Source: Amoebophrya sp. A120
Taxonomy: Eukaryota; Protista; Dinoflagellata
Assembly (NCBI GenBank): GCA_905178155.1
Contig: CAJINV010000001.1
Span: forward strand, 13,780,664-13,844,663
Length of the DNA stretch: 64,000 bases
Direction: 5' to 3'
Position numbers and translations under genes: made by a program. This document shows, one piece after another, positions 1-64,000 of the stretch. Within the stretch, counting starts at the first letter, position 1. Each line of letters begins with the position of its first letter. Below the pieces are notes generated by a model. The model did not search any database. It had not been told where the DNA came from and worked only from the letters and a program-made list of their open reading frames with translations.

Positions 1-295
1 TCGTGCATAGATAAGAACACCATTGTTAGGTCGTTACAAACGTGTTCTTATCTATGCACCATTTGGAGGATAAGAACAGCATGTTTGCGAGAACGGGAAC
101 ATCTGGCGCAGAAGATGTCATTCTGCTTCGTGCCAGCCACCAATTTCAGGTCGTTACAAGCGTGTTCTTATCTTTGCACGGCGTGGAGGATAAGAGCAGC
201 AGTGTTCGAGAGCGGGAACATTTGGCGCAGAAGCTCCAACTCTGCTTCATGCCAAAACATCAATGCCAGGGCGTTGCAGTAGGTGTCCTTATCTA
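1..295. repeat. Diverged ~120-bp tandem repeat (2 clear units plus partial units)
   Basis: AGGTCGTTACAA.CGTGTTCTTATCT.TGCAC...GGAGGATAAGA...GGGAACAT.TGGCGCAGAAG starts at 28 and again at 148; a weaker third start lies near 268. Confidence 0.75.
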
Positions 296-1049
296 CCTCT
301 CCGAAGCGTTCAAACGAGTACCAGGCGGGAAGCTTTCAGGGTCTTCTGCCAGTGCGTCCACCATCGCCGCGAAAGCGGTGCCAATGGTGAGTGAGTGGGG
401 CGGTGGGTGGGAGATTGGGTTGCGCTTGAAGAGTTCCAAGGGGTCACGAGGGGCCTGCGCACCAAGTCCGCACGAGCCGGCTTGCGGCCTTTTTTGGGTT
501 GCGAGTACGTAGGGCCCGGGGCCGCGGAAAAGATGCTCGCCTGCGCCGGATGGCTGTGTTGTGAGTGCCCGTTGGGCGCGTCGATCTGCGCAGTGGGGGG
601 GCCTCATTAGTCTAGGTCTAGGCTCGCCGGGGTGCTGAAATGCCTGCTGGTTCCTCTAGAACGACGCCTGGGCCGCGTGCAAAAACCCACCAGGGGAGGC
701 AACAGCACTTCTACGCAGGCGCGACCATAAAAACTGCAGCGCCTGCGTTGGCGCAAAAAAAAAAGGCAAATCCCGACGGTATGCTGCGAATTTCTTTAGG
801 GATAAGAACAGTGCTGAAGATCACCTATTTCGTCTCTATATAGAGAAAGAGAGGAGCGCGCGTTCGCCCTGTAAGTTTGGAGCGCGTTTCAGCAATGATT
901 GAATCTGTAAGTGCAGCGCGTCCCCCCCCCGTCCAGTTTGTTTCGACTGCGATGAAGACTGGTTTTGGGTAGTTTATGATTTTTTAACAGAAGCTAGCTG
1001 GTCACATCAAAAGATCTTATCATCTCCCACTGCAATAAACGATGGCCAA

Positions 1050-1925
1050 ATGGCGCCGGGCTACGTGTCCAGGTATTTGAGCGATTTTTTGTCGACTCTT
1101 TTGGACACGATCGCCAAACCGGGGGCGGTGCAGAAATACTACTCGGACGGAAACGCGGACACGGACCACGAGGGCGAACTCATCACCGAAGCAGACGTGC
1201 AGCGGGCGCAAAGCTACCTCCGCACGCTGAAACACCTGCAGTGCACAGAATCCGTGCCGAAATACGAGATCGACAAGTTTTTTGGACGTTACAAGGGGCC
1301 GAAAGCGCAGGAATTTTCCGAGGCCTACAAATTTCTCCATCAGGAAGAGGCGCACATCCCAGCGAACAGCAAACTAGGCACCTACGGCACGGAAAATCCG
1401 AGCACGACGGAAGGGAAAACCGGGGAGTCCGAGGGGATTCCGAAACCCGGCGCGGAGGGCGTGATCGGGCCGGATCCGGAGAGAAACGCGAAGCTCCTCG
1501 CCGAACGCAAAAGCCGCGTTGCAGACGCGTTTTTCGCCCTTTTCCAAAGTGGCGTCGGAGCGGCGAAGATTTTCGTGGACGACACGAATAAGAAGAATTT
1601 CGGCGACCTGGTGCTGTTCCCGAAAGACGCGAAAGTAGTCGACGGCGCGCAGCGGGCGCGCTTGGACGTTTCGGTAGGCTGGGACTGGAACCGAGGATCC
1701 GAGCACTACGCGGGTAGCTCCGCCGTTCGATATTGGCACGTCGCGGCGGGACCGGAGAAGGACGCGAAGGTCGAATACTGGCGGCCACCCGAGAGCCCGA
1801 CAGAGTTCCCCACGCCCTGCCGGTGTTGGAAGGACGACGCGCTCAGTTGCAAGAAAAAGCTGCGGACGTATTTGGAGGGCCACGTGGCATTTTTGAAACG
1901 AAGGCTGCAGGCACAGCAAGCGTAA
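1050..1925 (+). CDS. Hypothetical protein (291-aa ORF; may have an upstream exon)
   Basis: Long GC3-rich ORF with protein-like composition. The frame stays open back to a candidate acceptor TTTTTTAACAG at 990. No family recognised. Confidence 0.6.
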   Translation: MAPGYVSRYLSDFLSTLLDTIAKPGAVQKYYSDGNADTDHEGELITEADVQRAQSYLRTLKHLQCTESVPKYEIDKFFGRYKGPKAQEFSEAYKFLHQEEAHIPANSKLGTYGTENPSTTEGKTGESEGIPKPGAEGVIGPDPERNAKLLAERKSRVADAFFALFQSGVGAAKIFVDDTNKKNFGDLVLFPKDAKVVDGAQRARLDVSVGWDWNRGSEHYAGSSAVRYWHVAAGPEKDAKVEYWRPPESPTEFPTPCRCWKDDALSCKKKLRTYLEGHVAFLKRRLQAQQA

Positions 1926-1936
1926 AAATATTGACC

Positions 1937-3083
1937 ATGGTCGGCGGTAGTTGGTCATCGGTTCTTTCCTCAACATCGGGGGGAGGATTGCTCCAGCAGC
2001 TGCTGGATGAGGGATGGGATTCTCTGATGCGAAGCACAAGCAGCCGTAAAGCCGGACGGGGCTGCATTGCTGATCTTCCGCCGGTTCTTCACGAGAGGAG
2101 AGCACAACATGCTTCCGCCTTCTTTGCAGCTCCCTCGTCTGGCAGCGGACCACATGGGACTAGAAGTACACGTCAAGAGCAAGACCTAAATTCACAACCA
2201 TCCGGTTTTTTTGAAATAAGAAAAACGAAAACAAAAGCCTTCAAGAGGACACAACTACGCACTGCGTTCAAAGAGGACGACCTGGGCAAAGTGACCGACC
2301 AAAAAGAGGACGGGAAAACGGAACCGGAAAAAGATCCGCCCATGCCCAAGTGGGCCAATACGGAGGGTTATGGGACCGTGAAAGTGACGAAACCCAGCGA
2401 TTACTACACTTTGGACGACATTGAGGACCCGGTCTACGCGTGCAAAGTTGACGACTTCAAGCCCGCGGCCGCGCACCCCATGCTGAAAATCAAGAAAGAG
2501 TTTCTCGACGCTAACGCGGACTTCAAGAATAACGTCTATTTCTACAAGGTGCGGACTCGTCTGCTTTGTTGATGTTTTTTTATGACGGACTTTGTTTTGT
2601 AGTTCCTCTTCCTCTCAGCAGTATATCAAGAAAGCGAAAACGTGAAGACATTGTCAGGAAATTATCTCAAATCGTTTTCCATGAACGTACCTGCAGGTAC
2701 AGCTTGGCGCAGACAAGGACGGGAAAGTGGACGAGGACAACATCCTGTGGGACGGCACTTACGCCGTCGGACGTTTCAAAGAAACCGACCTCTCCAACTC
2801 CATGTTCGCCACGGACGGGAAGCGGAAGACCTTCTGGAAATTTTGCCCGAAGGAGGACAGCGGCAAGTACCGACTCGTCGTCGAGGCGCAAGACAAAAGG
2901 GGAAAACCGATCCCCGGCTGGACCCCGGAGGGCGGCACCTCGGAAATCACCTGCACGAAGGGCAAGGAGGGGCAGAAACACCCGCTGGGGGAACCGCCAG
3001 AGGGTGGCGCGACCGAAACGGACGAGGAAAAAGCGGCGAAGAAGGAAGAAATGGACAAAATGGAAGAAGGGAAAGAGGAGTGA
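1937..3083 (+). CDS. Hypothetical protein, 2 exons (may be the 3' part of the 1050 gene)
   Basis: GT-AG intron 2549-2696 joins ...NNVYFYK to VQLGADKDGKVDEDNILWDG... in frame; stop at 3083. Start codon uncertain. Confidence 0.6.
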
Positions 3084-3664
3084 GCTGCGCCGAGTAAGTA
3101 GATTTTGAAATTAACATGTTTGTGTTTCAAAAACCAAAAACCCGGAGCTTCGATTTTGGATTTTGCGTTTCAATGGACAAAAGGTGTGGTCAGTTTCCTT
3201 CTACTACAAGAATTGCCCCACCACGAGGAAGAGTCAAGCAATACAGCAGTACCTAGCGCATGATCCATGTAAGTAGTTGCGGTCGTGGGTTTCAGTGTGG
3301 TTTTAGGGACTGCAAATACCACAAAAAATTGTGACAATTTTTTCCGTGAGAGTGAGTGGTGCATGAGAAGCGCGAAGTCAGTGAGTAGGTAATACAGATC
3401 GGACGACTTGGAACCAATCCTGACAGATAATTAAATTTGTCGGAGAGAGCGGGACTCAGAGTCACAGTAGCACCGGTGGACGCGGAAGATGCTGAGAGAC
3501 GGCAGCTATCGAGGGGTGTGTCGGGTTTTTCCTCTATACCTTGCAATTTTCGTTGACTGCATTCTTGCTTCAGAAAGCAAATGAAGTTTCCTTTCTTGGA
3601 TGTTGCAGAAATCTGTCCGAGACACGCGTGTGCTAGCTGGTTTTCGTTTTTCCTTTTCGCCGGC

Positions 3665-6040
3665 AGTAGCCAGGAGTCAGAAAGTGAAACCCTGGAGCGC
3701 CTGGCTGCTGCAGTCGCACGTCCTTGTGAAGAAGTTTCTTCACCACAACTGTATAAAGAAATAAAGAGAATGCATACCTGCTTCACCTATCCACGCGAGA
3801 CGCTGTGGACTTCTGCGAGCATTCGTCGCAGCAACGGTTTGAATTCGCGGTAAAAATCCAGGATTTTCCGGTACTCCTTCACTGCCTTCCCAGCACCATT
3901 CTTTCAACGTTTCGACCGAGACATCACCGAAGATGTCGTTTTCAACTCTCTCTTCCAGCACAAGCACCGCGAGGCCATTCAGTAGATTTGTGCTCTGCTC
4001 CTTCCTGTTCCGCCAGCGGTGTTCTTCCCAGTTCTTCTTCCTAACATTACCATCTTCCCTTGTCGCCGGCATGGAATTCATGAGTCCCCTGCAGCAGGGA
4101 CACGGCGACTTACGTGTGCAGCTGAAATCCTGGAATTTTCATTCCACAAACGACCCATCCACCGTGTGGACAGAGGACAAAAAACCCGTCACCGCACTAG
4201 TTGACCCCGCGGCGGGCTATTTGGCGGCGAGCCCCGATTTCCTAGACACACTGGACTCGCTACTCGACTACGATACGCGGGATGGCGACCGGGTCTGCTT
4301 TGACACGCGGGCGGACTTGAAATCCGGGCTGCCGACCCTGCGGATAGATTTCCCGGTGGTCGGAACGGGCAGTGCGCCGGGCGGGGCAGCTACTTCCGCA
4401 GAAGGACAAGCTGCAGAAGACACGGCTGCTTCGGCGCCGGTGGACATCGATCCCGATCAGTAGTGAGTTTACTTACAAGTTCTTCCGTGCATTTTAGCCG
4501 TACCTATGTATCTATGCTTTGCATTGCTTCTAGAAGTAGGAGAAGTGGCACTCGAAAGCAATTTTTCCAACGCACAGAAAACACCTCAGAAGACAACGAC
4601 CAAACATCCAGGTACACCGAGCAAGATAAGAAGGACCCCGACCGCTGCGTGCGACTGCTTTGGCGACGGTCGCCGGACAAATCCGTTGGACTAGTTTTGG
4701 GTCAACCGTTCTTCAAAACTGCGCTCGTGGGCTACCGGCTCTGCCCGACGGGCGGCGGATGCATCCAAGTGATCACGGTGGCAGACAAGCAAACGTCCTT
4801 GCTCCAAGACCTCGCATTCGGAACGCTGCTGCTGGTCGTTGTGTACTTTGATGTTATATATATATTTTTGCTCGATGTTGTCGTAGAAGTTGTCTTCCCT
4901 CTAACCCACTACCACTGTAGTCTGATCAGATTCATTGCTGACATTCAGGAGGCAAGCGTCTGCAATTTTTATCTATTACCAGTTTGACTTTGACGGTAAC
5001 GGTTCCACAGGTTTTTCGCGCTGGTCAGCTATACCATCGTCACGCGTAAGAACCGAGATTCCGAGCGGTGGAGCCGCGGCACACCATCGGAGGATTCCGG
5101 CTCCAGTCCGCATTTTGTTTGCCACGTCGAGTCCCCGAGCGGCGAATTCGAGGGGTACTACACGGGCGGGAACGCAACGCCGGACATCACCTGCGTAATC
5201 CAGAGCCCCTTGAGTTCCGATGAAGACGCCAGCCCGCGCTTCGACCTGATCAACTACGAGAACCTCGGGAAGGAAGTGGTGCGCCAGTGCTTTTCCGCGG
5301 ACTCACCGCCTCCAACCCGGATGTCCGGGCTGATCTACAGCGGGGCGGCGGGAACGGGCTCGTCGTCCAGCTCTGCGATGAGACAACACGAAGAGGACCA
5401 AGTGGGAATAGTTGTACCTGGATCAACGTCTTCTTACAATAGCAAACACAATCCGGTCGTTCTCGTCCCCTACGGAAATAATTCGTCGCGGAACACGAGC
5501 GGCATTCTCGGTCTCGGTGCCGCGGAATATAGCCACCGGGTGTCCGTCAGCAGTGCGTTGAGCGACCAGGCGGACGAGCTGGACTCAAATCGGCGGTTTA
5601 CAGCCACGAAATCCAACAGTTCGTCCTGGATGCTGCCGAACGGGGGCGCGGACCAAATGTTCTTCCAGAATTACATCCCACCCCACACGTTGCACCGAGC
5701 AGCGCAGGGCGCCGGGTTCACGAGTCAAGGGCCGCCCGCGCAACGGGCGAAAACACATGTGGGAACCGGTGCGAATACGAATGGCGCGGCAACCGGAAGT
5801 AGCGGAGCTGCAAATAATATCCAGGGTCGCGTGACATTTCCGAGCGCGGTGCCACCAAATGAAGATGCGTCGAACCCAGCAAGCCAGCCAGCGAGCAAGA
5901 ATTCGCTATTGAAAATGCTTTCAGACGTCTTCAAATCTACCTCGGCAGATGACAATCGGGCGTCCGGGATGACGAGGTCATCACGCGATAGCTCGAAGGA
6001 ACAGCAAAGCATGCTGACACGAAGTTTACTGCGAAAGTAA
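3665..6040 (+). CDS. Pepsin-like (A1) aspartyl protease-fold membrane protein, probably catalytically degenerate; 5' end unresolved
   Basis: GT-AG introns 3850-3982, 4460-4611 and 4843-5010 give a continuous frame. It contains A1 C-lobe-like motifs RFVLC, ALVDPAAG (at the ALVDSGTS position), LPTLRIDF, IDPDQY and VLGQPFFK, then a TM helix (LAFGTLLLVVVFFALVSYTIV) and a Ser/Gly-rich tail. Confidence 0.55.
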
Positions 6041-7057
6041 ATTTCTTTGGTCAAGAACTGAAAGATTCAGTGTTTAGATTTTTTTTTGTTTTTGAACCAA
6101 CATTGTTTGTTGAGTGGAGGTGTATGCAATGTGTAGGTAAATGAACGTGTTGGTAGATGATAGTCAGTGACGACACAACTTCCCAGGCATGATGCATGTT
6201 ATGATGTGTTTCATGCGTTTACATATACACTTACACTTTTCTTTTTCATTCTTGTTGATATTGCATTCTAGTGCATGCCCATGCAACGCGCGTGGCCATA
6301 GCGGTACAACCGGCTATATAGTCCTCCAGCAAAGAATGTACCTCTTTTTGACTTTTTGGATCCTCATATGAAACTGATACCGGAATAAAAACCGACGCAC
6401 GTGATACCTCACTCAAGAAACTTCGCCGCAACATTCAACGAGCTTCGTTCTCAAGGAGCATCGTGATCATGTTCATTTCACCGGCGATCCCATCAAAGTT
6501 CCGTTAGATGGTCATCCTCCGAGATGCGATATTTGCGAGATCCCTTACACAGTAGCGATATGTGCGATAGTATTTGTGATATTTGCGAGATTATTTTCAG
6601 TAGAACAGTACTAAAGGGTTGCCTTTATAATTCTTTTCGGATCCTCTTCCTCAGGTGGAAGTGGAAGTCAAGGCTGGTCATCTTCTTACTAGTCAGTGGC
6701 ACGAGTTGGACTTGATCTACGTCTTTGTGCTCGTTTGTAGAAATAGCTGCACCGAATTCTTGTATTGGGCGTAGCTAGTGGTCGTACAGTACTACACGTT
6801 TTGTTGTGTGCTGACTAGAACGGAAATCACCATCACGACGAGCAGGAGCACCAGCCAGCGAACAGGATGTCGGCCACGCGTTGACTACTGCACTAGGATC
6901 TTAATCCTACTGTTGTACATACGTAAATAAAAAGTGTAAAGCTGTCTTCCAAACTCGATCTGGTTGTACCTTTTTTACCTGTGTCTGCTTGTAAGCAGCA
7001 CCAAAACAAAGTCAAACACAAAGTTATTCTTGTCGTATCTGATTTTTGTCGCCGAAG

Positions 7058-7804
7058 ATGAATATTCACATTCGGATCGGAGGATACCCAGCACAGCCAG
7101 CCGCTCCCGCCGTCACCAAAAATGCAACGGGCGGCGACATCGTCACCGATCTGCGCGACGCCGTGATCGCACCATTCCTCGGCAAAAAGGACATTGTGTA
7201 CGAGTCCGCCTGTCTGCAGATTCACTGCGAGCACGATGAGTTTATGGCTTTCGTGAAGCCCTGTAAGCTAATCGGCTTCCATGATCCCTCGAGTGGCGCC
7301 CTTTGTCCCTGGGAACGGGGCCGCATGTACGTGTATTGGAGCTTTCCGTACATGGGTATGTCGAAAGCATGCCAGGAGAGACTGGTGCCGCTCAGCATCC
7401 AGAGAGGACAGGACCCGCAGCCGCCGCCGTCGCCCCAAGAACTCGATGAGCTTTCGCGCGAAGTGAAGAGGAAATTTGCTGAGCATCAAGGGCGCCGCGA
7501 TCAGCACTTCGGAGTGCCGTGTGAGATGCCACTCAGGCAGACCATGCCGATAAACATCGTAGAAGATTCGTGCAAGCGCTCGCTTGTCCGGAACGGCCAC
7601 GACGCTTCGACGAGCGACGAAGAGCTTTTCCGTGACCACGAGAGTTTTCGCATTCCTCTCTTTGCACGCCTGTGGAACCAGCGCACTGGGGAGGTGGTGT
7701 GGACGGTTGACAACAGTGGCACCGGCCCAGTGGAGAACACGGTGAAGAACATGCAGCAGATCTGCAAGCTGTTTCACCACTACCATGACATCGATGAGAG
7801 CTAA
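7058..7804 (+). CDS. Hypothetical protein (single exon, ~248 aa)
   Basis: Long ORF with coding-like codon use; first ATG at 7058; no motif recognised. Confidence 0.6.
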   Translation: MNIHIRIGGYPAQPAAPAVTKNATGGDIVTDLRDAVIAPFLGKKDIVYESACLQIHCEHDEFMAFVKPCKLIGFHDPSSGALCPWERGRMYVYWSFPYMGMSKACQERLVPLSIQRGQDPQPPPSPQELDELSREVKRKFAEHQGRRDQHFGVPCEMPLRQTMPINIVEDSCKRSLVRNGHDASTSDEELFRDHESFRIPLFARLWNQRTGEVVWTVDNSGTGPVENTVKNMQQICKLFHHYHDIDES

Positions 7805-8981
7805 TCATCCTTTGTTTTTGTGTTTGCGCGATAACGACGGCGTTGAGCGCCAGCATCATGTTGAGAGCAAGCATCCGCGGTCGAGGTCGTGCGCAACAAA
7901 GACGGAGATGAACGAAAACGGAAGGGTGATGTCCTAAAACGTCTGTTTGTACATGCGGCCATAGATGAAGATCTCTAGGTCCGCTGGCAGTGATCTGCCG
8001 GAAGGCAAAGATGCGATCGTTATGACTTGGAAGTGCCGGAAGGCAAAAAGAAAAACGCGATCGTAATGGAACTGCGTTATTCATCATGACTTGGCTGAAG
8101 TCGAAGTAAATTCAAAGTAAGATTCATAAGACGAGAACGTCGAAAAAAAGTATACATAGTTTAACTCTAATCATGACTGCGTGTCAGATATGAAGCACAG
8201 GCTTCCCGGAAATTCTTATGTGCGGCATGACAGGTACTCGTACTCCCCACATCCATGACGATGACTCCATCGCTAAATATGGAAAGGTATTAGCAGTGAT
8301 CTGCTACTTTATAGGTTCGATCGCGATCGGGATCGGGGGACGACAGTCTGACGTGTATGCGATGACATCGCGTAATTACAAGAAGAATATCTATCGGGAT
8401 CGCGCGAGCGCGTTCGATATAGGGCTTTCTGGTATGAAAGAGAAAGAGAATAAAGGTCGAGGACCTGAAAACTATATCTATCAAAGTGCGCATGTTTCAG
8501 AATATTCGGTACTGATATGCGTACTGGCGCGTGGTGCGTTTTTTGTTCCATTTTGTTTTTGATTGCCCTAAAAACAAAAAGCATGTAATCATCGATTCGA
8601 GATCAAGGCAGACACTGACAGATCCGGAACGTCCATATTCTTGAAACAAAGTCAAGCGAAAAACTATGTCCTCGGTCGGCACAAATAAGAAGATCCACCA
8701 TGTGATCAGAATTTCATAAAATGATGCCAATGCAGCCCGGAATGTTGTTGATCTCTCTTTTTAATTTCAAGGTTGTCCTTTGTCCAGCGAGCTTGAAAAC
8801 CTTTTCCACACACAGCGAATTTGACACTTTTCGAGTTACGACACTTCCTCTGTGCTTCGCCTGCTGCAATAGGCTAGCATCTTTTCATGCTTTATTTCTT
8901 CTAACAACTCTGACCCGCAAACACACTTTCGTTGTTACCCCCTGTTTTCCCATCTTTTCGAGAAGCGAAATCCAAAGAAAA

Positions 8982-10004
8982 ATGGTCCTCTTCTACACGT
9001 GCCAGACCGACCCGAAGTGGGTGGTTTATTGCGGGGTTGACAAATTTGAAAACGAAAAGCTTCTCCAGAACGGCTTTCCCGAGGACCTTTGGTTCCATGT
9101 GAACAACCTGTCTTCCGCGCACGTGTACCTCAGAATACCGACCGACAAATGGCGAATACTACTTGACCGCTGCTATCCCCCGCACGGTATCCCCGGAAAG
9201 GGCGAGCAGGGGCTCGCCCGCCTAACAGAGGAGGACTATCGTATTGAAGATGATGGTTATTTTTGTTGGTGGTGCTGAATGATGGCGGATACCGGCATGC
9301 GTGTGCATCTGTTTGTGCGTGCGTTTTGAACTTCACAACTTTTTGCAAATGCTTCTCCAAACACTCTACAGGCTCCGTGATACCGGACGACATAATACAC
9401 GAGATGTGCGTTTTGGTGAAAGGGAATTCCATCAGCGGCAGCAAGCAAGCAGAGGTACGCGACGTTTAAGTTTTGTCGCAACTAAGCAAGTAGATGAATG
9501 TGATGAAAAGACTTCCCTGACGCAAAGCGGTCTTTGCTACAGCCTCTTTTTCTAGTGGCTAGAACTACATCGATCGAATCAAAATCCAAATATCAGGTCG
9601 ACATCGTGTGGACCCCTTTCGCAAATCTTCGCAAAGACCAACAGACCATGGACACCGGAACGGTTGGTTTTGTGAACGAAAAGCAAACCTGGTACAAGAA
9701 AAACGTCCCAACGTGCAAGGAGCTGCTGAAAAAGCTGGAAAAGTCGAAGAAGGACATAGACGTCGACTTGCCGGCGAAACTGGACGAGCGGCTCAAGGAG
9801 GAAATTAGCTATCGGAAAAGGAAGATCGCAGCTGCGAAAGAGGCGGAAAAGCTCGAGGTAAAGCAGCGCGCGAAGGAAAAGGAATTGAAAAGCTACGACA
9901 ATCTGCACATGCGCATGGGCGACTGCGTCAGTACAAACGATCTCGGGCCCGGGTACACGGGTACGATAGACGAGTGCCGCGAAGTGGAGGAGGACTTCAT
10001 GTAA
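8982..10004 (+). CDS. CCDC25: CCDC25 / NFACT-R (DUF814) domain protein, 3 exons
   Basis: Motifs YCGVDKFENEKLL, EDLWFHVNNLSSAHVYLR, LVKGNSI, VDIVWTPFANLRK, a charged coiled coil and C-terminal EEDFM. GT-AG introns 9241-9371 and 9455-9596. Confidence 0.9.
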
Positions 10005-10481
10005 ATCGTTGCGTAACGGCAGTATTCATGCTCCTTTTCGAAGAACTTCAATGCCCCCTCAAAGAACAGCGACAGCATTTGTCTTGGGCGACATATTAAG
10101 AACTCTTGATGACTGCAGCATTTACGCAATAGCAAAAAAATCATCACGCAGTGATTTTTTTCCTTTGAAAGACCCTGAATCTGTTCCAAGACCGAGACTG
10201 TTAAAGATCTCTGATTTGACGGTGGCATTATCGTGTTCGCGAAAACAAGTTTTGGTGCTCACGTTCAATTTATTTCTGAAGATCCATGCAGAAAGCGGGA
10301 CTGGAAACTGCATTATATGCAGAATAGGTCTTCACAATTTCGTTCTCAATCCTTGGCACACAGGCTCCTCATTGATTTTTCCGGTGACGACCCCGATCCC
10401 GTTTTGGTTTATATTCCTGTTTTTCTACTCGATGTTTTCTACACAGTCGTTTTTCGCTTTCAACCTTCAAAAGCCATAAGC

Positions 10482-13356
10482 ATGAGTGCGATCGGTGACT
10501 CTTGGGCGCTCGGCTATGGCATCCGGGACAAAGACGCGTCCGCGGTCTTGCAAGCAGCCACGGCGCAGCGGCTGCTCGATAATGGATATGCGGATCACAG
10601 CACGACCGCTGGGCAGAACGACCAGCAGCAGCTCTCCTATGTGTGCAACGCTCCGGTTGCCGCGTTTTACGACTTGGATCTCCTGGACCTGCATTTTCAA
10701 AACCTGATCAAGCTGTTCGGACCAACTTTCGTACACTGCATGGCCATCAAGTCTTGTCCCTTTTCCCGAATTCTGCAGCACGTGCACGCCGCCCACGGAT
10801 TTGGCTTTGAGTGCGCATCTCTAGGCGAGGTGTGGAACGCGAAAAATGTGATTGCCGAGGTGCAGAAAAATTGTGGTGTCATTGGCGGGATAAAACCCTT
10901 TTGTTCCCATTCTGCTCCGTCTGGTAGTGTCAAGCCTCTTGTTGAGAAGAAAGTAATATCAACGGAAACCGCCCGGAGTTCTTCGCAGAAACAGAACTTC
11001 ATCGTGTTCGACAGTCCGTGCAAGACGGAGCGGGAACTGCACTTCGCACTGGAGCACGGGATTTACATCAATATGGACAATTTTGCGGAGTACGAGCGCA
11101 TGAAGGGCATTGTGGCGAAGAGAGAAGCGGAAGCGAAGCTTATCTCTGCACCAATCGGACTGCGCGTCAATCCGCTCGTGGGCGCTGGTGAGATCAAGGC
11201 ACTGAGTGTGTCCACCCCCGATAGTAAGTTTGGCATCCCAATCACGGAAAAAGACGAGCTGCTCCGCGCTTACCAAGAATCCCCCTGGATGAACTCGCTG
11301 CACGTGCACGTTGGCAGCGGAAAGATGGGCTTGCACGTTCTCTCCGCCGGGATAAGAGTGGTGGTCGATTTGGCCAAGGAGATAAATGCCCGGGCTGGAA
11401 AAAAGCAAATCCAATACCTGGATATTGGGGGCGGCATGCCGGCCAACTACTTGTCCGACCGGATTCACCACGGTTCTTACAACGGCGACGAGCCGCTCTT
11501 GATAGAACACAGTGAAGACGAGGACGGCCGCGGGCAGGAGCATCCAGACGAGACTACATCAGAAGCTCAAAAGGACCCTCAAATAAATAGATTCTGGTCT
11601 TTCGAGGACTACGCGAGCGAGCTGCGCAGCAAAGTGCCAGAGCTTTTTAACAGCGAATTCCCTTGCGTCGTCACTGAGTTCGGCCAAAGTTTGACGGCAA
11701 AGCTGGGTTTTCTTGCGAGCCGCATTGAGTATCTGAAAAAGCCCGGAAACATCGCTATCCTGCATTTCGGCGCCGACTGTTGTCCCAGGCAGTGCTACAC
11801 GACCGCGCACACACGCCGGCTTGCGGTGTTCACATCGGATGGGAAAGAATTCAGCGCAACGAGGACTGGAACATCAAACACAAAGTCTAAGTTTTCCTTC
11901 GCCGGGCCACTTTGCTTTCAGGGGGACTTTCTTGCCAAAGACGAAGAGTTTCCCGCGGAGTTGCAGGTGGGCGATTTGTATCAAATGTAAAAATGTCTGG
12001 CGGGTCTGGAAGATTCTGAGACTTGTGATGCACGTTTTGCATGACCCATGATGTCTGTGATGCATGCCCTAGCATCACAGATGTTTTGAGGGCATCTTTA
12101 TGCCTATTCCTATGCCTATCTCACCTCCAGGGGGGGCGCGCGGACCTCGCTTGCCATCTCGTTTGGTTTGTGAAAGTTCCAGCCTCTCATGATGACGCGT
12201 AAAAAATCCATTTTACAGCTACCGCTTCGCTTTGCAAACACCGCATTCGAGGTAGTGCTGACCTGTTTTGTACCGTAATACGCAATTGTCTGACATTTCA
12301 AAAAAACAAAATTATTTCATCTTCTCGTCGCCATCATAAGTACCTTGAGGTGCCGCACACCTCTATCTCTAGTTTCTTGTTGATTACTTCTCGCTCGTTC
12401 GGTCGCGCATGTGCGGTGCAGCCCGCTCAGAGTTTTTTGTTTTTCATGCGACTCTGCAGCCCTCACGCATAAATTTTTGCATGTTTCAAGTCCTTGGACT
12501 TTTATGGGCTCACGCACATCCGAGATCGGGGGGGTGGGAGGGGGTCCTCAAGCCAGAAAAAAACCTCTCCAAGTGAAAGTAGGGGAGTTCAAGGTGCCTA
12601 TTCCGCATGACAAATGCCCTCTCCGCGTAGCAAAAATCGCATTGCCCTTGCTGCTCATGCAATACAGATTTTTTTGGAATCCAAAGGCAGCATCACAAGT
12701 TGCATTCTTCCAGACCCAGACATTTTTACATTTGATAATTTGGTGGTGCTTAAAGACACGGGCGCGAACAGCATCAGCCTCTTTTCTCGACATTGTTCCC
12801 GATTGTGTCCTATCAAATGTAAAAAAGTCTGGGTCTGGAAACTTGTGATGCTGGGTGGCGTCTCATGATGAGGCTACAGATGCTGGCTCAGCATGACAAG
12901 TTTCTGAGTTCCTAGGTGTTGCCTATTCTGCATGACAAACTGCGCTTCTGCATCACAGAAAAACGGAGCTCTTGGGTAACGTGCATGACAGATTTAAGAG
13001 TCATGCCAGACAAGCATGACAAACATGAATTCTTCCAGACCCAGACATTTTTACATTTGATATGTCCACCGGTGATCGGATTTCGTAGGCCAGATGAGAC
13101 CTCTCCGGACGTCGTTAAGTTCTACGAAATCAAGCCCAGAGAGCGGCTGGACGAATTGTGCGCGTTCTGGGGCGGGAGTAGCGGTACAACTGTCATGGGT
13201 GGTGGTGGTGACCAGTCGACGGCAATAAACAGAGCGAGTGGAAGACGAGATAGTTACCTGATAACCCCCACAGAAGAACCGTGTTGTACTTGCTCTTGCT
13301 TCGACTTCGTGCCTCGTTGGCTCCTCAAAGCCGGAATTAAGCTCTCGAGCGTTTAA
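10482..13356 (+). CDS. Group IV PLP-dependent decarboxylase (diaminopimelate/ornithine decarboxylase family), interrupted by two TIR elements
   Basis: Motifs AIKSCP (PLP lysine), FECASLGE, HVHVGS, LDIGGG, EFGQSL and FAGPLCFQGD. After removing 11979-12742 and 12811-13067 the frame reads VGDLVVLKDTGANSISLFSRHCSRLCPPVIGFR to the stop at 13356. Confidence 0.85.
11979..12737. mobile_element. TIR element / non-canonical intron E1 (family A), 759 bp, TSD ATTTG
   Basis: Left end TATCAAATGTAAAAATGTCTGG..GGTCTGGAAGA, right end TTCTTCCAGACCCAGACATTTTTACATTTGATA; ATTTG at 11974-11978 and 12738-12742. Confidence 0.92.
12111..12594. mobile_element. Nested ~484-bp insertion inside E1, flanked by 10-bp direct repeat TGCCTATTCC
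   Basis: TGCCTATTCC at 12101-12110 and 12595-12604. Removing the insert and one repeat leaves 265 bp, close to siblings E2 (252 bp) and E7 (263 bp). Confidence 0.65.
12811..13062. mobile_element. TIR element / non-canonical intron E2 (family A), 252 bp, TSD TGTCC
   Basis: TATCAAATGTAAAAAAGTCTGGGTCTGGAA ... TTCCAGACCCAGACATTTTTACATTTGATA; TGTCC at 12806-12810 and 13063-13067. Confidence 0.93.
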
Positions 13357-14434
13357 GAAGAAGTAGATAAGTACTTATGTGGTTATGTATTGCGAACCGA
13401 GAACAGTGATGGCACTCACGTCAGCAGGACGGAATTCGTTGTGCTATCGGAAGCTCCTGCGGCAAACAGACACCTGACTTGCTTTGCGTATACTGCAAGA
13501 AGTGTTCGCCGTCTTGTCTGTCCCACGAGAAGAACGCGACAGGCGTAAATCGTTGTAGCTATGTAAGTATTTCACTCCAATAAAGGCAACATTGCGTGGC
13601 GTCTTTGTCTGTCGTCTAGTTTCTCGTCAGTAAGCGCTTGGCAACCTTCTCCCTCGTTTCAATCTACTTACCGCCCTTGATTGTACTTTTCTCTGTGCGT
13701 GCACGTGTCCCCAAAAGTCTGTCTTAGTCGTTGCGAGCGCAGTGCCTGGTAAGTTGCATCTCCTACTTTTTCCTATGTGCGGCCCACATCTTCAAACGAG
13801 TTCCAGTGATGAGCTGCATCTGTGGTCCCAATCGAGTAGTCTGAGATGCGTTAGACACCACAGCCAATGCCATGTCATTATTGTGACTTCTCTATCCCAT
13901 TCCCTTGTCGAGTTTGAAATTTATATTATATTTAAGTGTAACCTAGAGAAAAACTAACTGTATACCCCCCACGCAGGAGCTTTTCGTCTCATTCCAAATG
14001 ATTTTGACTACAGAATGTTGCTAGACCACGGAGTTCTCTTCAATTTATGTGTCTGGTTTGTAGTTGTAGGTAAAAGTGCATCCATCCGCGATATCGTTGT
14101 GGATGAGAAAAGCAAAGGAGAGTTTTTGAATGAATAGTTTACTTAAGATCATTGTGATCATGGATCATCTCCCTGTCGTGTAAGTCGACTCTACTTCGTG
14201 TGAAAAAAGTTGGCTTCTTTTGTTGATTTTGTGTGAGCTTTTTATATTTTGCTACAAGCGGGGGCCAACGCTCTCGTACTACGTAATTTTGCGGCGCCGG
14301 CTTTTCGTCTTGCTTGTCGTCGGTGCCGACTTAGAAAAAGGACGGAGAATCCAGCGCTTCGGGCGTGTGCTGTTTTGTGCTACTTGGAAAGAGTTTTTTA
14401 AAAGGAAGGCGAGGATCAATTTTGGAGCCATATC

Positions 14435-17400
14435 ATGTACAGCAATCAGGATGCAGCTTCGTCGCCCGGAAAAACAGACTCCGCGTCGGGCGGACGTCGA
14501 CGAGAGAACAAGGGAAAGGGTCGGAAAGGTAAGATCAATACCAGTGCAGCAGTATGTTGTGAATGTTCGACTTTGAGCAGGGCATTGAAGAAAGTCACAG
14601 CTGCTCGAAGAATCTCTTTCTTTGGCACAAAACGTAAAACTTTTGCAACATCATGTGTAAAACTTACTTTCAACTACATTCGCAGGTAAAGGCAAAGAAG
14701 GTGGTCAACAGCAGGGAGCCCCTGCTTCTACCACCGGTGCTGCAGCTGCATCCACTAGCTCTTCACAATCTTCTGCTGCGCCGAAGGATCAGCAAAGCAA
14801 GAAGAACAGCCAAAGCGAGGACCATTCCTCGACCAAGGCCTGGGAGAACAACACTAGCAATGTGATTTACCGCAAGAAGCAAGTTCCGACGAGCGGCGGA
14901 GCCACAACTAGTGCAGCCAGCACTGGAACAAGCAACAAAGAGTCTACTTCAGCTGCGACGGCGAACTCCGCATCGCACAAGAAGAAAGACGAGCACGTCG
15001 GCAGTGGTACAAATAGTAGCTCGTCGAGCGCCAATGCTAGTAGCCATTCGTCCTCCTACCAGGAGGCGGCCACGAAGGCAGATCGCAGCAATAACGCTGC
15101 GGCTTCGACACCGCAAACGAGCAGCAGCTCGTCTAGTTCGTCCTCCAGTGCGGTCAACAGCCACCTGGAGGACAGCTCGAAGAAAGCGAAGAGGCGCAAC
15201 CGAGGGGGTGGTGGAGGTGGGGAAAAGGATGGTAGCCACCAGAGCGGTGCTCAACAAAAGCAGGAGAGTAATAGCAGCTATAAACAGGACAAGGACCACT
15301 ACAATGCGACGACGTACAAGGAAAAGGACAGCAGTGGCTACAGTAGCAAACAGGAGAAGCTGCAAGAATCTTCAGGTGCCTCGTACAGGGACCGGGAGAA
15401 GGAATACCGGAAAAAGGACGAACACTACTACAGCAACACGAAAACACCAACGTCGACGCAGTCTGGCGGGGCGGGAAATAGCAACCGAGCAGGTAACAAT
15501 CAGACCTCGTCTCACTGCTATTGCCATTTATGGAAGTGCGATTAATTTGAATTGTGTTTGGGATGCGATTGTCATTGTGGGTCTGCCTGCTGCAAAACTA
15601 AAATTTCTATAATCATCTGCGAGCGTATCGAGAACAAGTCATGAAATCAGCTCGAACTCACAACGTTAATATCAGACGCAAGCGACAGCTACCGCGACAA
15701 GCGAGATGACGCTTCGTCGAGCAAAAACGCCGGCAGCAACACGGGTCGGAAGAAAAAATCAAGTTATCGAGAAAAATATGAGAAGGATTACTCATCTTCA
15801 AAGGAGTATCGGGAGAGCAGCAAGGGCTATGGAAGCAGCCGAACCGGGGAAGTGAATCTCCGGGTAGAGCTTTGCTGCTTCACGCCATCACTGTATGAAA
15901 TATCATATCTTCTGCATGATGTTGTTTTGACCATCTTACAGTTGTGATAAAAGCTACAGCTGCGGCTGCCATACTTGCTTTCGGCCTCCAGCCGAGAGCC
16001 TGACCATGTAGCGAAGTTGTCACTTTCCGTACGACGCTTATCACTCCCCAGGACCCGGACTACGGCTATCACGTCAGCGGGCGCCGCCGGTCCTCGCGAT
16101 CCGGCGCTGCGACGCCGAGCGAGGTCGGCGACCATCCGGTGTCATCGAGCAAAAACTACACCACCGAAGAACCTTACCACCAGAATGGGCGACCTACTTC
16201 CACCTCCAGCTACAGAGAGCGCGGCGCAACTGGCGGTGTCCCAGCGCCGTCCTCCACCGTCACGGGCGCAAGCAGTTCCGCGTCGTCCTCCTCGAATGCG
16301 GGCGAGATGAACGAAGGTACGGGCAACGGGGCGACTTCCTACTCTGGGGAGGATGACGACGGAGCCGGTCGCTACACGAGCAACAGCCACGCTGGCGGCA
16401 ACAACAGGGGCGGGGAACAGGACCACCAATATCATGGTGACCACCAGCAGGGGGCTTCAACACGTGGGGGCGGATCATCTTCTGGGGCTACAGCCACGAC
16501 CTCCAAAGCGACGTACAAGAGTTTTGTCGACCAGAGTAAACAGCAAGACCAAGGCTACTACAAGAACAGCAACAAGAACTTCAATGGATCGGGAGAACAC
16601 CACCAGCTGCAAGAGGATCACTACAGCAAAAGCGGAAACAAGAATTTCCTGCCCTCCCCAACGGAGAGTTCGGGGAGCAGCGCTTTCAAAGGATCAAACT
16701 CCGGAAGCAGTTATCCAGGAAAAAAACTGTGTGAGTGTAACTTTGTAGGAAGAACAGCATCACAAATTCGTTTTGCATTACAGGGAAAACCTGTCATGCG
16801 CAGCTAGTACGTGGAAACACATATGATAGTAGCCTATGACGCAATTCCAGCATGATGAGTGTAACTGTTTTGCATTTTCTGCATCACAGATTTACACTTA
16901 CGCAGTTTTTTTCTTGCATAGCAGTTCCGTGTGGACGAATAAGAATCACGGTGGATCGTCTGCGGCAAGCGAAATAGACAGCGACTACCATAGAAGCACT
17001 TACGACGATGGCGCGGGCTCCGGAATACAGACAAACGATGGTGGTTCTTACAGCGGGTTTAATAATCACGGTGGTGGTAGCAACAACAATTACGGCAACG
17101 GACCTATCAATCTAAACAACGGGACGACCTCGGGCAGCCAACATTTCAACGGCACCACCAGTCTCGATCTCCCGTATCAGCAGAACCAAAACAGCGGGAG
17201 ACCGCCCAGAGGCCCCATGGACAGAAAGCCCAGTAACGGCGGGAACGGAAATAACAACTACGGAAGCGGCTACAACTACGATAACGGGCGGGGGATGGGA
17301 AAAGGTATAAACTGACTATTTGCAGAACTTCAACTTGCCTCTAGCTCCACTGTGGGGTTATTGATGTTATTGATGACTAACAGACACGAGGGTCGGGGCA

Positions 17401-20400
17401 GTGAAAATTCTGTCACTTCGTCTCAAGTAGGAGTGAAACTCATTCCCATATCTTCACAGATGATATGGGCCCAGGCGGACCTGGCGTTGTCATCACCAGT
17501 CCGGTGCCACCACCTGCAGTGTTTCCAAACACGGGCTACGGTAACGTTACAGATTCGTCGTGTAATGTTTCCTATACGCTTCATTACTTTTACTTTTTCT
17601 CTGACTCGCATCGTAAAATAGAAAATAAATCGTGTCTCCCTCGTTTCCTGAAATTTACCACTGTACTCTCGCATGGCTGCAACGACATCGCAGGCCCCAA
17701 TGCTAGACACTACGACGACACGCCAAAGTCCGTTTCGTCGAAGGGAACCGGTGTGGCCCCAAACAACAACAAGGGGCGGGGGAAGTACAACAACAGTCAG
17801 CAGCAGATGGACACATCACTGCAAAACCAGAAGGACCAGGGAATCATGTACAACAGTGGAAATAGCAAGGAGATGTACAACAACAATCGTTCCTACAACA
17901 ACATGAACGCCTCGAATAATTACGGCGGCTACTACGACAACGACTCTTCCTTCTACGACGACCGTGATAGTTATGGTGGCTCGACGTTCTACAACACTGG
18001 CAAAGGCGGAGGAGGTGGTGGTGGGCCAGGTGGCAACAACAACTGGGACCAGCAATTTGGGGGTGGTGGGGGCGGGAACAATAACGTGAAAGGCGGCAAG
18101 CGCGGCGATCGCGGCGGCAAAGCGGGACCTGGCATGAAAGGGGGGATGAACATGATGGGCAGCGGCCCCGGGGAGTGGCGGGAAAACCGAGGAAACAGTT
18201 ACGAAGCAGCAACGCGGGAAAATATGGTCCTTTCTTGTTCGGCTTTTTTTCTAAAATAACAGGCTTAAGACTCGATGTTTACCTTTGTATACGAATTATG
18301 ATTGAACGGTTGAATTGATTGCTATACCAAACTATTCATCAGCATCGTACTGCAATCGGGAGATCATAAATCGCTCTTCCATTCTTGTCCGGTAGTTGTT
18401 TACCGAAGTCACATAAGAATTTCCGGGTACACGACTAACACGACAGGCGCACAGATTTCCGGCGTACCAGGAATCTGTGAGTGGTCCGGTGGTGGAGACC
18501 TTCCGGCGCGTGCACCAGGATACGGAGTGTTACGACGACGACGGCGTCGCGTCCGAGGCCTATACCGGTCCCCTCGGCGGGCGGAGCTACATCCGCACCA
18601 TGGTGTATGCGTTCTACCGCGAGGCGTCGCTCCAATTGTCCGAGCTGCACGAGCAGCAGACGGGGCAGTTTCGCGGATCGTCTTCCTCCTCCGCCTCGTC
18701 TTCCTCCAAACAGGCCGCCGCGCGGTCGAGCTCCGGCTTCGACTTTGACCTCGACCCGCAATTGGTAATGGAACACCCGAAAACGGGGATCAACATGAAC
18801 AACGCGGCCTGGGCGACCGCCGTTCCGCTGTACAGCAGCGAGCCGGAGAAGATCACGGCCAAGGAGCTGGTGCTGGTCACGAACGTGATGGCGAAACTGC
18901 GCGTCACCAGCGACGTGTCGAAGCGCGTGGACAGCGCGGGCATGTACCGCAGCCAGATGACGACAGAGGATGTGGAGGCCTTGAAACTGCACCGGAACCT
19001 GTTCGACCTGTCCCTGGAGTGCGTGGAAAAGAGGCTGCTCCCCTTGGGGCTGGAAGGCATCCAGCCGGCAAGCCTGGAAAAGTACATGGAGACCGACCGG
19101 TGGGGGTTGCTTCGTGGAGCGGGGGGCGGCGGGGGCGATCGACAAGCCGACGCAATGGACATCGGGCTGCTGAAGGAGGAAATCGCCAACGCCGTAGCAG
19201 CAGCGCAACAGGCGGGTGTGGTGGTCCCGGAGGACAACGGTGGGGCTGCGACGGTTGGCACCGAGCTGGATTCTACTGAAAATGCTGCTCCTGCTGATAA
19301 GAACAAAGAAGGAAGAAGTTCGGAGCCGGACGAATCACGGCAGGAAATAAAACCAAGCAAGCAGAAAACACAGCAGAATCAGGGTGATGCCACTGACGAC
19401 AGTTTTGCGACGGCGAAGCACAAAAAAAGTCACGACGCGGCTGCAAACGACAGTGATGAAGCTGCTGGACGAGACGAAGTCGCTGGCGCGGATGAAGCGT
19501 TCGACTCGACAGGTGAAACTGCCGAAGACAGTGTCACGTCTTCGTCGGAACACGACAAACAGAACAAGAAGCCATCGCCGGCGTCCGCGACCGTGGTTTC
19601 AGCCAGAAAAGGAAGAAACCCAGAGCGTGAAATGGATGAAGCGGAGCTGCAGCAGATGAAACTTTTGGGACCGAATGAACAAGCTGGCGGTAGTAGTTCG
19701 AGTAGAAGTCCAAGGCAAGGCAGCAAGAAAAGTCCGGACAGTGCTGTTTCGCCATCACCGAACGAAAGACGGCTATCCAAAGGAAGCGGTGAAAAAACAA
19801 AGTCAAAGAATCTCGGGCAAGAATTACGTCAAGCGGAACTTCTACAGAAAAAGAGCAGCAAAGAAGGAGCGTCGAAGCGGCCGAGTAAAGTAGAGAACGA
19901 AGTAGTACACGCAGCACATGCTAGTACGCAAGGTAGGAACAACATCAAGAGCCGTAGCAACAGCAAAGACCGAGACGATTCGCCGGACGAAGATTTTCCG
20001 CGAGTGGGGGACGCAGCGTGCTGCCATGTCGACGGTGGTAACAAGGATGGTTCCTCGCTGTTGAATGGTCCGGCGAGTTTTTTCAACTCCATCACGTCGC
20101 TATTCAGCAGCAAGCGCACCTCAAAGAGCCCCGACGAGGAGGAGGACGCAAGCAGTCGCAATCTTCCGGACGATGTAGATAGCGAGGTGGAGGACAAAAA
20201 CGACGACTATGCCAGTCCCGAGCGAAGCAGTTCCGAGAGGCCGAGCAGGCCCAGCGAGCGCAAAGGGAAGCTCTCACCGGCGGAGGAAAGGTCAAAGACC
20301 GGCCTAGTGGCGGAAAATCTACCGCCAGACGAGGGTAGTCGAGGAGCGTCTTCCCCTTCCAGACCAGCGAAAGCGGGTAGAACGCCACCCAAGAACGTCA

Positions 20401-23400
20401 AGGCCGACAAGAATGAGGTTTCCGACTCGGGCAAGGCGAGCGATACACCCGAAAGTGCCGCGAGACCGGGAGGGAAGAAGAAGCAAAGGAGCCCGGGGGA
20501 TATAGCAAAGGAACAACTGGTACTGGACAGTCCTAGTGACAAACGACCAGCTGCAGAAGCAGCCGAAAGTAAAACAGCGCCAGGACCACAGACGGACGGA
20601 GACAACCCAGAAACGCAAGCGGTCAATAAGGTTTTTGAAAAGGTTCTCGCCTCTCTCCCGCCTGAGCAGCGCGAGGACAGGGACGCGTTGGCCCAGGTAC
20701 TTCCTTACCGTGACTGAGCATTTTTCGTAAGCGAAATGCTCCGCATATCGCGACCTGTGGTGCCTCAATACTGTTTGCATGGATATGGATAGAAGTCCGT
20801 TATTTAGCTGTAGGTCTAGATAGCAGTGCTGTCAATTTTCAGTACCACATGAAGACGATCCCAACCTTCACGTTGCAGGCGATTCAGAATCTGCTGCTTG
20901 AAGGCGATGTGACAGACGCATTGACGATACTCGCGAAGCAAATAGCGGCCAGACAAGAAGCTCATCCGCAGCCTAAAGAGCAGAAGATCAGCTCTTTGCT
21001 GGACTACGTGCCGGCACAGCACCTGATTCCCTTTCTGTACAGTATGATTCACGTCGCGGGCTACCACAGCAACCTTTCCGTCGACCGCGAGCTCTACGCG
21101 CGCGTGGCTACTCTGTCCGACACCTTGTTTTCCCTCCTGGAAAAGCGAGCGGAGAGCTGTCTGAAGGCTGGTCCGTCTTCACCTGCAGCCACTTCTGGGA
21201 AAGGCAGTTCGTCCTCAAGTTCCTCAACCGCGCTAGCGGTTGTAGTTGTAGACGGAGGAGGAGCACCACGACCACTTCCTGGAGACAAATCTCTGTGGTT
21301 CGATCCCCAGAAGCTGCACGAACACGGGTTCACGAAACTACACGTGAGCAACTTCTGCAACCTGTTGTGGGGTCTGGCGAAAGTGAACATGCTGCATCGG
21401 TTTCCGTATCTGGTGCAACTAGCGGTAAACGCGGTGATGGAGTCTATGCCGGTTCTGAAAGCGCACAACCTCGCCAGTCTCATGTGGGCCTTCGCGGCCA
21501 GCGGCGTCTATGACGAAGCGCTGTTCTACGCCATCACCGGAAGAGGTACTTACACTGCCTTTAGTTTTACACTTCTGTTTCTGGGTTTTGCTTGTACGCT
21601 CATTTTGCGAAGGGCATGATCTGCAACGGGGCTTCTAAAAATCAACTGATCACAAAGCCGCCGAAATTGCGGACACTTTTACACCCCAACTGCTGCAAAC
21701 GATCCTCTGGGGCTGTGCGGCTGCGAACTTCGTACCGGAAGACGAGGCGAACCATTTTGTGGAGAAGATGATCCGGCGCGTCCACATCGTGCTCGACTAT
21801 TTCTACTGTTGCGACCTGCCCAACCTCGGGTGGTCCTTGGCGAAACTGGACGCTGATTGCCTGCGCGACCTCTTCCCCACCTACCATGCAAAGGTCTACG
21901 AGATCTACTCGCTAGACGACTGCGCCGCCGTGGCTTTGGCGTACTAGTATGCTTCCTTTTGATGTAGTTCGACCGCAGGTGTCGCAGTTTTCATTCAGAA
22001 CTCCTAACGAGCAGCAGCGTCGTCCCTTTTGATGTGTTCGATTCTGCATTGTTTTTGTGCACCAGCACGAAGTAGAGAGTAGAACCTTTTGAAAATCCTT
22101 ATCCTCCAGGTTTGCCAAGGCAGGACTGCTCTTACAGCAGGGGTTGTGGCGCAAGATAAGCGAAGCTTCCCTGAACTTGATGAGTTTGTCGGAGGGAGGA
22201 GGCAGAACCGTAAAGCAGGCAAACGAGGTGGCGATTGTGGTCTACGCTTTTGCGCACGCCAATGTTCTCGATCGCACGCTTTTCAACACTGCCTGCAAAC
22301 GCGCGATCGAACAGAAGATTAGGTATACCAAATTTTTCTACTTCGCTGGCGGTCGGACGCGGAACCCACTTCGCTTCTCTCGATTATTTGTAAAACATAC
22401 TTATCCGGTTCCGGTTCCGGCACCGGGTTTTTGTTCTACTCCTAGCTGTCTGACGAGAGCATTTTTGCGGACCTTGATTGGTCAAACATGGATGAAAGGA
22501 CGAACGATCCTCAAGCTTCATCTGCCTATGAACATATGATCAGGTTTGACGCGATCGCCGGGGTGCGGATGCTGTATGCCCTTGCGAAGGTGCACGCGAC
22601 GCATTTGCCTTTTCTGAAGTACATTTTGCCGATCATCAAGCAAGCTCTCGAACTCGCGCCCGACCACCAAGCAGCCACCAGGGATTCCCCGCAGCCGTTG
22701 CGAACCAACGAGCTGTGCAAACTGACGTACGCGTGCTGCGGGTTGGGCATCAGCCGACTGAACCATTTGCTTTACCGCGTTCTAATGAAGCGCGTCGGGT
22801 CGGTCGCCTGGAATCACCTCGGCTTTCTCATACAGTCGTGTCACGGCCTCGGCATTCTAACGGATGCACTCGCGGCTCAGGTACAACTCGCGACCTGTTG
22901 TTGCATAGTAAGTACTGCTACGTGTTACCCGCTTTCGATGTTCCGTGATCCATAGCTTTGGAAGTATGTGTGCTAGTTGCCAATATTGCAAGTCTGGAAG
23001 TGATCTCTCCCGTTGATAGATTGCCGCAAGAACATGAACAAGCAGAAGGAGAAGATACATAGAGATGCAGATGGTTCTTGATTTCTCATAAACATACCCT
23101 TGCTTCAGTTCGTCCCCTTGTGCCTGAAGCACAGAAGGCAGATGACGGCCACCATGCGCGGGCGCGCGGTCGATTCATTGTACACCTGTAGCGCGCTGTA
23201 TTTCAACGAGGACTGGAAATTTTTCCACAAGCTGCACTTGCAGGATGTGGAGGAAACTTTTCTCCCGCACATCCTCTCGAGGAGAAAAGGACCCATCCTG
23301 AACTACGCCGAGCCGGGTACAACAGCTACAACGGCATCTGCATTCCCAGCTTCCCACTCATCAGACTCTGACTCGCACGCGGATGACGCTCGAAGTTGTG

Positions 23401-24596
23401 CCCAGAGCAGCTGGGTCATTTCCTCTCCTGCAACGACCGGCTCGCCCGACCTTTCTGGTCTCGCGGTCGAGCTCGAACACCAAACATCGAAAGCAGGGGA
23501 CGATGGCACGACGACCGCGGCAGCCGCGAAGAATGTGGGGGAGGAGGAAAAAAGTTCTTCGAAGAAAACTACAGTATCGAAAAGTAAAATGATCAGTGCA
23601 GCTGCAGCAGACGAGCAAGAAGGGAGTAAGTCGAATGATCCAGCGGGGAAAAAGAATACGACAAGTAGTGCAAATGCAAGCAGCGAGTTTTTGCTTGCCT
23701 CGTGTGGCACCACGCCGACAAGCAAAACTGATTTGCTATCCACATCCACCAAGGAGGCCAATATACAGACGCCCGATGTCGCGCCTCTTGCCGCTGATGA
23801 AGGGGAAGCGACTGGAAACAAGAGCAAACCAGAGACCGTTAACATCGAGAGCCCCGCTTTGGCAGGTGGAAACTTCAACTCGCAGGAACCAGCTGATGTG
23901 ACCGTAAGAACAGACTCATCTTCCGTTGAAGAGGGTGGCGCGAAGGAAGATGCTGCAGTTCTTCATCCCCCGGAGACGCAAGCGGACGTCGCTTCTGCCT
24001 CGAAGGAGCAACAAGCAGCCGGAGGTGACACAAATATTAAAGCGGGAGATGTAGCAGGAGTCGCAGGTTCAGCAGGCGCGGAAGGTCTTCCGGGAGTATT
24101 AGACAACAAGAAAGAGGAAAGCAAAACGAAAACGTGGTTTCGCGGCAAGGCAAAGAAAACAGTGACCGCCGACGGTGAGATCAGGAGCAGGCAAGATTCT
24201 GCCTACGGCCAGAAGGACGAAATCAACCTGGGGCGCGTGGGGACGGACTACCTATTCGAGCTGCTAGAGTTCGAGCTCCCCAGCCCCGTCTGGCTGCGGC
24301 GCGCATTCAGCAAAATGTCCCAAGAAGAGCACCCGGACCGCGAAACCATCGTCATCGAGGCGGCCCCGCAAGCGCGCGAATCTTCCTGGCACTTGCTGCA
24401 GCACGCGCCCAAGGTGATTGATTCCATGGATCCCCACCGCACCGCGGAAAACCCGGAGCTGGACGCCACCTACGCATTGTGGCTCAGGTACTTTTACTCT
24501 TTCGAAAAAATAGTGAAGATCAGCAGTGGCATAGTGCTCCTCGGTTCTTTCTTACTAGTTGATGTGAGAGCGATATTTTCATGGCATCTTGTGTGA
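14435..24596 (+). CDS. Very large multi-exon protein: Ser/Gly/Asn-rich disordered N-terminal half plus C-terminal helical repeats (OPR/HPR/FAST-RAP-like); 3' end approximate
   Basis: Frame-consistent GT-AG introns: 14529-14685, 15493-15675, 15852 (or 15864)-16051, 17305-17459, 17541-17693, 18227-18446 (CTAAC branch-like site), 20697-20842, 21546-21657, 21941-22109, 22323-22543, 22881-23108, plus TIR element E3. Repeats include NFCNLLWGLAKV, NLASLMWAFAASG, DLPNLGWSLAKL, EVAIVVYAFAHA, GVRMLYALAKV and ELCKLTYACCGLG. Confidence 0.65.
16712..16920. mobile_element. TIR element / non-canonical intron E3 (family B), 209 bp, TSD GCAGT
   Basis: Left end TATCCAGGAAAAAAACTGTGTGAGTGTAA; reverse complement of right end TATGCAAGAAAAAAACTGCGTAAGTGTAA. 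GCAGT at 16707-16711 and 16921-16925. Removal gives ...NSGSS|SVWTNKNHGG. Confidence 0.88.
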
Positions 24597-24620
24597 GAGC
24601 GATATTTTCATGGCATCTTG
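24563..24620. repeat. Perfect 29-bp tandem duplication
   Basis: TGTGAGAGCGATATTTTCATGGCATCTTG twice (24563-24591 and 24592-24620). Confidence 0.9.
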
Positions 24621-27600
24621 ACACTACTAAACCAAAACGCAATTCAAAATGGATTCTTCTGAGGTTGGGTGAGGCGGCGCAAGGAGCATTTCGAGACGCG
24701 GGTGGCATGCGCATAACTATTCTGTTTACCTACTCTCCGAGTCTGGCTGTGGTACAGCGCCTTTTCAACTTTCGCGAGAAGTATTCTCGCTTTCTTGAAT
24801 GCGAAGTGTGCCTGTCTTGCGTCTAGGGGACAGCTACTGCCGCACCGCGAGCGTGGTCAGCGAGGTGGGGACTACCGTCGTCGTTTTTTTTTGTTGCAGA
24901 CGAGGTGGAGACAGATGGAGATGCATGGGACGCGCAACGAACAGGGTGACGAATGGGCCACACTTCAGAGATACAGGAGCCGCTGCTTACAGCGTCTATA
25001 GTTAGATGTCGACGTTGCTTCCAACAAGAGCAAAATCTTCAAGTTGAAAAGATGTGTAAAAATTTCTTTAGCTTTTGCTTTTGGTGAAGCAAGACAAGAA
25101 ACAAAGTTTCGGCCATGATGGTCCATTTAATAGCAGTGCCTACCCTCTGTGTCTGACGCTGATCAGTTACGACATATGAGACACGTTTTTTTGCTTTCGG
25201 ATTGGCAGTTGAGACAGGGCGGGCTCTGTGTAGGCCGAAACTTTTCCGAGATGTCGGATACACAAGTCTTCAATAAAAGAAACAGCAAGTAGAACAGCAC
25301 CCACCTTCTAGCTGCAGCGAAATTATTCTTCTCAGACTGACAGCGAATTACTTACTTTTTTATCTAGTACTTCAAGTTCGGTGATTGGATCACTGCATGC
25401 CCATCCCTAGCTATGGGCAGGCTGCATTGTTTTTGTAGCGAAAAGAAAAAGATGTTAAAAGATATTAAAAACACAAGACGATGAAGGTCGTACTTCCTGG
25501 CCTGAGGTCGTGCGATTAAGTGAAAATTACACTAATAAAGTCACTGCAGTCTCACCGAAGAAAGGCACATGAATAACTGACGTGAGTTTTCAATATTTTA
25601 CGGGTAAAAACACAAAAACAACTGGTAGTCCCTTCATTTACGTAGAAATACCAACCACAAGACGTACTATTTTGGACGAGATTAACTCAATTTTTCCCAG
25701 TAGATTTTGCCTTTCGATATCAACCTCTTGCGGATTAGTTTTAATTGATTCCTCTAATAAAACACAAAATTGTTGGCAGCATCGACTGCGAATGAGGCGA
25801 AGCTCCTCGCCACTTTCTTCGCGTATGGTGCGAGGCTGCTGGATTCAGTGCCTCCGGCAGGCAGTCCAGCGCTTTTTCGTACCAGAAATAAATTTGCTTA
25901 CGAAGTGTGATATTTTTTAACTTGAACTGAAGCCGAAGACTTGCTTCAAGCTAAATTTTGCGCTGTATTTTTCTTTTGAGCCGTGCGGTGTCTATTTGTA
26001 TTTCGTTCTCGTAGAGCCGAAACGAGAATGGATGCGCTAGGAAATGCGGCAAAAAAAATTATCCCGCAGAGCAATAGGTGGTCTTTTCGGCCCGCACGCC
26101 TACCCGGATGCCCCTCAGTCTCAGCGACCCGGCATTTATGTTGTATTCACTTTGAGTTTTTATCGGTCGGGCGCACATCAAGCTCTCTAGAAATTAAAAA
26201 AACCAATCAAATTGTTCGCTTTCATCTGTTAGTTTAAGGATTCTTGCCAATAGAAGCTTCAGGAAAAAATTCTTCCCATGCGAGAGAAACAGCGAGCTTC
26301 GCGTCCTTCTCAAACTACGACCCACAAATCACGATAATTGCTACGCCTTCTCGTAGGATGAATGAGATTTTGCTTAATATTTTTGATGCTGATGTCACTC
26401 ATCTTCTGTTGGCGGAGAAGAACAAAAAGAGAAACAAACAAAAGATGTTAGATGTGGGGCTATCTATGCGAAGGCGTACCTGATACTTGAAAATGCATTT
26501 TTTCCGTTGAAGATACTCAAATACATGTTCAGACTCATATGCAGTGTCAAATTTATTAGAGTTGAACGTAATGTTGAAGTTTGATGGCATACAGAAAATT
26601 TTGCAGCAACAGCAATCCCAACCGTACAGACAACCGGAAAACCTAAATTTCGTGTCACTGTCGGTTTGACGCGAAGAAATCTTTGCTGAATCGGTTTTGA
26701 TGGCAAATTACGAAACAACAGACGGTGCTCGGTCCGAAACAACTGACGCAAGAAAAGCGTGGCCATTGTCTTCAAACATAAACCGATCGTCGGTCGTTCA
26801 AAATGAAAACTCCTGTCGGGTGCTCTCATCTTTGCGCCAGCGGCGCGCCAGCTCTTCAAATCTATCTGTCTGCGATCCAAATTTGGAAATGCTGGTTCTG
26901 TAAAAAAAAATCATAGGATCGGACGATGAAATTTAAACCCACTTTTCCAGGCCGGCAGGTCGGGAAATTTCCCATGCGTTGAATAATCAATCTGTCGTCA
27001 GGGCTCGTCGAACGCAATAAGGATATTCGTGACCAGTTTGACTTCGAATTTAGTACGAGTTCTGCTGCTTCATCTCTGTGAAGCCAGTCTAAGCATTTCA
27101 ACAAAGTTATCTATTGCTTACATTAAGGCATTCGCATTTCGCCTTCAATTACGAAGAGTCCACTGGGTTAGTAACTCGGAATTCACAACAACAACGACAA
27201 CGAGTTTGTATAGTAGTGCCATCACGACATAGAAGTAATACATAGTTTTAGAAATCACGCGACACTACAAATACCACTACGACCACAACATAAAACAGAC
27301 GCTGACCTAGTCCTTCAAAAACAAAGTTTCGCTCTGTTCTTTTGCCAAGTTTGTGTAGCAAAGCGGCTTTTTTTTGGTTTGGAAATTGAACAAGGATCAG
27401 CATCTTTTGATCTCACGGTTTTTTTTTGATCATCATAAGTAAACGTGAACGACAGTATACAAGAATACTTGGCACAGTATTAGGTTCATATTCATAGCAC
27501 ATTTTCCATTTTCGCATACGTACATCATCAGCCACATATTACTCTGTCTCCGGTTGTGAAGATTCTTCTTCACCACGCCTCAAGCACTCGTGTGTGTACA

Positions 27601-27654
27601 CGACCCGTCTTGCAGCTGCCTCCCCGAAGGTCCAATCACCCGGTATAGCCTACC

Positions 27655-30151
27655 ATGGCGTCACTGACGTTGCGGTCCCAGCAGGGGAGGGGGAGCGGCC
27701 GGGGCTCGAATAAATCATCCGGATCAACATCAAAAAAATACCAGCCCGCGGACACAACGGCGACCTACGCATTTCAATCCACGCAATCGAATTTGTCATC
27801 AAAGTCCGGAACAGGAGTAGCACCGTCATACGCCGGGAACTTCTCCACCATCGTGAACATCGTCAAGAATGTCGTGGGGGCAGGGTAAAAAGTGATTTGC
27901 TATATGTACATTGATTGAGTTTGGTGTGGTCTGTGCCGGGTTTGTTCTACATGGTCTACGAAGTCAATGGGTCGTGCCGCTTGTCATTCATTTTTCGAAC
28001 AAGAGGGTTTTTGTAGTTTCCTGAAGTCGTATCAAAGACCGCGCTCGAAAATAATTGTCGCGCACATCATGTAAGTAACCTAAACAATTTAAATCTCGCA
28101 TCGCAAAATGTGAAGATTTCCATACATCACAACAGGTTGGTCTCTATGCCACTCACCCTCTACGACGGGACGCCAGCGGTCGCCTACACCTGGCTGCTGA
28201 TTATCGGCGTGTTGAACTGCTTCGCGTTTTGGGTGGTTGCCGTGATCTCCGAGGGCGCGTGCAACACGTACGGGCAGCTGTGGGAGCGGACCATTGGGAA
28301 GAAGACCCGGCTGCTGATGGACATTTTTCTGCTGGTGAACGGGATCATCACGTGCATGCAGTATCTGATTGTGATCTCCGACTTCGTGCCGAAGGCGATC
28401 CCGCAGGTGTTCGGGGATGGCGGGTGCCTGGGCGCGGTCCACGCGGAGAAGGGCAGTTTGGCGGGCGGCGCCACGGAGCGGCTGTACACGGTGCTGTTCG
28501 CCGGGTACGGGATCATTCTGCCGATCGCGCTGTTTTCCAAACTTGACTTCCTCAAGTGGCCGTCCTTCATCGGCGTGGCGTTCACCATGTTCGCCGTCAT
28601 GTACGTCGTGTACGACTACGCCACGCGCGGGTACTATTCCGCCCAAGTGCCGCGGAAGGACCCGGCCACCGGTGCGTTCGATGTGTACAACGACGGGGCC
28701 TGGACGGACCAGAAGAACGACGGGCGGGGGAACTTCGACTTCTTGATGATGATGAGCATCATGAGCATCTACTCCTCCACCTACGCCTGCCACTACAACG
28801 CGCCGCGGTTCTACCGGGAGCTGGGCCCTAGTCGGAGTCCGGGCCGGTTCGCCATGATCACCATCACGTCCTTTGTGCTCATTCTCGGCATCTTCGTCAT
28901 GTTCGTCATTTGCGGCTACGGCCGGTTCGGCGGGAGCATCCAGGGGAACGTGTTCCTGGGCTACCAAAACGTGCCGGCCTCGGAGAAGGACGAAGTCGCG
29001 ATCAAGATCGCCTGGATGGGCATGGCGCTTTCCGTGATGACCAGTTACCCCTTGCTCAGCAACAGCGCGCGGGCGGCCCTATACGAAATCTTCTTTCCCT
29101 ACACCGCGGATAAAAGTCCCACCTGGATCTACGTCCTGGTCACGGTGCTCTTCGTCACGCTATCCGTTGTCATGGGCTGGCTCGGACCGGACGTGGCGCT
29201 GCTGGGGCAGATCAAAGGTATAATTATTACCAAGTACGTACTTGTTTGAAATTGGCCGCTGCAGTGACAGTGCCTGTGACGCTGACAATTCTTGAAAGAA
29301 GCCACGCGTTATTTCTGCAGCTCCGTTGTTTCTGTATTGAGTTTTAGTTTCGCCGTCACTAGCACTAGCTGCTCCAAGAAGTACAGGGGTTGTCATCTTG
29401 TTGCTCACGCACATCTTTTGCAGCGAGGACGAAATGATATTCGCGTCTTTTGTACTTAAAAAAATCTCGCAAAGTACTAAACTACGATCTTCACGAAAAA
29501 TCTCTAACAGGCGCCACCACCACCGTCTCCTTGTGCTCTATCTTTCCGGGACTGATGCTTCTGTTCAAGGTATTTCAGGACGAGAAGGCCGTCGAGGATG
29601 GCCCAGCTGCTGCGGATGGGGACAACGAGCCGCTTTTGCAAGACGAGGTTTTGCTCACGCAAGGTTCTCAATTTGCCAGCGACTATTTGGACACTGACCT
29701 CCCCCAGGAGGACCCCTCAGAGAAACTGAAGAGCTCGAGCGAAGATGAGGCGAACCTGACCCGCGTGAACATGGTTAAGGGTAAGGGAGCCACTTTCAAA
29801 ACGCTCGCTTGGGTGCTGATCATCATCTCGTCGCTCATGGCCGTCGTCGGAATCACCACCGTGTTCCTGAAGCAAGCGGACGTGATCGGAAGGGCGAAGC
29901 CCCTGGAGGCGACCCTGCCAAACAAGTGGAAGAACGTCGATTACGACCTGAGCGCCGACGATCCGGACGGAAAGGCGTTTCTCACCAAGCTGTTGGAAGA
30001 CGGCTATAGCTCCACCTCAAGTTACTGGAGAAACGCCTGCGCGTGGAAGACCGCCCCGGCGGGGAGCGGGCAGGAGAAGAGCTACCAGCTTCTCATCAAT
30101 TACAACCCGGCATCGCCCATCGCGATCCGCTATGACGAACTCTGCCAATAG
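27655..30151 (+). CDS. Amino acid transporter (Aa_trans / AAAP / SLC38-like), 3 exons
   Basis: Motifs NIVKNVVGAGLVSMP, TYGQLWERTIG, YACHYN, GYGRFGGSIQGNVF and MTSYPL; ~11 hydrophobic segments. GT-AG introns 27885-28135 and 29218-29510. Confidence 0.88.
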
Positions 30152-32633
30152 AGGATCTTCGCAAACTACTTGTTGTCGAGCTGCAGAAGAGCAGATACAC
30201 ATGCAGCTGCGGGTGATGTGAAAATCCATATTACGATTTCTAGAGAAAGGTTCGTAGCTACATGATACGTATCTATGTATAACCTTGATCATATTTGCGA
30301 ATACGACAAAGGCATCGTTTGCTATATACGTTATATTGATCAAACATTGGCTACGTAAAACTGAACTTTTTTGTGCATGCTCGTCGTCTCCATAGAGCCG
30401 TGAGCATCACGTTTGTGGTACAAAAATTTGGCGAAACTTAGCACTCTTTCGACTGCAAGTAGATCTAACGAGATTTCGGATAGAGAAAAATTAGTGGAAG
30501 GAAGGATACTTACGCTGTCTTAAGCGCACAAAATTGAATTTAGAAATGAACCCAAAAAAGACGTGACGACCCAGCGATGAGGACTTTTTACCAATTTTTC
30601 TGAAACGTACATTTTCAGTGGGAAGCACGAGGATGATTGAAGCCGTAGAGCCTCGCGCAGTTAGTCCCTGCGCGCGCGAGGACTGAAAGATCGAGTCTCC
30701 TCTCATTTTGACTCCTCTGTTGATTCAATAGGGTTGTAGTCTCGCGAGTTTCCCTCGTGAAGAAGCGTGCTGGTAGGTAGGTAGTTGGTAGTCGCGTGCC
30801 CGTGGTGCATAGCGTTGCGTCGTTCCCTGCCCCGGTCTAGTGAGCCACATGCAGCGAAGAGGCCACCGCCAACCGCCACCCAATGAAGTGAAGTGAATAA
30901 ATTGAAATTGAAATTATCATCTTCGAATCCTGTTTGCATCTGCATTTGATTGCATGCAAATGCCACCAGCCGGCCACTGGAGATCTTTTCCAAAAAAGGC
31001 CGCACCGCTCGTACTGAATTCGAGACCTCTGGGGGTGGTCGTCGAGCGTGGCTGGCTGAAAGACACACAAAAGTTGACGAACATTCACGGCCACACAAAA
31101 TTTTGAATCCACTGGATCCCGTACGAAATTCAGTATTAATAGCATCAGTTTTTTCATGGCGCTACGTACCGGCTCCGGCTGAGAGCGTCCCGTGCGCGTG
31201 GCATTCTTATCGTTGTTCAATCATTGTGCCTCAAGGTAGCAGCGCGTCGGTCCGAAAGAATGTAAGTAAGACTGAATTGAAGATCGGCATCGGCATTATA
31301 CACTTCCGGTTGCGATATTTTTTTTTTCCAATTTTGTTTTTTTTGTCCTGTGGACCCTATCCCTGACGCTGAGTTAGAGCTGGTGTCGTTCGTTGTTCTG
31401 GGTTCCCTGATAAAGATAGCACCCGTCAGGAGAAGCTTGCCTCGCATATTTTTTTTTCGCAGCCTACTTATACTTATTTCTTTTTTTCTTAAGAAGCGCA
31501 CGCGCAATTCTGTATCTATTCTTTTTTGGCGTCAGCAGCTGAATCAATATCCGTATCCGATTCTGAGCAGCACGGTTCACGTGCATGTTCATTGCGTGTT
31601 GAGGAAAACGCTACAGGACTTTGTTGCCTTTGGTGGTGTTGCCATTTCCGAAAGCAACAACTTTTGTTAGAAAACAAAAACGCGCCGATTGAAGCAAAAA
31701 AAGAAAACAGAAAACTTGTGGCAGGTAGTTACCACGTCCCTTTTTTTCACCCCTTGAAAGCCCAACTAGTATCCATAGAAGATGCAAGCTGAGGGGGGAT
31801 GAATAGATATAGAATGCGCACTAGATGATCTACAAGACCCTTTTCTTCGGACGACGCCAAACTTGTGTATGGTAACAAGACGGCGCTCGTCGTCGCGCTG
31901 GTGAAGATTTTTGGAGATTGTTGTTTTGTTGTGATAACAGATTCACTGTCTGCATACGGGTGGCAGAGTCGTCAGGAGTTGTATGTTCAGTTTCGTCACA
32001 CCGGCACTCGAATCGGAGTCTAGAAAACACACCACCAGTTGTCCGATTCTATTAGGCCACAGCAGCCATAGGAAGTTTGCAGTTTCACGTAGGCAGGAAA
32101 GTGTAGTAAATAATTAAGAAAAACAAGTAAGCACATTAGGCAGAAAGTCATGTTCAAAACTGTCACTCACACCATCACCATGCAGCGGAGTGTTGATTTT
32201 TAGGTACAAATAGATACTGTAGAAAATGGAAATGGAAAAAGTACTGTAAGAAGCTGCGCAACTGGAAAGAAGTTAAAGATAAAGAAGTTTCAGATCGTTC
32301 TTCCTGTTCGGAAAAATTGGCTCGACAAATACGAGGGAGACAAGAGGAACTAGCACTAAGAAGCCCATTAAGCACGCCTCTCTCTAAGTACTTGCGAAAA
32401 CAAACAAAAAGTCATCTCACGCCCCCGAAAATTTTGAGAACAAACCTTGGACATCAACGGATTTACAATTATACTGAATAACGCGAACTGCCAGAGCCAG
32501 ACCATAAGTATTAATTAGAATCGAGGAGGCGTGGGAGATTGGATCACAAAAACATGGGGTTAGCCGCGTCGGCGGGAGCAGATCGTCCTCCAGGGCCGCG
32601 GCGGAAAAAGTAGATTGGCGATACAACCACTAT

Positions 32634-32919
32634 TACCCAGTGCAAATATGCCTGGGTATATGGAAAGTTGCATATGCTATTTCTTGTTCGTACTTAGTCT
32701 GTGATTGGTGAGTGCACTGCAAGACGCAGCCACGCATGACAAGTTTTTCAGCTGCTATGTGTTGCATATCCCGCGGGGCAGACTGCGTATTTACGAGATA
32801 GGCGATAGGATTCCATCTTCGGGATCGGGCTCATGTATCACAGACAAAGAGTTCAAGGTCATTTGACACAAGCACGACAAATTATCTTGTGCCCGACCCA
32901 GACATATTTGCAATGCATA
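32634..32919. mobile_element. Degenerate family-A TIR element E8 outside any intact gene; no TSD preserved
   Basis: Left TACCCAGTGCAAATATGCCTGGG; right GACCCAGACATATTTGCAATGCATA (rev-comp TATGCATTGCAAATATGTCTGGGTC, close to the E7 left TIR). Internal GCATGACAAG at 32734. Length ~286 bp. Confidence 0.7.
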
Positions 32920-33341
32920 GCAGTCGTCGTACCTTCACTGAAATTTCGACAGCAGATGGCTAGCCGTGTGCAGCAGTTTGCGGCCGAGCGCCCGTCGGTC
33001 CCACTCCCGCAAGGATACCAAAGCGAAAAATTTTCCCCTCGGCCCCACATTCAGAATGAAATTTGTGATGCCAGATTTGTGTATTACAAGTACGCAAATC
33101 GTATTGCGCTTTCGCATGAGGGACGGCTCTCATGTTGACGGTCCAACTACAGCATCAGGAAGCAACCGCGCAATGCGACGGATACCTCTGACAGTGCCTT
33201 TTTTCAAGACATGGGCGATTTGGGGCCACGAATCAGCAGCACAGGCTTTCCTTTTGAATATGGGGATTTGGGCGGGTTTTCCCCTGCGATACAGGAGCTG
33301 CTTTCACGGCCAGCCATTTTCACCACCACCCCCACCGCCTC

Positions 33342-36059
33342 ATGAGCGATGACCTCCCAGCGAAGAAGCAAAGCAGTATCTCTTCACCGGTCGTGTCCAA
33401 CTCCCTGCATGATCACAGCACCCACAAGACGCGCAGCACGTACCCACTTTCTAACGCGGAGCACCACGAGCGCGTTGTCACTTCTGGTGCTGGTGAGGAA
33501 CAAGAAGGTATTGGGGGCCCAGGAGAAGATGATAGCCGAAACCTCGACCTTGATCAGGATGGCGCTTCCTCGAGCCGAGGTAGCAGCGTCGAAGAACACG
33601 ACCCAGGGACGAATAGTGCGACCACACGCGTAGTTCCTACTGGTCCGCCGGACCTCCAGCATCTTCCACGTTCTAGTGCTGCTGCGTCAGAGTACGAAGG
33701 GGTAGCGCCGACTCGTGACACGACGGGTTCCGGCGAGGAGCTGGGAGCCCACCCGGATTATGGGCCAGAACCAGAAGCACATGCACAACCTCCCGCAATC
33801 GTTCCGCCGACGGAGCAAAACTTGTACCCGCCCCGACGCGTTACCGGCGGTAGTCGAAATACCGACACGATAGGGGAGAACGACCGCAGCGAAACGTGGG
33901 GGGCGGCTGGTCCTGAGTACTTGCTGCCAAGATACGAAGACGAGATGGTATTATTTTTACGTCACCATAAGAGCGACAGTTTCTTTACACGCAGACTCAC
34001 GACTGAAACTGTGTTGTTTTGCTTGTGAATTTTCAGTTTTCACCACGTTGATTGCACTCTGCCTTTGATAGGGGTAAGGACTCAATTCGTACAAACACAT
34101 ATCAGTTACGCAAACACGTGTATTAGGCAATGCGACCATCTGACGGTCAGGATGAAGACAAGTGCAATTTACGAAGTATTGCATCTGCATCATGTTTTTC
34201 ACTCCTACAGGACCATCGATACCACGCCGACTACCACGACCCTACGGCCGAACCGGTAGTAGTTGGGGTGCGACCGTTGCGGCTTCCTACTCGCTGGAAC
34301 AACCATCGGCCACGCCATCAGCGCAACAGCGGATCTTCCGGGGGTACTATGAGAGTGCACACCTCCCCAATTCCCTCATTTGTAATGATACAGGTGCACA
34401 AACACAATTTTACATACATGCTGCTTTTGGGCACGACTTTCAATGAAAAGTTTCCAGAATGAAACCCCAATCCGCACTCCTGTAGAAGTCATTCCTGGTG
34501 TGTTGAGAATGCGGACGCTGCATTTGTGTTTCTCATTTCGTCTGCGAATTAAATGCAATGCTGCTCATGGGCTTTACCTTTAGATGAGGCGGAGGGAAAA
34601 TGGTGCACGCTCATAGGGGCATCGAACAACAGTAGCTATTACGATCACCAGCGTTTCGAAGCCCGGGGTGGAAGTTTCCACCAGCAGCGGGCGACGAGGG
34701 GCGGGAATCAGGGTTCCAGGGGACAGTATCAACGCGAGTATTACTACTACGTCGATAGTGGAACCGGAAGTGGGGGCTCCTCCACCGCGCCTCCCCGCGG
34801 AGCAGGGGGTGCAAGGAACAACTATCGTGTGCGGGAGCGGGGCCAACATCTGCCGCATTCAAACCGCGATTCGGGGCAGAGTTTTGATTCCACAGGCTAC
34901 CCCAACCACCCCCGCGTGCGGAACTCGATGCCGCCACCGAGCGGTAACAACTACAGCCCCGGATCTGGTGGACCACGCGCCTACCAGCACGACATCGATT
35001 TTCGCCGGCACTCGGAACCGTTTCTGCAGGGCTCCCCGCCCCCGGACGACCACCTCGGGATGCAGGGCAGTAACTCGTACGACTACAACGCGAGCCGGGC
35101 CGGCGCGGGGACTGGGGCCTCGGGTCGCGACGAATTGGACGAGGAGGCCGTGGAACGGGAGGAGGCTGCGATCGAGTACATCCGGCAGGGAATTCAACGC
35201 CACTTGGACCACCAGGACCAGCTGCGCCGAAACAACAACCTCCAGGAACAGGAGCGCATGCGCGCGGAGTTGGAAGAACTGCGACTGGAGCGGGATCGTC
35301 TCGAGCAGGACATGAATAACCTCCATCTGGATTCACAAGAGACAAAGCAGGTATTCTACATTTTCGCACAGATGATGAAAGAAATAAACTTGAACTTCTC
35401 TATCTAACGTGGATGTGCTATATTGAGAGCGAAGTATGTATATGACATGCGACACGAAGTCATAAAAATGGTGGTCGAGGGAAGGACTGGCATGCAAGCA
35501 TGCAGTAGCTATACGCTTCCTAGGCAGGTGTGTACAGATTTGGGTTTGGAATTTCAACTTGATGTTCGTGTATAATGAAAATGAGCCGCGCCATTATCAA
35601 TCTTCACATCGTGCGCCAGGTGATTTCGATCTGCAAAGAAAAGCTCCCTTGAAGATGATTAGCCACTCAAGTATCAAAAACAATCTCCACTCAGTGGCAG
35701 TATGAAAAATCCTCATGACAATTACGTCACAGGCGATGGCGCGCGACCTGGCTGAGGCGCACTACAACATCCACACCGTAGAGCGGGAACTGTTTCAGGA
35801 GCGGGAAAAGCACCACCTGGCCGCTAGCCTGGTCGAACGAATGCGGGAACAGTTGCAGGAAAAGCAGGACAAGTTGCAGGACAAGGAGGCCCGCCTTCGG
35901 GATCTTAAAAAGCAGCACCATATCGCTCAGCGGGAGAAGCTTCAGAACGACATGGAGCAGCGCAGAATCGTGCCCCGGTTGGAGTCCAACCGGTTGCGCG
36001 AGAAGGCCAAGATTCTCGAAAGCTACATGCGCCGCCGCAGCTTCACTATCGATGCGTAA
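33342..36059 (+). CDS. Hypothetical low-complexity protein with C-terminal coiled coil, 4 exons
   Basis: GT-AG introns 33948-34210, 34344-34616 and 35351-35732 join the ORFs in frame; E/R/Q/L-rich heptad-like C-terminus. Confidence 0.65.
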
Positions 36060-39000
36060 GTAGAACTACGATCAGTAGTAAAAGTAGATATGCGTAGTCA
36101 CGCACTTCCCAGTGTTGTAGACGCTTATTTCGTAACAAAAGATAGTGCTTTGCTTGCGGAATCAATTTGGAGCTCTTCCGCGCTGAAGACCTTCTGTGAT
36201 TTTTTTCGGTTTTTGATAAATGCATTTTCAACAAATTCATGGATTTCCTCGCTCCGGATCCTCCGGCACCAAGCTTCGTTTTGGTGAACGTGGGGTCCTC
36301 TTTGACGTCGTAGCTAGCCTGGTTTCGTCGATGCATCGATATGTCGGCTTCGTGATCCGATGCTGAAATATTTTTTGCACGCAACGATGGATCCCCTCTC
36401 CTCGCACTACAGCAACGCTCGCAGTTGCATGGGAAATGCGAGGAGGTTCGTTTATTTTTGTCTTTGTGTCTTCATAAAATATACAACTCATTCTCAAAAC
36501 GTCCACCTTACGCTCATACCTGCCCGCGCTGAAAGAATACACCTGAAAGTTTTTTCGCCTGTTTCTAGTAGTTCTGAAAAGAGAGAAATGAAATTCCGAT
36601 TTGCACTGGTGCCCTCGACGTGGATAATGTATTTTTTTCCGTATTGATGTTTTACTTTTTCTTTTATCACCTTGCTTTTGTGTCTGTTTTCCAAAAAAAT
36701 TATGAAAAAAAAACTTTTTCCTTTAGTTTAGTCAAGAGAAATTCCCGGATCTTAGATGTGCCCTAAATTATATTGTTCTTGATCTCTTAACTGTTGCCGC
36801 TGCACCTAGCTATCAATTTGTATGTGGAAGGAAACGAAAACGAAATAGTGCGTTGATTGCAATTTACTGAATGCCAATTTATAGTCTTCTTGTTTTCTAC
36901 TGCTGTACATACATGATTCGAGCGCAGCCGCTTCGTGTCCATATTTCACTAGGTTCATTCTCCGGAAAGAACATCTCGAAAGGAGAAGTCGAACCGGATA
37001 CTTACAGTTTCCTTCGCCTTCCCTTGCCCAAATGGAAATGACGAAAGCCAGCGCTTGCTTGCATTCCTACTGGAGCCCTGGCCCACTGATCCTGACACCT
37101 CTTTATTCTAGACCATTATTTCACTTTCATTCCAAGGAAAACGTAAACGAACACTCACACAACAAAAAACGCTATGGTTCTACTCCTCCACAGAAGTAAG
37201 ATGATTGCAATCAGCTCCGTTTTCTTCTCGTTCAAATATGCACTCGTAGGTTCAGTGTGGTCATAGGGGGCGTTTGTGTTGCGCATGGTGCTTCGTATGA
37301 CCTCGCGCTGGGCCCACGAAAGAAAGAATAGCGAAAATGGTCAAGTTTTGACCTGTGTGCATAGCATGACTTCCTTTTCGCAAGAATCAGCAGCATCACC
37401 AGCGCGAAATGTAAAAAATGCCTGCAGCAATAACAAATTACATTCCTGTATAATGAGACTTGCTTCTTGAAGACAAAAATCTTTTGAATGTATTCACCAA
37501 GCTTCAGTGGTTATTACCACCAGAGAGGAGGCGGGCTACGCCTACGTCAGTAAACAAAACGCGATTGTAATGGCGCTGCTGATCATCTGCGAGGTCTTTT
37601 GCTGTCCGGATCACGAACAAACAGCAAGATCGAGCCGTATCAGTCTGACTCCACTTACATGTCGCTGCTAACCTCTCCGCCTCCTGTAGAAGCTGACACT
37701 ACTTAATCAGTATTCCGACCGCTACCCCAATGAGACAAACGAAGTTACTGTATACTACTTCTTTTATCGCAGCCACTAAAAGAACTCTTTCTACTATACC
37801 TTGAAACTACGCTACATGTCGCCGGATGAAGAGCAGCATTTGGTCGTGCCAGAAAATTTAAGTAGTTGCAGTAACCAGAGTCAAGAACGATATATATTAG
37901 CTTGTTTGGGGTGGCAGCGTCCATCATTGTTTTAGTGATTGTCGTTCCAGCATTTGCTGCACGGGGACGGGGGAAAGATAATGTGGAGATCGTCTTGATT
38001 GATAGAGAAAAAGGAAAAGTACTGACAAAACAACTATACTTTTTTGGATAGACCATTTTTTTGACCCATCACGTTGCAGCAGGCCTCCGACTTTCGTCAG
38101 AAGTCGCACTGCAGCTGCGGGTTGGAAGGATGGAAAAAGAGAAACTCCCTAACTGCGATTCAAATCTCAAAAAAAACAAAAATTACGGCTTCTCTCTGGG
38201 CAGGCACCACTGGAAGTTGTCTTGCAGGAATAGGTCGACTGCAACTCGAACTTCCTTGATGCGGTGTTTTTCGAACATCTGCAATACCGAACCAAAAAAC
38301 TTCAACTTCTACATCTATATTTTGCTTCTTTCGCTGCATGGCGGCGACGTTCTTTCATCAAAGTACTTGACCGCTCCAGGTTCCCCTTTGGTATGGCGGA
38401 CTTGAAGCGATCAAGCGTGATGAACCGTTTTTGCATAATGTAGGCCGAAGGACTCACGTAGCAAGATAGAAGGGAAGTCAAAAGTGTTTAAGCCCATGAT
38501 GTGGAGCTGTGAGAAAAAACATTACTATAGGATCTGGGGATTGATCATAGCCCTAGCTAGTAAAGATGAGAAGCCGAAGTATCACCATCACGCACGCGCA
38601 GCATCAATACGCGTATGGCCGTTCTGGCCAGAGCCGGGAGCAAATGCGGATGCAATGTTTCGCTTCTGAAAACAACGAACTATCCACCGTATTTACAAAG
38701 GTCATATTTTTCTTGCTTTGTCCGGCTTGACAGAGTCAGTTAGAGTGTCACACGACGCACTAACTATTTCGATTGCTCTCAGATGTATTTTTCCACAAGT
38801 GGAAGTGGAACGAAGCAAGTGTCTTTGTTGACAACAGACAGAGAGCGAAATTGTTTACCTTACTTCTTCTACTGCGATTATCCAGCTTTCGATATTGGCG
38901 AGCTTACTTCTGCGACCATGAAGGAATGAATATCGAAACAAGTAGAAGAGTCGACTTCGATTATAGTTTTAGAAGAATCCTCTCCCGCTATTATCGCTAT

Positions 39001-40428
39001 CTATGAAGTATATCTCGTGGTGTTATTGGGTTCGCATCAGGAGGTAGATGAATTAGACATGCACGGTAGCCGAGCAAGGATCCACTCAGGTGCGAATTTT
39101 TTAGAAGGCACTAGCAAGAACCAACGAACTTCGAATTTCATCTATATCTTCGAATGATACAGCTGACAGTTTCGAAAAGAAGAAGACAAAAAGTTTCCCT
39201 TAGCTGCTCGAATTTAGGATTTGAGAGGTTTATGAATAACTGCGCAGCTTGGCTTGCTGTGCGAGATACTCAAGAACTTTTCCCCCTTTAAGAGTGGCCC
39301 GGAAATTTTTTTCTCTCTCTTTCTTTTTTTCTACTTTTTCCAAATTTCCTGTCTATTGTTGATCCGTTTGAATATTTTGTGCTTGTTTTCAATTTCAACC
39401 GTATTTGTTCACTTGCTCAATATGTTGCAGGGCAAGATATGTCATTTCTTTCGCTTGTCCTTCGAACTTCGAAAAAAAAAAACTACCCATCTCAAAAAAT
39501 GGGCCACCTGAGTTCGTGGGAGATGTGTAGTACAAACAAAGGACAGGAAGAGAGTTGCGATTTCCAACACCTCGTTGACGTCGCAAATTCATTTTTCTGG
39601 CTATGTAAAAAGAAAAAAAAATTGAACAGCAAATCTTTAAGTATGCAAAACGAGGAACGGTCGGTACGTACTCACTTCCGAAGCCGAACACGCGACTTTT
39701 ACTTCCTGCGACGATACACTTTCCTCAACCGAATGTCACCTGCACGAGTTTGTTACTTCTCTCATAAGTATGTTGAGAACACCATGCCGGCAAAAATTAT
39801 TGAATCTTCGCCCAAATTTTGATATTGAAGACGATATTGTAACACGTTTTCATGCAAGTTTTCACATGAAAGTATACAACATCACTTTTCCTCCACAACT
39901 TGAATACCGAATGCAACTCGTAAGAAATAGCAAATGTACGCCACGCACTTTTGGTCTTCCCCTCTTGCCTGTAAAATATTTCTGAATCAAAGACTTTTTG
40001 CCCTTTCACGGACTGTACCTTGTTGCATATTTGAATGTTTTGATGCTTCTACAAAAAAAAAAAACAGAGGGAGTCTACTTGGCGCTCGCTTCTGAAGTAG
40101 CCAGCTCAAAGTTTCTTGTCTCGTAGCGGATTCAGAAGTAAGAAAGGACCGCTACATGGACAGAGATATCGATCGTGTTCGCCTAGTATACTAGTTCCTT
40201 CGCAAAAAGAAAAATGGGCTCACGATAAAACACGATTGATCCTCCCCTATTTTTGACAGCAACAGCAACAGAGCCTTCCTTAATCATTTACGAATCAGTA
40301 TCGGAGCGTTCAAATTTCCAGAAGTTACGTTGTCAGCAGTTGTAGTAGCAATTTGTGGAAGCAGAGTTTTGATTTGGATGGATCCCTTTCTTTTGTTTCG
40401 TTTTGATTTGTAAATTCTTATTGTTTTT

Positions 40429-40956
40429 AGGAGGTCAAGCCAGTTAGGAGAGTACCAAAGTGAGGAAAAAAGGCCAAGGTTTGTAGACAGCGCAATGTTT
40501 ACAGTGTGGCTAGGGGTGGGCCACCCAGGTCAGCTAGGCATGGGAAGAACGACACACAACGCACAGACGCCAAAAGAGAGCTATATGACCTGCCCAGTCT
40601 GTCAAAAGAAAGTAGTGCCAAGCACAGACCACTTGCTTTTTCAGTGCGAAGACCCTACGCTAGTGCAATTGCGAAAAGAACACTTAGGCGCGCCATGCAT
40701 AAAAGCCATGGATCCATGCATAAGTTTTGTCCGGGAGCGAAAAAACGTGAAGAACATCCTGAACTTCTACGAGAAGGCCTCGCAGACACACGGAGGAATT
40801 CTGCCCACGGGGCTAGCGAACGCTATCAGAGGGGGACAGGCGGTTTTCGACGAGGCGGACTACAAGGACGTGGCAGAGTGGCAACCGGAGAAAAAGCCGA
40901 GCAAGGTCCAGGAGGGGGACCTGAACAAAATAGCGAGCTGGATCGGGAAGCTCTAG
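40429..40956 (+). pseudogene. C-terminal fragment of LINE-type ORF2 with CCHC zinc knuckle
   Basis: Frame open from the insertion boundary. It contains CPVCQKKVVPSTDHLLFQC (C-x2-C-x9-H-x4-C), the pattern typical of the region C-terminal to non-LTR reverse transcriptases. Confidence 0.65.
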
Positions 40957-41782
40957 GAGAGAGACCGCCAACACGAAAACGAACAAAGCCGACAAACTGC
41001 TACGAACGAGGGGACTACGCTCAGCCGGGCAACTTCTCCGAAAATCAGTTAGAGGGCAGCGGGGCCATTTCCTTTGCTAAAAAGTGGCTAAACTTTTCGG
41101 GATTTTTTCGAAGCGTGTCGGCCGAGGCGTTGCGTTAGCCTGACCGGCTGAGCCCCGCCCTCGCAAGTGGTGCGCCGCTTCCTTTGTCTGGCCCGCCTCG
41201 CCTGGTTTTGTTTCTTTCGGCGGGCCATAGGGGCGATGGGTTCGCTGTGTTGTCTGTTGCCGCCGGGTGTTTTGTATTTGCTAGCGGGCTATGTTTTGCA
41301 GTTTAGACGTTCGCCCCGGTTTCTCTTGGGGTGTGGAGCCTTACAATTTTGGCACGTTTCCGTTTGGTGGTGCGCCGGGTATTTTGCGTCGCGCAAAGCA
41401 TCCGGCATCTCGGGCACGTGTTTGCAGGTGCTGCGCGCAACCTCTGGTCGGGCGTGTTTGGGTTTGTTTGTGTTGTCACCTCGAAAAGCCGCGGCGGGCG
41501 GTTTCTGTGGTGGTGCTCTGTGTCGCGCCGTGTGGCGTGTTATTTCTCTTCTTCAGGCGAAGACGGCCGCCGCCCCTTTTTTTTCCTTTGTGTTCGGCTT
41601 TGGAATTTTAGAAACCAAGACGCCCGGGTCCTTTCAAATTTGCGGAAATCAGTGTCCTTTCCCCGGCTAAATTTTTGGCTAAATCGGCTGACTTTTTTTT
41701 CCTTCCCGAAATCCCTGTGGTTCCGCATTTTGCCGCCGGCTAAATTCGGCATCGCCGGGATTTCCGAAGTGAATCCCGGAAA

Positions 41783-41970
41783 ATTTAGCCAAGATTTAGC
41801 CGACCGATTTAGCCGACCGATTTAGCCGCATAGATTTAGCCGACCGATTTAGCCGGCCGATTTAGCCGGCCGATTTAGCCGACCGATTTAGCCGGCCGAT
41901 TTAGCCGGCCGATTTAGCCGGCCGATTTAGCCGACCGATTTAGCCGGGATTTAGCCGCATGATTTAGCCG
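41783..41970. repeat. 13-bp minisatellite GATTTAGCCG(A/G)CC, ~14 units
   Basis: Direct reading. Inverted copies of the core (GGCTAAAT) occur upstream at ~41665-41745. Confidence 0.9.
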
Positions 41971-43493
41971 GTCGCGGAAGTGTAGCAGGGAAATGCAGAA
42001 ACCCGCTGCGGATGGGATGTGGGCCAGCCCATAGATATCCAGGACCCGCGCAGACTTTCGCCGGCCCCGGCTTCCGTTTGGGTTGTCTATCTTGGGCCCG
42101 AGGGTTTCCGTCTTCCGGTATTTCCTTTCCGGGTATATTTCTCATTGGGCATGGGGTTTCGCATGGTTCCGCGCGCGGTCCATCCGGGCCGCCACGCAAC
42201 AATCGCAGGAAGCTCCTTGGGGTTTTTGCTTTCTTCTACCCGCGCCGCGCTGGCTTTCTCTTTTCCTCCGGCGGCAGCGCCGTCGGGGCCGCTTCTGCTT
42301 GCCCGGACTTTCAAAAAATCCCGAAAAAATTAGCCAAAAAATAACGGGCGAAGTCGCCCCAAACCCTCCAACTGACGAAAAACCTGCACCCAGAAAAACC
42401 CCACCACCCTTCCCCCCTCGCTTTAGGTCTATCTGGAGTACATGACGCCTCTAGCTGCAGGAGCAGTCCCGGGGTGTTAGCGCGGGAGGAGCGGAACCGG
42501 TGACCAGCTGCGTCAGCCAGGGCACATCGAAGCAGGTGGGTCTAGGGCAATGAGGGTGTGCCAGGCGGAAGGTGGTGGAGATGGGAACGGAGACAGAGTA
42601 GAACTTGTTGAGGCGCTTGTTGAGGCGGTAAAGTAGGTAGTAGCGTGAAGCCACAGCGCATAGTTAAGAAGTTAGAGAGCATGACACTGCGAGGCTCGAC
42701 CCGTCCTCGAACGGGGGCGGGTGAATGTAGCAAGCGGTGATCGTGATACAGAGGCTGTCGCTCGTCCGCCACACTAGTTTCCTAACAACAAGAAGAAAAA
42801 AACAAGACAAGGCGCCTAAGCTACTACTAATGCTTACGTGGTAAAACAGTAGAATAGCCGCGCGCCGCACTCAACCCAGGGGACCCGCTGAACGACGGCC
42901 GAGAGCCCGCCCGGTGAGGAGTTTCCTTATGTTCGTGTTCGTCTGCCCTCCACCCACTGCAGAAGAGCAACCTTGCAGATTTGAACCAGGTCGATCTTTT
43001 TCAAAAATCTCTGGCTAATTCACTCCGGTCCGCCTTGCTCTTAGAAGATCCGTGCGAAAAAGCACAAGATAAGCTGCTGCCAAGGTGTAGAACGGTTAGC
43101 ACAAGCGCAGGCCCTAGAGTGAAACATGAGCGGAATCGGGCTACAAGGCCACAGGTAAATCACCCCTGCGTCTTCCGGTCGGCCTTTACGAAACTGACTA
43201 CAAAAAACCGCGACGGTAGAAAGGGGGCGGTCTAGTCTACGGTCTAGATCGTCTCCACTACCATTCGAAAAAACGCAAGTCCCAGCTATAGCACAACAAG
43301 AGCGGCATCCGACCCGAGTGTAGTCAGCCGGACCATTTTTAGAAGACGTTGCGAGGTGGGCGGAGAGGCATCACGCGTGCAGTGGAACGAGAGGAAGGCC
43401 AGCGTTCAACTGTGTGATGTTCGTCGTATACTGTCCTGCCTAGTTCACTACTATCGATCTAGGCCCGTAAGACTAGTGTCTTTGATCGATCTA

Positions 43494-44999
43494 GGCCCGT
43501 CGAAGTTTTGCGTGCGGGTTTGGCCCTCTTCTACCCCCCGAAAAAAGGGGAGTCTCCAGACCCTTCAGGTCGTCCCTGCCGCCGGTGGTCACGTCCGCGT
43601 GGCGCTATCAGCGAATCAGCGATCAGCGAACTATTTATATATTATTCTGGCCTAATTCTAATTTATTATCGCCATGCGCACAGCGATGCGACCTCTGGTT
43701 ACTCGCTCGCTGCTTTGTATTTTGCTTTTTTGTATGGTCACGGCCCGACTGATGGTCGTCGATTGGTTGCATTCCTTCGTAGTTGATGTTCTCGCGGATT
43801 TTGTATTCGTATCGTATCTCCCTGTGTGTCGGTTCGTACATTGGTGTGTCGTTTTCCTGGAGCTTGATCGCAAATTCGTATGCTCCTTTCATGCTGTTGC
43901 GTGCATAAGTCTGATCTTCCCTGCCCCGCTTCCTCTTGCATTCGCCCCGGTAGGATTAGGTCTCTACTTTTTATTTACTTTTCTCTTGTCGTATAGGTTT
44001 ATGTCTGTTTTCTTACTGTTACTTCTGGACTTTCCTTTCTCGCCACTCCTCTTTGCATGCGTCCCTGTAGGCTTAGATCTCTACCCTTTTATCCTGCTTC
44101 TTCCCCTTATGTTTCTTCTCTTTACTATTGCAAACTTTGTAGCGCTAGTTGCGGATCCCGCGCACTCGCAGGGGCTTTGTTTTTTCCGCCTTGCCAGCGG
44201 GTTTGTTTGGGGGGCGCGAGAGTCAGTCTTTGGGGGTTCTAGCACTTGACGCTCAACAACGAGTTTCCGGCGGGGCGTCGCACAACTTTCCCTTCTACAC
44301 CCCTGCGGCCCGGGTTATTTGCGGGGCCATACCTGCATCGCAACCAAATTCGTGTTGATTTTCCCCGACCCAGATGCGCGTTTTTTTTCTGCTGCTGTCT
44401 TTCCGGCGAACACCTCTTGGTGCTCGTCAGTCTGCCAGGGCTTGTTTACATGCGCGCGCGATCTGGCGGTGGTGAAAATGTGCCACGACCGCGGTTTCCT
44501 CGTCGCGTCGGATTTTGCCTTACTTTTCTAATCGGAGGCTGGTTTGTTGTCTGCGGAACTCGCCCTTTGCACCAATCGATATATAATCTTGGGTCAGGTT
44601 TGCTAATCCTGGCAGTAGCATTCATCTGGTGTGTGGGTTCTAAACAACTTACTTGTTCCTCGGCGTTACTACGCCCGCTACTGCTTTTTGGTTGGTAAGT
44701 GGATAGATATTTTAAAGTTTGGTCTCCGCTTGTGGATGGCCGGCGAATCGCGCCACAAATGCACGCGTAGCTGCGCGTTACTCTTCCAGTTCGTGCGGAC
44801 TCCTGGTGTTGCTACCACCGTTGGGAGTATAAGAAAGAAGAACATAAGGACGTCGGGTTTTTGAAGGCTTTACATTATTCGACTCCCTTCCACTTTTTGG
44901 TCCTTTTGATGCGTTCACGCACATCCAGGATTTTTGTGGTCGGGGGCCCGCCGAAGTTTTGCGCGCGGGTTTAGCCCTCTTCTACCCCCCGTAAAAAGG
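43494..44999. repeat. Pair of 55-bp direct repeats (43494-43548 and 44945-44999)
   Basis: GGCCCG(T/C)CGAAGTTTTGCG(T/C)GCGGGTTT(G/A)GCCCTCTTCTACCCCCCG(A/T)AAAAAGG; 4 mismatches. Confidence 0.85.
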
Positions 45000-45008
45000 C
45001 ACGTCTTC

Positions 45009-45477
45009 NNNNNNNNNNNNNNNNNNNNNNNNNNNNNNNNNNNNNNNNNNNNNNNNNNNNNNNNNNNNNNNNNNNNNNNNNNNNNNNNNNNNNNNNNNNN
45101 NNNNNNNNNNNNNNNNNNNNNNNNNNNNNNNNNNNNNNNNNNNNNNNNNNNNNNNNNNNNNNNNNNNNNNNNNNNNNNNNNNNNNNNNNNNNNNNNNNNN
45201 NNNNNNNNNNNNNNNNNNNNNNNNNNNNNNNNNNNNNNNNNNNNNNNNNNNNNNNNNNNNNNNNNNNNNNNNNNNNNNNNNNNNNNNNNNNNNNNNNNNN
45301 NNNNNNNNNNNNNNNNNNNNNNNNNNNNNNNNNNNNNNNNNNNNNNNNNNNNNNNNNNNNNNNNNNNNNNNNNNNNNNNNNNNNNNNNNNNNNNNNNNNN
45401 NNNNNNNNNNNNNNNNNNNNNNNNNNNNNNNNNNNNNNNNNNNNNNNNNNNNNNNNNNNNNNNNNNNNNNNNNNNNN
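45009..45477. other. Assembly gap (N run)
   Basis: Run of n characters. Confidence 1.

Positions 45478-45530
<53 letters not shown>
45478..45530. repeat. (CT)n microsatellite, probable retroelement 3' tail
   Basis: Pure CT repeat running directly into the right TSD copy. Confidence 0.9.
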
Positions 45531-45535
<5 letters not shown>

Positions 45536-45688
45536 ATTCTTATTGTTTTTTCTTGTACTAGCCGCTGCCTCGCCCTAACTCACGACCACTGAAATATTTT
45601 TTCACGGGTTGCTGCGACAGCGAGGAATGATGCACGCGGTCTCTTGATTGTTTTGCTTTCGGCAGCACCTGCAATCTCGTCATTGATT

Positions 45689-47218
45689 ATGTCGGCGCTC
45701 TGCAAAGATAATGTATCTCTATCTTCGGCGGTACAGCAACATCTTCAATCCCAAGTCACGGAACTCGAGCAGAAAGAGCCTATTATGGATTGTAAGGCGA
45801 GCACATCGCAGCAGCAGCACCTCGCAATGTGGCGGGCGCAACAGGACCAGCTGCGGCAAGCGGTGGTAGAAGAAGATGATGGCGTTTTTTTGCAGTCTTG
45901 CCGCTACGTGGCGGGGCTGGATCTGAGTTTCGTCCCTCGTAAACAGGAGCACTGTAGTAGTACTCCAGCTTCGTCGGGCTCTGCTTTGAGCGAAGAGGTG
46001 GAACCTAATACTAATAGTGGCGGTGACGGAATGAAATTATTAAGCGAGGCCTCGAAAGTTGAACGCGCAGTCGTTGGCTTTGTGGTCTTCGAGGTTGTGC
46101 GCTTACCTTCTGCCCTTGCACAAGTAGCGGAAACACCGGCAAAGAGCGCACCATGTTCCGAGCTTCCCGCAGAACCCTGTTCTCTGTTTGAGCTGCTGGA
46201 GTCGGTAGAAAAGGCAAGCCACTCAAACCACAGCTCGGAAACTCAAACTGTTGATCTCGGGGTGCTACCACCAGAAGGCGCAGGCGGTTTGCAAAAGAAA
46301 GTGAAAGCCAAAGACTCCTATGTCGAAACTCCGGGAGTACCTGCGTCATATGGAATTTCTATCGGCAAGGGCAAGAAATGCCATTACGAGCTGCGGCTGC
46401 TCTATGAACACTACGAACAGGTGGAGCTTGACAAGGAAATTCCCTACGTTGCCGGATACCTGGCCTTCCGAGAGGTTCCGCACTACGAGAAGGTTCTCGC
46501 CGCTTTCTTCGTGTCGAAGGTTGCAACAGGAAAAGGTATTTCGCCGCAAAACTTGATTGTTTTTGTGGACGGGAACGGTCGTCTGCATCCGAACGCATGC
46601 GGAGCGGCGTCGCACTTAGGCGCTGGCACTTTTGACGGTCTTCTCACCACGATTGGCGTCGCGAAAAATTTGCATTCCTTTCCCGGGCTGCGAATCCAAG
46701 GTGTCGCAATTCCTCATATAGAAAGCAACGCGACAATGCCGTCGGCGCACGTCTTGGACGCCAAAGAACTGCGTCAAATTCTGGAGAACCGGAAGATGGC
46801 GAAAATAAACGAAAAAGAGGCCGCTTGTTTGGCCGACGGCTATCCTGCGTGGGTTGTTCCCCTAGAAGCAGCTACTACTTGCCCTTTATCTGCGCAACCA
46901 GCCACCTTCCTGCCGAGAGGACTGGCTGTCGCTGCGCATGGGAGCAAGAAGCCCATCTTCGTGTCAGTTGGGCATCGAATAAGCCTGCGGACCAGTCTTG
47001 CGGTTGTATCGCTGTTTCAGGGACACTTTCGCATCCCAATTCCAACACGTGTAGCTGATCTTCGCTCTCGAAAAATCATCGAGAAAGAAATTATAGGCTC
47101 TGCAAATGGAGGAACAGGTAAAAGCAGTGGGAACACGGCGAAGAAAGAAAAAACTGGTCCTGTACTAGCGCAAGATCCGAGCAGCCACGCCATGTTGTGG
47201 ACGTGGATCCATTCTTGA
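45689..47218 (+). CDS. ENDOV: Endonuclease V (inosine-specific nuclease) with low-complexity insertions, single exon
   Basis: Motifs VAGLDLSF, PYVAGYLAFREVP, VFVDGNGRLHP, GAASHLG, TIGVAKNL, KPIFVSVGHRISL and RIPIPTRVAD. Confidence 0.92.
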   Translation: MSALCKDNVSLSSAVQQHLQSQVTELEQKEPIMDCKASTSQQQHLAMWRAQQDQLRQAVVEEDDGVFLQSCRYVAGLDLSFVPRKQEHCSSTPASSGSALSEEVEPNTNSGGDGMKLLSEASKVERAVVGFVVFEVVRLPSALAQVAETPAKSAPCSELPAEPCSLFELLESVEKASHSNHSSETQTVDLGVLPPEGAGGLQKKVKAKDSYVETPGVPASYGISIGKGKKCHYELRLLYEHYEQVELDKEIPYVAGYLAFREVPHYEKVLAAFFVSKVATGKGISPQNLIVFVDGNGRLHPNACGAASHLGAGTFDGLLTTIGVAKNLHSFPGLRIQGVAIPHIESNATMPSAHVLDAKELRQILENRKMAKINEKEAACLADGYPAWVVPLEAATTCPLSAQPATFLPRGLAVAAHGSKKPIFVSVGHRISLRTSLAVVSLFQGHFRIPIPTRVADLRSRKIIEKEIIGSANGGTGKSSGNTAKKEKTGPVLAQDPSSHAMLWTWIHS

Positions 47219-47832
47219 ATGAAATCTCGAGTGCTGCGCAGATGTGATCGTGTCCGCGGAGGGATTTTTTTTGTTCAATCCGCATGCTTCGTTCATCCTT
47301 GTTGGGTGCACGACGAGAGAAGTTCTTGTTTATCTTGTAGCCGTTTAGTTTACGAAATACGGCGCGTGCGCGTCATTGAGGTACGAGATCAAAGAGAGAT
47401 TTTGGCTGCCGTCATGAGATGAATTTGTCATAGCCAATCGTAGAAGTGTCTCCCTTCTTGTTTTGCTATTGCAATAATATACATAGAAACAAGACGAAGA
47501 CCACCTGAGAAGTGGTTTCTTTCACGAATTTTCCATTTCATGATGGACGTTGTGTAGTTCGGTGATTTTACTTTGTTTCTCATCTTATGTGCTGCTTCCG
47601 TTTCGATTTCTAAGTTTCATTTTGCTTTCGAAATTTTGCATTTTCTTTTCGTGCGGTCGTGACCGGCGTCGCGAAGAAGTACTACTAGAGATGATGTAGA
47701 CGTGTTGGCCTTGGCAGCAGTAGACTTGGTCCGCTTCTTCATTCACTTTTTTCCTCGAGCTTCGTCGCCCTGTAGGTGTAGTGCCTACGTTTTTCCAGCA
47801 CTACCGACTTAGTGGCCAGGATCGCACCGACC

Positions 47833-50800
47833 ATGCCCGGCACAGCGACTACCACCGAGCTGCTGTTCTATCCGGAGGAGGATGAAAAATCCGAGAAGGA
47901 CAGAAAAGTTGGATTTTGGGAAATCGCTTCGATTGCAAGTTTCAATTTTCCCTTCGGCGCGCTCTGCGGACCCATGGGCGTCGCGATCTTGCCCCTGGAG
48001 GCCGAACGACTGGCGCCGGATATCACAGTGAAAAGTGTTAACGTTAACGAAACTTGTCATGCAGTAATGCACCACAAAACATGCCTGAATTTGTAATGCA
48101 TAGCATGCATATTGGGCTACATTTGTGATGCATGACTGCAATCTGTGAAAATTTAACAACGTCAACACTTTTTCTTGTGATACCGGAATCGTCCAGCATT
48201 ATGCTTGGCTTCATGATGGGCATAGTCGGCGTTACGCAGCTCGTATGCCCACTAGCTGGCATCCTGAGCGACATGCATCGCAGCAAAATGGGGAAGAGGC
48301 GCCCCTTTGTTTTCGGTATATTAATAGTGTTACCAATGGGTGGAAGTTCGGGTTCACCCGGCGTTTAAGTCGCGCAGATCATGTCATTCTCAGTGTTCAT
48401 TCGCGTACTTTGTCTGCTATGACAAAAATTGTTTGTGTTTCGCGATTTGATTGGTTTGGGCCCACCGTTGAAATATCTGCCTTCACCAGACGACCACTAG
48501 CTCCAAATCCTCCGGCGCTTTCAGGTGGCGGCATCGTGACGGTTGTGAGTCTGGCCGGGATGTGGTTTTGCTCGCTGGAAAAGATGAAGTACGAATTCAT
48601 TATCTGCCTCGTTGCGTCCATGACGGGACTGAACGTGGCGTACACCGCTTCCTACGGACTGGTACCGGACCTGATCCCCACCAAGGACCAGGGCATGGCC
48701 AGCGGCATCGTGGGCGGGCTCCAGCTGTTCGGCAGCCTGACCGGGTTCATCTTCCTGATCGTCACCTACAGCTACGACTACCACATAAATTACCTCCTCT
48801 ACGCCATCTACCTGGTCATGTCGCTCCTCCTGATCGCCGTCGTCGCACAGGAAGAGGACACCAGCAACTTGATTCGCCCGCCCTTCAGTTGGCGGCAGGT
48901 GCTAAGCTCCTATACCATCGACTGCTCCGAGAGTTACGACTTTCTCTGGGTCTTCGTCGGGCGGACGTTTTACTACGTGGGCATTTCCTGCCAGAGCTTC
49001 GTGCTGTTCTTCGTCCGCGACGTGATCAACGTGGAGGAGGTGAGTGCGCAAAAGTACCACGTGGGCGCGATGGCGCTGCTGGCGCAGCTGGTCGGCGGTG
49101 TGGTCGCCGTGCACGCGGGGAAGCTATCGGACAACAAGTATTACAATGAAAAATGTCCCCACACCCGAACTTGGGAGCATTTGTATTGCAAACCTTTCCA
49201 AATGAAACATTCGCTCTGTTGCATCTATCAGCATCACAGGTTTCCAATCGTGAATAGCAAAAATTTGTATTGCAAAAGACCCCAGCAAGAGCGGCGCTTG
49301 TCATGCAAGCGATGCGATACACGAACACGCCTAGACTCTGCATCAGAAAGATTCATACTCCTTTCATGCATGACAAAAAGTTTTCATTTAGAAACTTCGC
49401 ATCACAAATTTTTGCATCACAAATTTTTGCAATTTCAGGGGTGGGGGGCACTTTTCACTGTAATAGCAAGTATTTCGGCCGCAAACGCTTGGTGTACGCC
49501 GCCTGCACCATCATGGCCTGCGTGTACGTGCTGTGGATGGCCACCCCGTGGATCTTCCGGAACGAGATCCGGTTTTACCTGAATCACCTGGATTTCGACC
49601 AGTACTTTAAGAAATTTTTGCCCAAACGGGCAAGACAGTACTTGACACAGGACTACGTGTACGGGAGCAGCGGTAGCGCGGAAGACGCGAGCGGGCCACT
49701 GGAGGGCAGTATGGCGCACGCCAGCATGTCCTACAAGAATTACAATGCCGCTGCAGTAGATGGAGGTGGGGAGGATGATGTGATTGGCCTGGGAAGGACG
49801 GAAAATGGAGGAGAAGACGGAAAAGCAGCCTCCTCGTCAAGCAGAGAAAGGAGGAGAGACTTGGCCGCTAAAACGTCCGCGAAAAATAATGAATCCCGAC
49901 CGCGCAACGAGTGGCTCGGGCAGGGGGAAAAGCTGCTGCGGCCATACGATAAGGACGCTTCATCGGTTGTCGAGAAGCAAGGACCAATAGCAAGCTTTTG
50001 GAGTGATGTGGCAGCCTCCTTCTCCACAGGTAATGCAAGAAAGAACAGCAGTAGAAGAAAAAGAAGAAAGCTCGACGTCGAGAAGACAACTGAAAAAGAA
50101 ACCCGTGATAAGGAAAGCAGTCCAGAGGAAGCGCAGGAAGAGTCCGAGTTTTCAGCGCTGAATATGGCACCAACGTCCTACCGCAACACCTTGCCTGCCG
50201 CTAGCGGCGCCGCCGCCGCTGCATTGGTATAGTGGAGTCTTTCAGGTTTGGTGAATAACAAAATGCTGCGAATTTGGAGATCATCGAATTTCCAGAAATC
50301 TCAATCTTCTGGATAAAATAAAAGTACCTACGTGAGATACGTACTTCGCTCGTACGCTTTTCTCGCATCAGACGAGCACTGTTTATTGCAAACTCGAGGA
50401 TGAGGCTGAGGACTTGTTAAATCACTCGAAATCATAAAAAAACTGCATCAGGCCGAGGCAAGCGTGGACAGCAGCAATACCAACACCGCACCAACGGACC
50501 CGGAAACAACTACGGTCAGCACGACCGTGCAGGATGACGTGGAGGACAGCCCGGAGTGGGGCGTGTTTAACCTCCCCGGGAACAGTCGCACGACCCAGGG
50601 GATGGAGCTGATGTTTCTCTATATCCTGAGTGAAAACGTCCCCACACCAGAGTTGTAATGCAGATTTGCAAGCACAGGAGCACATCCCCATGAGAGGCAT
50701 TTCCCATCGTGTTTTGGAACTTGTAATGTTGCAAACAGGATGAGGAGATGGATTTGTTATGCGGCTTCCCTTGCTAAGCTGCACTACAGTACAGCATGCA

Positions 50801-52304
50801 ACTTGTCATGCGTGACCCCCAAAACTTCAAGGTTTGTGTTGCAAAATCCCCATCTTGACTCTGGTGTGGGGACGTTTTTAAATATGATACTCTACGGCTG
50901 CATGGCGGTTTACGGTGTGGGCAACGGGGCCTACCTAGCCGTCGACCTCGCGCTTGCTTTGGACTGCCTGCCCGATCCGGAGACCTCGGCGCAATCGCTC
51001 GGCATCTGGGGCGTGTCCGCCTTTCTGGGTCTCGCGATCGGGCCGCTATTGTGGGGGTAAGTCGCTGATGTTGTGCTGCGCAAAGTGATCTATCGATCGC
51101 CGGAAATTTTCACCGTGACCGGGCTAGCGCGGGCACTTTTTGGGAATCGCGGCGCGGTGGTGAAATCACAAGCGCCCTGCGTTTCCCCGAGCTAATGCTC
51201 GCCGAAGGCCTTACCGAAAATGACACATCTTTGCAAAAAAAGCAGCCGGAGACTTTCTCCGTGACCGGGCTAACGCGGGCACTTTTTTGGAATGGCAGCG
51301 CGCTGGTGAAATCACAGGCGCTTTGCGCTTCCCCGAGCTGTTTCGTGCCAAAAGCCCTACCCGGGAAGGCGTTTTTTTTCAAAAAAAGCAGCCGGAAATT
51401 TTCTCCGTGACCGGGCTGACGCGGGCACTTTTTTGGAATGGCGGCGCGCTGGTGAAATCACAGGCGCTTTGCGCTTCCCCGAGCTGTTTCTTGCCAGAAG
51501 CCCTACCCGGGAAGGCGTTTTTTTTCAAAAAAAGCAGCCGGGAATTTTCTCCGTGACCGGGCTAACGCGGGCACTTTTTTGGAATGGCGGCGCGCTGGTA
51601 AAATCACAGGCGCTTTGCGCTTCCCCGAGCTGTTTCTTGCCAAAAGCCATACCCGGGAAGGCGTTTTTTTTCAAAAAAAGCAGCCGGAAATTTTCTCCGT
51701 GACCGGGCTAACGCGGGCACTTTTTTGGAATGGCAGCGCGCTGGTGAAATCACAGGCGCTTTGCGCTTCCCCGAGCTGTTTCTTGCCAAAAGCCGTACCC
51801 GCGAAGGCGTTTTTTTTCAAAAAAAGCAGCCGGGAATTTTCTCCGTGACCGGGCTAGCGCGGGCACTTTTTTGGAATGGCAGCGCGCTGGTTAAATCACA
51901 GGCGCTTTGCGCCTCCTCGGGCTGTTGCTTGCCAAAAGCCGTACCCGGGAAGGCGTTTTTTTTCAAAAAAAAGTGCCGGAAATTTTCACCGTGACCGACC
52001 TAAGGCAGTCACTTTTGAAAAATGGATCCTCAAATGGGCTTTCTTTGTGTTTTGCAGAAGAGACAGGGTATTGAGCAAAAGACAACGTCGAACGAAAACG
52101 AAAACGGCAGTTGTGATGTTTCAGTTACTGCATGCAAAAAAATTCCAATCTACCTCCAGGTCCGCGCTGGAACTCTCCGGTGGCGAAACTATTGGGGATG
52201 TGCGGGTCTACCCCTACACGGGCTACGCCTATATGCTGCTTGGCGGTTGTGTGTTTTGCTTCCTCTCTGGTGCCGTGGTGCGAAAAATCAAGAAAAGCAC
52301 GTAA
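47833..52304 (+). CDS. MFS transporter (GPH/SLC45 sucrose-symporter-like); 7 exons, 3 GT-AG introns and 3 TIR-element introns
   Basis: Motifs PLAGILSDMHRSKMGKRRPF, GLVPDLIP..DQGMASG, AGKLSD..YFGRKRL and YGVGNGAYLAVDLALALDCLP. GT-AG introns 48316-48524, 50227-50451 and 51057-52159; elements E4, E5 and E6. Confidence 0.85.
48021..48182. mobile_element. TIR element / non-canonical intron E4 (family C), 162 bp, TSD CCGGA
   Basis: Left TATCACAGTGAAAAGTGTTAACGTT; rev-comp of right TATCACAAGAAAAAGTGTTGACGTT. CCGGA at 48016-48020 and 48183-48187. Removal gives ERLAPESSSIMLG. Confidence 0.9.
49139..49465. mobile_element. TIR element / non-canonical intron E5 (family D), 327 bp, TSD ACAAG/GCAAG
   Basis: Left TATTACAATGAAAAATGTCCCCACACC; rev-comp of right TATTACAGTGAAAAGTGCCCCCCACCCC. 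Flanks 49134-49138 and 49466-49470 differ at one base. Removal gives GKLSD(N/S)KYFGRKRL. Confidence 0.88.
50622..50889. mobile_element. TIR element / non-canonical intron E6 (family D), 268 bp, TSD CTCTA
   Basis: Left TATCCTGAGTGAAAACGTCCCCACACCAGAGT; rev-comp of right TATCATATTTAAAAACGTCCCCACACCAGAGT. CTCTA at 50617-50621 and 50890-50894. Removal gives ELMFLYGCMAVYG. Confidence 0.9.
51101..51997. repeat. 146-bp tandem array (~6 units) inside a GT-AG intron of the MFS gene
   Basis: Unit ...CCGTGACCGGGCTAACGCGGGCACTTTTTTGGAATGG...AAATCACAGGCGCTTTGCGC...; near-identical ORFs recur at 51287, 51433, 51579 and 51725 (period 146). Confidence 0.95.
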
Positions 52305-53051
52305 GTAGATCAGAAAGGGATGGCGCACACGCGGGAAAGCCGATGTGAAAAATACTGACGCAGATGTTGCTTTGACCTGTGCTGCTACAATGAAATACGC
52401 TTTTTCTGGGTGTGATTCTCATTCATTGTATACGAAAACTGACCAACGAGTAGTGACTCGCTGTGAAGTAAGTTGTGCAGACTCAAACCACCGTCATCTC
52501 CATGTTTTGCACGCGACTCCTTTCAGCCGTCCTCCTACAACCACAAATGTTGTTTAAGCTCTCACTCGTTCATCTCTTGCAGAATTCATTGTGCATCGTT
52601 TTTCTTTGGTGCTTCACGTTTCCTGTGGGTCGTTTGTCTGCGTCTGAGTTAATTTCACTTCACTTTCAGATCATCTTCATGTTCATCGTCATTTTCATCG
52701 GCAATAAAAGAGATCAGGCGTACCGCGCACGGTGTTTCAAAAATCAAGGTGATCTCTTTTGTTTTTCGATGTAGCTCGCCGACGGAAAAGAAAGATCCTG
52801 CTGTCAGTTTTTTGGTGACTAAAGACCTTTTCCGTTGGTAGAACGACGAAGCAAGCGGCAGGAAAAGTGAACTTCTATCGGCCTTCTGTTTTGCGTTTTG
52901 TCCCTGCTTCCTTTGGGTGAAAGGTTTCGTTTTCAACTGTGTTGCAGAACCTGCAACGCCGGCCCAGGCTGACGCAATCGTCCCAGTGCTCGACGCTGCG
53001 AGTGGACCTTGTGCATCAGCGTATCAATAAGCACTATAGCCGACGACAAAG

Positions 53052-55801
53052 ATGAGCTCTACTGCGTCGCGTCACTGGTTTGTCTACGCGTTCGTTTTGC
53101 TTCCGCTGACGTATCTACTGTTTGACGCCGAGCGGTTGCAGAGTTGGAATTTGTCGAAACTCTCCCTTGAGGAAGGCCTGGTCGACTTTTCCTGGGCCCA
53201 TTTTTCCCTGCGAAGACCAGAATCCCAACCACCTCCGGACCATGTGCCACCTCTGGAATCGCGTGATGGGGATCATCCGCAGCTCGGCCAGGCAGCCGAG
53301 GAAGCGGGTTCCGCGAGAAGCGTAATCCGAACGAAGCCGCTACCGGTATTGGGGAACGACGGTGAAGTCGCTGCTGCGGCGAAGGGACGACAAATATCCC
53401 TGACGCCACTTGCGAGTGTGGACGCGGGCGACGACGACTCTTCTGCAACAGAGTTTGAACCATCAGAAGCAATAGGTAAAACAGAGACGAGTAGGAGCGT
53501 AGGACCGAGGAACCCACTGTCTTTCACGGGGCTGCACTTTGATGATGGCCCATATCAGCACCAGAACCGACCCGCCGAATCCGCTGCATCGCGAGATAAC
53601 TACTGCAAGTTGCTGGCGCAGGCGAGCACCTATGGCTTGATCGACTTCTCCATCTTCGATTCGGACTACTGTTCGAAGCCAGATCCGTCCGCAAGCGCCA
53701 ATGCCATGATCGACACAAACAGTATCGACTGCACCCGTCTCATGGAATTTCTTTACCTCACGCGCGGCAGCACGAAGAAACAAATCCTTCACGAAAAGGA
53801 GCTGCTGAAGCGGGTAATTTTTTGAAGCATTCGTTTGAAGAGCTTACGCTGAGGACAAACTAAAAATATGAGATCGCAAGAATTGCAGCAAGAACTACAA
53901 TGTTGAGATGAAAGACAACCGCATGTTGATCGAAACGCCGCCAACGACCTTTTTCAGGATGCCTCCGATCCCGAATCGGGCTACCCAGTAGTGATGTACG
54001 TCAATCGAGTGGGCATGTTTGTCACCGCCCACGCACACATTGTGGGCGCGATCATTTCGCAGCGAGACGAATGCTTCTCCGAGCAAGTGCGCTTGCTCTT
54101 CGTCGTCAACTTGCGCAGGTAAGAACTGGCCTGGTATTGGGAGGCTGGCATTTTTTGGACGTCAATTATGTGACGAGGATGGACGAATTTGACATGCATA
54201 AACACAGCAGCGAAACACACCTCGTTTGCGTTTGGAAAAAGATTCTGCTTCAATTTCTTGTCAGGTTCAAAACCCTAGTGTCGGAGCAGTTTCGCATCGT
54301 GTGGCTGGCCTACCAAGGTGTGGACAAGGAAGGTTACTGCATGACAGAAAAGTGCACCAAGCGCGCCGCGACCTTCCCGGAGGTTGTTGAGAACTGGACG
54401 ACGAGGGTCACGAAGCTTTTGGATAGCGACTTGAAAACCTTCAAGTCAGTGTTGGAAACCTGGCGGCCACCTCTCCCCGAAGAAGCGCACTTCTACTCGC
54501 ACGAGACTGATGGACGGTGAGATAAGGGAAATTGCACACTGTCATGTGGCCTTCTGATCGTTGCTTTACAATGCTCTAGGTCGGCAATAGCCATGATCAT
54601 GAATGGTTGTTGATTGAAAATGATTATCGTGTCCTTGGCTGCGGAATTTTTTATACATGCTACTGCTCCAGGTTCACCACCCTTGAGATGCTCCGTCGTG
54701 CGACCTTCAACGAATGGTTTGTGGATACAGGCATGCTCCGGGCGGCTCTGCGGAGCGGCGTCTTTCCCGTTGGTTCCACGGTGGCGGACCTCGGCGCCGG
54801 GACGGGAGAGTACGCACGCTGGCTGAACGATACCGGGTTGGTGGACGCGTTTTCCTTCGACGGCAGCGCAGACATCGAGTTGCTCACGAAAAAGAAAGTC
54901 AAGCACTTGAACTTGGTACGAATTGCCGCAGCTTTGCGTTGCTCTCAAGATTATTTCTTCGCGTTGTACACGAGAGAAGGGAGGCCACATTTTATGCAGT
55001 TATACGTGTTAAAAATCGTAATGACGCACACACTGCGTCGAAACTGAATGCAACTGTTTTATTTGCCAGGTTACCTCCATCCGCCGTCCGCTGAAGCACA
55101 ACTGGGTTCTCCTTCTGGAAATCTGCGAGCACATCCCGGCGGAGTTGCACCCTATCTTCTTCCAGAATGTCGGCGGTTTTGCTGGCGACGGAATTGTGCT
55201 CAGTTGGGCGCCCCCACAGGTGCCCAACATCGGACACACCAACCCGCTCCCGGAGCAGGACGTGCGGCAGGTCCTGCAAAAGTTCTTGCCACTCTTCTCC
55301 GTGGATCAGGAGGCTACGCAGCTCTTACGGGCGCACAGTCAAGTTGGTAAAAATGCGATAAAGACATAGCCTGAAGATCTTCTACGACTTTGTAGCAGGG
55401 GTTAGGGTATGAGTTTGTTGCCACCGCTATCATGATAGTCTTTTGTTTGTTGCAAGAGTGAGAAAAGTCACACAACACCCTGCTAATCAGGTTGGCTGAA
55501 AAACACCCTAACTGTTCTTCGCCGGTATCCGGAGAACCTGCTGGCAGGGCTGGAGCCGACTTGTTATGCGGAGGAGCATGTAATGTTCGCCGGCGAGGAC
55601 GATGCCGTGCTGGAACAGACCGACGCGCCGCAGACCTGCTGCGACGCTTGCCGGCAGAATCCCGACTGCCGCTACTGGGTCTGGTCGCACTCCCAGAAAA
55701 CCTGCTGGCTCAAACGCACGAAGGTGTACCAAACAGAGGAAAAGGGCTTTCTCAGTGGGACCAAAGACCCGCAGGCTGGCGGGAACGCAGGAGACTTGTG
55801 A
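53052..55801 (+). CDS. Membrane-anchored/secretory class I SAM-dependent methyltransferase with C-terminal PAN/apple-like domain, 6 exons
   Basis: N-terminal hydrophobic anchor WFVYAFVLLPLTYLLF; motif I VADLGAGTG; LLLEICEHIP; C-terminal CCDACRQNPDCRYWVWSHSQKTCWLK. GT-AG introns 53814-53957, 54119-54264, 54517-54671, 54916-55069 and 55347-55490. Confidence 0.75.
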
Positions 55802-56400
55802 AGAAAGACTGTTATGTGGACGAAGGTAAAGTAGAGCTAGCACGTGGCTCCTGCTCTCACGAATGCTATCATAAAGAACAGAAAGAATATCTCGCTCTAG
55901 AGTTCTTGCACAACGACATAGTACGAGATTGAAGTGAAAGCAAACAAGTGACGAAGATGTCCGTCTTCCATGGGTTCCCTCGTGCGATGGAATTTTCCGC
56001 GAATCCTTGGGCTGTTCCACCGTGGCCACACACGACAGTAAGGAGAGAAGAGCGCCTGCCTCTTGAGGAATTCCAGCGGATATGCAGAGTGAACAAGACT
56101 ACAACTCCAGGCCACTCTAAGAGCAAATCTTACGAGTAGACTCAGCCACCTGAAAGAATCGACGCTTTTCATGAAAACTTAAACTAAGTACATGAACCAA
56201 AGACAACAAAGCCCGAGCTATCTGCATGCGAGGAGCGACTTCAATTGAAGCGCTCGAAGAGGACGCATGAGGATATTCCTCCCCTGCGGAGGGAGTCCCC
56301 GCGCTCCTGTGCATCAAGCACGCTGCTTCGCAAAATGAAGGCTGCACCTAGAACCACAAAGATGGCACACCAGCAAAGATTCCGGCCACGGCCAGGAGCA

Positions 56401-58900
56401 ATGCAGCGATCGCGCTCGACGCTCTTCGCCACCCTGGCCCTCGGCTCACCATTCATCTTTCCGGTTCTTCAACTTCCCCACTTTGTCCGCGCGCAGTCCC
56501 GATTCGCGATCGATCTCGGGGATGTCGACCCGAAGAAGCCGCCCGAGGAGGCCTCGGCGTTTTTCAACCCGACGACACAGCAGCTGCAGGTGCAGGCCGG
56601 CGAGGCGCACGACGTCGCCCCCTGGGCGCACGCAAGCTTCAAGGATTCCCTGGAGAAAACCGGGTGGACCGAACTACGGGTAAAGACCTCCACGGACGGC
56701 GGAATCCCCGCAGACCTGAAGATGTACGCGGCCGGGGTGCTGGAGGGACTGCTGTCCGCCGTGCGGATCTCGCAGTTCTTCAGCAACGCGCTGCGGACCA
56801 TCATCCGCACGGAGGACGGCGGGAAGGCGCTGAAGAACGTGATGAACATGCTGCAGGACGCGAACCTGTTCGTGCAGAAGAAGACGAACTTCCTGCCGGG
56901 GAAGGACGCGCCGCCCAGTCCGGACCCCTACTGGAAGCAGGTCCGCTACGTCTACGCGCAGGTTCGGGGCTTGCGGGACGGGTACAACCTGGCGGCGGCG
57001 GCCCACGGCGTCAAGGAACTGTCCATGGCGGAACTGTTGCTGCTCAATAGCCACGGCGAGCTGGGCGAGCTGCTAGAGGCCTACAGTCCGAATCGTGCCA
57101 TCGCCCGGAGGCGCTTTCAAGCCGCGACTGCGGTCTTCTTGCAGGAGAAGGCGACGGGGGATGCGGTGGAGATGCGCGACGCGAATCAAAAACGGGCATT
57201 TCTCGCGACATCCTCGAAGGAGCGGCAACAATCTGATGAATCTAGCGCCTCAAGGAGCAGTAGTACAAGAAGCGTGCAGCAATACGACGCCAAGGAGTTT
57301 CCTTTTCTCGCAGCTATTGCGGAACATGAACGGGAGCGGGCTGCGAAGAGTTCCGCCGGTTTTTCGCCGCTAGTGCACGATGTTGAGGAAAGTTCGTTCC
57401 TCTCATCATCTTCTGCTCCCTCTACCAGGTCAACAACTACTACATCGTCAACTAAAGACGCCGCCTCGACCGCCGCCCTTGCCGACAAGTTCTGGGAGCG
57501 CAAACTGGCCCGCACCGGGCACTGCAGCGCGCTGGTGCGCATTACCCCGGACAACAAGGATCTGTTGGTCGGACACACCTATCAGCTGCAAATATGTCTG
57601 GGTCTGGAAGAGTGCCAGCCTTGTCATGCAGGTTTTCCATGACCCATGAGGTCTAGCATGTAGGACATACCATGACAGATTCTATGAGAGTTCTATCATG
57701 CCTATCCTGCGTGAGAAACTGCCTCGCGATTAGGTCAAAAGTGGACCGCTTTTGGCAATCATGCAACACAGATCGTATACATGAATCAGATTTAGCATGG
57801 CAAGTTGCTTTGTTCCAGACCCAGACACTTTTGCATTTGATAACACCACGTGGGACGACTACGCGAAGATGACCCGCGTGTTCAAGTACTACGACTTCCC
57901 CTTGGACCGGTGGACGGCCTCGTCCGTCGTGGGCATGAGCTCCTACCCGGGGTGCGTCTCCTCCACCGACGAATTTTACCTGCTGTCGGCCGGGATCGTG
58001 CTCGGGGACACCAGCCTGGAGGTGCTGAACGCCGAGGTGTACGACCGCATCCCCGAGGGGCCCAAGCTGCCCAGCTTTTTCCACGTCATGGCCGCCAACC
58101 GCATGGCGCGGACCGCGGGGCACTGGGCGGCGCTGCTCACGGAAAACAACAACGGGCTGAAGAACGCGCAGTGGTTCGCCGTGGACTACAACCGCTTCGT
58201 GCCCAAGGCGGACGTGCCCACGAACCTGCTGTGGGTGGTGGAAACCATGCCGGGGCTCAGCGAGAAGAAGGATCTGTCCTCCCGCCTGATGGACGCCGGG
58301 GAGGTGGCGGACGGGACCGCCAGCAGCAGTTCCGCGTCGCAGGGCCAGTACTTTGCGTCGTTCAACCGCCCGATTTTCCCGGAGATCCGCCAGCGCCTGG
58401 GCCACCAGGACGCGGAAAATTCCTACGGGATTCTGTACTCCGCGGACCGCAACCCGCGGGCGCAGATTTTCGCCAACTGGGTCACGCAGGTGGAGACGCT
58501 CCGCGACATGCGCATGCTGCTGCGCGAAAACAACTACCCGAACGAGAAGTTTTTGGGGCAGGGGGCGGCCACCTGGTCGCTGCACCCCGGGCACGCGATC
58601 GCCGCGCGGCTGGACCTGGATCCGGGTTTGCTCAACCCAAATGGTGCGATTGACGCCAAGGCCGTCAACTACTGCTTGGTACAAAAAATGCAGATGCAGG
58701 TGATCTCCGGCCCGAGCCACGTCAAGCAGCCGGTGTTTGCCTGGAGCCAGGGAAGTGCCTTCCCGGGGTGGCCGCATTTAGGGCTGCCGGACAAATACGA
58801 TTTTCACTGGCGGCAAGTGTCCATCGCGGGGGATAAGGAGGACGAGCTGCACGACTTCGATGACAGTCAAAGTAAGTGTAGCCCTCGCGCGCCAGTGTAA
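56401..58900 (+). CDS. Phospholipase B-like Ntn-hydrolase (PLBD family), interrupted by TIR element E7; start may be 56335 or 56362
   Basis: Signal-peptide-like N-terminus; motifs TGWTELRV, YAAGVLEG, HCSALVRI, DLLVGHT|TWDDY (joined across E7), MSSYPG..SSTDEFY, YFASFNRP, PRAQIF and GAIDAK. Confidence 0.9.
57580..57842. mobile_element. TIR element / non-canonical intron E7 (family A), 263 bp, TSD ACACC
   Basis: TATCAGCTGCAAATATGTCTGGGTCTGGAA ... TTCCAGACCCAGACACTTTTGCATTTGATA; ACACC at 57575-57579 and 57843-57847. Confidence 0.93.
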
Positions 58901-59599
58901 AAGAAACGCTATTGAATATGCAAATATAAAATGTCCGAAAACCAAGATAATTTTCTTTTCCAATGCGTGTTGATACAGGATGACGTTGATTCGTATTTCC
59001 CTAGGAGAGGCGGCAGCTTCTGGCTTCTGTAAAAGAAACAACGGCTTTGATACGTGTGTATTAGTCTCGAGCAAAGGTGGAATGTTCCTGTGGCGAATGC
59101 CTCCGTCGTAACGCGAATCTGACTCGGTCGCAGGTGGTCAAAAAAAGTGCAGTTTGTACGAAGTCGCCGTTTCTCACGCCGTCATGGTATGTCTTTGGCA
59201 GTTGTCAATGTCGTTTATGTGATGTGTTGTGTGTGTCTTTGTCGGTCAGCATTGTCCTCGACCCTGTCGTGTCGGTGCTGTTGCATCTGTCAATCTCTTT
59301 TGATGTGCAGCACCTGGCGCTCCGGCATCTTCGCCCAACTCGTCTACAACAGGCGCATGCTTGCAACATGCGAGCCAAATTAATAAAATGGCATAAGTAT
59401 TTCAAGAGAACTGCTAGGGTAGAGCCGCTAGGCCCGAGCTTTCGACTTGCGCGCCCCTTCGCTGCCTTCGCCAGAATCCCCACTCTGGTGCGTGGTGGTC
59501 GGTGCTGCGTAAAATACGCACGCACCCCCTGCAGCGTCGCCCGCGCTACCACGCGTTTTGTCGGTCTGGGCTTCTGTCTTCAGTATACCCAGGAAAAAT

Positions 59600-60370
59600 G
59601 GAAGTCGCCCGCCAGCATCGGCGAACAGCGACCAGAAAAGCGAACAGAGCGCCGGGGCAAATGCCCAAGCTGCACCCAGGGGACACGTTTCTGGAGAACC
59701 TCCGGAGGTTTTGCATTTCCGGCCGGAAAGATTTGCAGCTCGCTGGGAAACCTTGCGGCATGTTAACGCACATCGGCCACCATACCAGTTTCCTCGGTCT
59801 AAGGCCCGGCCGTCAAATCGGTCGGGCAGGCTTTCGAAGCGTACAAAAATCGCAGATCGGGAGAAAAGCTGCCCGCCAACATGGCGGGCAGCGACCAGAA
59901 AATCGGGGCGAGTGCCGTGGGAGAGGCCCAAACTGCACCCAGGGGAGACGTATCCCGAAAGCCTTCGCGGCTTTTGCATTTCCAGCTGGAAACGTTCCCA
60001 GCGGGAAAGCCTTGCGCCATGTTGACAGCCAGACATCGGCCACCATACCAGGCCCCTCGGTCTACAGTCAGGCCCCCAAACCGTTCGGGCTTTCAAAGCG
60101 TACAAAAATCATCGGTCGAGCTGCTAGCTGCCCGCATCATGAACAGCGACCAGAAAATCGAGTAGAGCGCCGTAGGAAATGCCCAAAGTGCACCCAGGAG
60201 AGACGCATCTGGAGGACCTCCGGAGTTTTAGTATTTCCAGCTGGAAATGCCCCGGCTGGAACGCCTTGCGTTCTGTTGACATCGGTCACCGTATCAGGCT
60301 CCTCGGTCTCGACTCGAGTCAGGCTCTCAAATCGTTCGGGGTTTCAAAGCGTACAAAAATCGTAGATCGA
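59600..60370. repeat. Diverged ~255-bp tandem repeat, ~3 units
   Basis: CAGCGACCAGAAAA at ~59625, 59889 and 60144; TTTC(G/A)AAGCGTACAAAAATC at ~59832, 60091 and 60342; TGCACCCAGG in each unit. Confidence 0.8.
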
Positions 60371-61393
60371 AAAGCGAGAGAAGTAGGATTCTGAATCTAA
60401 ACGAACCACGGCACCACCGAGATGATTTGCATGAACAAAATGACGCCCCAGAAATTCCCGCCACTCCTGATCGTGCTGAACATATAAAAGCCGACCCGCT
60501 TCCCCTTGAGCAATTTCGAGCGCCCCTTCTGTGCTCTGATTTTAGACCGCGCCAGCCGTTTTTTTGTTTTTTTTAGATCGGGCAAGCGCGAATGTGGCGA
60601 GGCCGATGCCCGCAATTGCCCTGAAACCTGTACCAAACCCCCCACAGTTCCCGACATTTAGCAACCCAGGACATATTTAGAGCCCGCGCGGCCCCTGAAC
60701 CTCGTCAGGCTCTAACTGTAAGAAACAAATTGTGAACGGCCACGCTCTTTTACTTTTTTTTTTAGGCCCAGAGAAAGCACGCAGCACGGAGACAGCTCCT
60801 GGCCCGCCTGATATTGGTTGCTTTGTTTTATTTCCCTCAACACTATTAAAGAGAAAGACTGACGCTTGCGCTCGCATTGTTTTTCAAAGGCCACACCAAG
60901 CAAGGAGGCGCACGGACGAACTGAGCCCGTGGCGCTTGTGGCTTTTTTCTTTGACTGTGGCCGGCCGCACAGTAAATATTAACACGCAGAAACATGAGCG
61001 CGCGCGTCAAGGCCCGTGCGCAGAGCCACCCCATGACAGTCGAGCCAACTTCGCCCAGGGACGAGGGCGTTTAGGACTCCGCAGCCAGGTTGCCGCCGTC
61101 GCTGTTTTCCGCTTCTGTTGTCGGCCGGAGTGGCGCTTTTCTTGTCGCCTTTAACTTGCTTCACGACCGAGTTTGGCCGGTCGCTCGGCGGCGCGCATCA
61201 TTGGCCGGCGTCGCGCGTGTCAGTCCCCGCAAGGCGCAAGGTGCTTCCTCCAGTGGCGCTCGACCACGAGCGGCGCCACCGTTAGCGGCGCGGCGAGGCA
61301 GCGCGGCCGGCTGTATTGGCAGGGGCGGGGAGGCGGGGGCCCGGCGCGATTGTTTGTACGCCGAGAAGCCCGGCGGCATGCAAGACCGGCGAA

Positions 61394-63693
61394 ATGTCTT
61401 CTGGTGCAGCGGCGTCGCCGTCCAAAGATGCAGGGCCGGGCGCACCCGCGCGGATGCGGAGACCGATTCAACCGGCGGCCGGAACGTCCACAATGCCGAC
61501 CGAGGCCCAGGTTAGGGAGGCGGTGTCTTGCGCGGATGCAAAAACGAAGGCCAGAAATGAGAAGCGCAGCCGAATTAGCTTGGCGGACATTATTTTCGAG
61601 TACGTCGTCGGGAAGCCGCAAGCCTTTGGCGACAACCCGCCTCAGACCTCGAAAGAATGCCAGCAGCTCTGTTCCAAGTTGCGGGAGTATTGCCGGGAAG
61701 ATGAGTGGCAGAACATTATTCCGCAACGGGCTGACGCTGACGGATTTGGCTTTGGCAAGGGGCGGTGGGAGTGGAAGCAGGGCGAGAAGGACATCGACAA
61801 CGTGCGGCAGCTGGTGTACCAAGTCCTAGTGTTGAAAGAGCCACGCGCCAAGATTCCGGAGGATTTGCAGCGGCCAGACGACGCGAAGGTGAAGCGAAAA
61901 ACCGGCGAGACTGGAGCCGCCCAGCCGGCCCCGAAGAAGCAAAAGCGCGGGCGCGGAATTGATAGCGACCTTGATGACCCGGTCGAACGGTGGGACCAGG
62001 GGGGGGACGACGGTGCTGGCCACAAGGGGGGCGCGGCAGCGGGCTTCGGCAGAGACGGCTACCGCCCCGCGCTGGGCCCGGCGACGCGGGCTTCCAGGCC
62101 GCCGGCGGAGGCCCTATCGGCGCCCGCCGGGGCTAGCCAAGCGGGCTCCGCTGGGCCTGCAAGAGTATTAAGTGCCCGCCCGCACCCCTATACCTCAGCG
62201 GGCCCCAGCGCTGGGCCGCGCGCCCCGGCACCCTTGAAGCCGGCCGACCCAGCAGCAGTGCAGCGCGCCGTACTTCTGTGTCTGAGGTATAAAAATAAAG
62301 GCGCTACCTGCAGTTAAGCAGTAATTATGACGTTGAGGCCTTTGCTCGCTTTTCGCTGTGTCATTGCTTTGATAGATCTGCCCCGGGCCAGTTTCTTTGG
62401 TTTTTTTTGCTGATGAATGGAGCCGCCCTGGTCTTATTTCTTTGCTGGATTTTGTGCCGGGGCGCTCTTGACTGCTTCACTTTGATGGGAAAGTTGAAAA
62501 CTATTCGAACTATCACAGGAAAAAGTGGGCGGAGGTGGAGCAGCCAGAGAACATGAGAAAGGCAAAAGAGCGGCTCGCCCCCCTCATGTGGCGCGAAGAA
62601 AAAGAGGTCAGCAGGCAGATGGCGCAGCGCTTGGGGAATTTTGGCGCCCATTTTCAAGGTGCCGCTGGCAAATCGTTCCGCACGCAATTCGCCTGTTCCC
62701 TGGGGGAACAGGATGGGCCCCCACTGCGCACGCAGAGCGTGGATCATGTCTCGCTTGGGCCGGCGCATGGAGTGACGCCCGCAACGGAAGGAAGGACAAT
62801 AGAGTATTGCATCGCTTCACACCCGGGCTTCACCAGCGCGGACAAAAAGGGCCCCGGCGTCAGTGTTCACGGTTGCGGCTACCTCGGGCGCGGACAGTAT
62901 GGGACTGTGTACAAAGCCTGGCGCCGGGAGCTGCCGACAGCGATGGGAGACAATTTGCAGAAGCCCCCACCAGGAGGGTGGGGCCTGGTGGCAATGAAGT
63001 TCAGCTTGGGAGCTGGAAGGGAATCCTGCAGACAGGCGAACAGCATAATAATGCAGCACGAAGAGAAAGAGCGCCAGCACCTCGAAGGGATCGCCCGACG
63101 TGCTCATGAGGAGCAAGAAGGCTTGCCAGCTTGGAAAAGCAGTGAGGTGAAGGCAATCCAAAAGCGCATGGAACGCGAGGAGACCGGGTCCACGCCCCAT
63201 CGAAGTCTGGCGCTGGTGCTATCACGGCTACGGAACATGGGACCGGACTCCAACAGACTGGCCATGCCGATGTTGATGGGCCACGGGTTCGAGGCGTTCG
63301 CTTACAGCACACACCATGTGCAGGTGTTTGAACTTGCGCACGGCGATCTGGAACATTTGCAGGCCAGGTATTCGCGGACGGTGCAGCTGCAGGCACTTGA
63401 GAGCAGGGGCGGCCTTGACTCCGGGGTGAAAATCAATCGTAAGCACGAAAAAGAAGACTACTTCTCTTCCCTCGGCCCCTTTGATCGTGATATGAGCCCC
63501 AATATACTGGACATAAACGCAAACGGCGACAGAAAAATCGGCCTCCCCATTCACATCGCCTACCGATTTTGTTTGCAGATGTTACAGGGGATGCGCTGGC
63601 TGAAGCACAATAACTTCATTCACACGGACCTCAAGGAGGCGAACACATTTGTCTATTTCGTTACAGCTTGGACGGCCGTTAGATTTCTGCGCG
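61394..63693 (+). CDS. Divergent Ser/Thr protein kinase, partial (probably continues past the window end)
   Basis: GT-AG intron 62287-62518 joins the two long ORFs (LCLR|KKWAEVEQ). Gly loop YLGRGQYGTVYKA, VAMK, catalytic loop FIHTDLKEAN. Candidate donor GTGAAT near 63694; no DFG seen within the window. Confidence 0.7.
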
Positions 63694-64000
63694 GTGAATT
63701 TCAAGTGATTTTAGCGGTCTGCAAGAATTTGGCAAGTCAAGTGGTTCTGCGGATATTTCTTCCCGGAAATATCGACATCCACCCGACGGAAAAGCCGGAG
63801 CGACATAAGTTCCAACAGGCTTCCGGTTGTGGCAGAATTTGTCAAGCAAAAAAGAAGCGGGATGGGGCGACGCAATGTCCAGCTGCATTGTCAACGCCCT
63901 AGGCTGATGAGTCATGAAGTAGCTTCGCGTCGTTGCTTTTCGTTTTGTGGGTGCTGCGGATGGTTTGCCGGGCTCGGGCGTCTGGGTCTGCCAGATGCTC

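Follow-up and report, generated by a model that had tools for sequence, protein, structure and literature searches.

The window analyzed here is a 64,000-nucleotide stretch of the Amoebophrya sp. A120 genome (contig CAJINV010000001.1) in which nine short elements, E1 to E9, lie within genes. Four host genes had been predicted to be interrupted by seven of them (E1-E7), and all four are indeed on the + strand with reading frames that open upon removal of the elements. No Pfam match was found in the host gene of E3. The other three genes and the two GT-AG introns of the transporter gene are as follows:

10482..13356, + strand: diaminopimelate/ornithine decarboxylase-family gene (Pfam PF02784, PF00278), interrupted by E1 and E2
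47833..51058 and extending further, + strand: MFS-type transporter gene (weak Pfam MFS_1 match), interrupted by E4, E5, and E6
48316-48524 and 50227-50451, + strand: GT-AG introns of the transporter gene, absent from the RNA contig
56188..58900 (approximate limits), + strand: phospholipase B-like gene (Pfam PF04916), interrupted by E7

The elements and the direct repeats that border them are:

11979..12737: E1, 759 bp, repeat ATTTG at 11974-11978 and 12738-12742
12811..13062: E2, 252 bp, repeat TGTCC
16712..16920: E3, 209 bp, repeat GCAGT, in a low-complexity coding exon
32634..32919: E8, 286 bp, TAC...ATA, decayed repeat ACTAT/GCAGT, in the 5' UTR of a gene starting at 32956
33016..33291: E9, 276 bp, TAC...ATA, repeat AAGGA/CAGGA, in a coding exon, with a weak terminal stem
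48021..48182: E4, 162 bp, repeat CCGGA, RNA contig skips 167
49139..49465: E5, 327 bp, repeat ACAAG/GCAAG, RNA contig skips 332
50622..50889: E6, 268 bp, repeat CTCTA, RNA contig skips 273
57580..57842: E7, 263 bp, repeat ACACC

The original prediction listed seven elements with TAT...ATA ends, all of which were recovered with 19-24 of 25 terminal bases matching between the two ends; the count was incomplete, as E8 and E9, both of which start with TAC, had been missed. A 5-bp direct repeat had been assigned to all seven and is perfect in six, E5 having only 4/5 identity. With E8 and E9 included, the identity of the border repeat is 5/5 in six elements, 4/5 in E5 and E9, and 2/5 in E8, the two copies of which differ at three of five bases. 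The predicted lengths of element plus 5 nt (764, 257, 214, 167, 332, 273, and 268 for E1-E7) were reproduced, as was the claim of frameshifts: six of the seven lengths are not multiples of 3, and E6 (273) has an in-frame TAA. TAT pairs with a perfect 5-bp repeat occur six times in the window and in none of 40 shuffles, and are therefore not due to chance; inverted-repeat pairs alone (21 in the window vs. a shuffle mean of 15) are not above chance. A candidate element at 6259-6531 and lone end-like motifs at 54662, 58917, and 62511 were dropped, as they had neither a partner with a matching repeat nor a family match. No Rfam match was found in the window.

Removal of the elements restores recognizable proteins. 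When E1 and E2 are removed exactly, the translation of the decarboxylase gene is 100% identical over all 617 aa to the deposited protein P0001, which is named A120 and so identifies the source strain. Homologous proteins read through the E1 site without a gap, and at the protein level the insertions at E1 and E2 are absent from homologues. The transporter gene has an open frame of 690 aa after removal. In the phospholipase gene, PF04916 positions 150-184 end at the left E7 junction and positions 185-486 begin at the right junction; exact removal would make the junction Thr residue 20 after Cys, matching the processed chains 3fgr_B and 4bwc_B, and homology thus predicts that E7 is removed exactly. 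In related loci, the frame of the RNA polymerase II largest subunit, which has six element sites, opens only after removal.

None of the six + strand registers of E1-E7 gives GT-AG, GC-AG, or AT-AC ends, as had been claimed, and among related elements such ends are found in 48/277 vs. 46 expected by chance. GT-AG and AT-AC registers of E7/E2 on the - strand are irrelevant because the host genes are on the + strand. It had also been argued that the elements must be removed precisely. The sequence does not prove this, because E5 has an in-frame GT...AG pair (49138-49466, 329 nt, which would add a codon) and six of E1-E7 have frame-keeping GT/GC-AG pairs within ~30 nt. RNA nevertheless shows the exact form, and the alternative in E5 is not the assembled form.

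Exact removal at the RNA level, i.e. loss of the element plus one repeat copy, had been predicted and is seen in RNA contigs for six of the nine elements (E3, E4, E5, E6, E8, and E9), which include all four RNA-covered elements among E1-E7; all six are absent from mRNA with non-canonical ends. Contigs of runs X1 and X3 skip 214 nt at E3, and contigs of X1 and X4 skip 281 nt at E9 and keep the first letter of the left repeat copy, as does the contig that lacks E5. A single 2,780-nt contig lacks E4, E5, and E6 together with the two GT-AG introns of the transporter gene, and 11 GT-AG introns are also removed in the contigs of E3, E8, and E9, which bears out the predicted coexistence of both intron types in one transcript. 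This evidence consists of assembled metagenome contigs, in which minor forms are hidden, and the RNA status of runs X1-X4 is a guess, although their contigs do lack GT-AG introns. Two protein searches compared the metagenome organism with A120; one gave no match, and the best match in the other was 86% identical, with no A120 record.

The position of the cuts is best seen in E8. The E8 joint (32632/32924) in contigs of X1 and X4 skips 291 nt, shares one letter, and keeps the left repeat copy. Because the two copies differ and the RNA keeps the left one, the left cut likely lies 0-1 nt upstream of the element and the right cut 4-5 nt downstream, the microhomology being 1 nt; E5 and E9 are consistent with this. 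The register is based on one element from a single sample, two runs of which gave contig depths of 6.45 and 2.5, and the joint was flagged "between: not known", as were 4 of the 11 GT-AG joints. The -1/+4 and 0/+5 registers fit the joint equally well. Read as -1/+4, E8 happens to have CAG as its last bases, and an ordinary acceptor could then account for its 3' cut. The E8 joint also shows that repeat identity is dispensable for removal, which is a new detail.

The DNA-transposon origin of the elements, with a 5-bp target-site duplication, is supported. They share the features of MITEs: terminal inverted repeats, a duplication of fixed length that varies from site to site, and no coding capacity. 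Paired elements of related loci have an exact 5-bp repeat in 277/400 cases and a 6-bp repeat in none, with 240 distinct 5-mers. The element families of the window are also present in related loci, where E2 has 83 near full-length matches of up to 96% identity (overlapping loci being counted repeatedly), and over E4-E6 the depth of the DNA run is 4,200-99,000 compared with a background of ~24. E1 belongs to the E2/E7 family and carries a central stretch of ~470 bp that is unrelated to it. No transposase was found in 24 ORFs of four long copies. Of 199 ORFs in related loci, the 106 longest were searched and matched no transposase or integrase family. An internal GCAT(G/C/T)ACA motif that resembles a branch point lies no more than 70 nt from the 3' end in 146/283 elements; it is absent from that position in five of the nine window elements and may be simply a transposase-binding repeat.

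E1-E9 are copies of the A120 introner elements published by Farhat et al. in 2021 (PMC7789003). The signature given in the accessible parts of that paper consists of TAT-N7-AAA ends, a 3-5 nt border direct repeat, and RNA-supported removal. The ends of E1-E7 fit this pattern (TAT, seven variable bases, then at least three A), with TAC replacing TAT at the 5' end of E8 and E9. Also shared are the genome, the 5-bp repeat, a length of ~250 nt, a hairpin, the lack of a transposase inside the element, and the mixing with GT-AG introns within one gene. The original prediction was therefore right to make the link to Amoebophrya introners and overstated the novelty in calling the class not wholly new, as this very genome and element class had been described and E1 and E2 are already treated as introns in the deposited gene model. 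There is no difference in kind from what that paper describes; the border position, which could not be placed in the parts accessible because the repeats let it slide, is narrowed here by E8. No paper fixing the cut register was found in a literature search conducted mostly without subscription papers, figures, and some supplements. In a second set of A120 introner families, described by Gozashti et al. in 2025 (PMC12130899), the members are likewise TIR DNA elements of ~150-330 bp. Family 38 (seen among 38 of 58 A120 rows of that source) is a Ginger family with a 5-bp duplication and TA/TA termini, as in the window. Family 38 is ~810 bp with integrase-like homology, whereas none was found in the ORFs examined from E1 and three long relatives, a comparison made by description.

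We are inclined to believe, with measured confidence, that E1-E9 are cut out by the organism's own spliceosome, which would require neither a first G nor a final AG and would be guided by the element ends. A transposase from elsewhere would insert the element with no site preference and with the 5-bp duplication that is seen at the sites; a Ginger-like integrase has been suggested as the enzyme (PMC12130899). After transcription, the ends of most copies are predicted to fold into a stem. The 5' cut would be made 0-1 nt before the terminal TA and the 3' cut 4-5 nt beyond the ATA that ends the element, as observed for E8, consistent with E5 and E9, and assumed to be general, with the spliceosome as the likely agent. 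In the -1/+4 register the intron would be N-TAY...ATA-NNNN, and the element in either orientation could provide what corresponds to +2 to +4 in the host donor GTAY. Joining then restores the pre-insertion mRNA, as RNA contigs show for six of the nine elements, which would make the insertion nearly harmless.

A sharper version, offered tentatively as possible rather than probable, is that the spliceosome, apparently without U1, takes TAY for positions +2 to +4 of a donor and makes its second cut at a fixed distance of four bases from the opposite end, ignoring G+1, the final AG, repeat identity, and a perfect stem. The relaxed spliceosome in general is favored by the resemblance of the element end to the host donor. 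Ten of 13 RNA-confirmed canonical introns begin with GTAT or GTAC, and the TAY end in the -1 register matches GTAY. Among 283 oriented elements of related loci, there are 2 departures from TAY at the 5' end and 9 at the 3' end (Fisher p 0.06), and TAC accounts for 6/8 of the variants at the 5' end vs. 2/11 at the 3' end (p 0.02), an asymmetry that is weak and was looked for post hoc; in E8 and E9, too, TAC is confined to the 5' end. N-T is the start of each of the nine predominant non-canonical classes that Table S4 of PMC7789003 gives for A120, and these classes may reflect aligner placement of a sliding boundary. In the accessible parts of the same paper, nearly all spliceosomal proteins and U2, U4, U5, and U6 are kept in A120, and U1 was not found. 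A spliceosome that is indifferent to G+1 and AG yet accurate on GT-AG introns is a demanding requirement.

The original prediction instead invoked a separate structure-guided route. Such a non-spliceosomal machine, either an endonuclease and ligase or a dedicated protein, would cut at fixed distances from the paired inverted-repeat stem, and a separate stem-recognising route has been proposed for the nonconventional introns of Euglena. Several observations point this way: a terminal stem is predicted for E1-E8, E1-E7 fold with z of -4.8 to -8.5 relative to shuffles with their ends paired (canonical introns, -1.6 to +1.9), E5 ignores an in-frame AG, and the short 5' and longer 3' overhangs resemble the Euglena code N3-stem-N5-6 (PMC12501133). 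Neither G nor AG is enriched at the cut positions, which fits a separate machine and also a spliceosome that needs neither; in 232 elements, the last duplicated base is G in 69 vs. 68.2 expected, duplicated bases 3-4 are AG in 16 vs. 16.9 expected, and the duplication shows no tendency to drift to G or AG. We nevertheless consider a separate machine less likely, as such a machine is hypothetical and E9 is removed exactly with a decayed stem (2.1 expected pairs between the outer 15 bases compared with 9.4-14.6 in the others, an inner stem remaining). Furthermore, TAY is stricter at the 5' than at the 3' end, a difference not expected under a symmetric stem rule, and the E8 register falls on the host donor motif and fits a relaxed spliceosome at least as well.

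It is improbable that the cut slides within the five duplicated bases, with the identity of the two copies buffering the imprecision and both copies therefore under coding constraint. Mismatches between repeat copies of coding-like elements are synonymous in 17/27 cases, whereas no more than 39% would be expected with one copy free of constraint (p ~0.01). The sample is small and its frames come from a codon model, but the excess hints that the mRNA may carry either copy and that the register is not strictly fixed. Codon-usage and AT-drift tests for the exonic copy gave no clear signal with these 27 mismatches. The perfect repeat kept in 277/400 paired elements, the position of the most decayed repeat (E8) in a UTR, and the Fig. 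3 legend of PMC7789003, in which splice sites are called variable relative to the hairpin, agree with sliding, but E8, E5, and E9 were all assembled from the metagenome with left-copy letters.

A hairpin with a direct repeat is the typical setting of reverse-transcriptase template-switch artefacts, and the contigs are cDNA-derived from runs labelled RNA by guess, so that real transcripts might keep the elements or the genes might be dead; this is very unlikely, since the E8 joint shares just one letter, it is the joined form that was assembled, at full contig depth, and the frames of the decarboxylase, the phospholipase, and the RNA polymerase II largest subunit of related loci open only after removal. 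Excision from DNA at some life stage is hardly credible, even though the internal eliminated sequences of ciliates similarly have TA ends and are lost exactly, along with one copy of the repeat: the DNA run retains E4-E6, none of the three exact joints is among the matches listed (15 of 21), and the contigs without elements also lack GT-AG introns and are therefore spliced RNA rather than excised DNA.

Removal without GT-AG applies to some two thirds of A120 introns. If the relaxed spliceosome reads TAY as a donor, any insertion of this transposon family, in either orientation and at any site, would be a scarless intron from birth. A fixed rule N/NTAY...ATANNNN/ (slashes marking the cuts) would explain the harmless invasion by a transposon even of RNA polymerase II exons, and would add to Euglena and tunicates a second worked example of how splicing machinery adapts to a transposon. 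Elements with diverged repeat copies remove the border ambiguity and make up about a fifth of the paired elements in related loci (69/346 with 0-2 mismatches); existing A120 RNA-seq could therefore be used to map the true cuts genome-wide and to test for mixed registers.

Two known systems are comparable. The nonconventional introns of Euglena, as far as they are described in the accessible parts of PMC12501133 and PMC11282704, share a MITE-like origin, a terminal stem, coexistence with GT-AG introns, border-sliding direct repeats, and a longer 3' overhang. They differ in having a CAG/CTG stem, overhangs of 3 and 5-6 nt, a purine after the 3' cut, and a circular excised RNA, whereas the A120 elements have TA ends, overhangs of 0-1 and 4-5 nt, and no purine rule that could be seen. 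The Euglena signature N3-CDG...CHG-N5-6/R is thus not found, as the ends are TAY...ATA and several elements have C or T, not a purine, at the start of the exon that follows the cut. The introns of Fritillaria (PMC11282704, in part) are also MITE-derived, with inverted repeats and duplications, and are removed by an adapted U2 spliceosome. Fritillaria prefers the end dinucleotides AG-AC and AG-AT, whereas the last two bases in A120 are whatever the target site gave. The Fritillaria non-canonical introns are the model for the explanation by a relaxed spliceosome.

The seven TAT...ATA inverted-repeat elements E1-E7 (11979-12737, 12811-13062, 16712-16920, 48021-48182, 49139-49465, 50622-50889 and 57580-57842) lie where the original prediction placed them, and 19-24 of 25 terminal bases agree between their ends. 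All seven are inside + strand genes whose frame opens once the element and five bases are taken out, and GT-AG, GC-AG and AT-AC ends are absent from every + strand register. The predicted 5-bp direct repeat is perfect in six of the seven but only 4/5 in E5; shuffling gave no perfect-repeat pair in 40 trials, against six in the window. A profile of the element ends added two copies:

32634-32919, E8, in a 5' UTR, with a TAC 5' end and mismatched repeats
33016-33291, E9, in a first coding exon, with a TAC 5' end and mismatched repeats

E1-E9 belong to a published class and come from the very genome in which it was described. The open reading frame upstream of E1 matches, at 100% identity, a protein labelled Amoebophrya sp. 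A120 by its source, and the translation with E1 and E2 exactly removed equals the deposited A120 protein over all 617 residues. The sections consulted of Farhat et al. 2021 (PMC7789003) describe repeated non-canonical A120 introns with inverted repeats that begin with TAT, seven variable bases and at least three A, and with direct repeats of 3-5 nt; there are 29,850 copies, with RNA support and no transposase, and the border position is left unknown. This signature and the protein identity together place the window elements in that class; the earlier view that it was not wholly new still overstated the novelty, as elements, signature and non-canonical removal had all been published for A120. 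In the part seen of Gozashti et al. 2025 (PMC12130899), the A120 families are mostly TIR DNA elements, and a single family is listed as Ginger, having a 5-bp duplication and TA termini.

E1 belongs to a short family and carries an insert that had no match among the fetched loci. Long elements (window 12111-12595, L064:6551-7698 and L049:5001-6031) derive from short-family copies by an internal insert or by nesting, and all are non-coding. Lone end-like motifs at 54662 (-), 58917 (+) and 62511 (+) have no partner or family match and are probably chance or old remnants. A transcribed repeat of ~270 bp without TAT ends (30644-30915) lies by the 3' end of an amino-acid transporter transcript, and RNA contigs over it continue into unrelated flanks on both sides. 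Further features of the window are:

45009-45477, assembly gap (N)
45593-47215 and 62472-63899, long ORFs matching Endonuclease V (PF04493) and, weakly, protein kinase
51099-52016, tandem array, 146-bp unit, 6.3 copies
59623-60370, tandem array, 263-bp unit, 2.9 copies

Removal was followed in X1-X4, metagenome assembly runs of one sample that are taken to be RNA. A single 2,780-nt X1 contig skips 167 (E4), 332 (E5) and 273 nt (E6) and also lacks two GT-AG introns, leaving a frame of 690 residues. The DNA run X5 retains E4-E6 at a depth of 4,200-99,000 (background ~24), with none of the three joints among the 15 of 21 matches displayed. Contigs from two runs each skip 214 (E3), 291 (E8) and 281 nt (E9), beside 11 GT-AG introns. 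The expected junctions, lacking the element plus exactly five bases, were thus found for all four original elements examined (E3-E6), and likewise for E8 and E9. Exact removal of E7 would join position 184 of the Pfam phospholipase B domain to 185 and restore the Cys spacing of solved chains.

Scanning metagenome contigs for the element pattern gave at least 146 stretches in 143 loci, from one assembly of uncertain closeness to A120. At least 400 paired elements carry an exact 5-bp repeat (277) or one (53), two (16) or three or more mismatches (54, probably mispaired); none of the 400 listed has an exact 6-bp repeat. Among the matches listed, there are 240 different repeat 5-mers, element lengths modulo 3 are evenly distributed, and 48 of 277 exact-repeat elements have canonical ends in some register (46 expected). 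Exact removal of six of the seven elements in one gene gives a gap-free alignment to a homologue:

L055:111-8568, gene for the largest subunit of RNA polymerase II, with seven introner copies (six exonic, one within another intron)

The elements bring a 5-bp duplication, have no preferred site, have not been filtered for splice signals and are tolerated in an essential gene. The 106 of 199 long ORFs covered and four long copies yielded no transposase. Another repeat family, of ~250-320 bp and unmasked by the TAT elements, is present in as many as 14 loci (L001, L015, L025, L032, L038 and others).

With identical repeats the border slides across six positions, an ambiguity that mismatched copies break. 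In E5 and E9 the copies differ at base 1 and the RNA carries the left letter; in E8 they differ at bases 1, 3 and 4, the left copy is retained through base 4, and the joint runs from 32632 to 32924 with one shared letter. The cuts thus fall 0-1 nt 5' of the terminal TA and 4-5 nt 3' of the terminal ATA, a register given by one informative element (E8) at low depth in one sample, where the tool's flag leaves room for extra letters between the two sides. The E8 3' cut carries CAG, which could serve as an ordinary acceptor. E5 in this register has a GT donor and an in-frame AG one base beyond the element; this GT-AG alternative is passed over in the assembled form, which extends three bases further.

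We somewhat favor removal by the host spliceosome, relaxed and guided by the ends of the element. Thirteen GT-AG introns in the window are RNA-confirmed (e.g. 48316-48524 and 29218-29510); ten have a GTAY (GTAT or GTAC) donor instead of GTRAGT, and the acceptors are CAG (11), AAG (1) and GAG (1). This donor consensus may be tied to the absence of U1, which is reported as undetected in A120 in the sections consulted of PMC7789003. With the 5' cut 1 nt before the element, its own TAY sits at donor +2 to +4. Among 283 oriented elements in the matches listed, TAY is lost twice at the 5' end and nine times at the 3' end (p 0.06), TAC makes up 6/8 of 5' but 2/11 of 3' end variants (p 0.02), and neither G at +1 nor AG at the end is enriched. 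In Table S4 of PMC7789003, as far as consulted, each of the nine main non-canonical A120 classes begins N-T, perhaps in part through alignment.

The main rival, a stem-guided route apart from the spliceosome, as in Euglena, is a possible but less probable reading. For E1-E7, unlike for canonical introns, folding predicts strong stems joining the two ends (z -4.8 to -8.5), the pairing that the structure-guided route originally proposed calls for; E9, however, is exactly removed with 2.1 expected pairs in its outer 15 bases (9.4-14.6 in the others), which shows that removal does not need a perfect terminal stem. The TAY-N7-AAAA ends persist in E9. That the cut slides, with no strictly fixed register, is unlikely. 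Among repeat mismatches in coding-like elements of the metagenome loci, 16 of 27 are at third codon positions and 17 of 27 are synonymous, against at most 39% for the case that one copy is unconstrained (p ~0.01); by this excess, which speaks against a strictly fixed register, both copies look as if under protein-level constraint. Template switching and repeat pairing are argued against by E8, which is removed although its copies mismatch, so that matching repeats are dispensable.

New here are the limits placed on the cut register, the finding that removal needs neither identical repeats nor a perfect stem, and the ignored in-frame GT-AG pair; the literature searched, with subscription journals thinly covered, yielded no paper fixing the cut register. 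The relaxed-spliceosome reading is modelled on the case reported for Fritillaria in the consulted part of PMC11282704, and the stem-guided route has its parallel system in Euglena, as described in the consulted part of PMC12501133.

Follow-up and report, generated by a model that had tools for sequence, protein, structure and literature searches.

A conserved internal motif with helix-related spacing in the TAT-ended introner families of Amoebophrya sp. A120

Introners of Amoebophrya sp. A120 carry several copies of a motif of about 10 bp, approximately GCAWNACARR, which are often paired 31-33 bp apart and recur in families whose inner terminal inverted repeats (TIRs) differ. These copies are probably sites on double-stranded DNA, predicted to be bound by a protein that aids the assembly of a transposition complex. 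The eight elements (E1-E8) of the window, i.e. the whole 64,000-nucleotide stretch analysed here, are listed in Table 1 together with their host genes. They match the published A120 introners, and their terminal pattern was thus already known.

Table 1. Elements and host genes of the window (positions refer to the whole stretch)
Feature	Position	Strand	Family or product	Length (bp)	Direct repeat	Exact motif copies	Remarks
E1	11979..12737	.	A	759	ATTTG	12024, 12056, 12072, 12605, 12690	direct pairs at 32 and 31 bp
E2	12811..13062	.	A	252	TGTCC	12844, 12891, 12930, 12950, 12983, 13014	direct pairs at 33 and 31 bp
E3	16712..16920	.	B	209	GCAGT	16757, 16792, 16881	
E4	48021..48182	.	C	162	CCGGA	48055, 48124	direct pair at 32 bp; predicted whole-element foldback
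E5	49139..49465	.	D-like	327	ACAAG/GCAAG	49231, 49299, 49368, 49399, 49414	
E6	50622..50889	.	D	268	CTCTA	50804	6 profile sites, 5 in the same direction; pairs at 33 and 31 bp
E7	57580..57842	.	A	263	ACACC	57622	one direct pair at 32 bp
E8	32642..32919	.	A, degenerate		CCAGT/GCAGT	32734	start most likely
Host gene of E1 and E2	10215..13356	+	PLP-dependent decarboxylase (Orn/DAP/Arg family)				start approximate
Host gene of E4-E6	47809..52304	+	multi-spanning membrane protein				ends approximate; X3 contig joins
Host gene of E7	56188..58900	+	phospholipase B family				ends approximate; X3 contig

TAT..ATA ends and 5-bp direct repeats are present in seven of the eight elements, six of the repeats being perfect and that of E5 agreeing at four of five positions. 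The left end of E8 is most likely short by about 8 bp, a boundary placed by eye from the reading frame, and the interior of E1 holds an insert of about 490 bp. E4, E5, E6 and E7 are missing from contigs of run X3 (one contig each), which are transcript-like: their RNA label is presumed, and GT-AG introns are also gone from them. The gaps of 167 (162+5), 332 (327+5), 273 (268+5) and 268 (263+5) bp, respectively, indicate that each element is taken out together with one copy of its direct repeat and without GT-AG; in the case of E5, the A of the left repeat copy is retained. The frame of the PLP decarboxylase is regained once E1 and 5 bp are taken out, and the protein joined in frame across both elements matches PF02784 (E=2.5e-23) and PF00278. 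Matches to PF04916 flank E7 on both sides, and the host protein of E4-E6, which by eye appears transporter-like, gave no Pfam match for the one piece searched. No join was found for E3 and E8 among those listed, coverage being low there in runs X3 and X4. The summed contig depth of E3 in run X1 (15,077, which is not a copy number), far above that of its flanks (about 43), shows that E3 represents a repeated family.

The initial annotation had placed GCATSACA, or its reverse complement TGTSATGC, in all eight elements, often several times, and had judged it by eye to be rare elsewhere in the window. Both statements hold: every listed position was found (with 49230 corrected to 49231), and 24 exact copies lie in the 2,522 bp of the elements versus 4 in the other 61,009 bp (at 8225, 33064, 42679 and 54339; binomial p=4e-30). 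The copies at 12024, 12056, 12072, 12844, 16792, 49299 and 49414 come on top of the positions listed in the initial annotation. Dinucleotide shuffles gave a mean of 0.52 copies and a maximum of 4 (1000 shuffles). As a post-hoc control, the best degenerate 8-mer was sought in each of 200 sets of shuffled interiors, and it reached at most 10 copies and at most 6 of the 8 elements. Sixteen contig-supported GT-AG introns, 3,912 bp in total, contained no exact copy.

The same motif was followed in 131 fetched loci, 15 of which, being motif-free chance pattern matches from other records, were excluded. Elements were called without reference to the motif, and 30 of the 444 initial calls were removed by length, end or arm filters. 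An exact copy occurs in 377 of the remaining 414 elements and a profile site in all 414, with a density of 9.6 per kb inside versus 0.24 per kb outside. The calls form 15 multi-member families. All 14 families with at least five members bear the motif, including those devoid of the A-run, at 1.8-9.8 sites per element depending on the family versus 0.14 in shuffles, and 360/414 elements carry the motif in both directions. The window elements resemble family members in the fetched loci at 70-98%, E4 matching at its ends only and E2 sharing 98% identity with one element. The frame is preserved for 114 of the 118 testable elements in these loci.

Beyond the TAT ends, the terminal pattern proposed in the initial annotation did not prove general, as the A-run and the (T/C/A)GT that follows it are family-specific in the larger set. 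The A-run is found at 90% or more of the ends in 10 of the 14 families and is weak or missing in four, nearly missing in two, while the full pattern accounts for 0-92% of ends, depending on the family. The inner TIRs likewise differ family by family. With the motif masked, interiors of the 14 families align across families no better than shuffles, a comparison of little power for short elements; three scores obtained within families also come close to the shuffle level. The motif itself is well preserved: private changes per site amount to 0.018 in its core versus 0.039 elsewhere in the interior (0.018 versus 0.052 in families out of reach of the search pattern), and within young subfamilies it is 2-4 times more conserved than the adjoining sequence.

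The arrangement of the sites points to double-stranded DNA. Same-direction pairs at 31-33 bp occur in a mean of 10.7 of the 14 families versus 2.0 under random placement, and the best window reached nine families in 1,500 randomisations. This pair is missing from one family, and the inward-facing first site from two. The best period is 10.4 bp (p=0.003 after correction for scanning the period), with a fit of 0.33 versus 0.08 at 11.0 bp; the periodicity is mostly due to the 31-33 bp peak, because without these pairs p rises to 0.24 with the period scanned (0.02 with a fixed period of 10.5 bp). Counted from the element end, the first site is mostly found at about 40, 50 or 60 bp (end-distance phasing, p=0.03). 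A three-site module within the 31-33 bp spacer was also considered, but it was weak, with 19% at one position, and was rejected.

Motif sites are split 445:422 between the transcript strands (p=0.45; 358 of the 414 elements with an assigned strand, gene strands in the fetched loci being assigned by a codon model). The larger subfamilies occur in both orientations; the largest is mildly skewed (44:26), and in two small ones all members face the same way (6:0 and 5:0). As bias towards the transcript strand is absent, DNA and transposition are favoured over an RNA excision factor, so that of the two roles named in the initial annotation, transposase or excision factor, it is the former side that fits better. 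Its suggestion of a common trans-acting recognition signal is well supported by the presence of the motif in 14 families, its conservation and its spacing by DNA turns, but not the idea of one protein, given the family-specific inner TIRs and a transposase that was not found.

The elements possess TIRs and a fixed-length duplication, are short and non-coding and exist in many copies, and we infer that they are non-autonomous cut-and-paste DNA transposons (MITEs) whose 5-bp repeat is the target-site duplication. In addition, the motif behaves like subterminal repeats, as it is repeated inside the ends, in both directions, and is more conserved than the spacers. We propose that cutting at TAT would be done by a transposase, which would also read the inner TIR particular to each family. 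A further DNA-binding activity, shared by all families, might reside in a conserved domain of the transposase, in a helper encoded by an element or in a host protein. It would occupy motif sites at about 40, 50 or 60 bp from the element end and others three helical turns deeper inside, thereby lining up the two ends. New copies would arise solely from elements with a good array, and according to this proposal the motif is kept while the spacers drift because only such copies multiply. For RNA splicing, the main cues would be the terminal hairpin and the direct repeat, both of which look the same whichever way round the element lies, rather than the motif. In the roughly 0.6 Mb covered, neither a transposase nor a binding protein was found among 20 ORFs of the window and 79 ORFs of the fetched loci and long elements, no Pfam domain was detected in the long elements L062, L050, L018 and E1, and two scans of viral contigs revealed no element ends.

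It might instead be that a host protein, bound to the DNA array of each inserted copy, marks that copy for removal from the nascent RNA or lets it be tolerated, the motif then being of importance after insertion. Strand neutrality and DNA-turn spacing fit this equally well, the rate of private changes in the motif is half that in the rest of the interior, no element has lost all of its profile sites, and U1 snRNA is described as undetected in Amoebophrya (PMC7789003). However, the total divergence of the motif core (0.034) is close to the mismatch per pair of the direct repeats (0.043), which is purely post-insertion, the terminal TAT (0.009) is preserved better than the motif, and no binder was found; we therefore regard this explanation as unlikely. 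Three versions of a test for motif decay after insertion gave p=0.009, 0.076 and 0.44. Equally doubtful, or slightly more so, is a combined role, in which a shared DNA-binding protein would read the phased array in every TAT introner family, both as a transposition helper and as a DNA-level mark for RNA excision. If true, it would explain the splicing of signal-less introns in either orientation where U1 was not found.

That the motif is an RNA signal, recognized on the transcript by a splicing or excision factor, would agree with its restriction to non-canonical introns, as seen from its absence from the GT-AG introns, and with the fact that most elements contain both directions, so that either strand usually shows a copy. 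This is nevertheless improbable, given the even strand split and a spacing for which 10.4 bp is a better fit than 11 bp; elements with copies in one direction only also fall almost evenly into the two transcript forms (25:24).

The initial annotation had alternatively viewed the copies as arms of nested internal hairpins. If they merely extended the terminal stem, only pairing would count, and motif bases are indeed predicted to be paired more frequently than other interior bases (0.76 versus 0.59). Motif-to-motif pairing is predicted for 47% of 373 sites (mean probability of pairing with another copy, 0.44), symmetric inverted copies are more alike (0.69) than other pairs, and E4 is predicted to fold back completely (z=-8.0). 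On the other hand, no single fixed sequence would be required for pairing in 14 families, 924 of 2,174 sites (42%) have no possible inverted partner, 54 of 414 elements carry copies in one direction only, inverted copies that are not symmetric agree at variable positions no better than direct ones (0.58 versus 0.60), family 2 keeps about six sites despite motif-to-motif pairing of only 0.13, and the strongest spacing rule joins same-direction copies. Pairing is thus at most a by-product, and as the main cause it is largely refuted and very improbable. Just as improbable is a remnant of common descent without present role: the shared TAT ends and 5-bp repeats do suggest one ancestral transposon group, and the weakness of the masked comparison for short elements favours it, but the motif is conserved above its neighbours in young subfamilies and its spacing persists where spacers have nothing in common.

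The A120 introners are described in PMC7789003 as having inverted repeats of TAT, seven looser bases and at least three A, a length of about 240 nt, direct repeats of 3-5 nt (5 bp in the legend of Fig. S19), many families and co-oriented genes. The elements analysed here likewise combine TAT inverted repeats, short direct repeats, many families and co-oriented genes; they differ in that the repeat is strictly 5 bp and that some TAT families lack the A-run. The passages and supplement legends consulted from that paper, which cover the ends only, mention neither an internal shared motif nor a spacing rule, and Farhat et al. 2021 (PMC7789003) report no transposase in A120 and argue against a general transposase-driven spread. 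One file of the Gozashti 2025 supplement has no rows classing Amoebophrya families.

Ac/Ds and En/Spm are elements with transposase-bound subterminal repeated motifs. Lemi1 proteins are described as binding the TIRs and subterminal repeats of Emigrant MITEs (PMC1636448), which, as far as described there, are likewise non-autonomous TIR elements with repeated inner motifs. In contrast, families that differ in their inner TIRs here have one motif in common, which takes up most of the element; the elements are introns, and the binder is only predicted. In a CRISPR-associated transposon, the spacing of transposase sites is reported to track the DNA helical pitch (PMC10201428). The ends of Tn7-like elements and CAST, with several protein sites per end and helix-following spacing, thus offer an analogy in how they work only; those elements are bacterial and autonomous, with TG..CA ends.

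That the motif is shared, conserved and phased with the DNA argues, at the level of sequence, for a transposition complex of protein and DNA, and it bears on how the non-canonical introns of Amoebophrya, which number in the tens of thousands, spread and are recognised. The motif pair spaced by 32 bp is a defined bait for the missing protein, and the motif is a sensitive marker for annotating decayed copies. Moreover, two questions become separable: the motif for movement, and the terminal hairpin with the direct repeat for splicing.

Tn7-like elements generate a 5-bp duplication. The IS3EU/GingerRoot elements have TA..TA ends (TAYGG..CCRTA in fungal IS3EU) and mostly 6-bp duplications (PMC10045372, PMC6839031, PMC12730594). 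The TA..TA ends are shared with the introners, two families of which begin with TATGG, and there is no target preference in either; among the element insertions examined here, neither a target-site preference nor a strong phase rule was found. Membership in IS3EU/GingerRoot was rejected, as the direct repeat is exact at 5 bp in 274 of 388 elements and at 6 bp, as at any length up to 10 bp, in none. Mismatches in the direct repeat number 10, 21, 9, 8 and 16 at positions 1-5, a spread that contradicts the idea, raised by E5 and E8, that its first base is specially free to change.

The motif GCATSACA (reverse complement TGTSATGC), which the initial annotation had placed in all eight TIR intron elements (E1-E8) and considered rare elsewhere, occurs in 28 exact copies in the window. 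Twenty-four of them lie inside the elements (2,522 bp) versus 4 in the remaining 61,009 bp (p=4e-30), and shuffled elements contained a mean of 0.52 copies (maximum 4 in 1,000 shuffles). As a control for the choice of the motif by eye, 200 shuffled sets were each searched for their best degenerate 8-mer, which never exceeded 10 copies or 6 of 8 elements; the real motif has 24 copies and occurs in 8 of 8. Sixteen GT-AG introns with contig-join support (3,912 bp) lacked exact copies and had 3 profile sites, i.e. matches to the refined motif. The comparisons with GT-AG introns, non-element DNA and shuffles therefore bear out both the described distribution and the enrichment.

Seven of the eight elements run TAT..ATA between 5-bp direct repeats, and E8 has apparently been shortened by about 8 bp at its left end. 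Contigs of the sequencing run X3, tentatively labelled as RNA, omit 167, 332, 273 and 268 bases at E4, E5, E6 and E7, respectively, which is exactly the element plus 5 (a single contig for each join); GT-AG introns are also absent from these contigs. Taking out E1 and E2, each plus 5, restores a PLP-decarboxylase frame, and RNA joins were not seen for E1, E2, E3 and E8. According to the parts of Farhat et al. (PMC7789003) consulted, the inverted repeats of A120 introners begin with TAT, followed by seven looser bases and an A-stretch. The window elements match that anatomy, thus the terminal pattern is already published, and the match suggests an Amoebophrya host; by every feature tested, they are members of the A120-type introners.

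A scan with a two-ended TIR pattern, in which the motif was not used, gave at least 131 loci outside the window. Among the loci listed, 116 came from JACKZZ01 contigs (526 kb non-redundant), and the other 15, chance matches devoid of the motif, were left out. Elements were called in the listed loci from ends and direct repeat only, and the 444 candidates were reduced to 414 by filters on length, ends (TAT was required) and arms; these comprise 15 multi-member families and 13 singletons. Family 0 (192 copies), equivalent to family A of the initial annotation, is over-represented by the scan pattern. The exact motif is present in 377 of these 414 elements, in every family with at least five members (lowest 1/5 and 62%) and in 7 of the 13 singletons. 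Counted per copy and not family-weighted, it occurs 9.6 times per kb within elements, 9.9 times within fragments of elements and 0.24 times in the remaining DNA; of the 94 matches outside elements, 46 have another match or a fragment nearby. The refined motif, approximately (T)GCAWNACARR(T), has 1.8-9.8 sites per element versus 0.14 in shuffles, and a profile site occurs in 414/414 elements, on which the profile itself was trained.

Of the terminal pattern proposed for the four window families, only part holds in this sample: TAT, required by the filter, is the sole feature shared by every end, two families are almost devoid of the A-run, and each family has its own inner TIR, often a short doublet of 5-6 bp. 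The direct repeat is exact at 5 bp in 274 of 388 cases and never at 6-10 bp (0/388), and of 118 cases that could be tested, 114 stay in frame when the element plus 5 is removed. A separate search for inverted-repeat elements without TAT ends gave one clear case, in locus L017, which lacks the motif. Subfamily alignments (L001-L131) have few gaps (about 0.2% of cells), and the families keep to narrow lengths (109, 150, 209, 252/262, 280, 307 and 322), which suggests a length constraint and is partly a product of clustering.

Because family 0 was over-sampled, the spacing statistics were family-weighted. Pairs in the same direction are most frequent at 31-33 bp: a mean of 10.7 of 14 families have one, versus 2.0 with random placement (best null window 9 families in 1,500 draws), and 6 of the 8 window elements show this spacing. 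The spacers vary in sequence by family, and motif-masked interiors align across families at 16.9 versus 16.3 for shuffles, a weak test for short elements. B-DNA makes one turn in about 10.5 bp, A-form RNA in about 11 bp. When all pairs are considered, a period of 10.4 bp fits best (p=0.003, allowing for the period scan) and 11 bp fits poorly; with the 31-33-bp pairs removed, p is 0.24 when the period is scanned and 0.02 when it is fixed at 10.5. Counted from the element end, the first site that faces inward is 40-41 bp away in five families, 48-52 bp in another five, and 52/63 or 60-61 bp in two; two families have none (end-distance phase p=0.03).

We favour, as the probable reading, an array of double-stranded DNA sites on which a putative protein would assist in pairing the ends of non-autonomous DNA transposons and in cutting them. 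A postulated transposase would move the elements by cut-and-paste, and splicing would depend on the terminal stem, which is symmetric, together with the direct repeat. Neither 20 ORFs of the window nor 79 ORFs of the loci and long elements (among them 65 of the longest 97 from the loci) yielded a transposase domain.

Private changes within the motif number 85 versus 186 expected from other interior sites (0.018 per core site versus 0.039 in the interior; 0.018 versus 0.052 in 116 copies beyond reach of the search pattern). Total core divergence (0.034) is near the mismatch per pair of the direct repeats (0.043), which arises only after insertion; that of TAT is 0.009. These divergences would be expected if transposing lineages preserve the motif and it decays after insertion. 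They speak against a host DNA mark required after insertion, an unlikely alternative that keeps some weight in view of the direct test on copies with mismatched repeats (p=0.009, 0.076 and 0.44 in three versions).

The recognition signal for a trans-acting protein proposed in the initial annotation probably survives in its DNA form, with a postulated binder; an RNA signal is improbable. With the strand given by a codon model for 358/414 elements, the motif forms on the transcript are balanced (445:422, per copy), as are single-direction elements (25:24), therefore a single-strand signal is unlikely. Larger subfamilies are inserted in both orientations (the largest mildly skewed, 44:26), and two small ones are one-sided.

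Nested hairpin arms, also proposed, are slightly less credible still. Motif bases are predicted to pair more than other interior bases (0.76 versus 0.59), 47% of 373 sites with another copy, and E4 is a full foldback. However, 924 of 2,174 sites lack any potential inverted partner, family 2 retains about six sites with scant mutual pairing, and non-symmetric inverted pairs (0.58) are no more alike than direct ones (0.60; symmetric inverted 0.69). That the motif is a mere relic seems just as implausible.

As far as the consulted parts of the sources go, the elements may work like MITEs with subterminal sites (PMC1636448) and like Tn7-type ends, where the spacing of sites depends on the helix (PMC10201428). 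Their ends resemble IS3EU/GingerRoot (PMC10045372, PMC6839031, PMC12730594); the 6-bp duplication test failed (0/388 at 6 bp), so they were not assigned there. An integrase-like TIR family of A120, not a Ginger, described in the part of PMC12130899 consulted, offers a lead to the missing partner. The internal motif and its spacing were not found in the literature text searched, among it the body and supplement text of PMC7789003 and passages of PMC11453091; the end pattern is known, and the phased motif that the families share appears to be novel.

Coordinates of additional features in the window and in loci outside it (L)
Location	Feature	Remarks
Window 12111-12596	Insert in E1, ~490 bp, flanked by two copies of TGCCTATTCC	No match in fetched loci, no Pfam hit
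Window 12595-12604, 12920-12929	Second internal word TGCCTATTC, 5' of one motif copy	Examples from family A (family 0) elements
L017:2011-2333	Non-TAT inverted-repeat element	Perfect arms, AT-rich surroundings
L062:10243-11436	1,194-bp element inside gene; family C-like ends, 5-bp repeat, few motif sites	No Pfam hit; may have arisen from a longer element by deletion
L008:1735-1830	Motif cluster directly 3' of GT-like donor (CAG/GTATGCAT)	May be an old element converted to a canonical intron
Window 43490-45008	Repeat-like region 5' of assembly gap	No ORF identified; parts resemble L002/L003 and L079
Window 30640-30920	Repeated segment at transcript end, not a TAT element	Contig depth raised in runs X1, X3, X4; many loose ends
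Window 51099-52016	146-bp tandem array, 6.3 copies, 91% match	Within a 1,103-bp GT-AG intron
Window 59623-60370	263-bp repeat, 2.9 copies	
Window 41793-41970	13-bp repeat, 13.8 copies	
Window 2-180	24-bp inverted repeat, several copies	At window start
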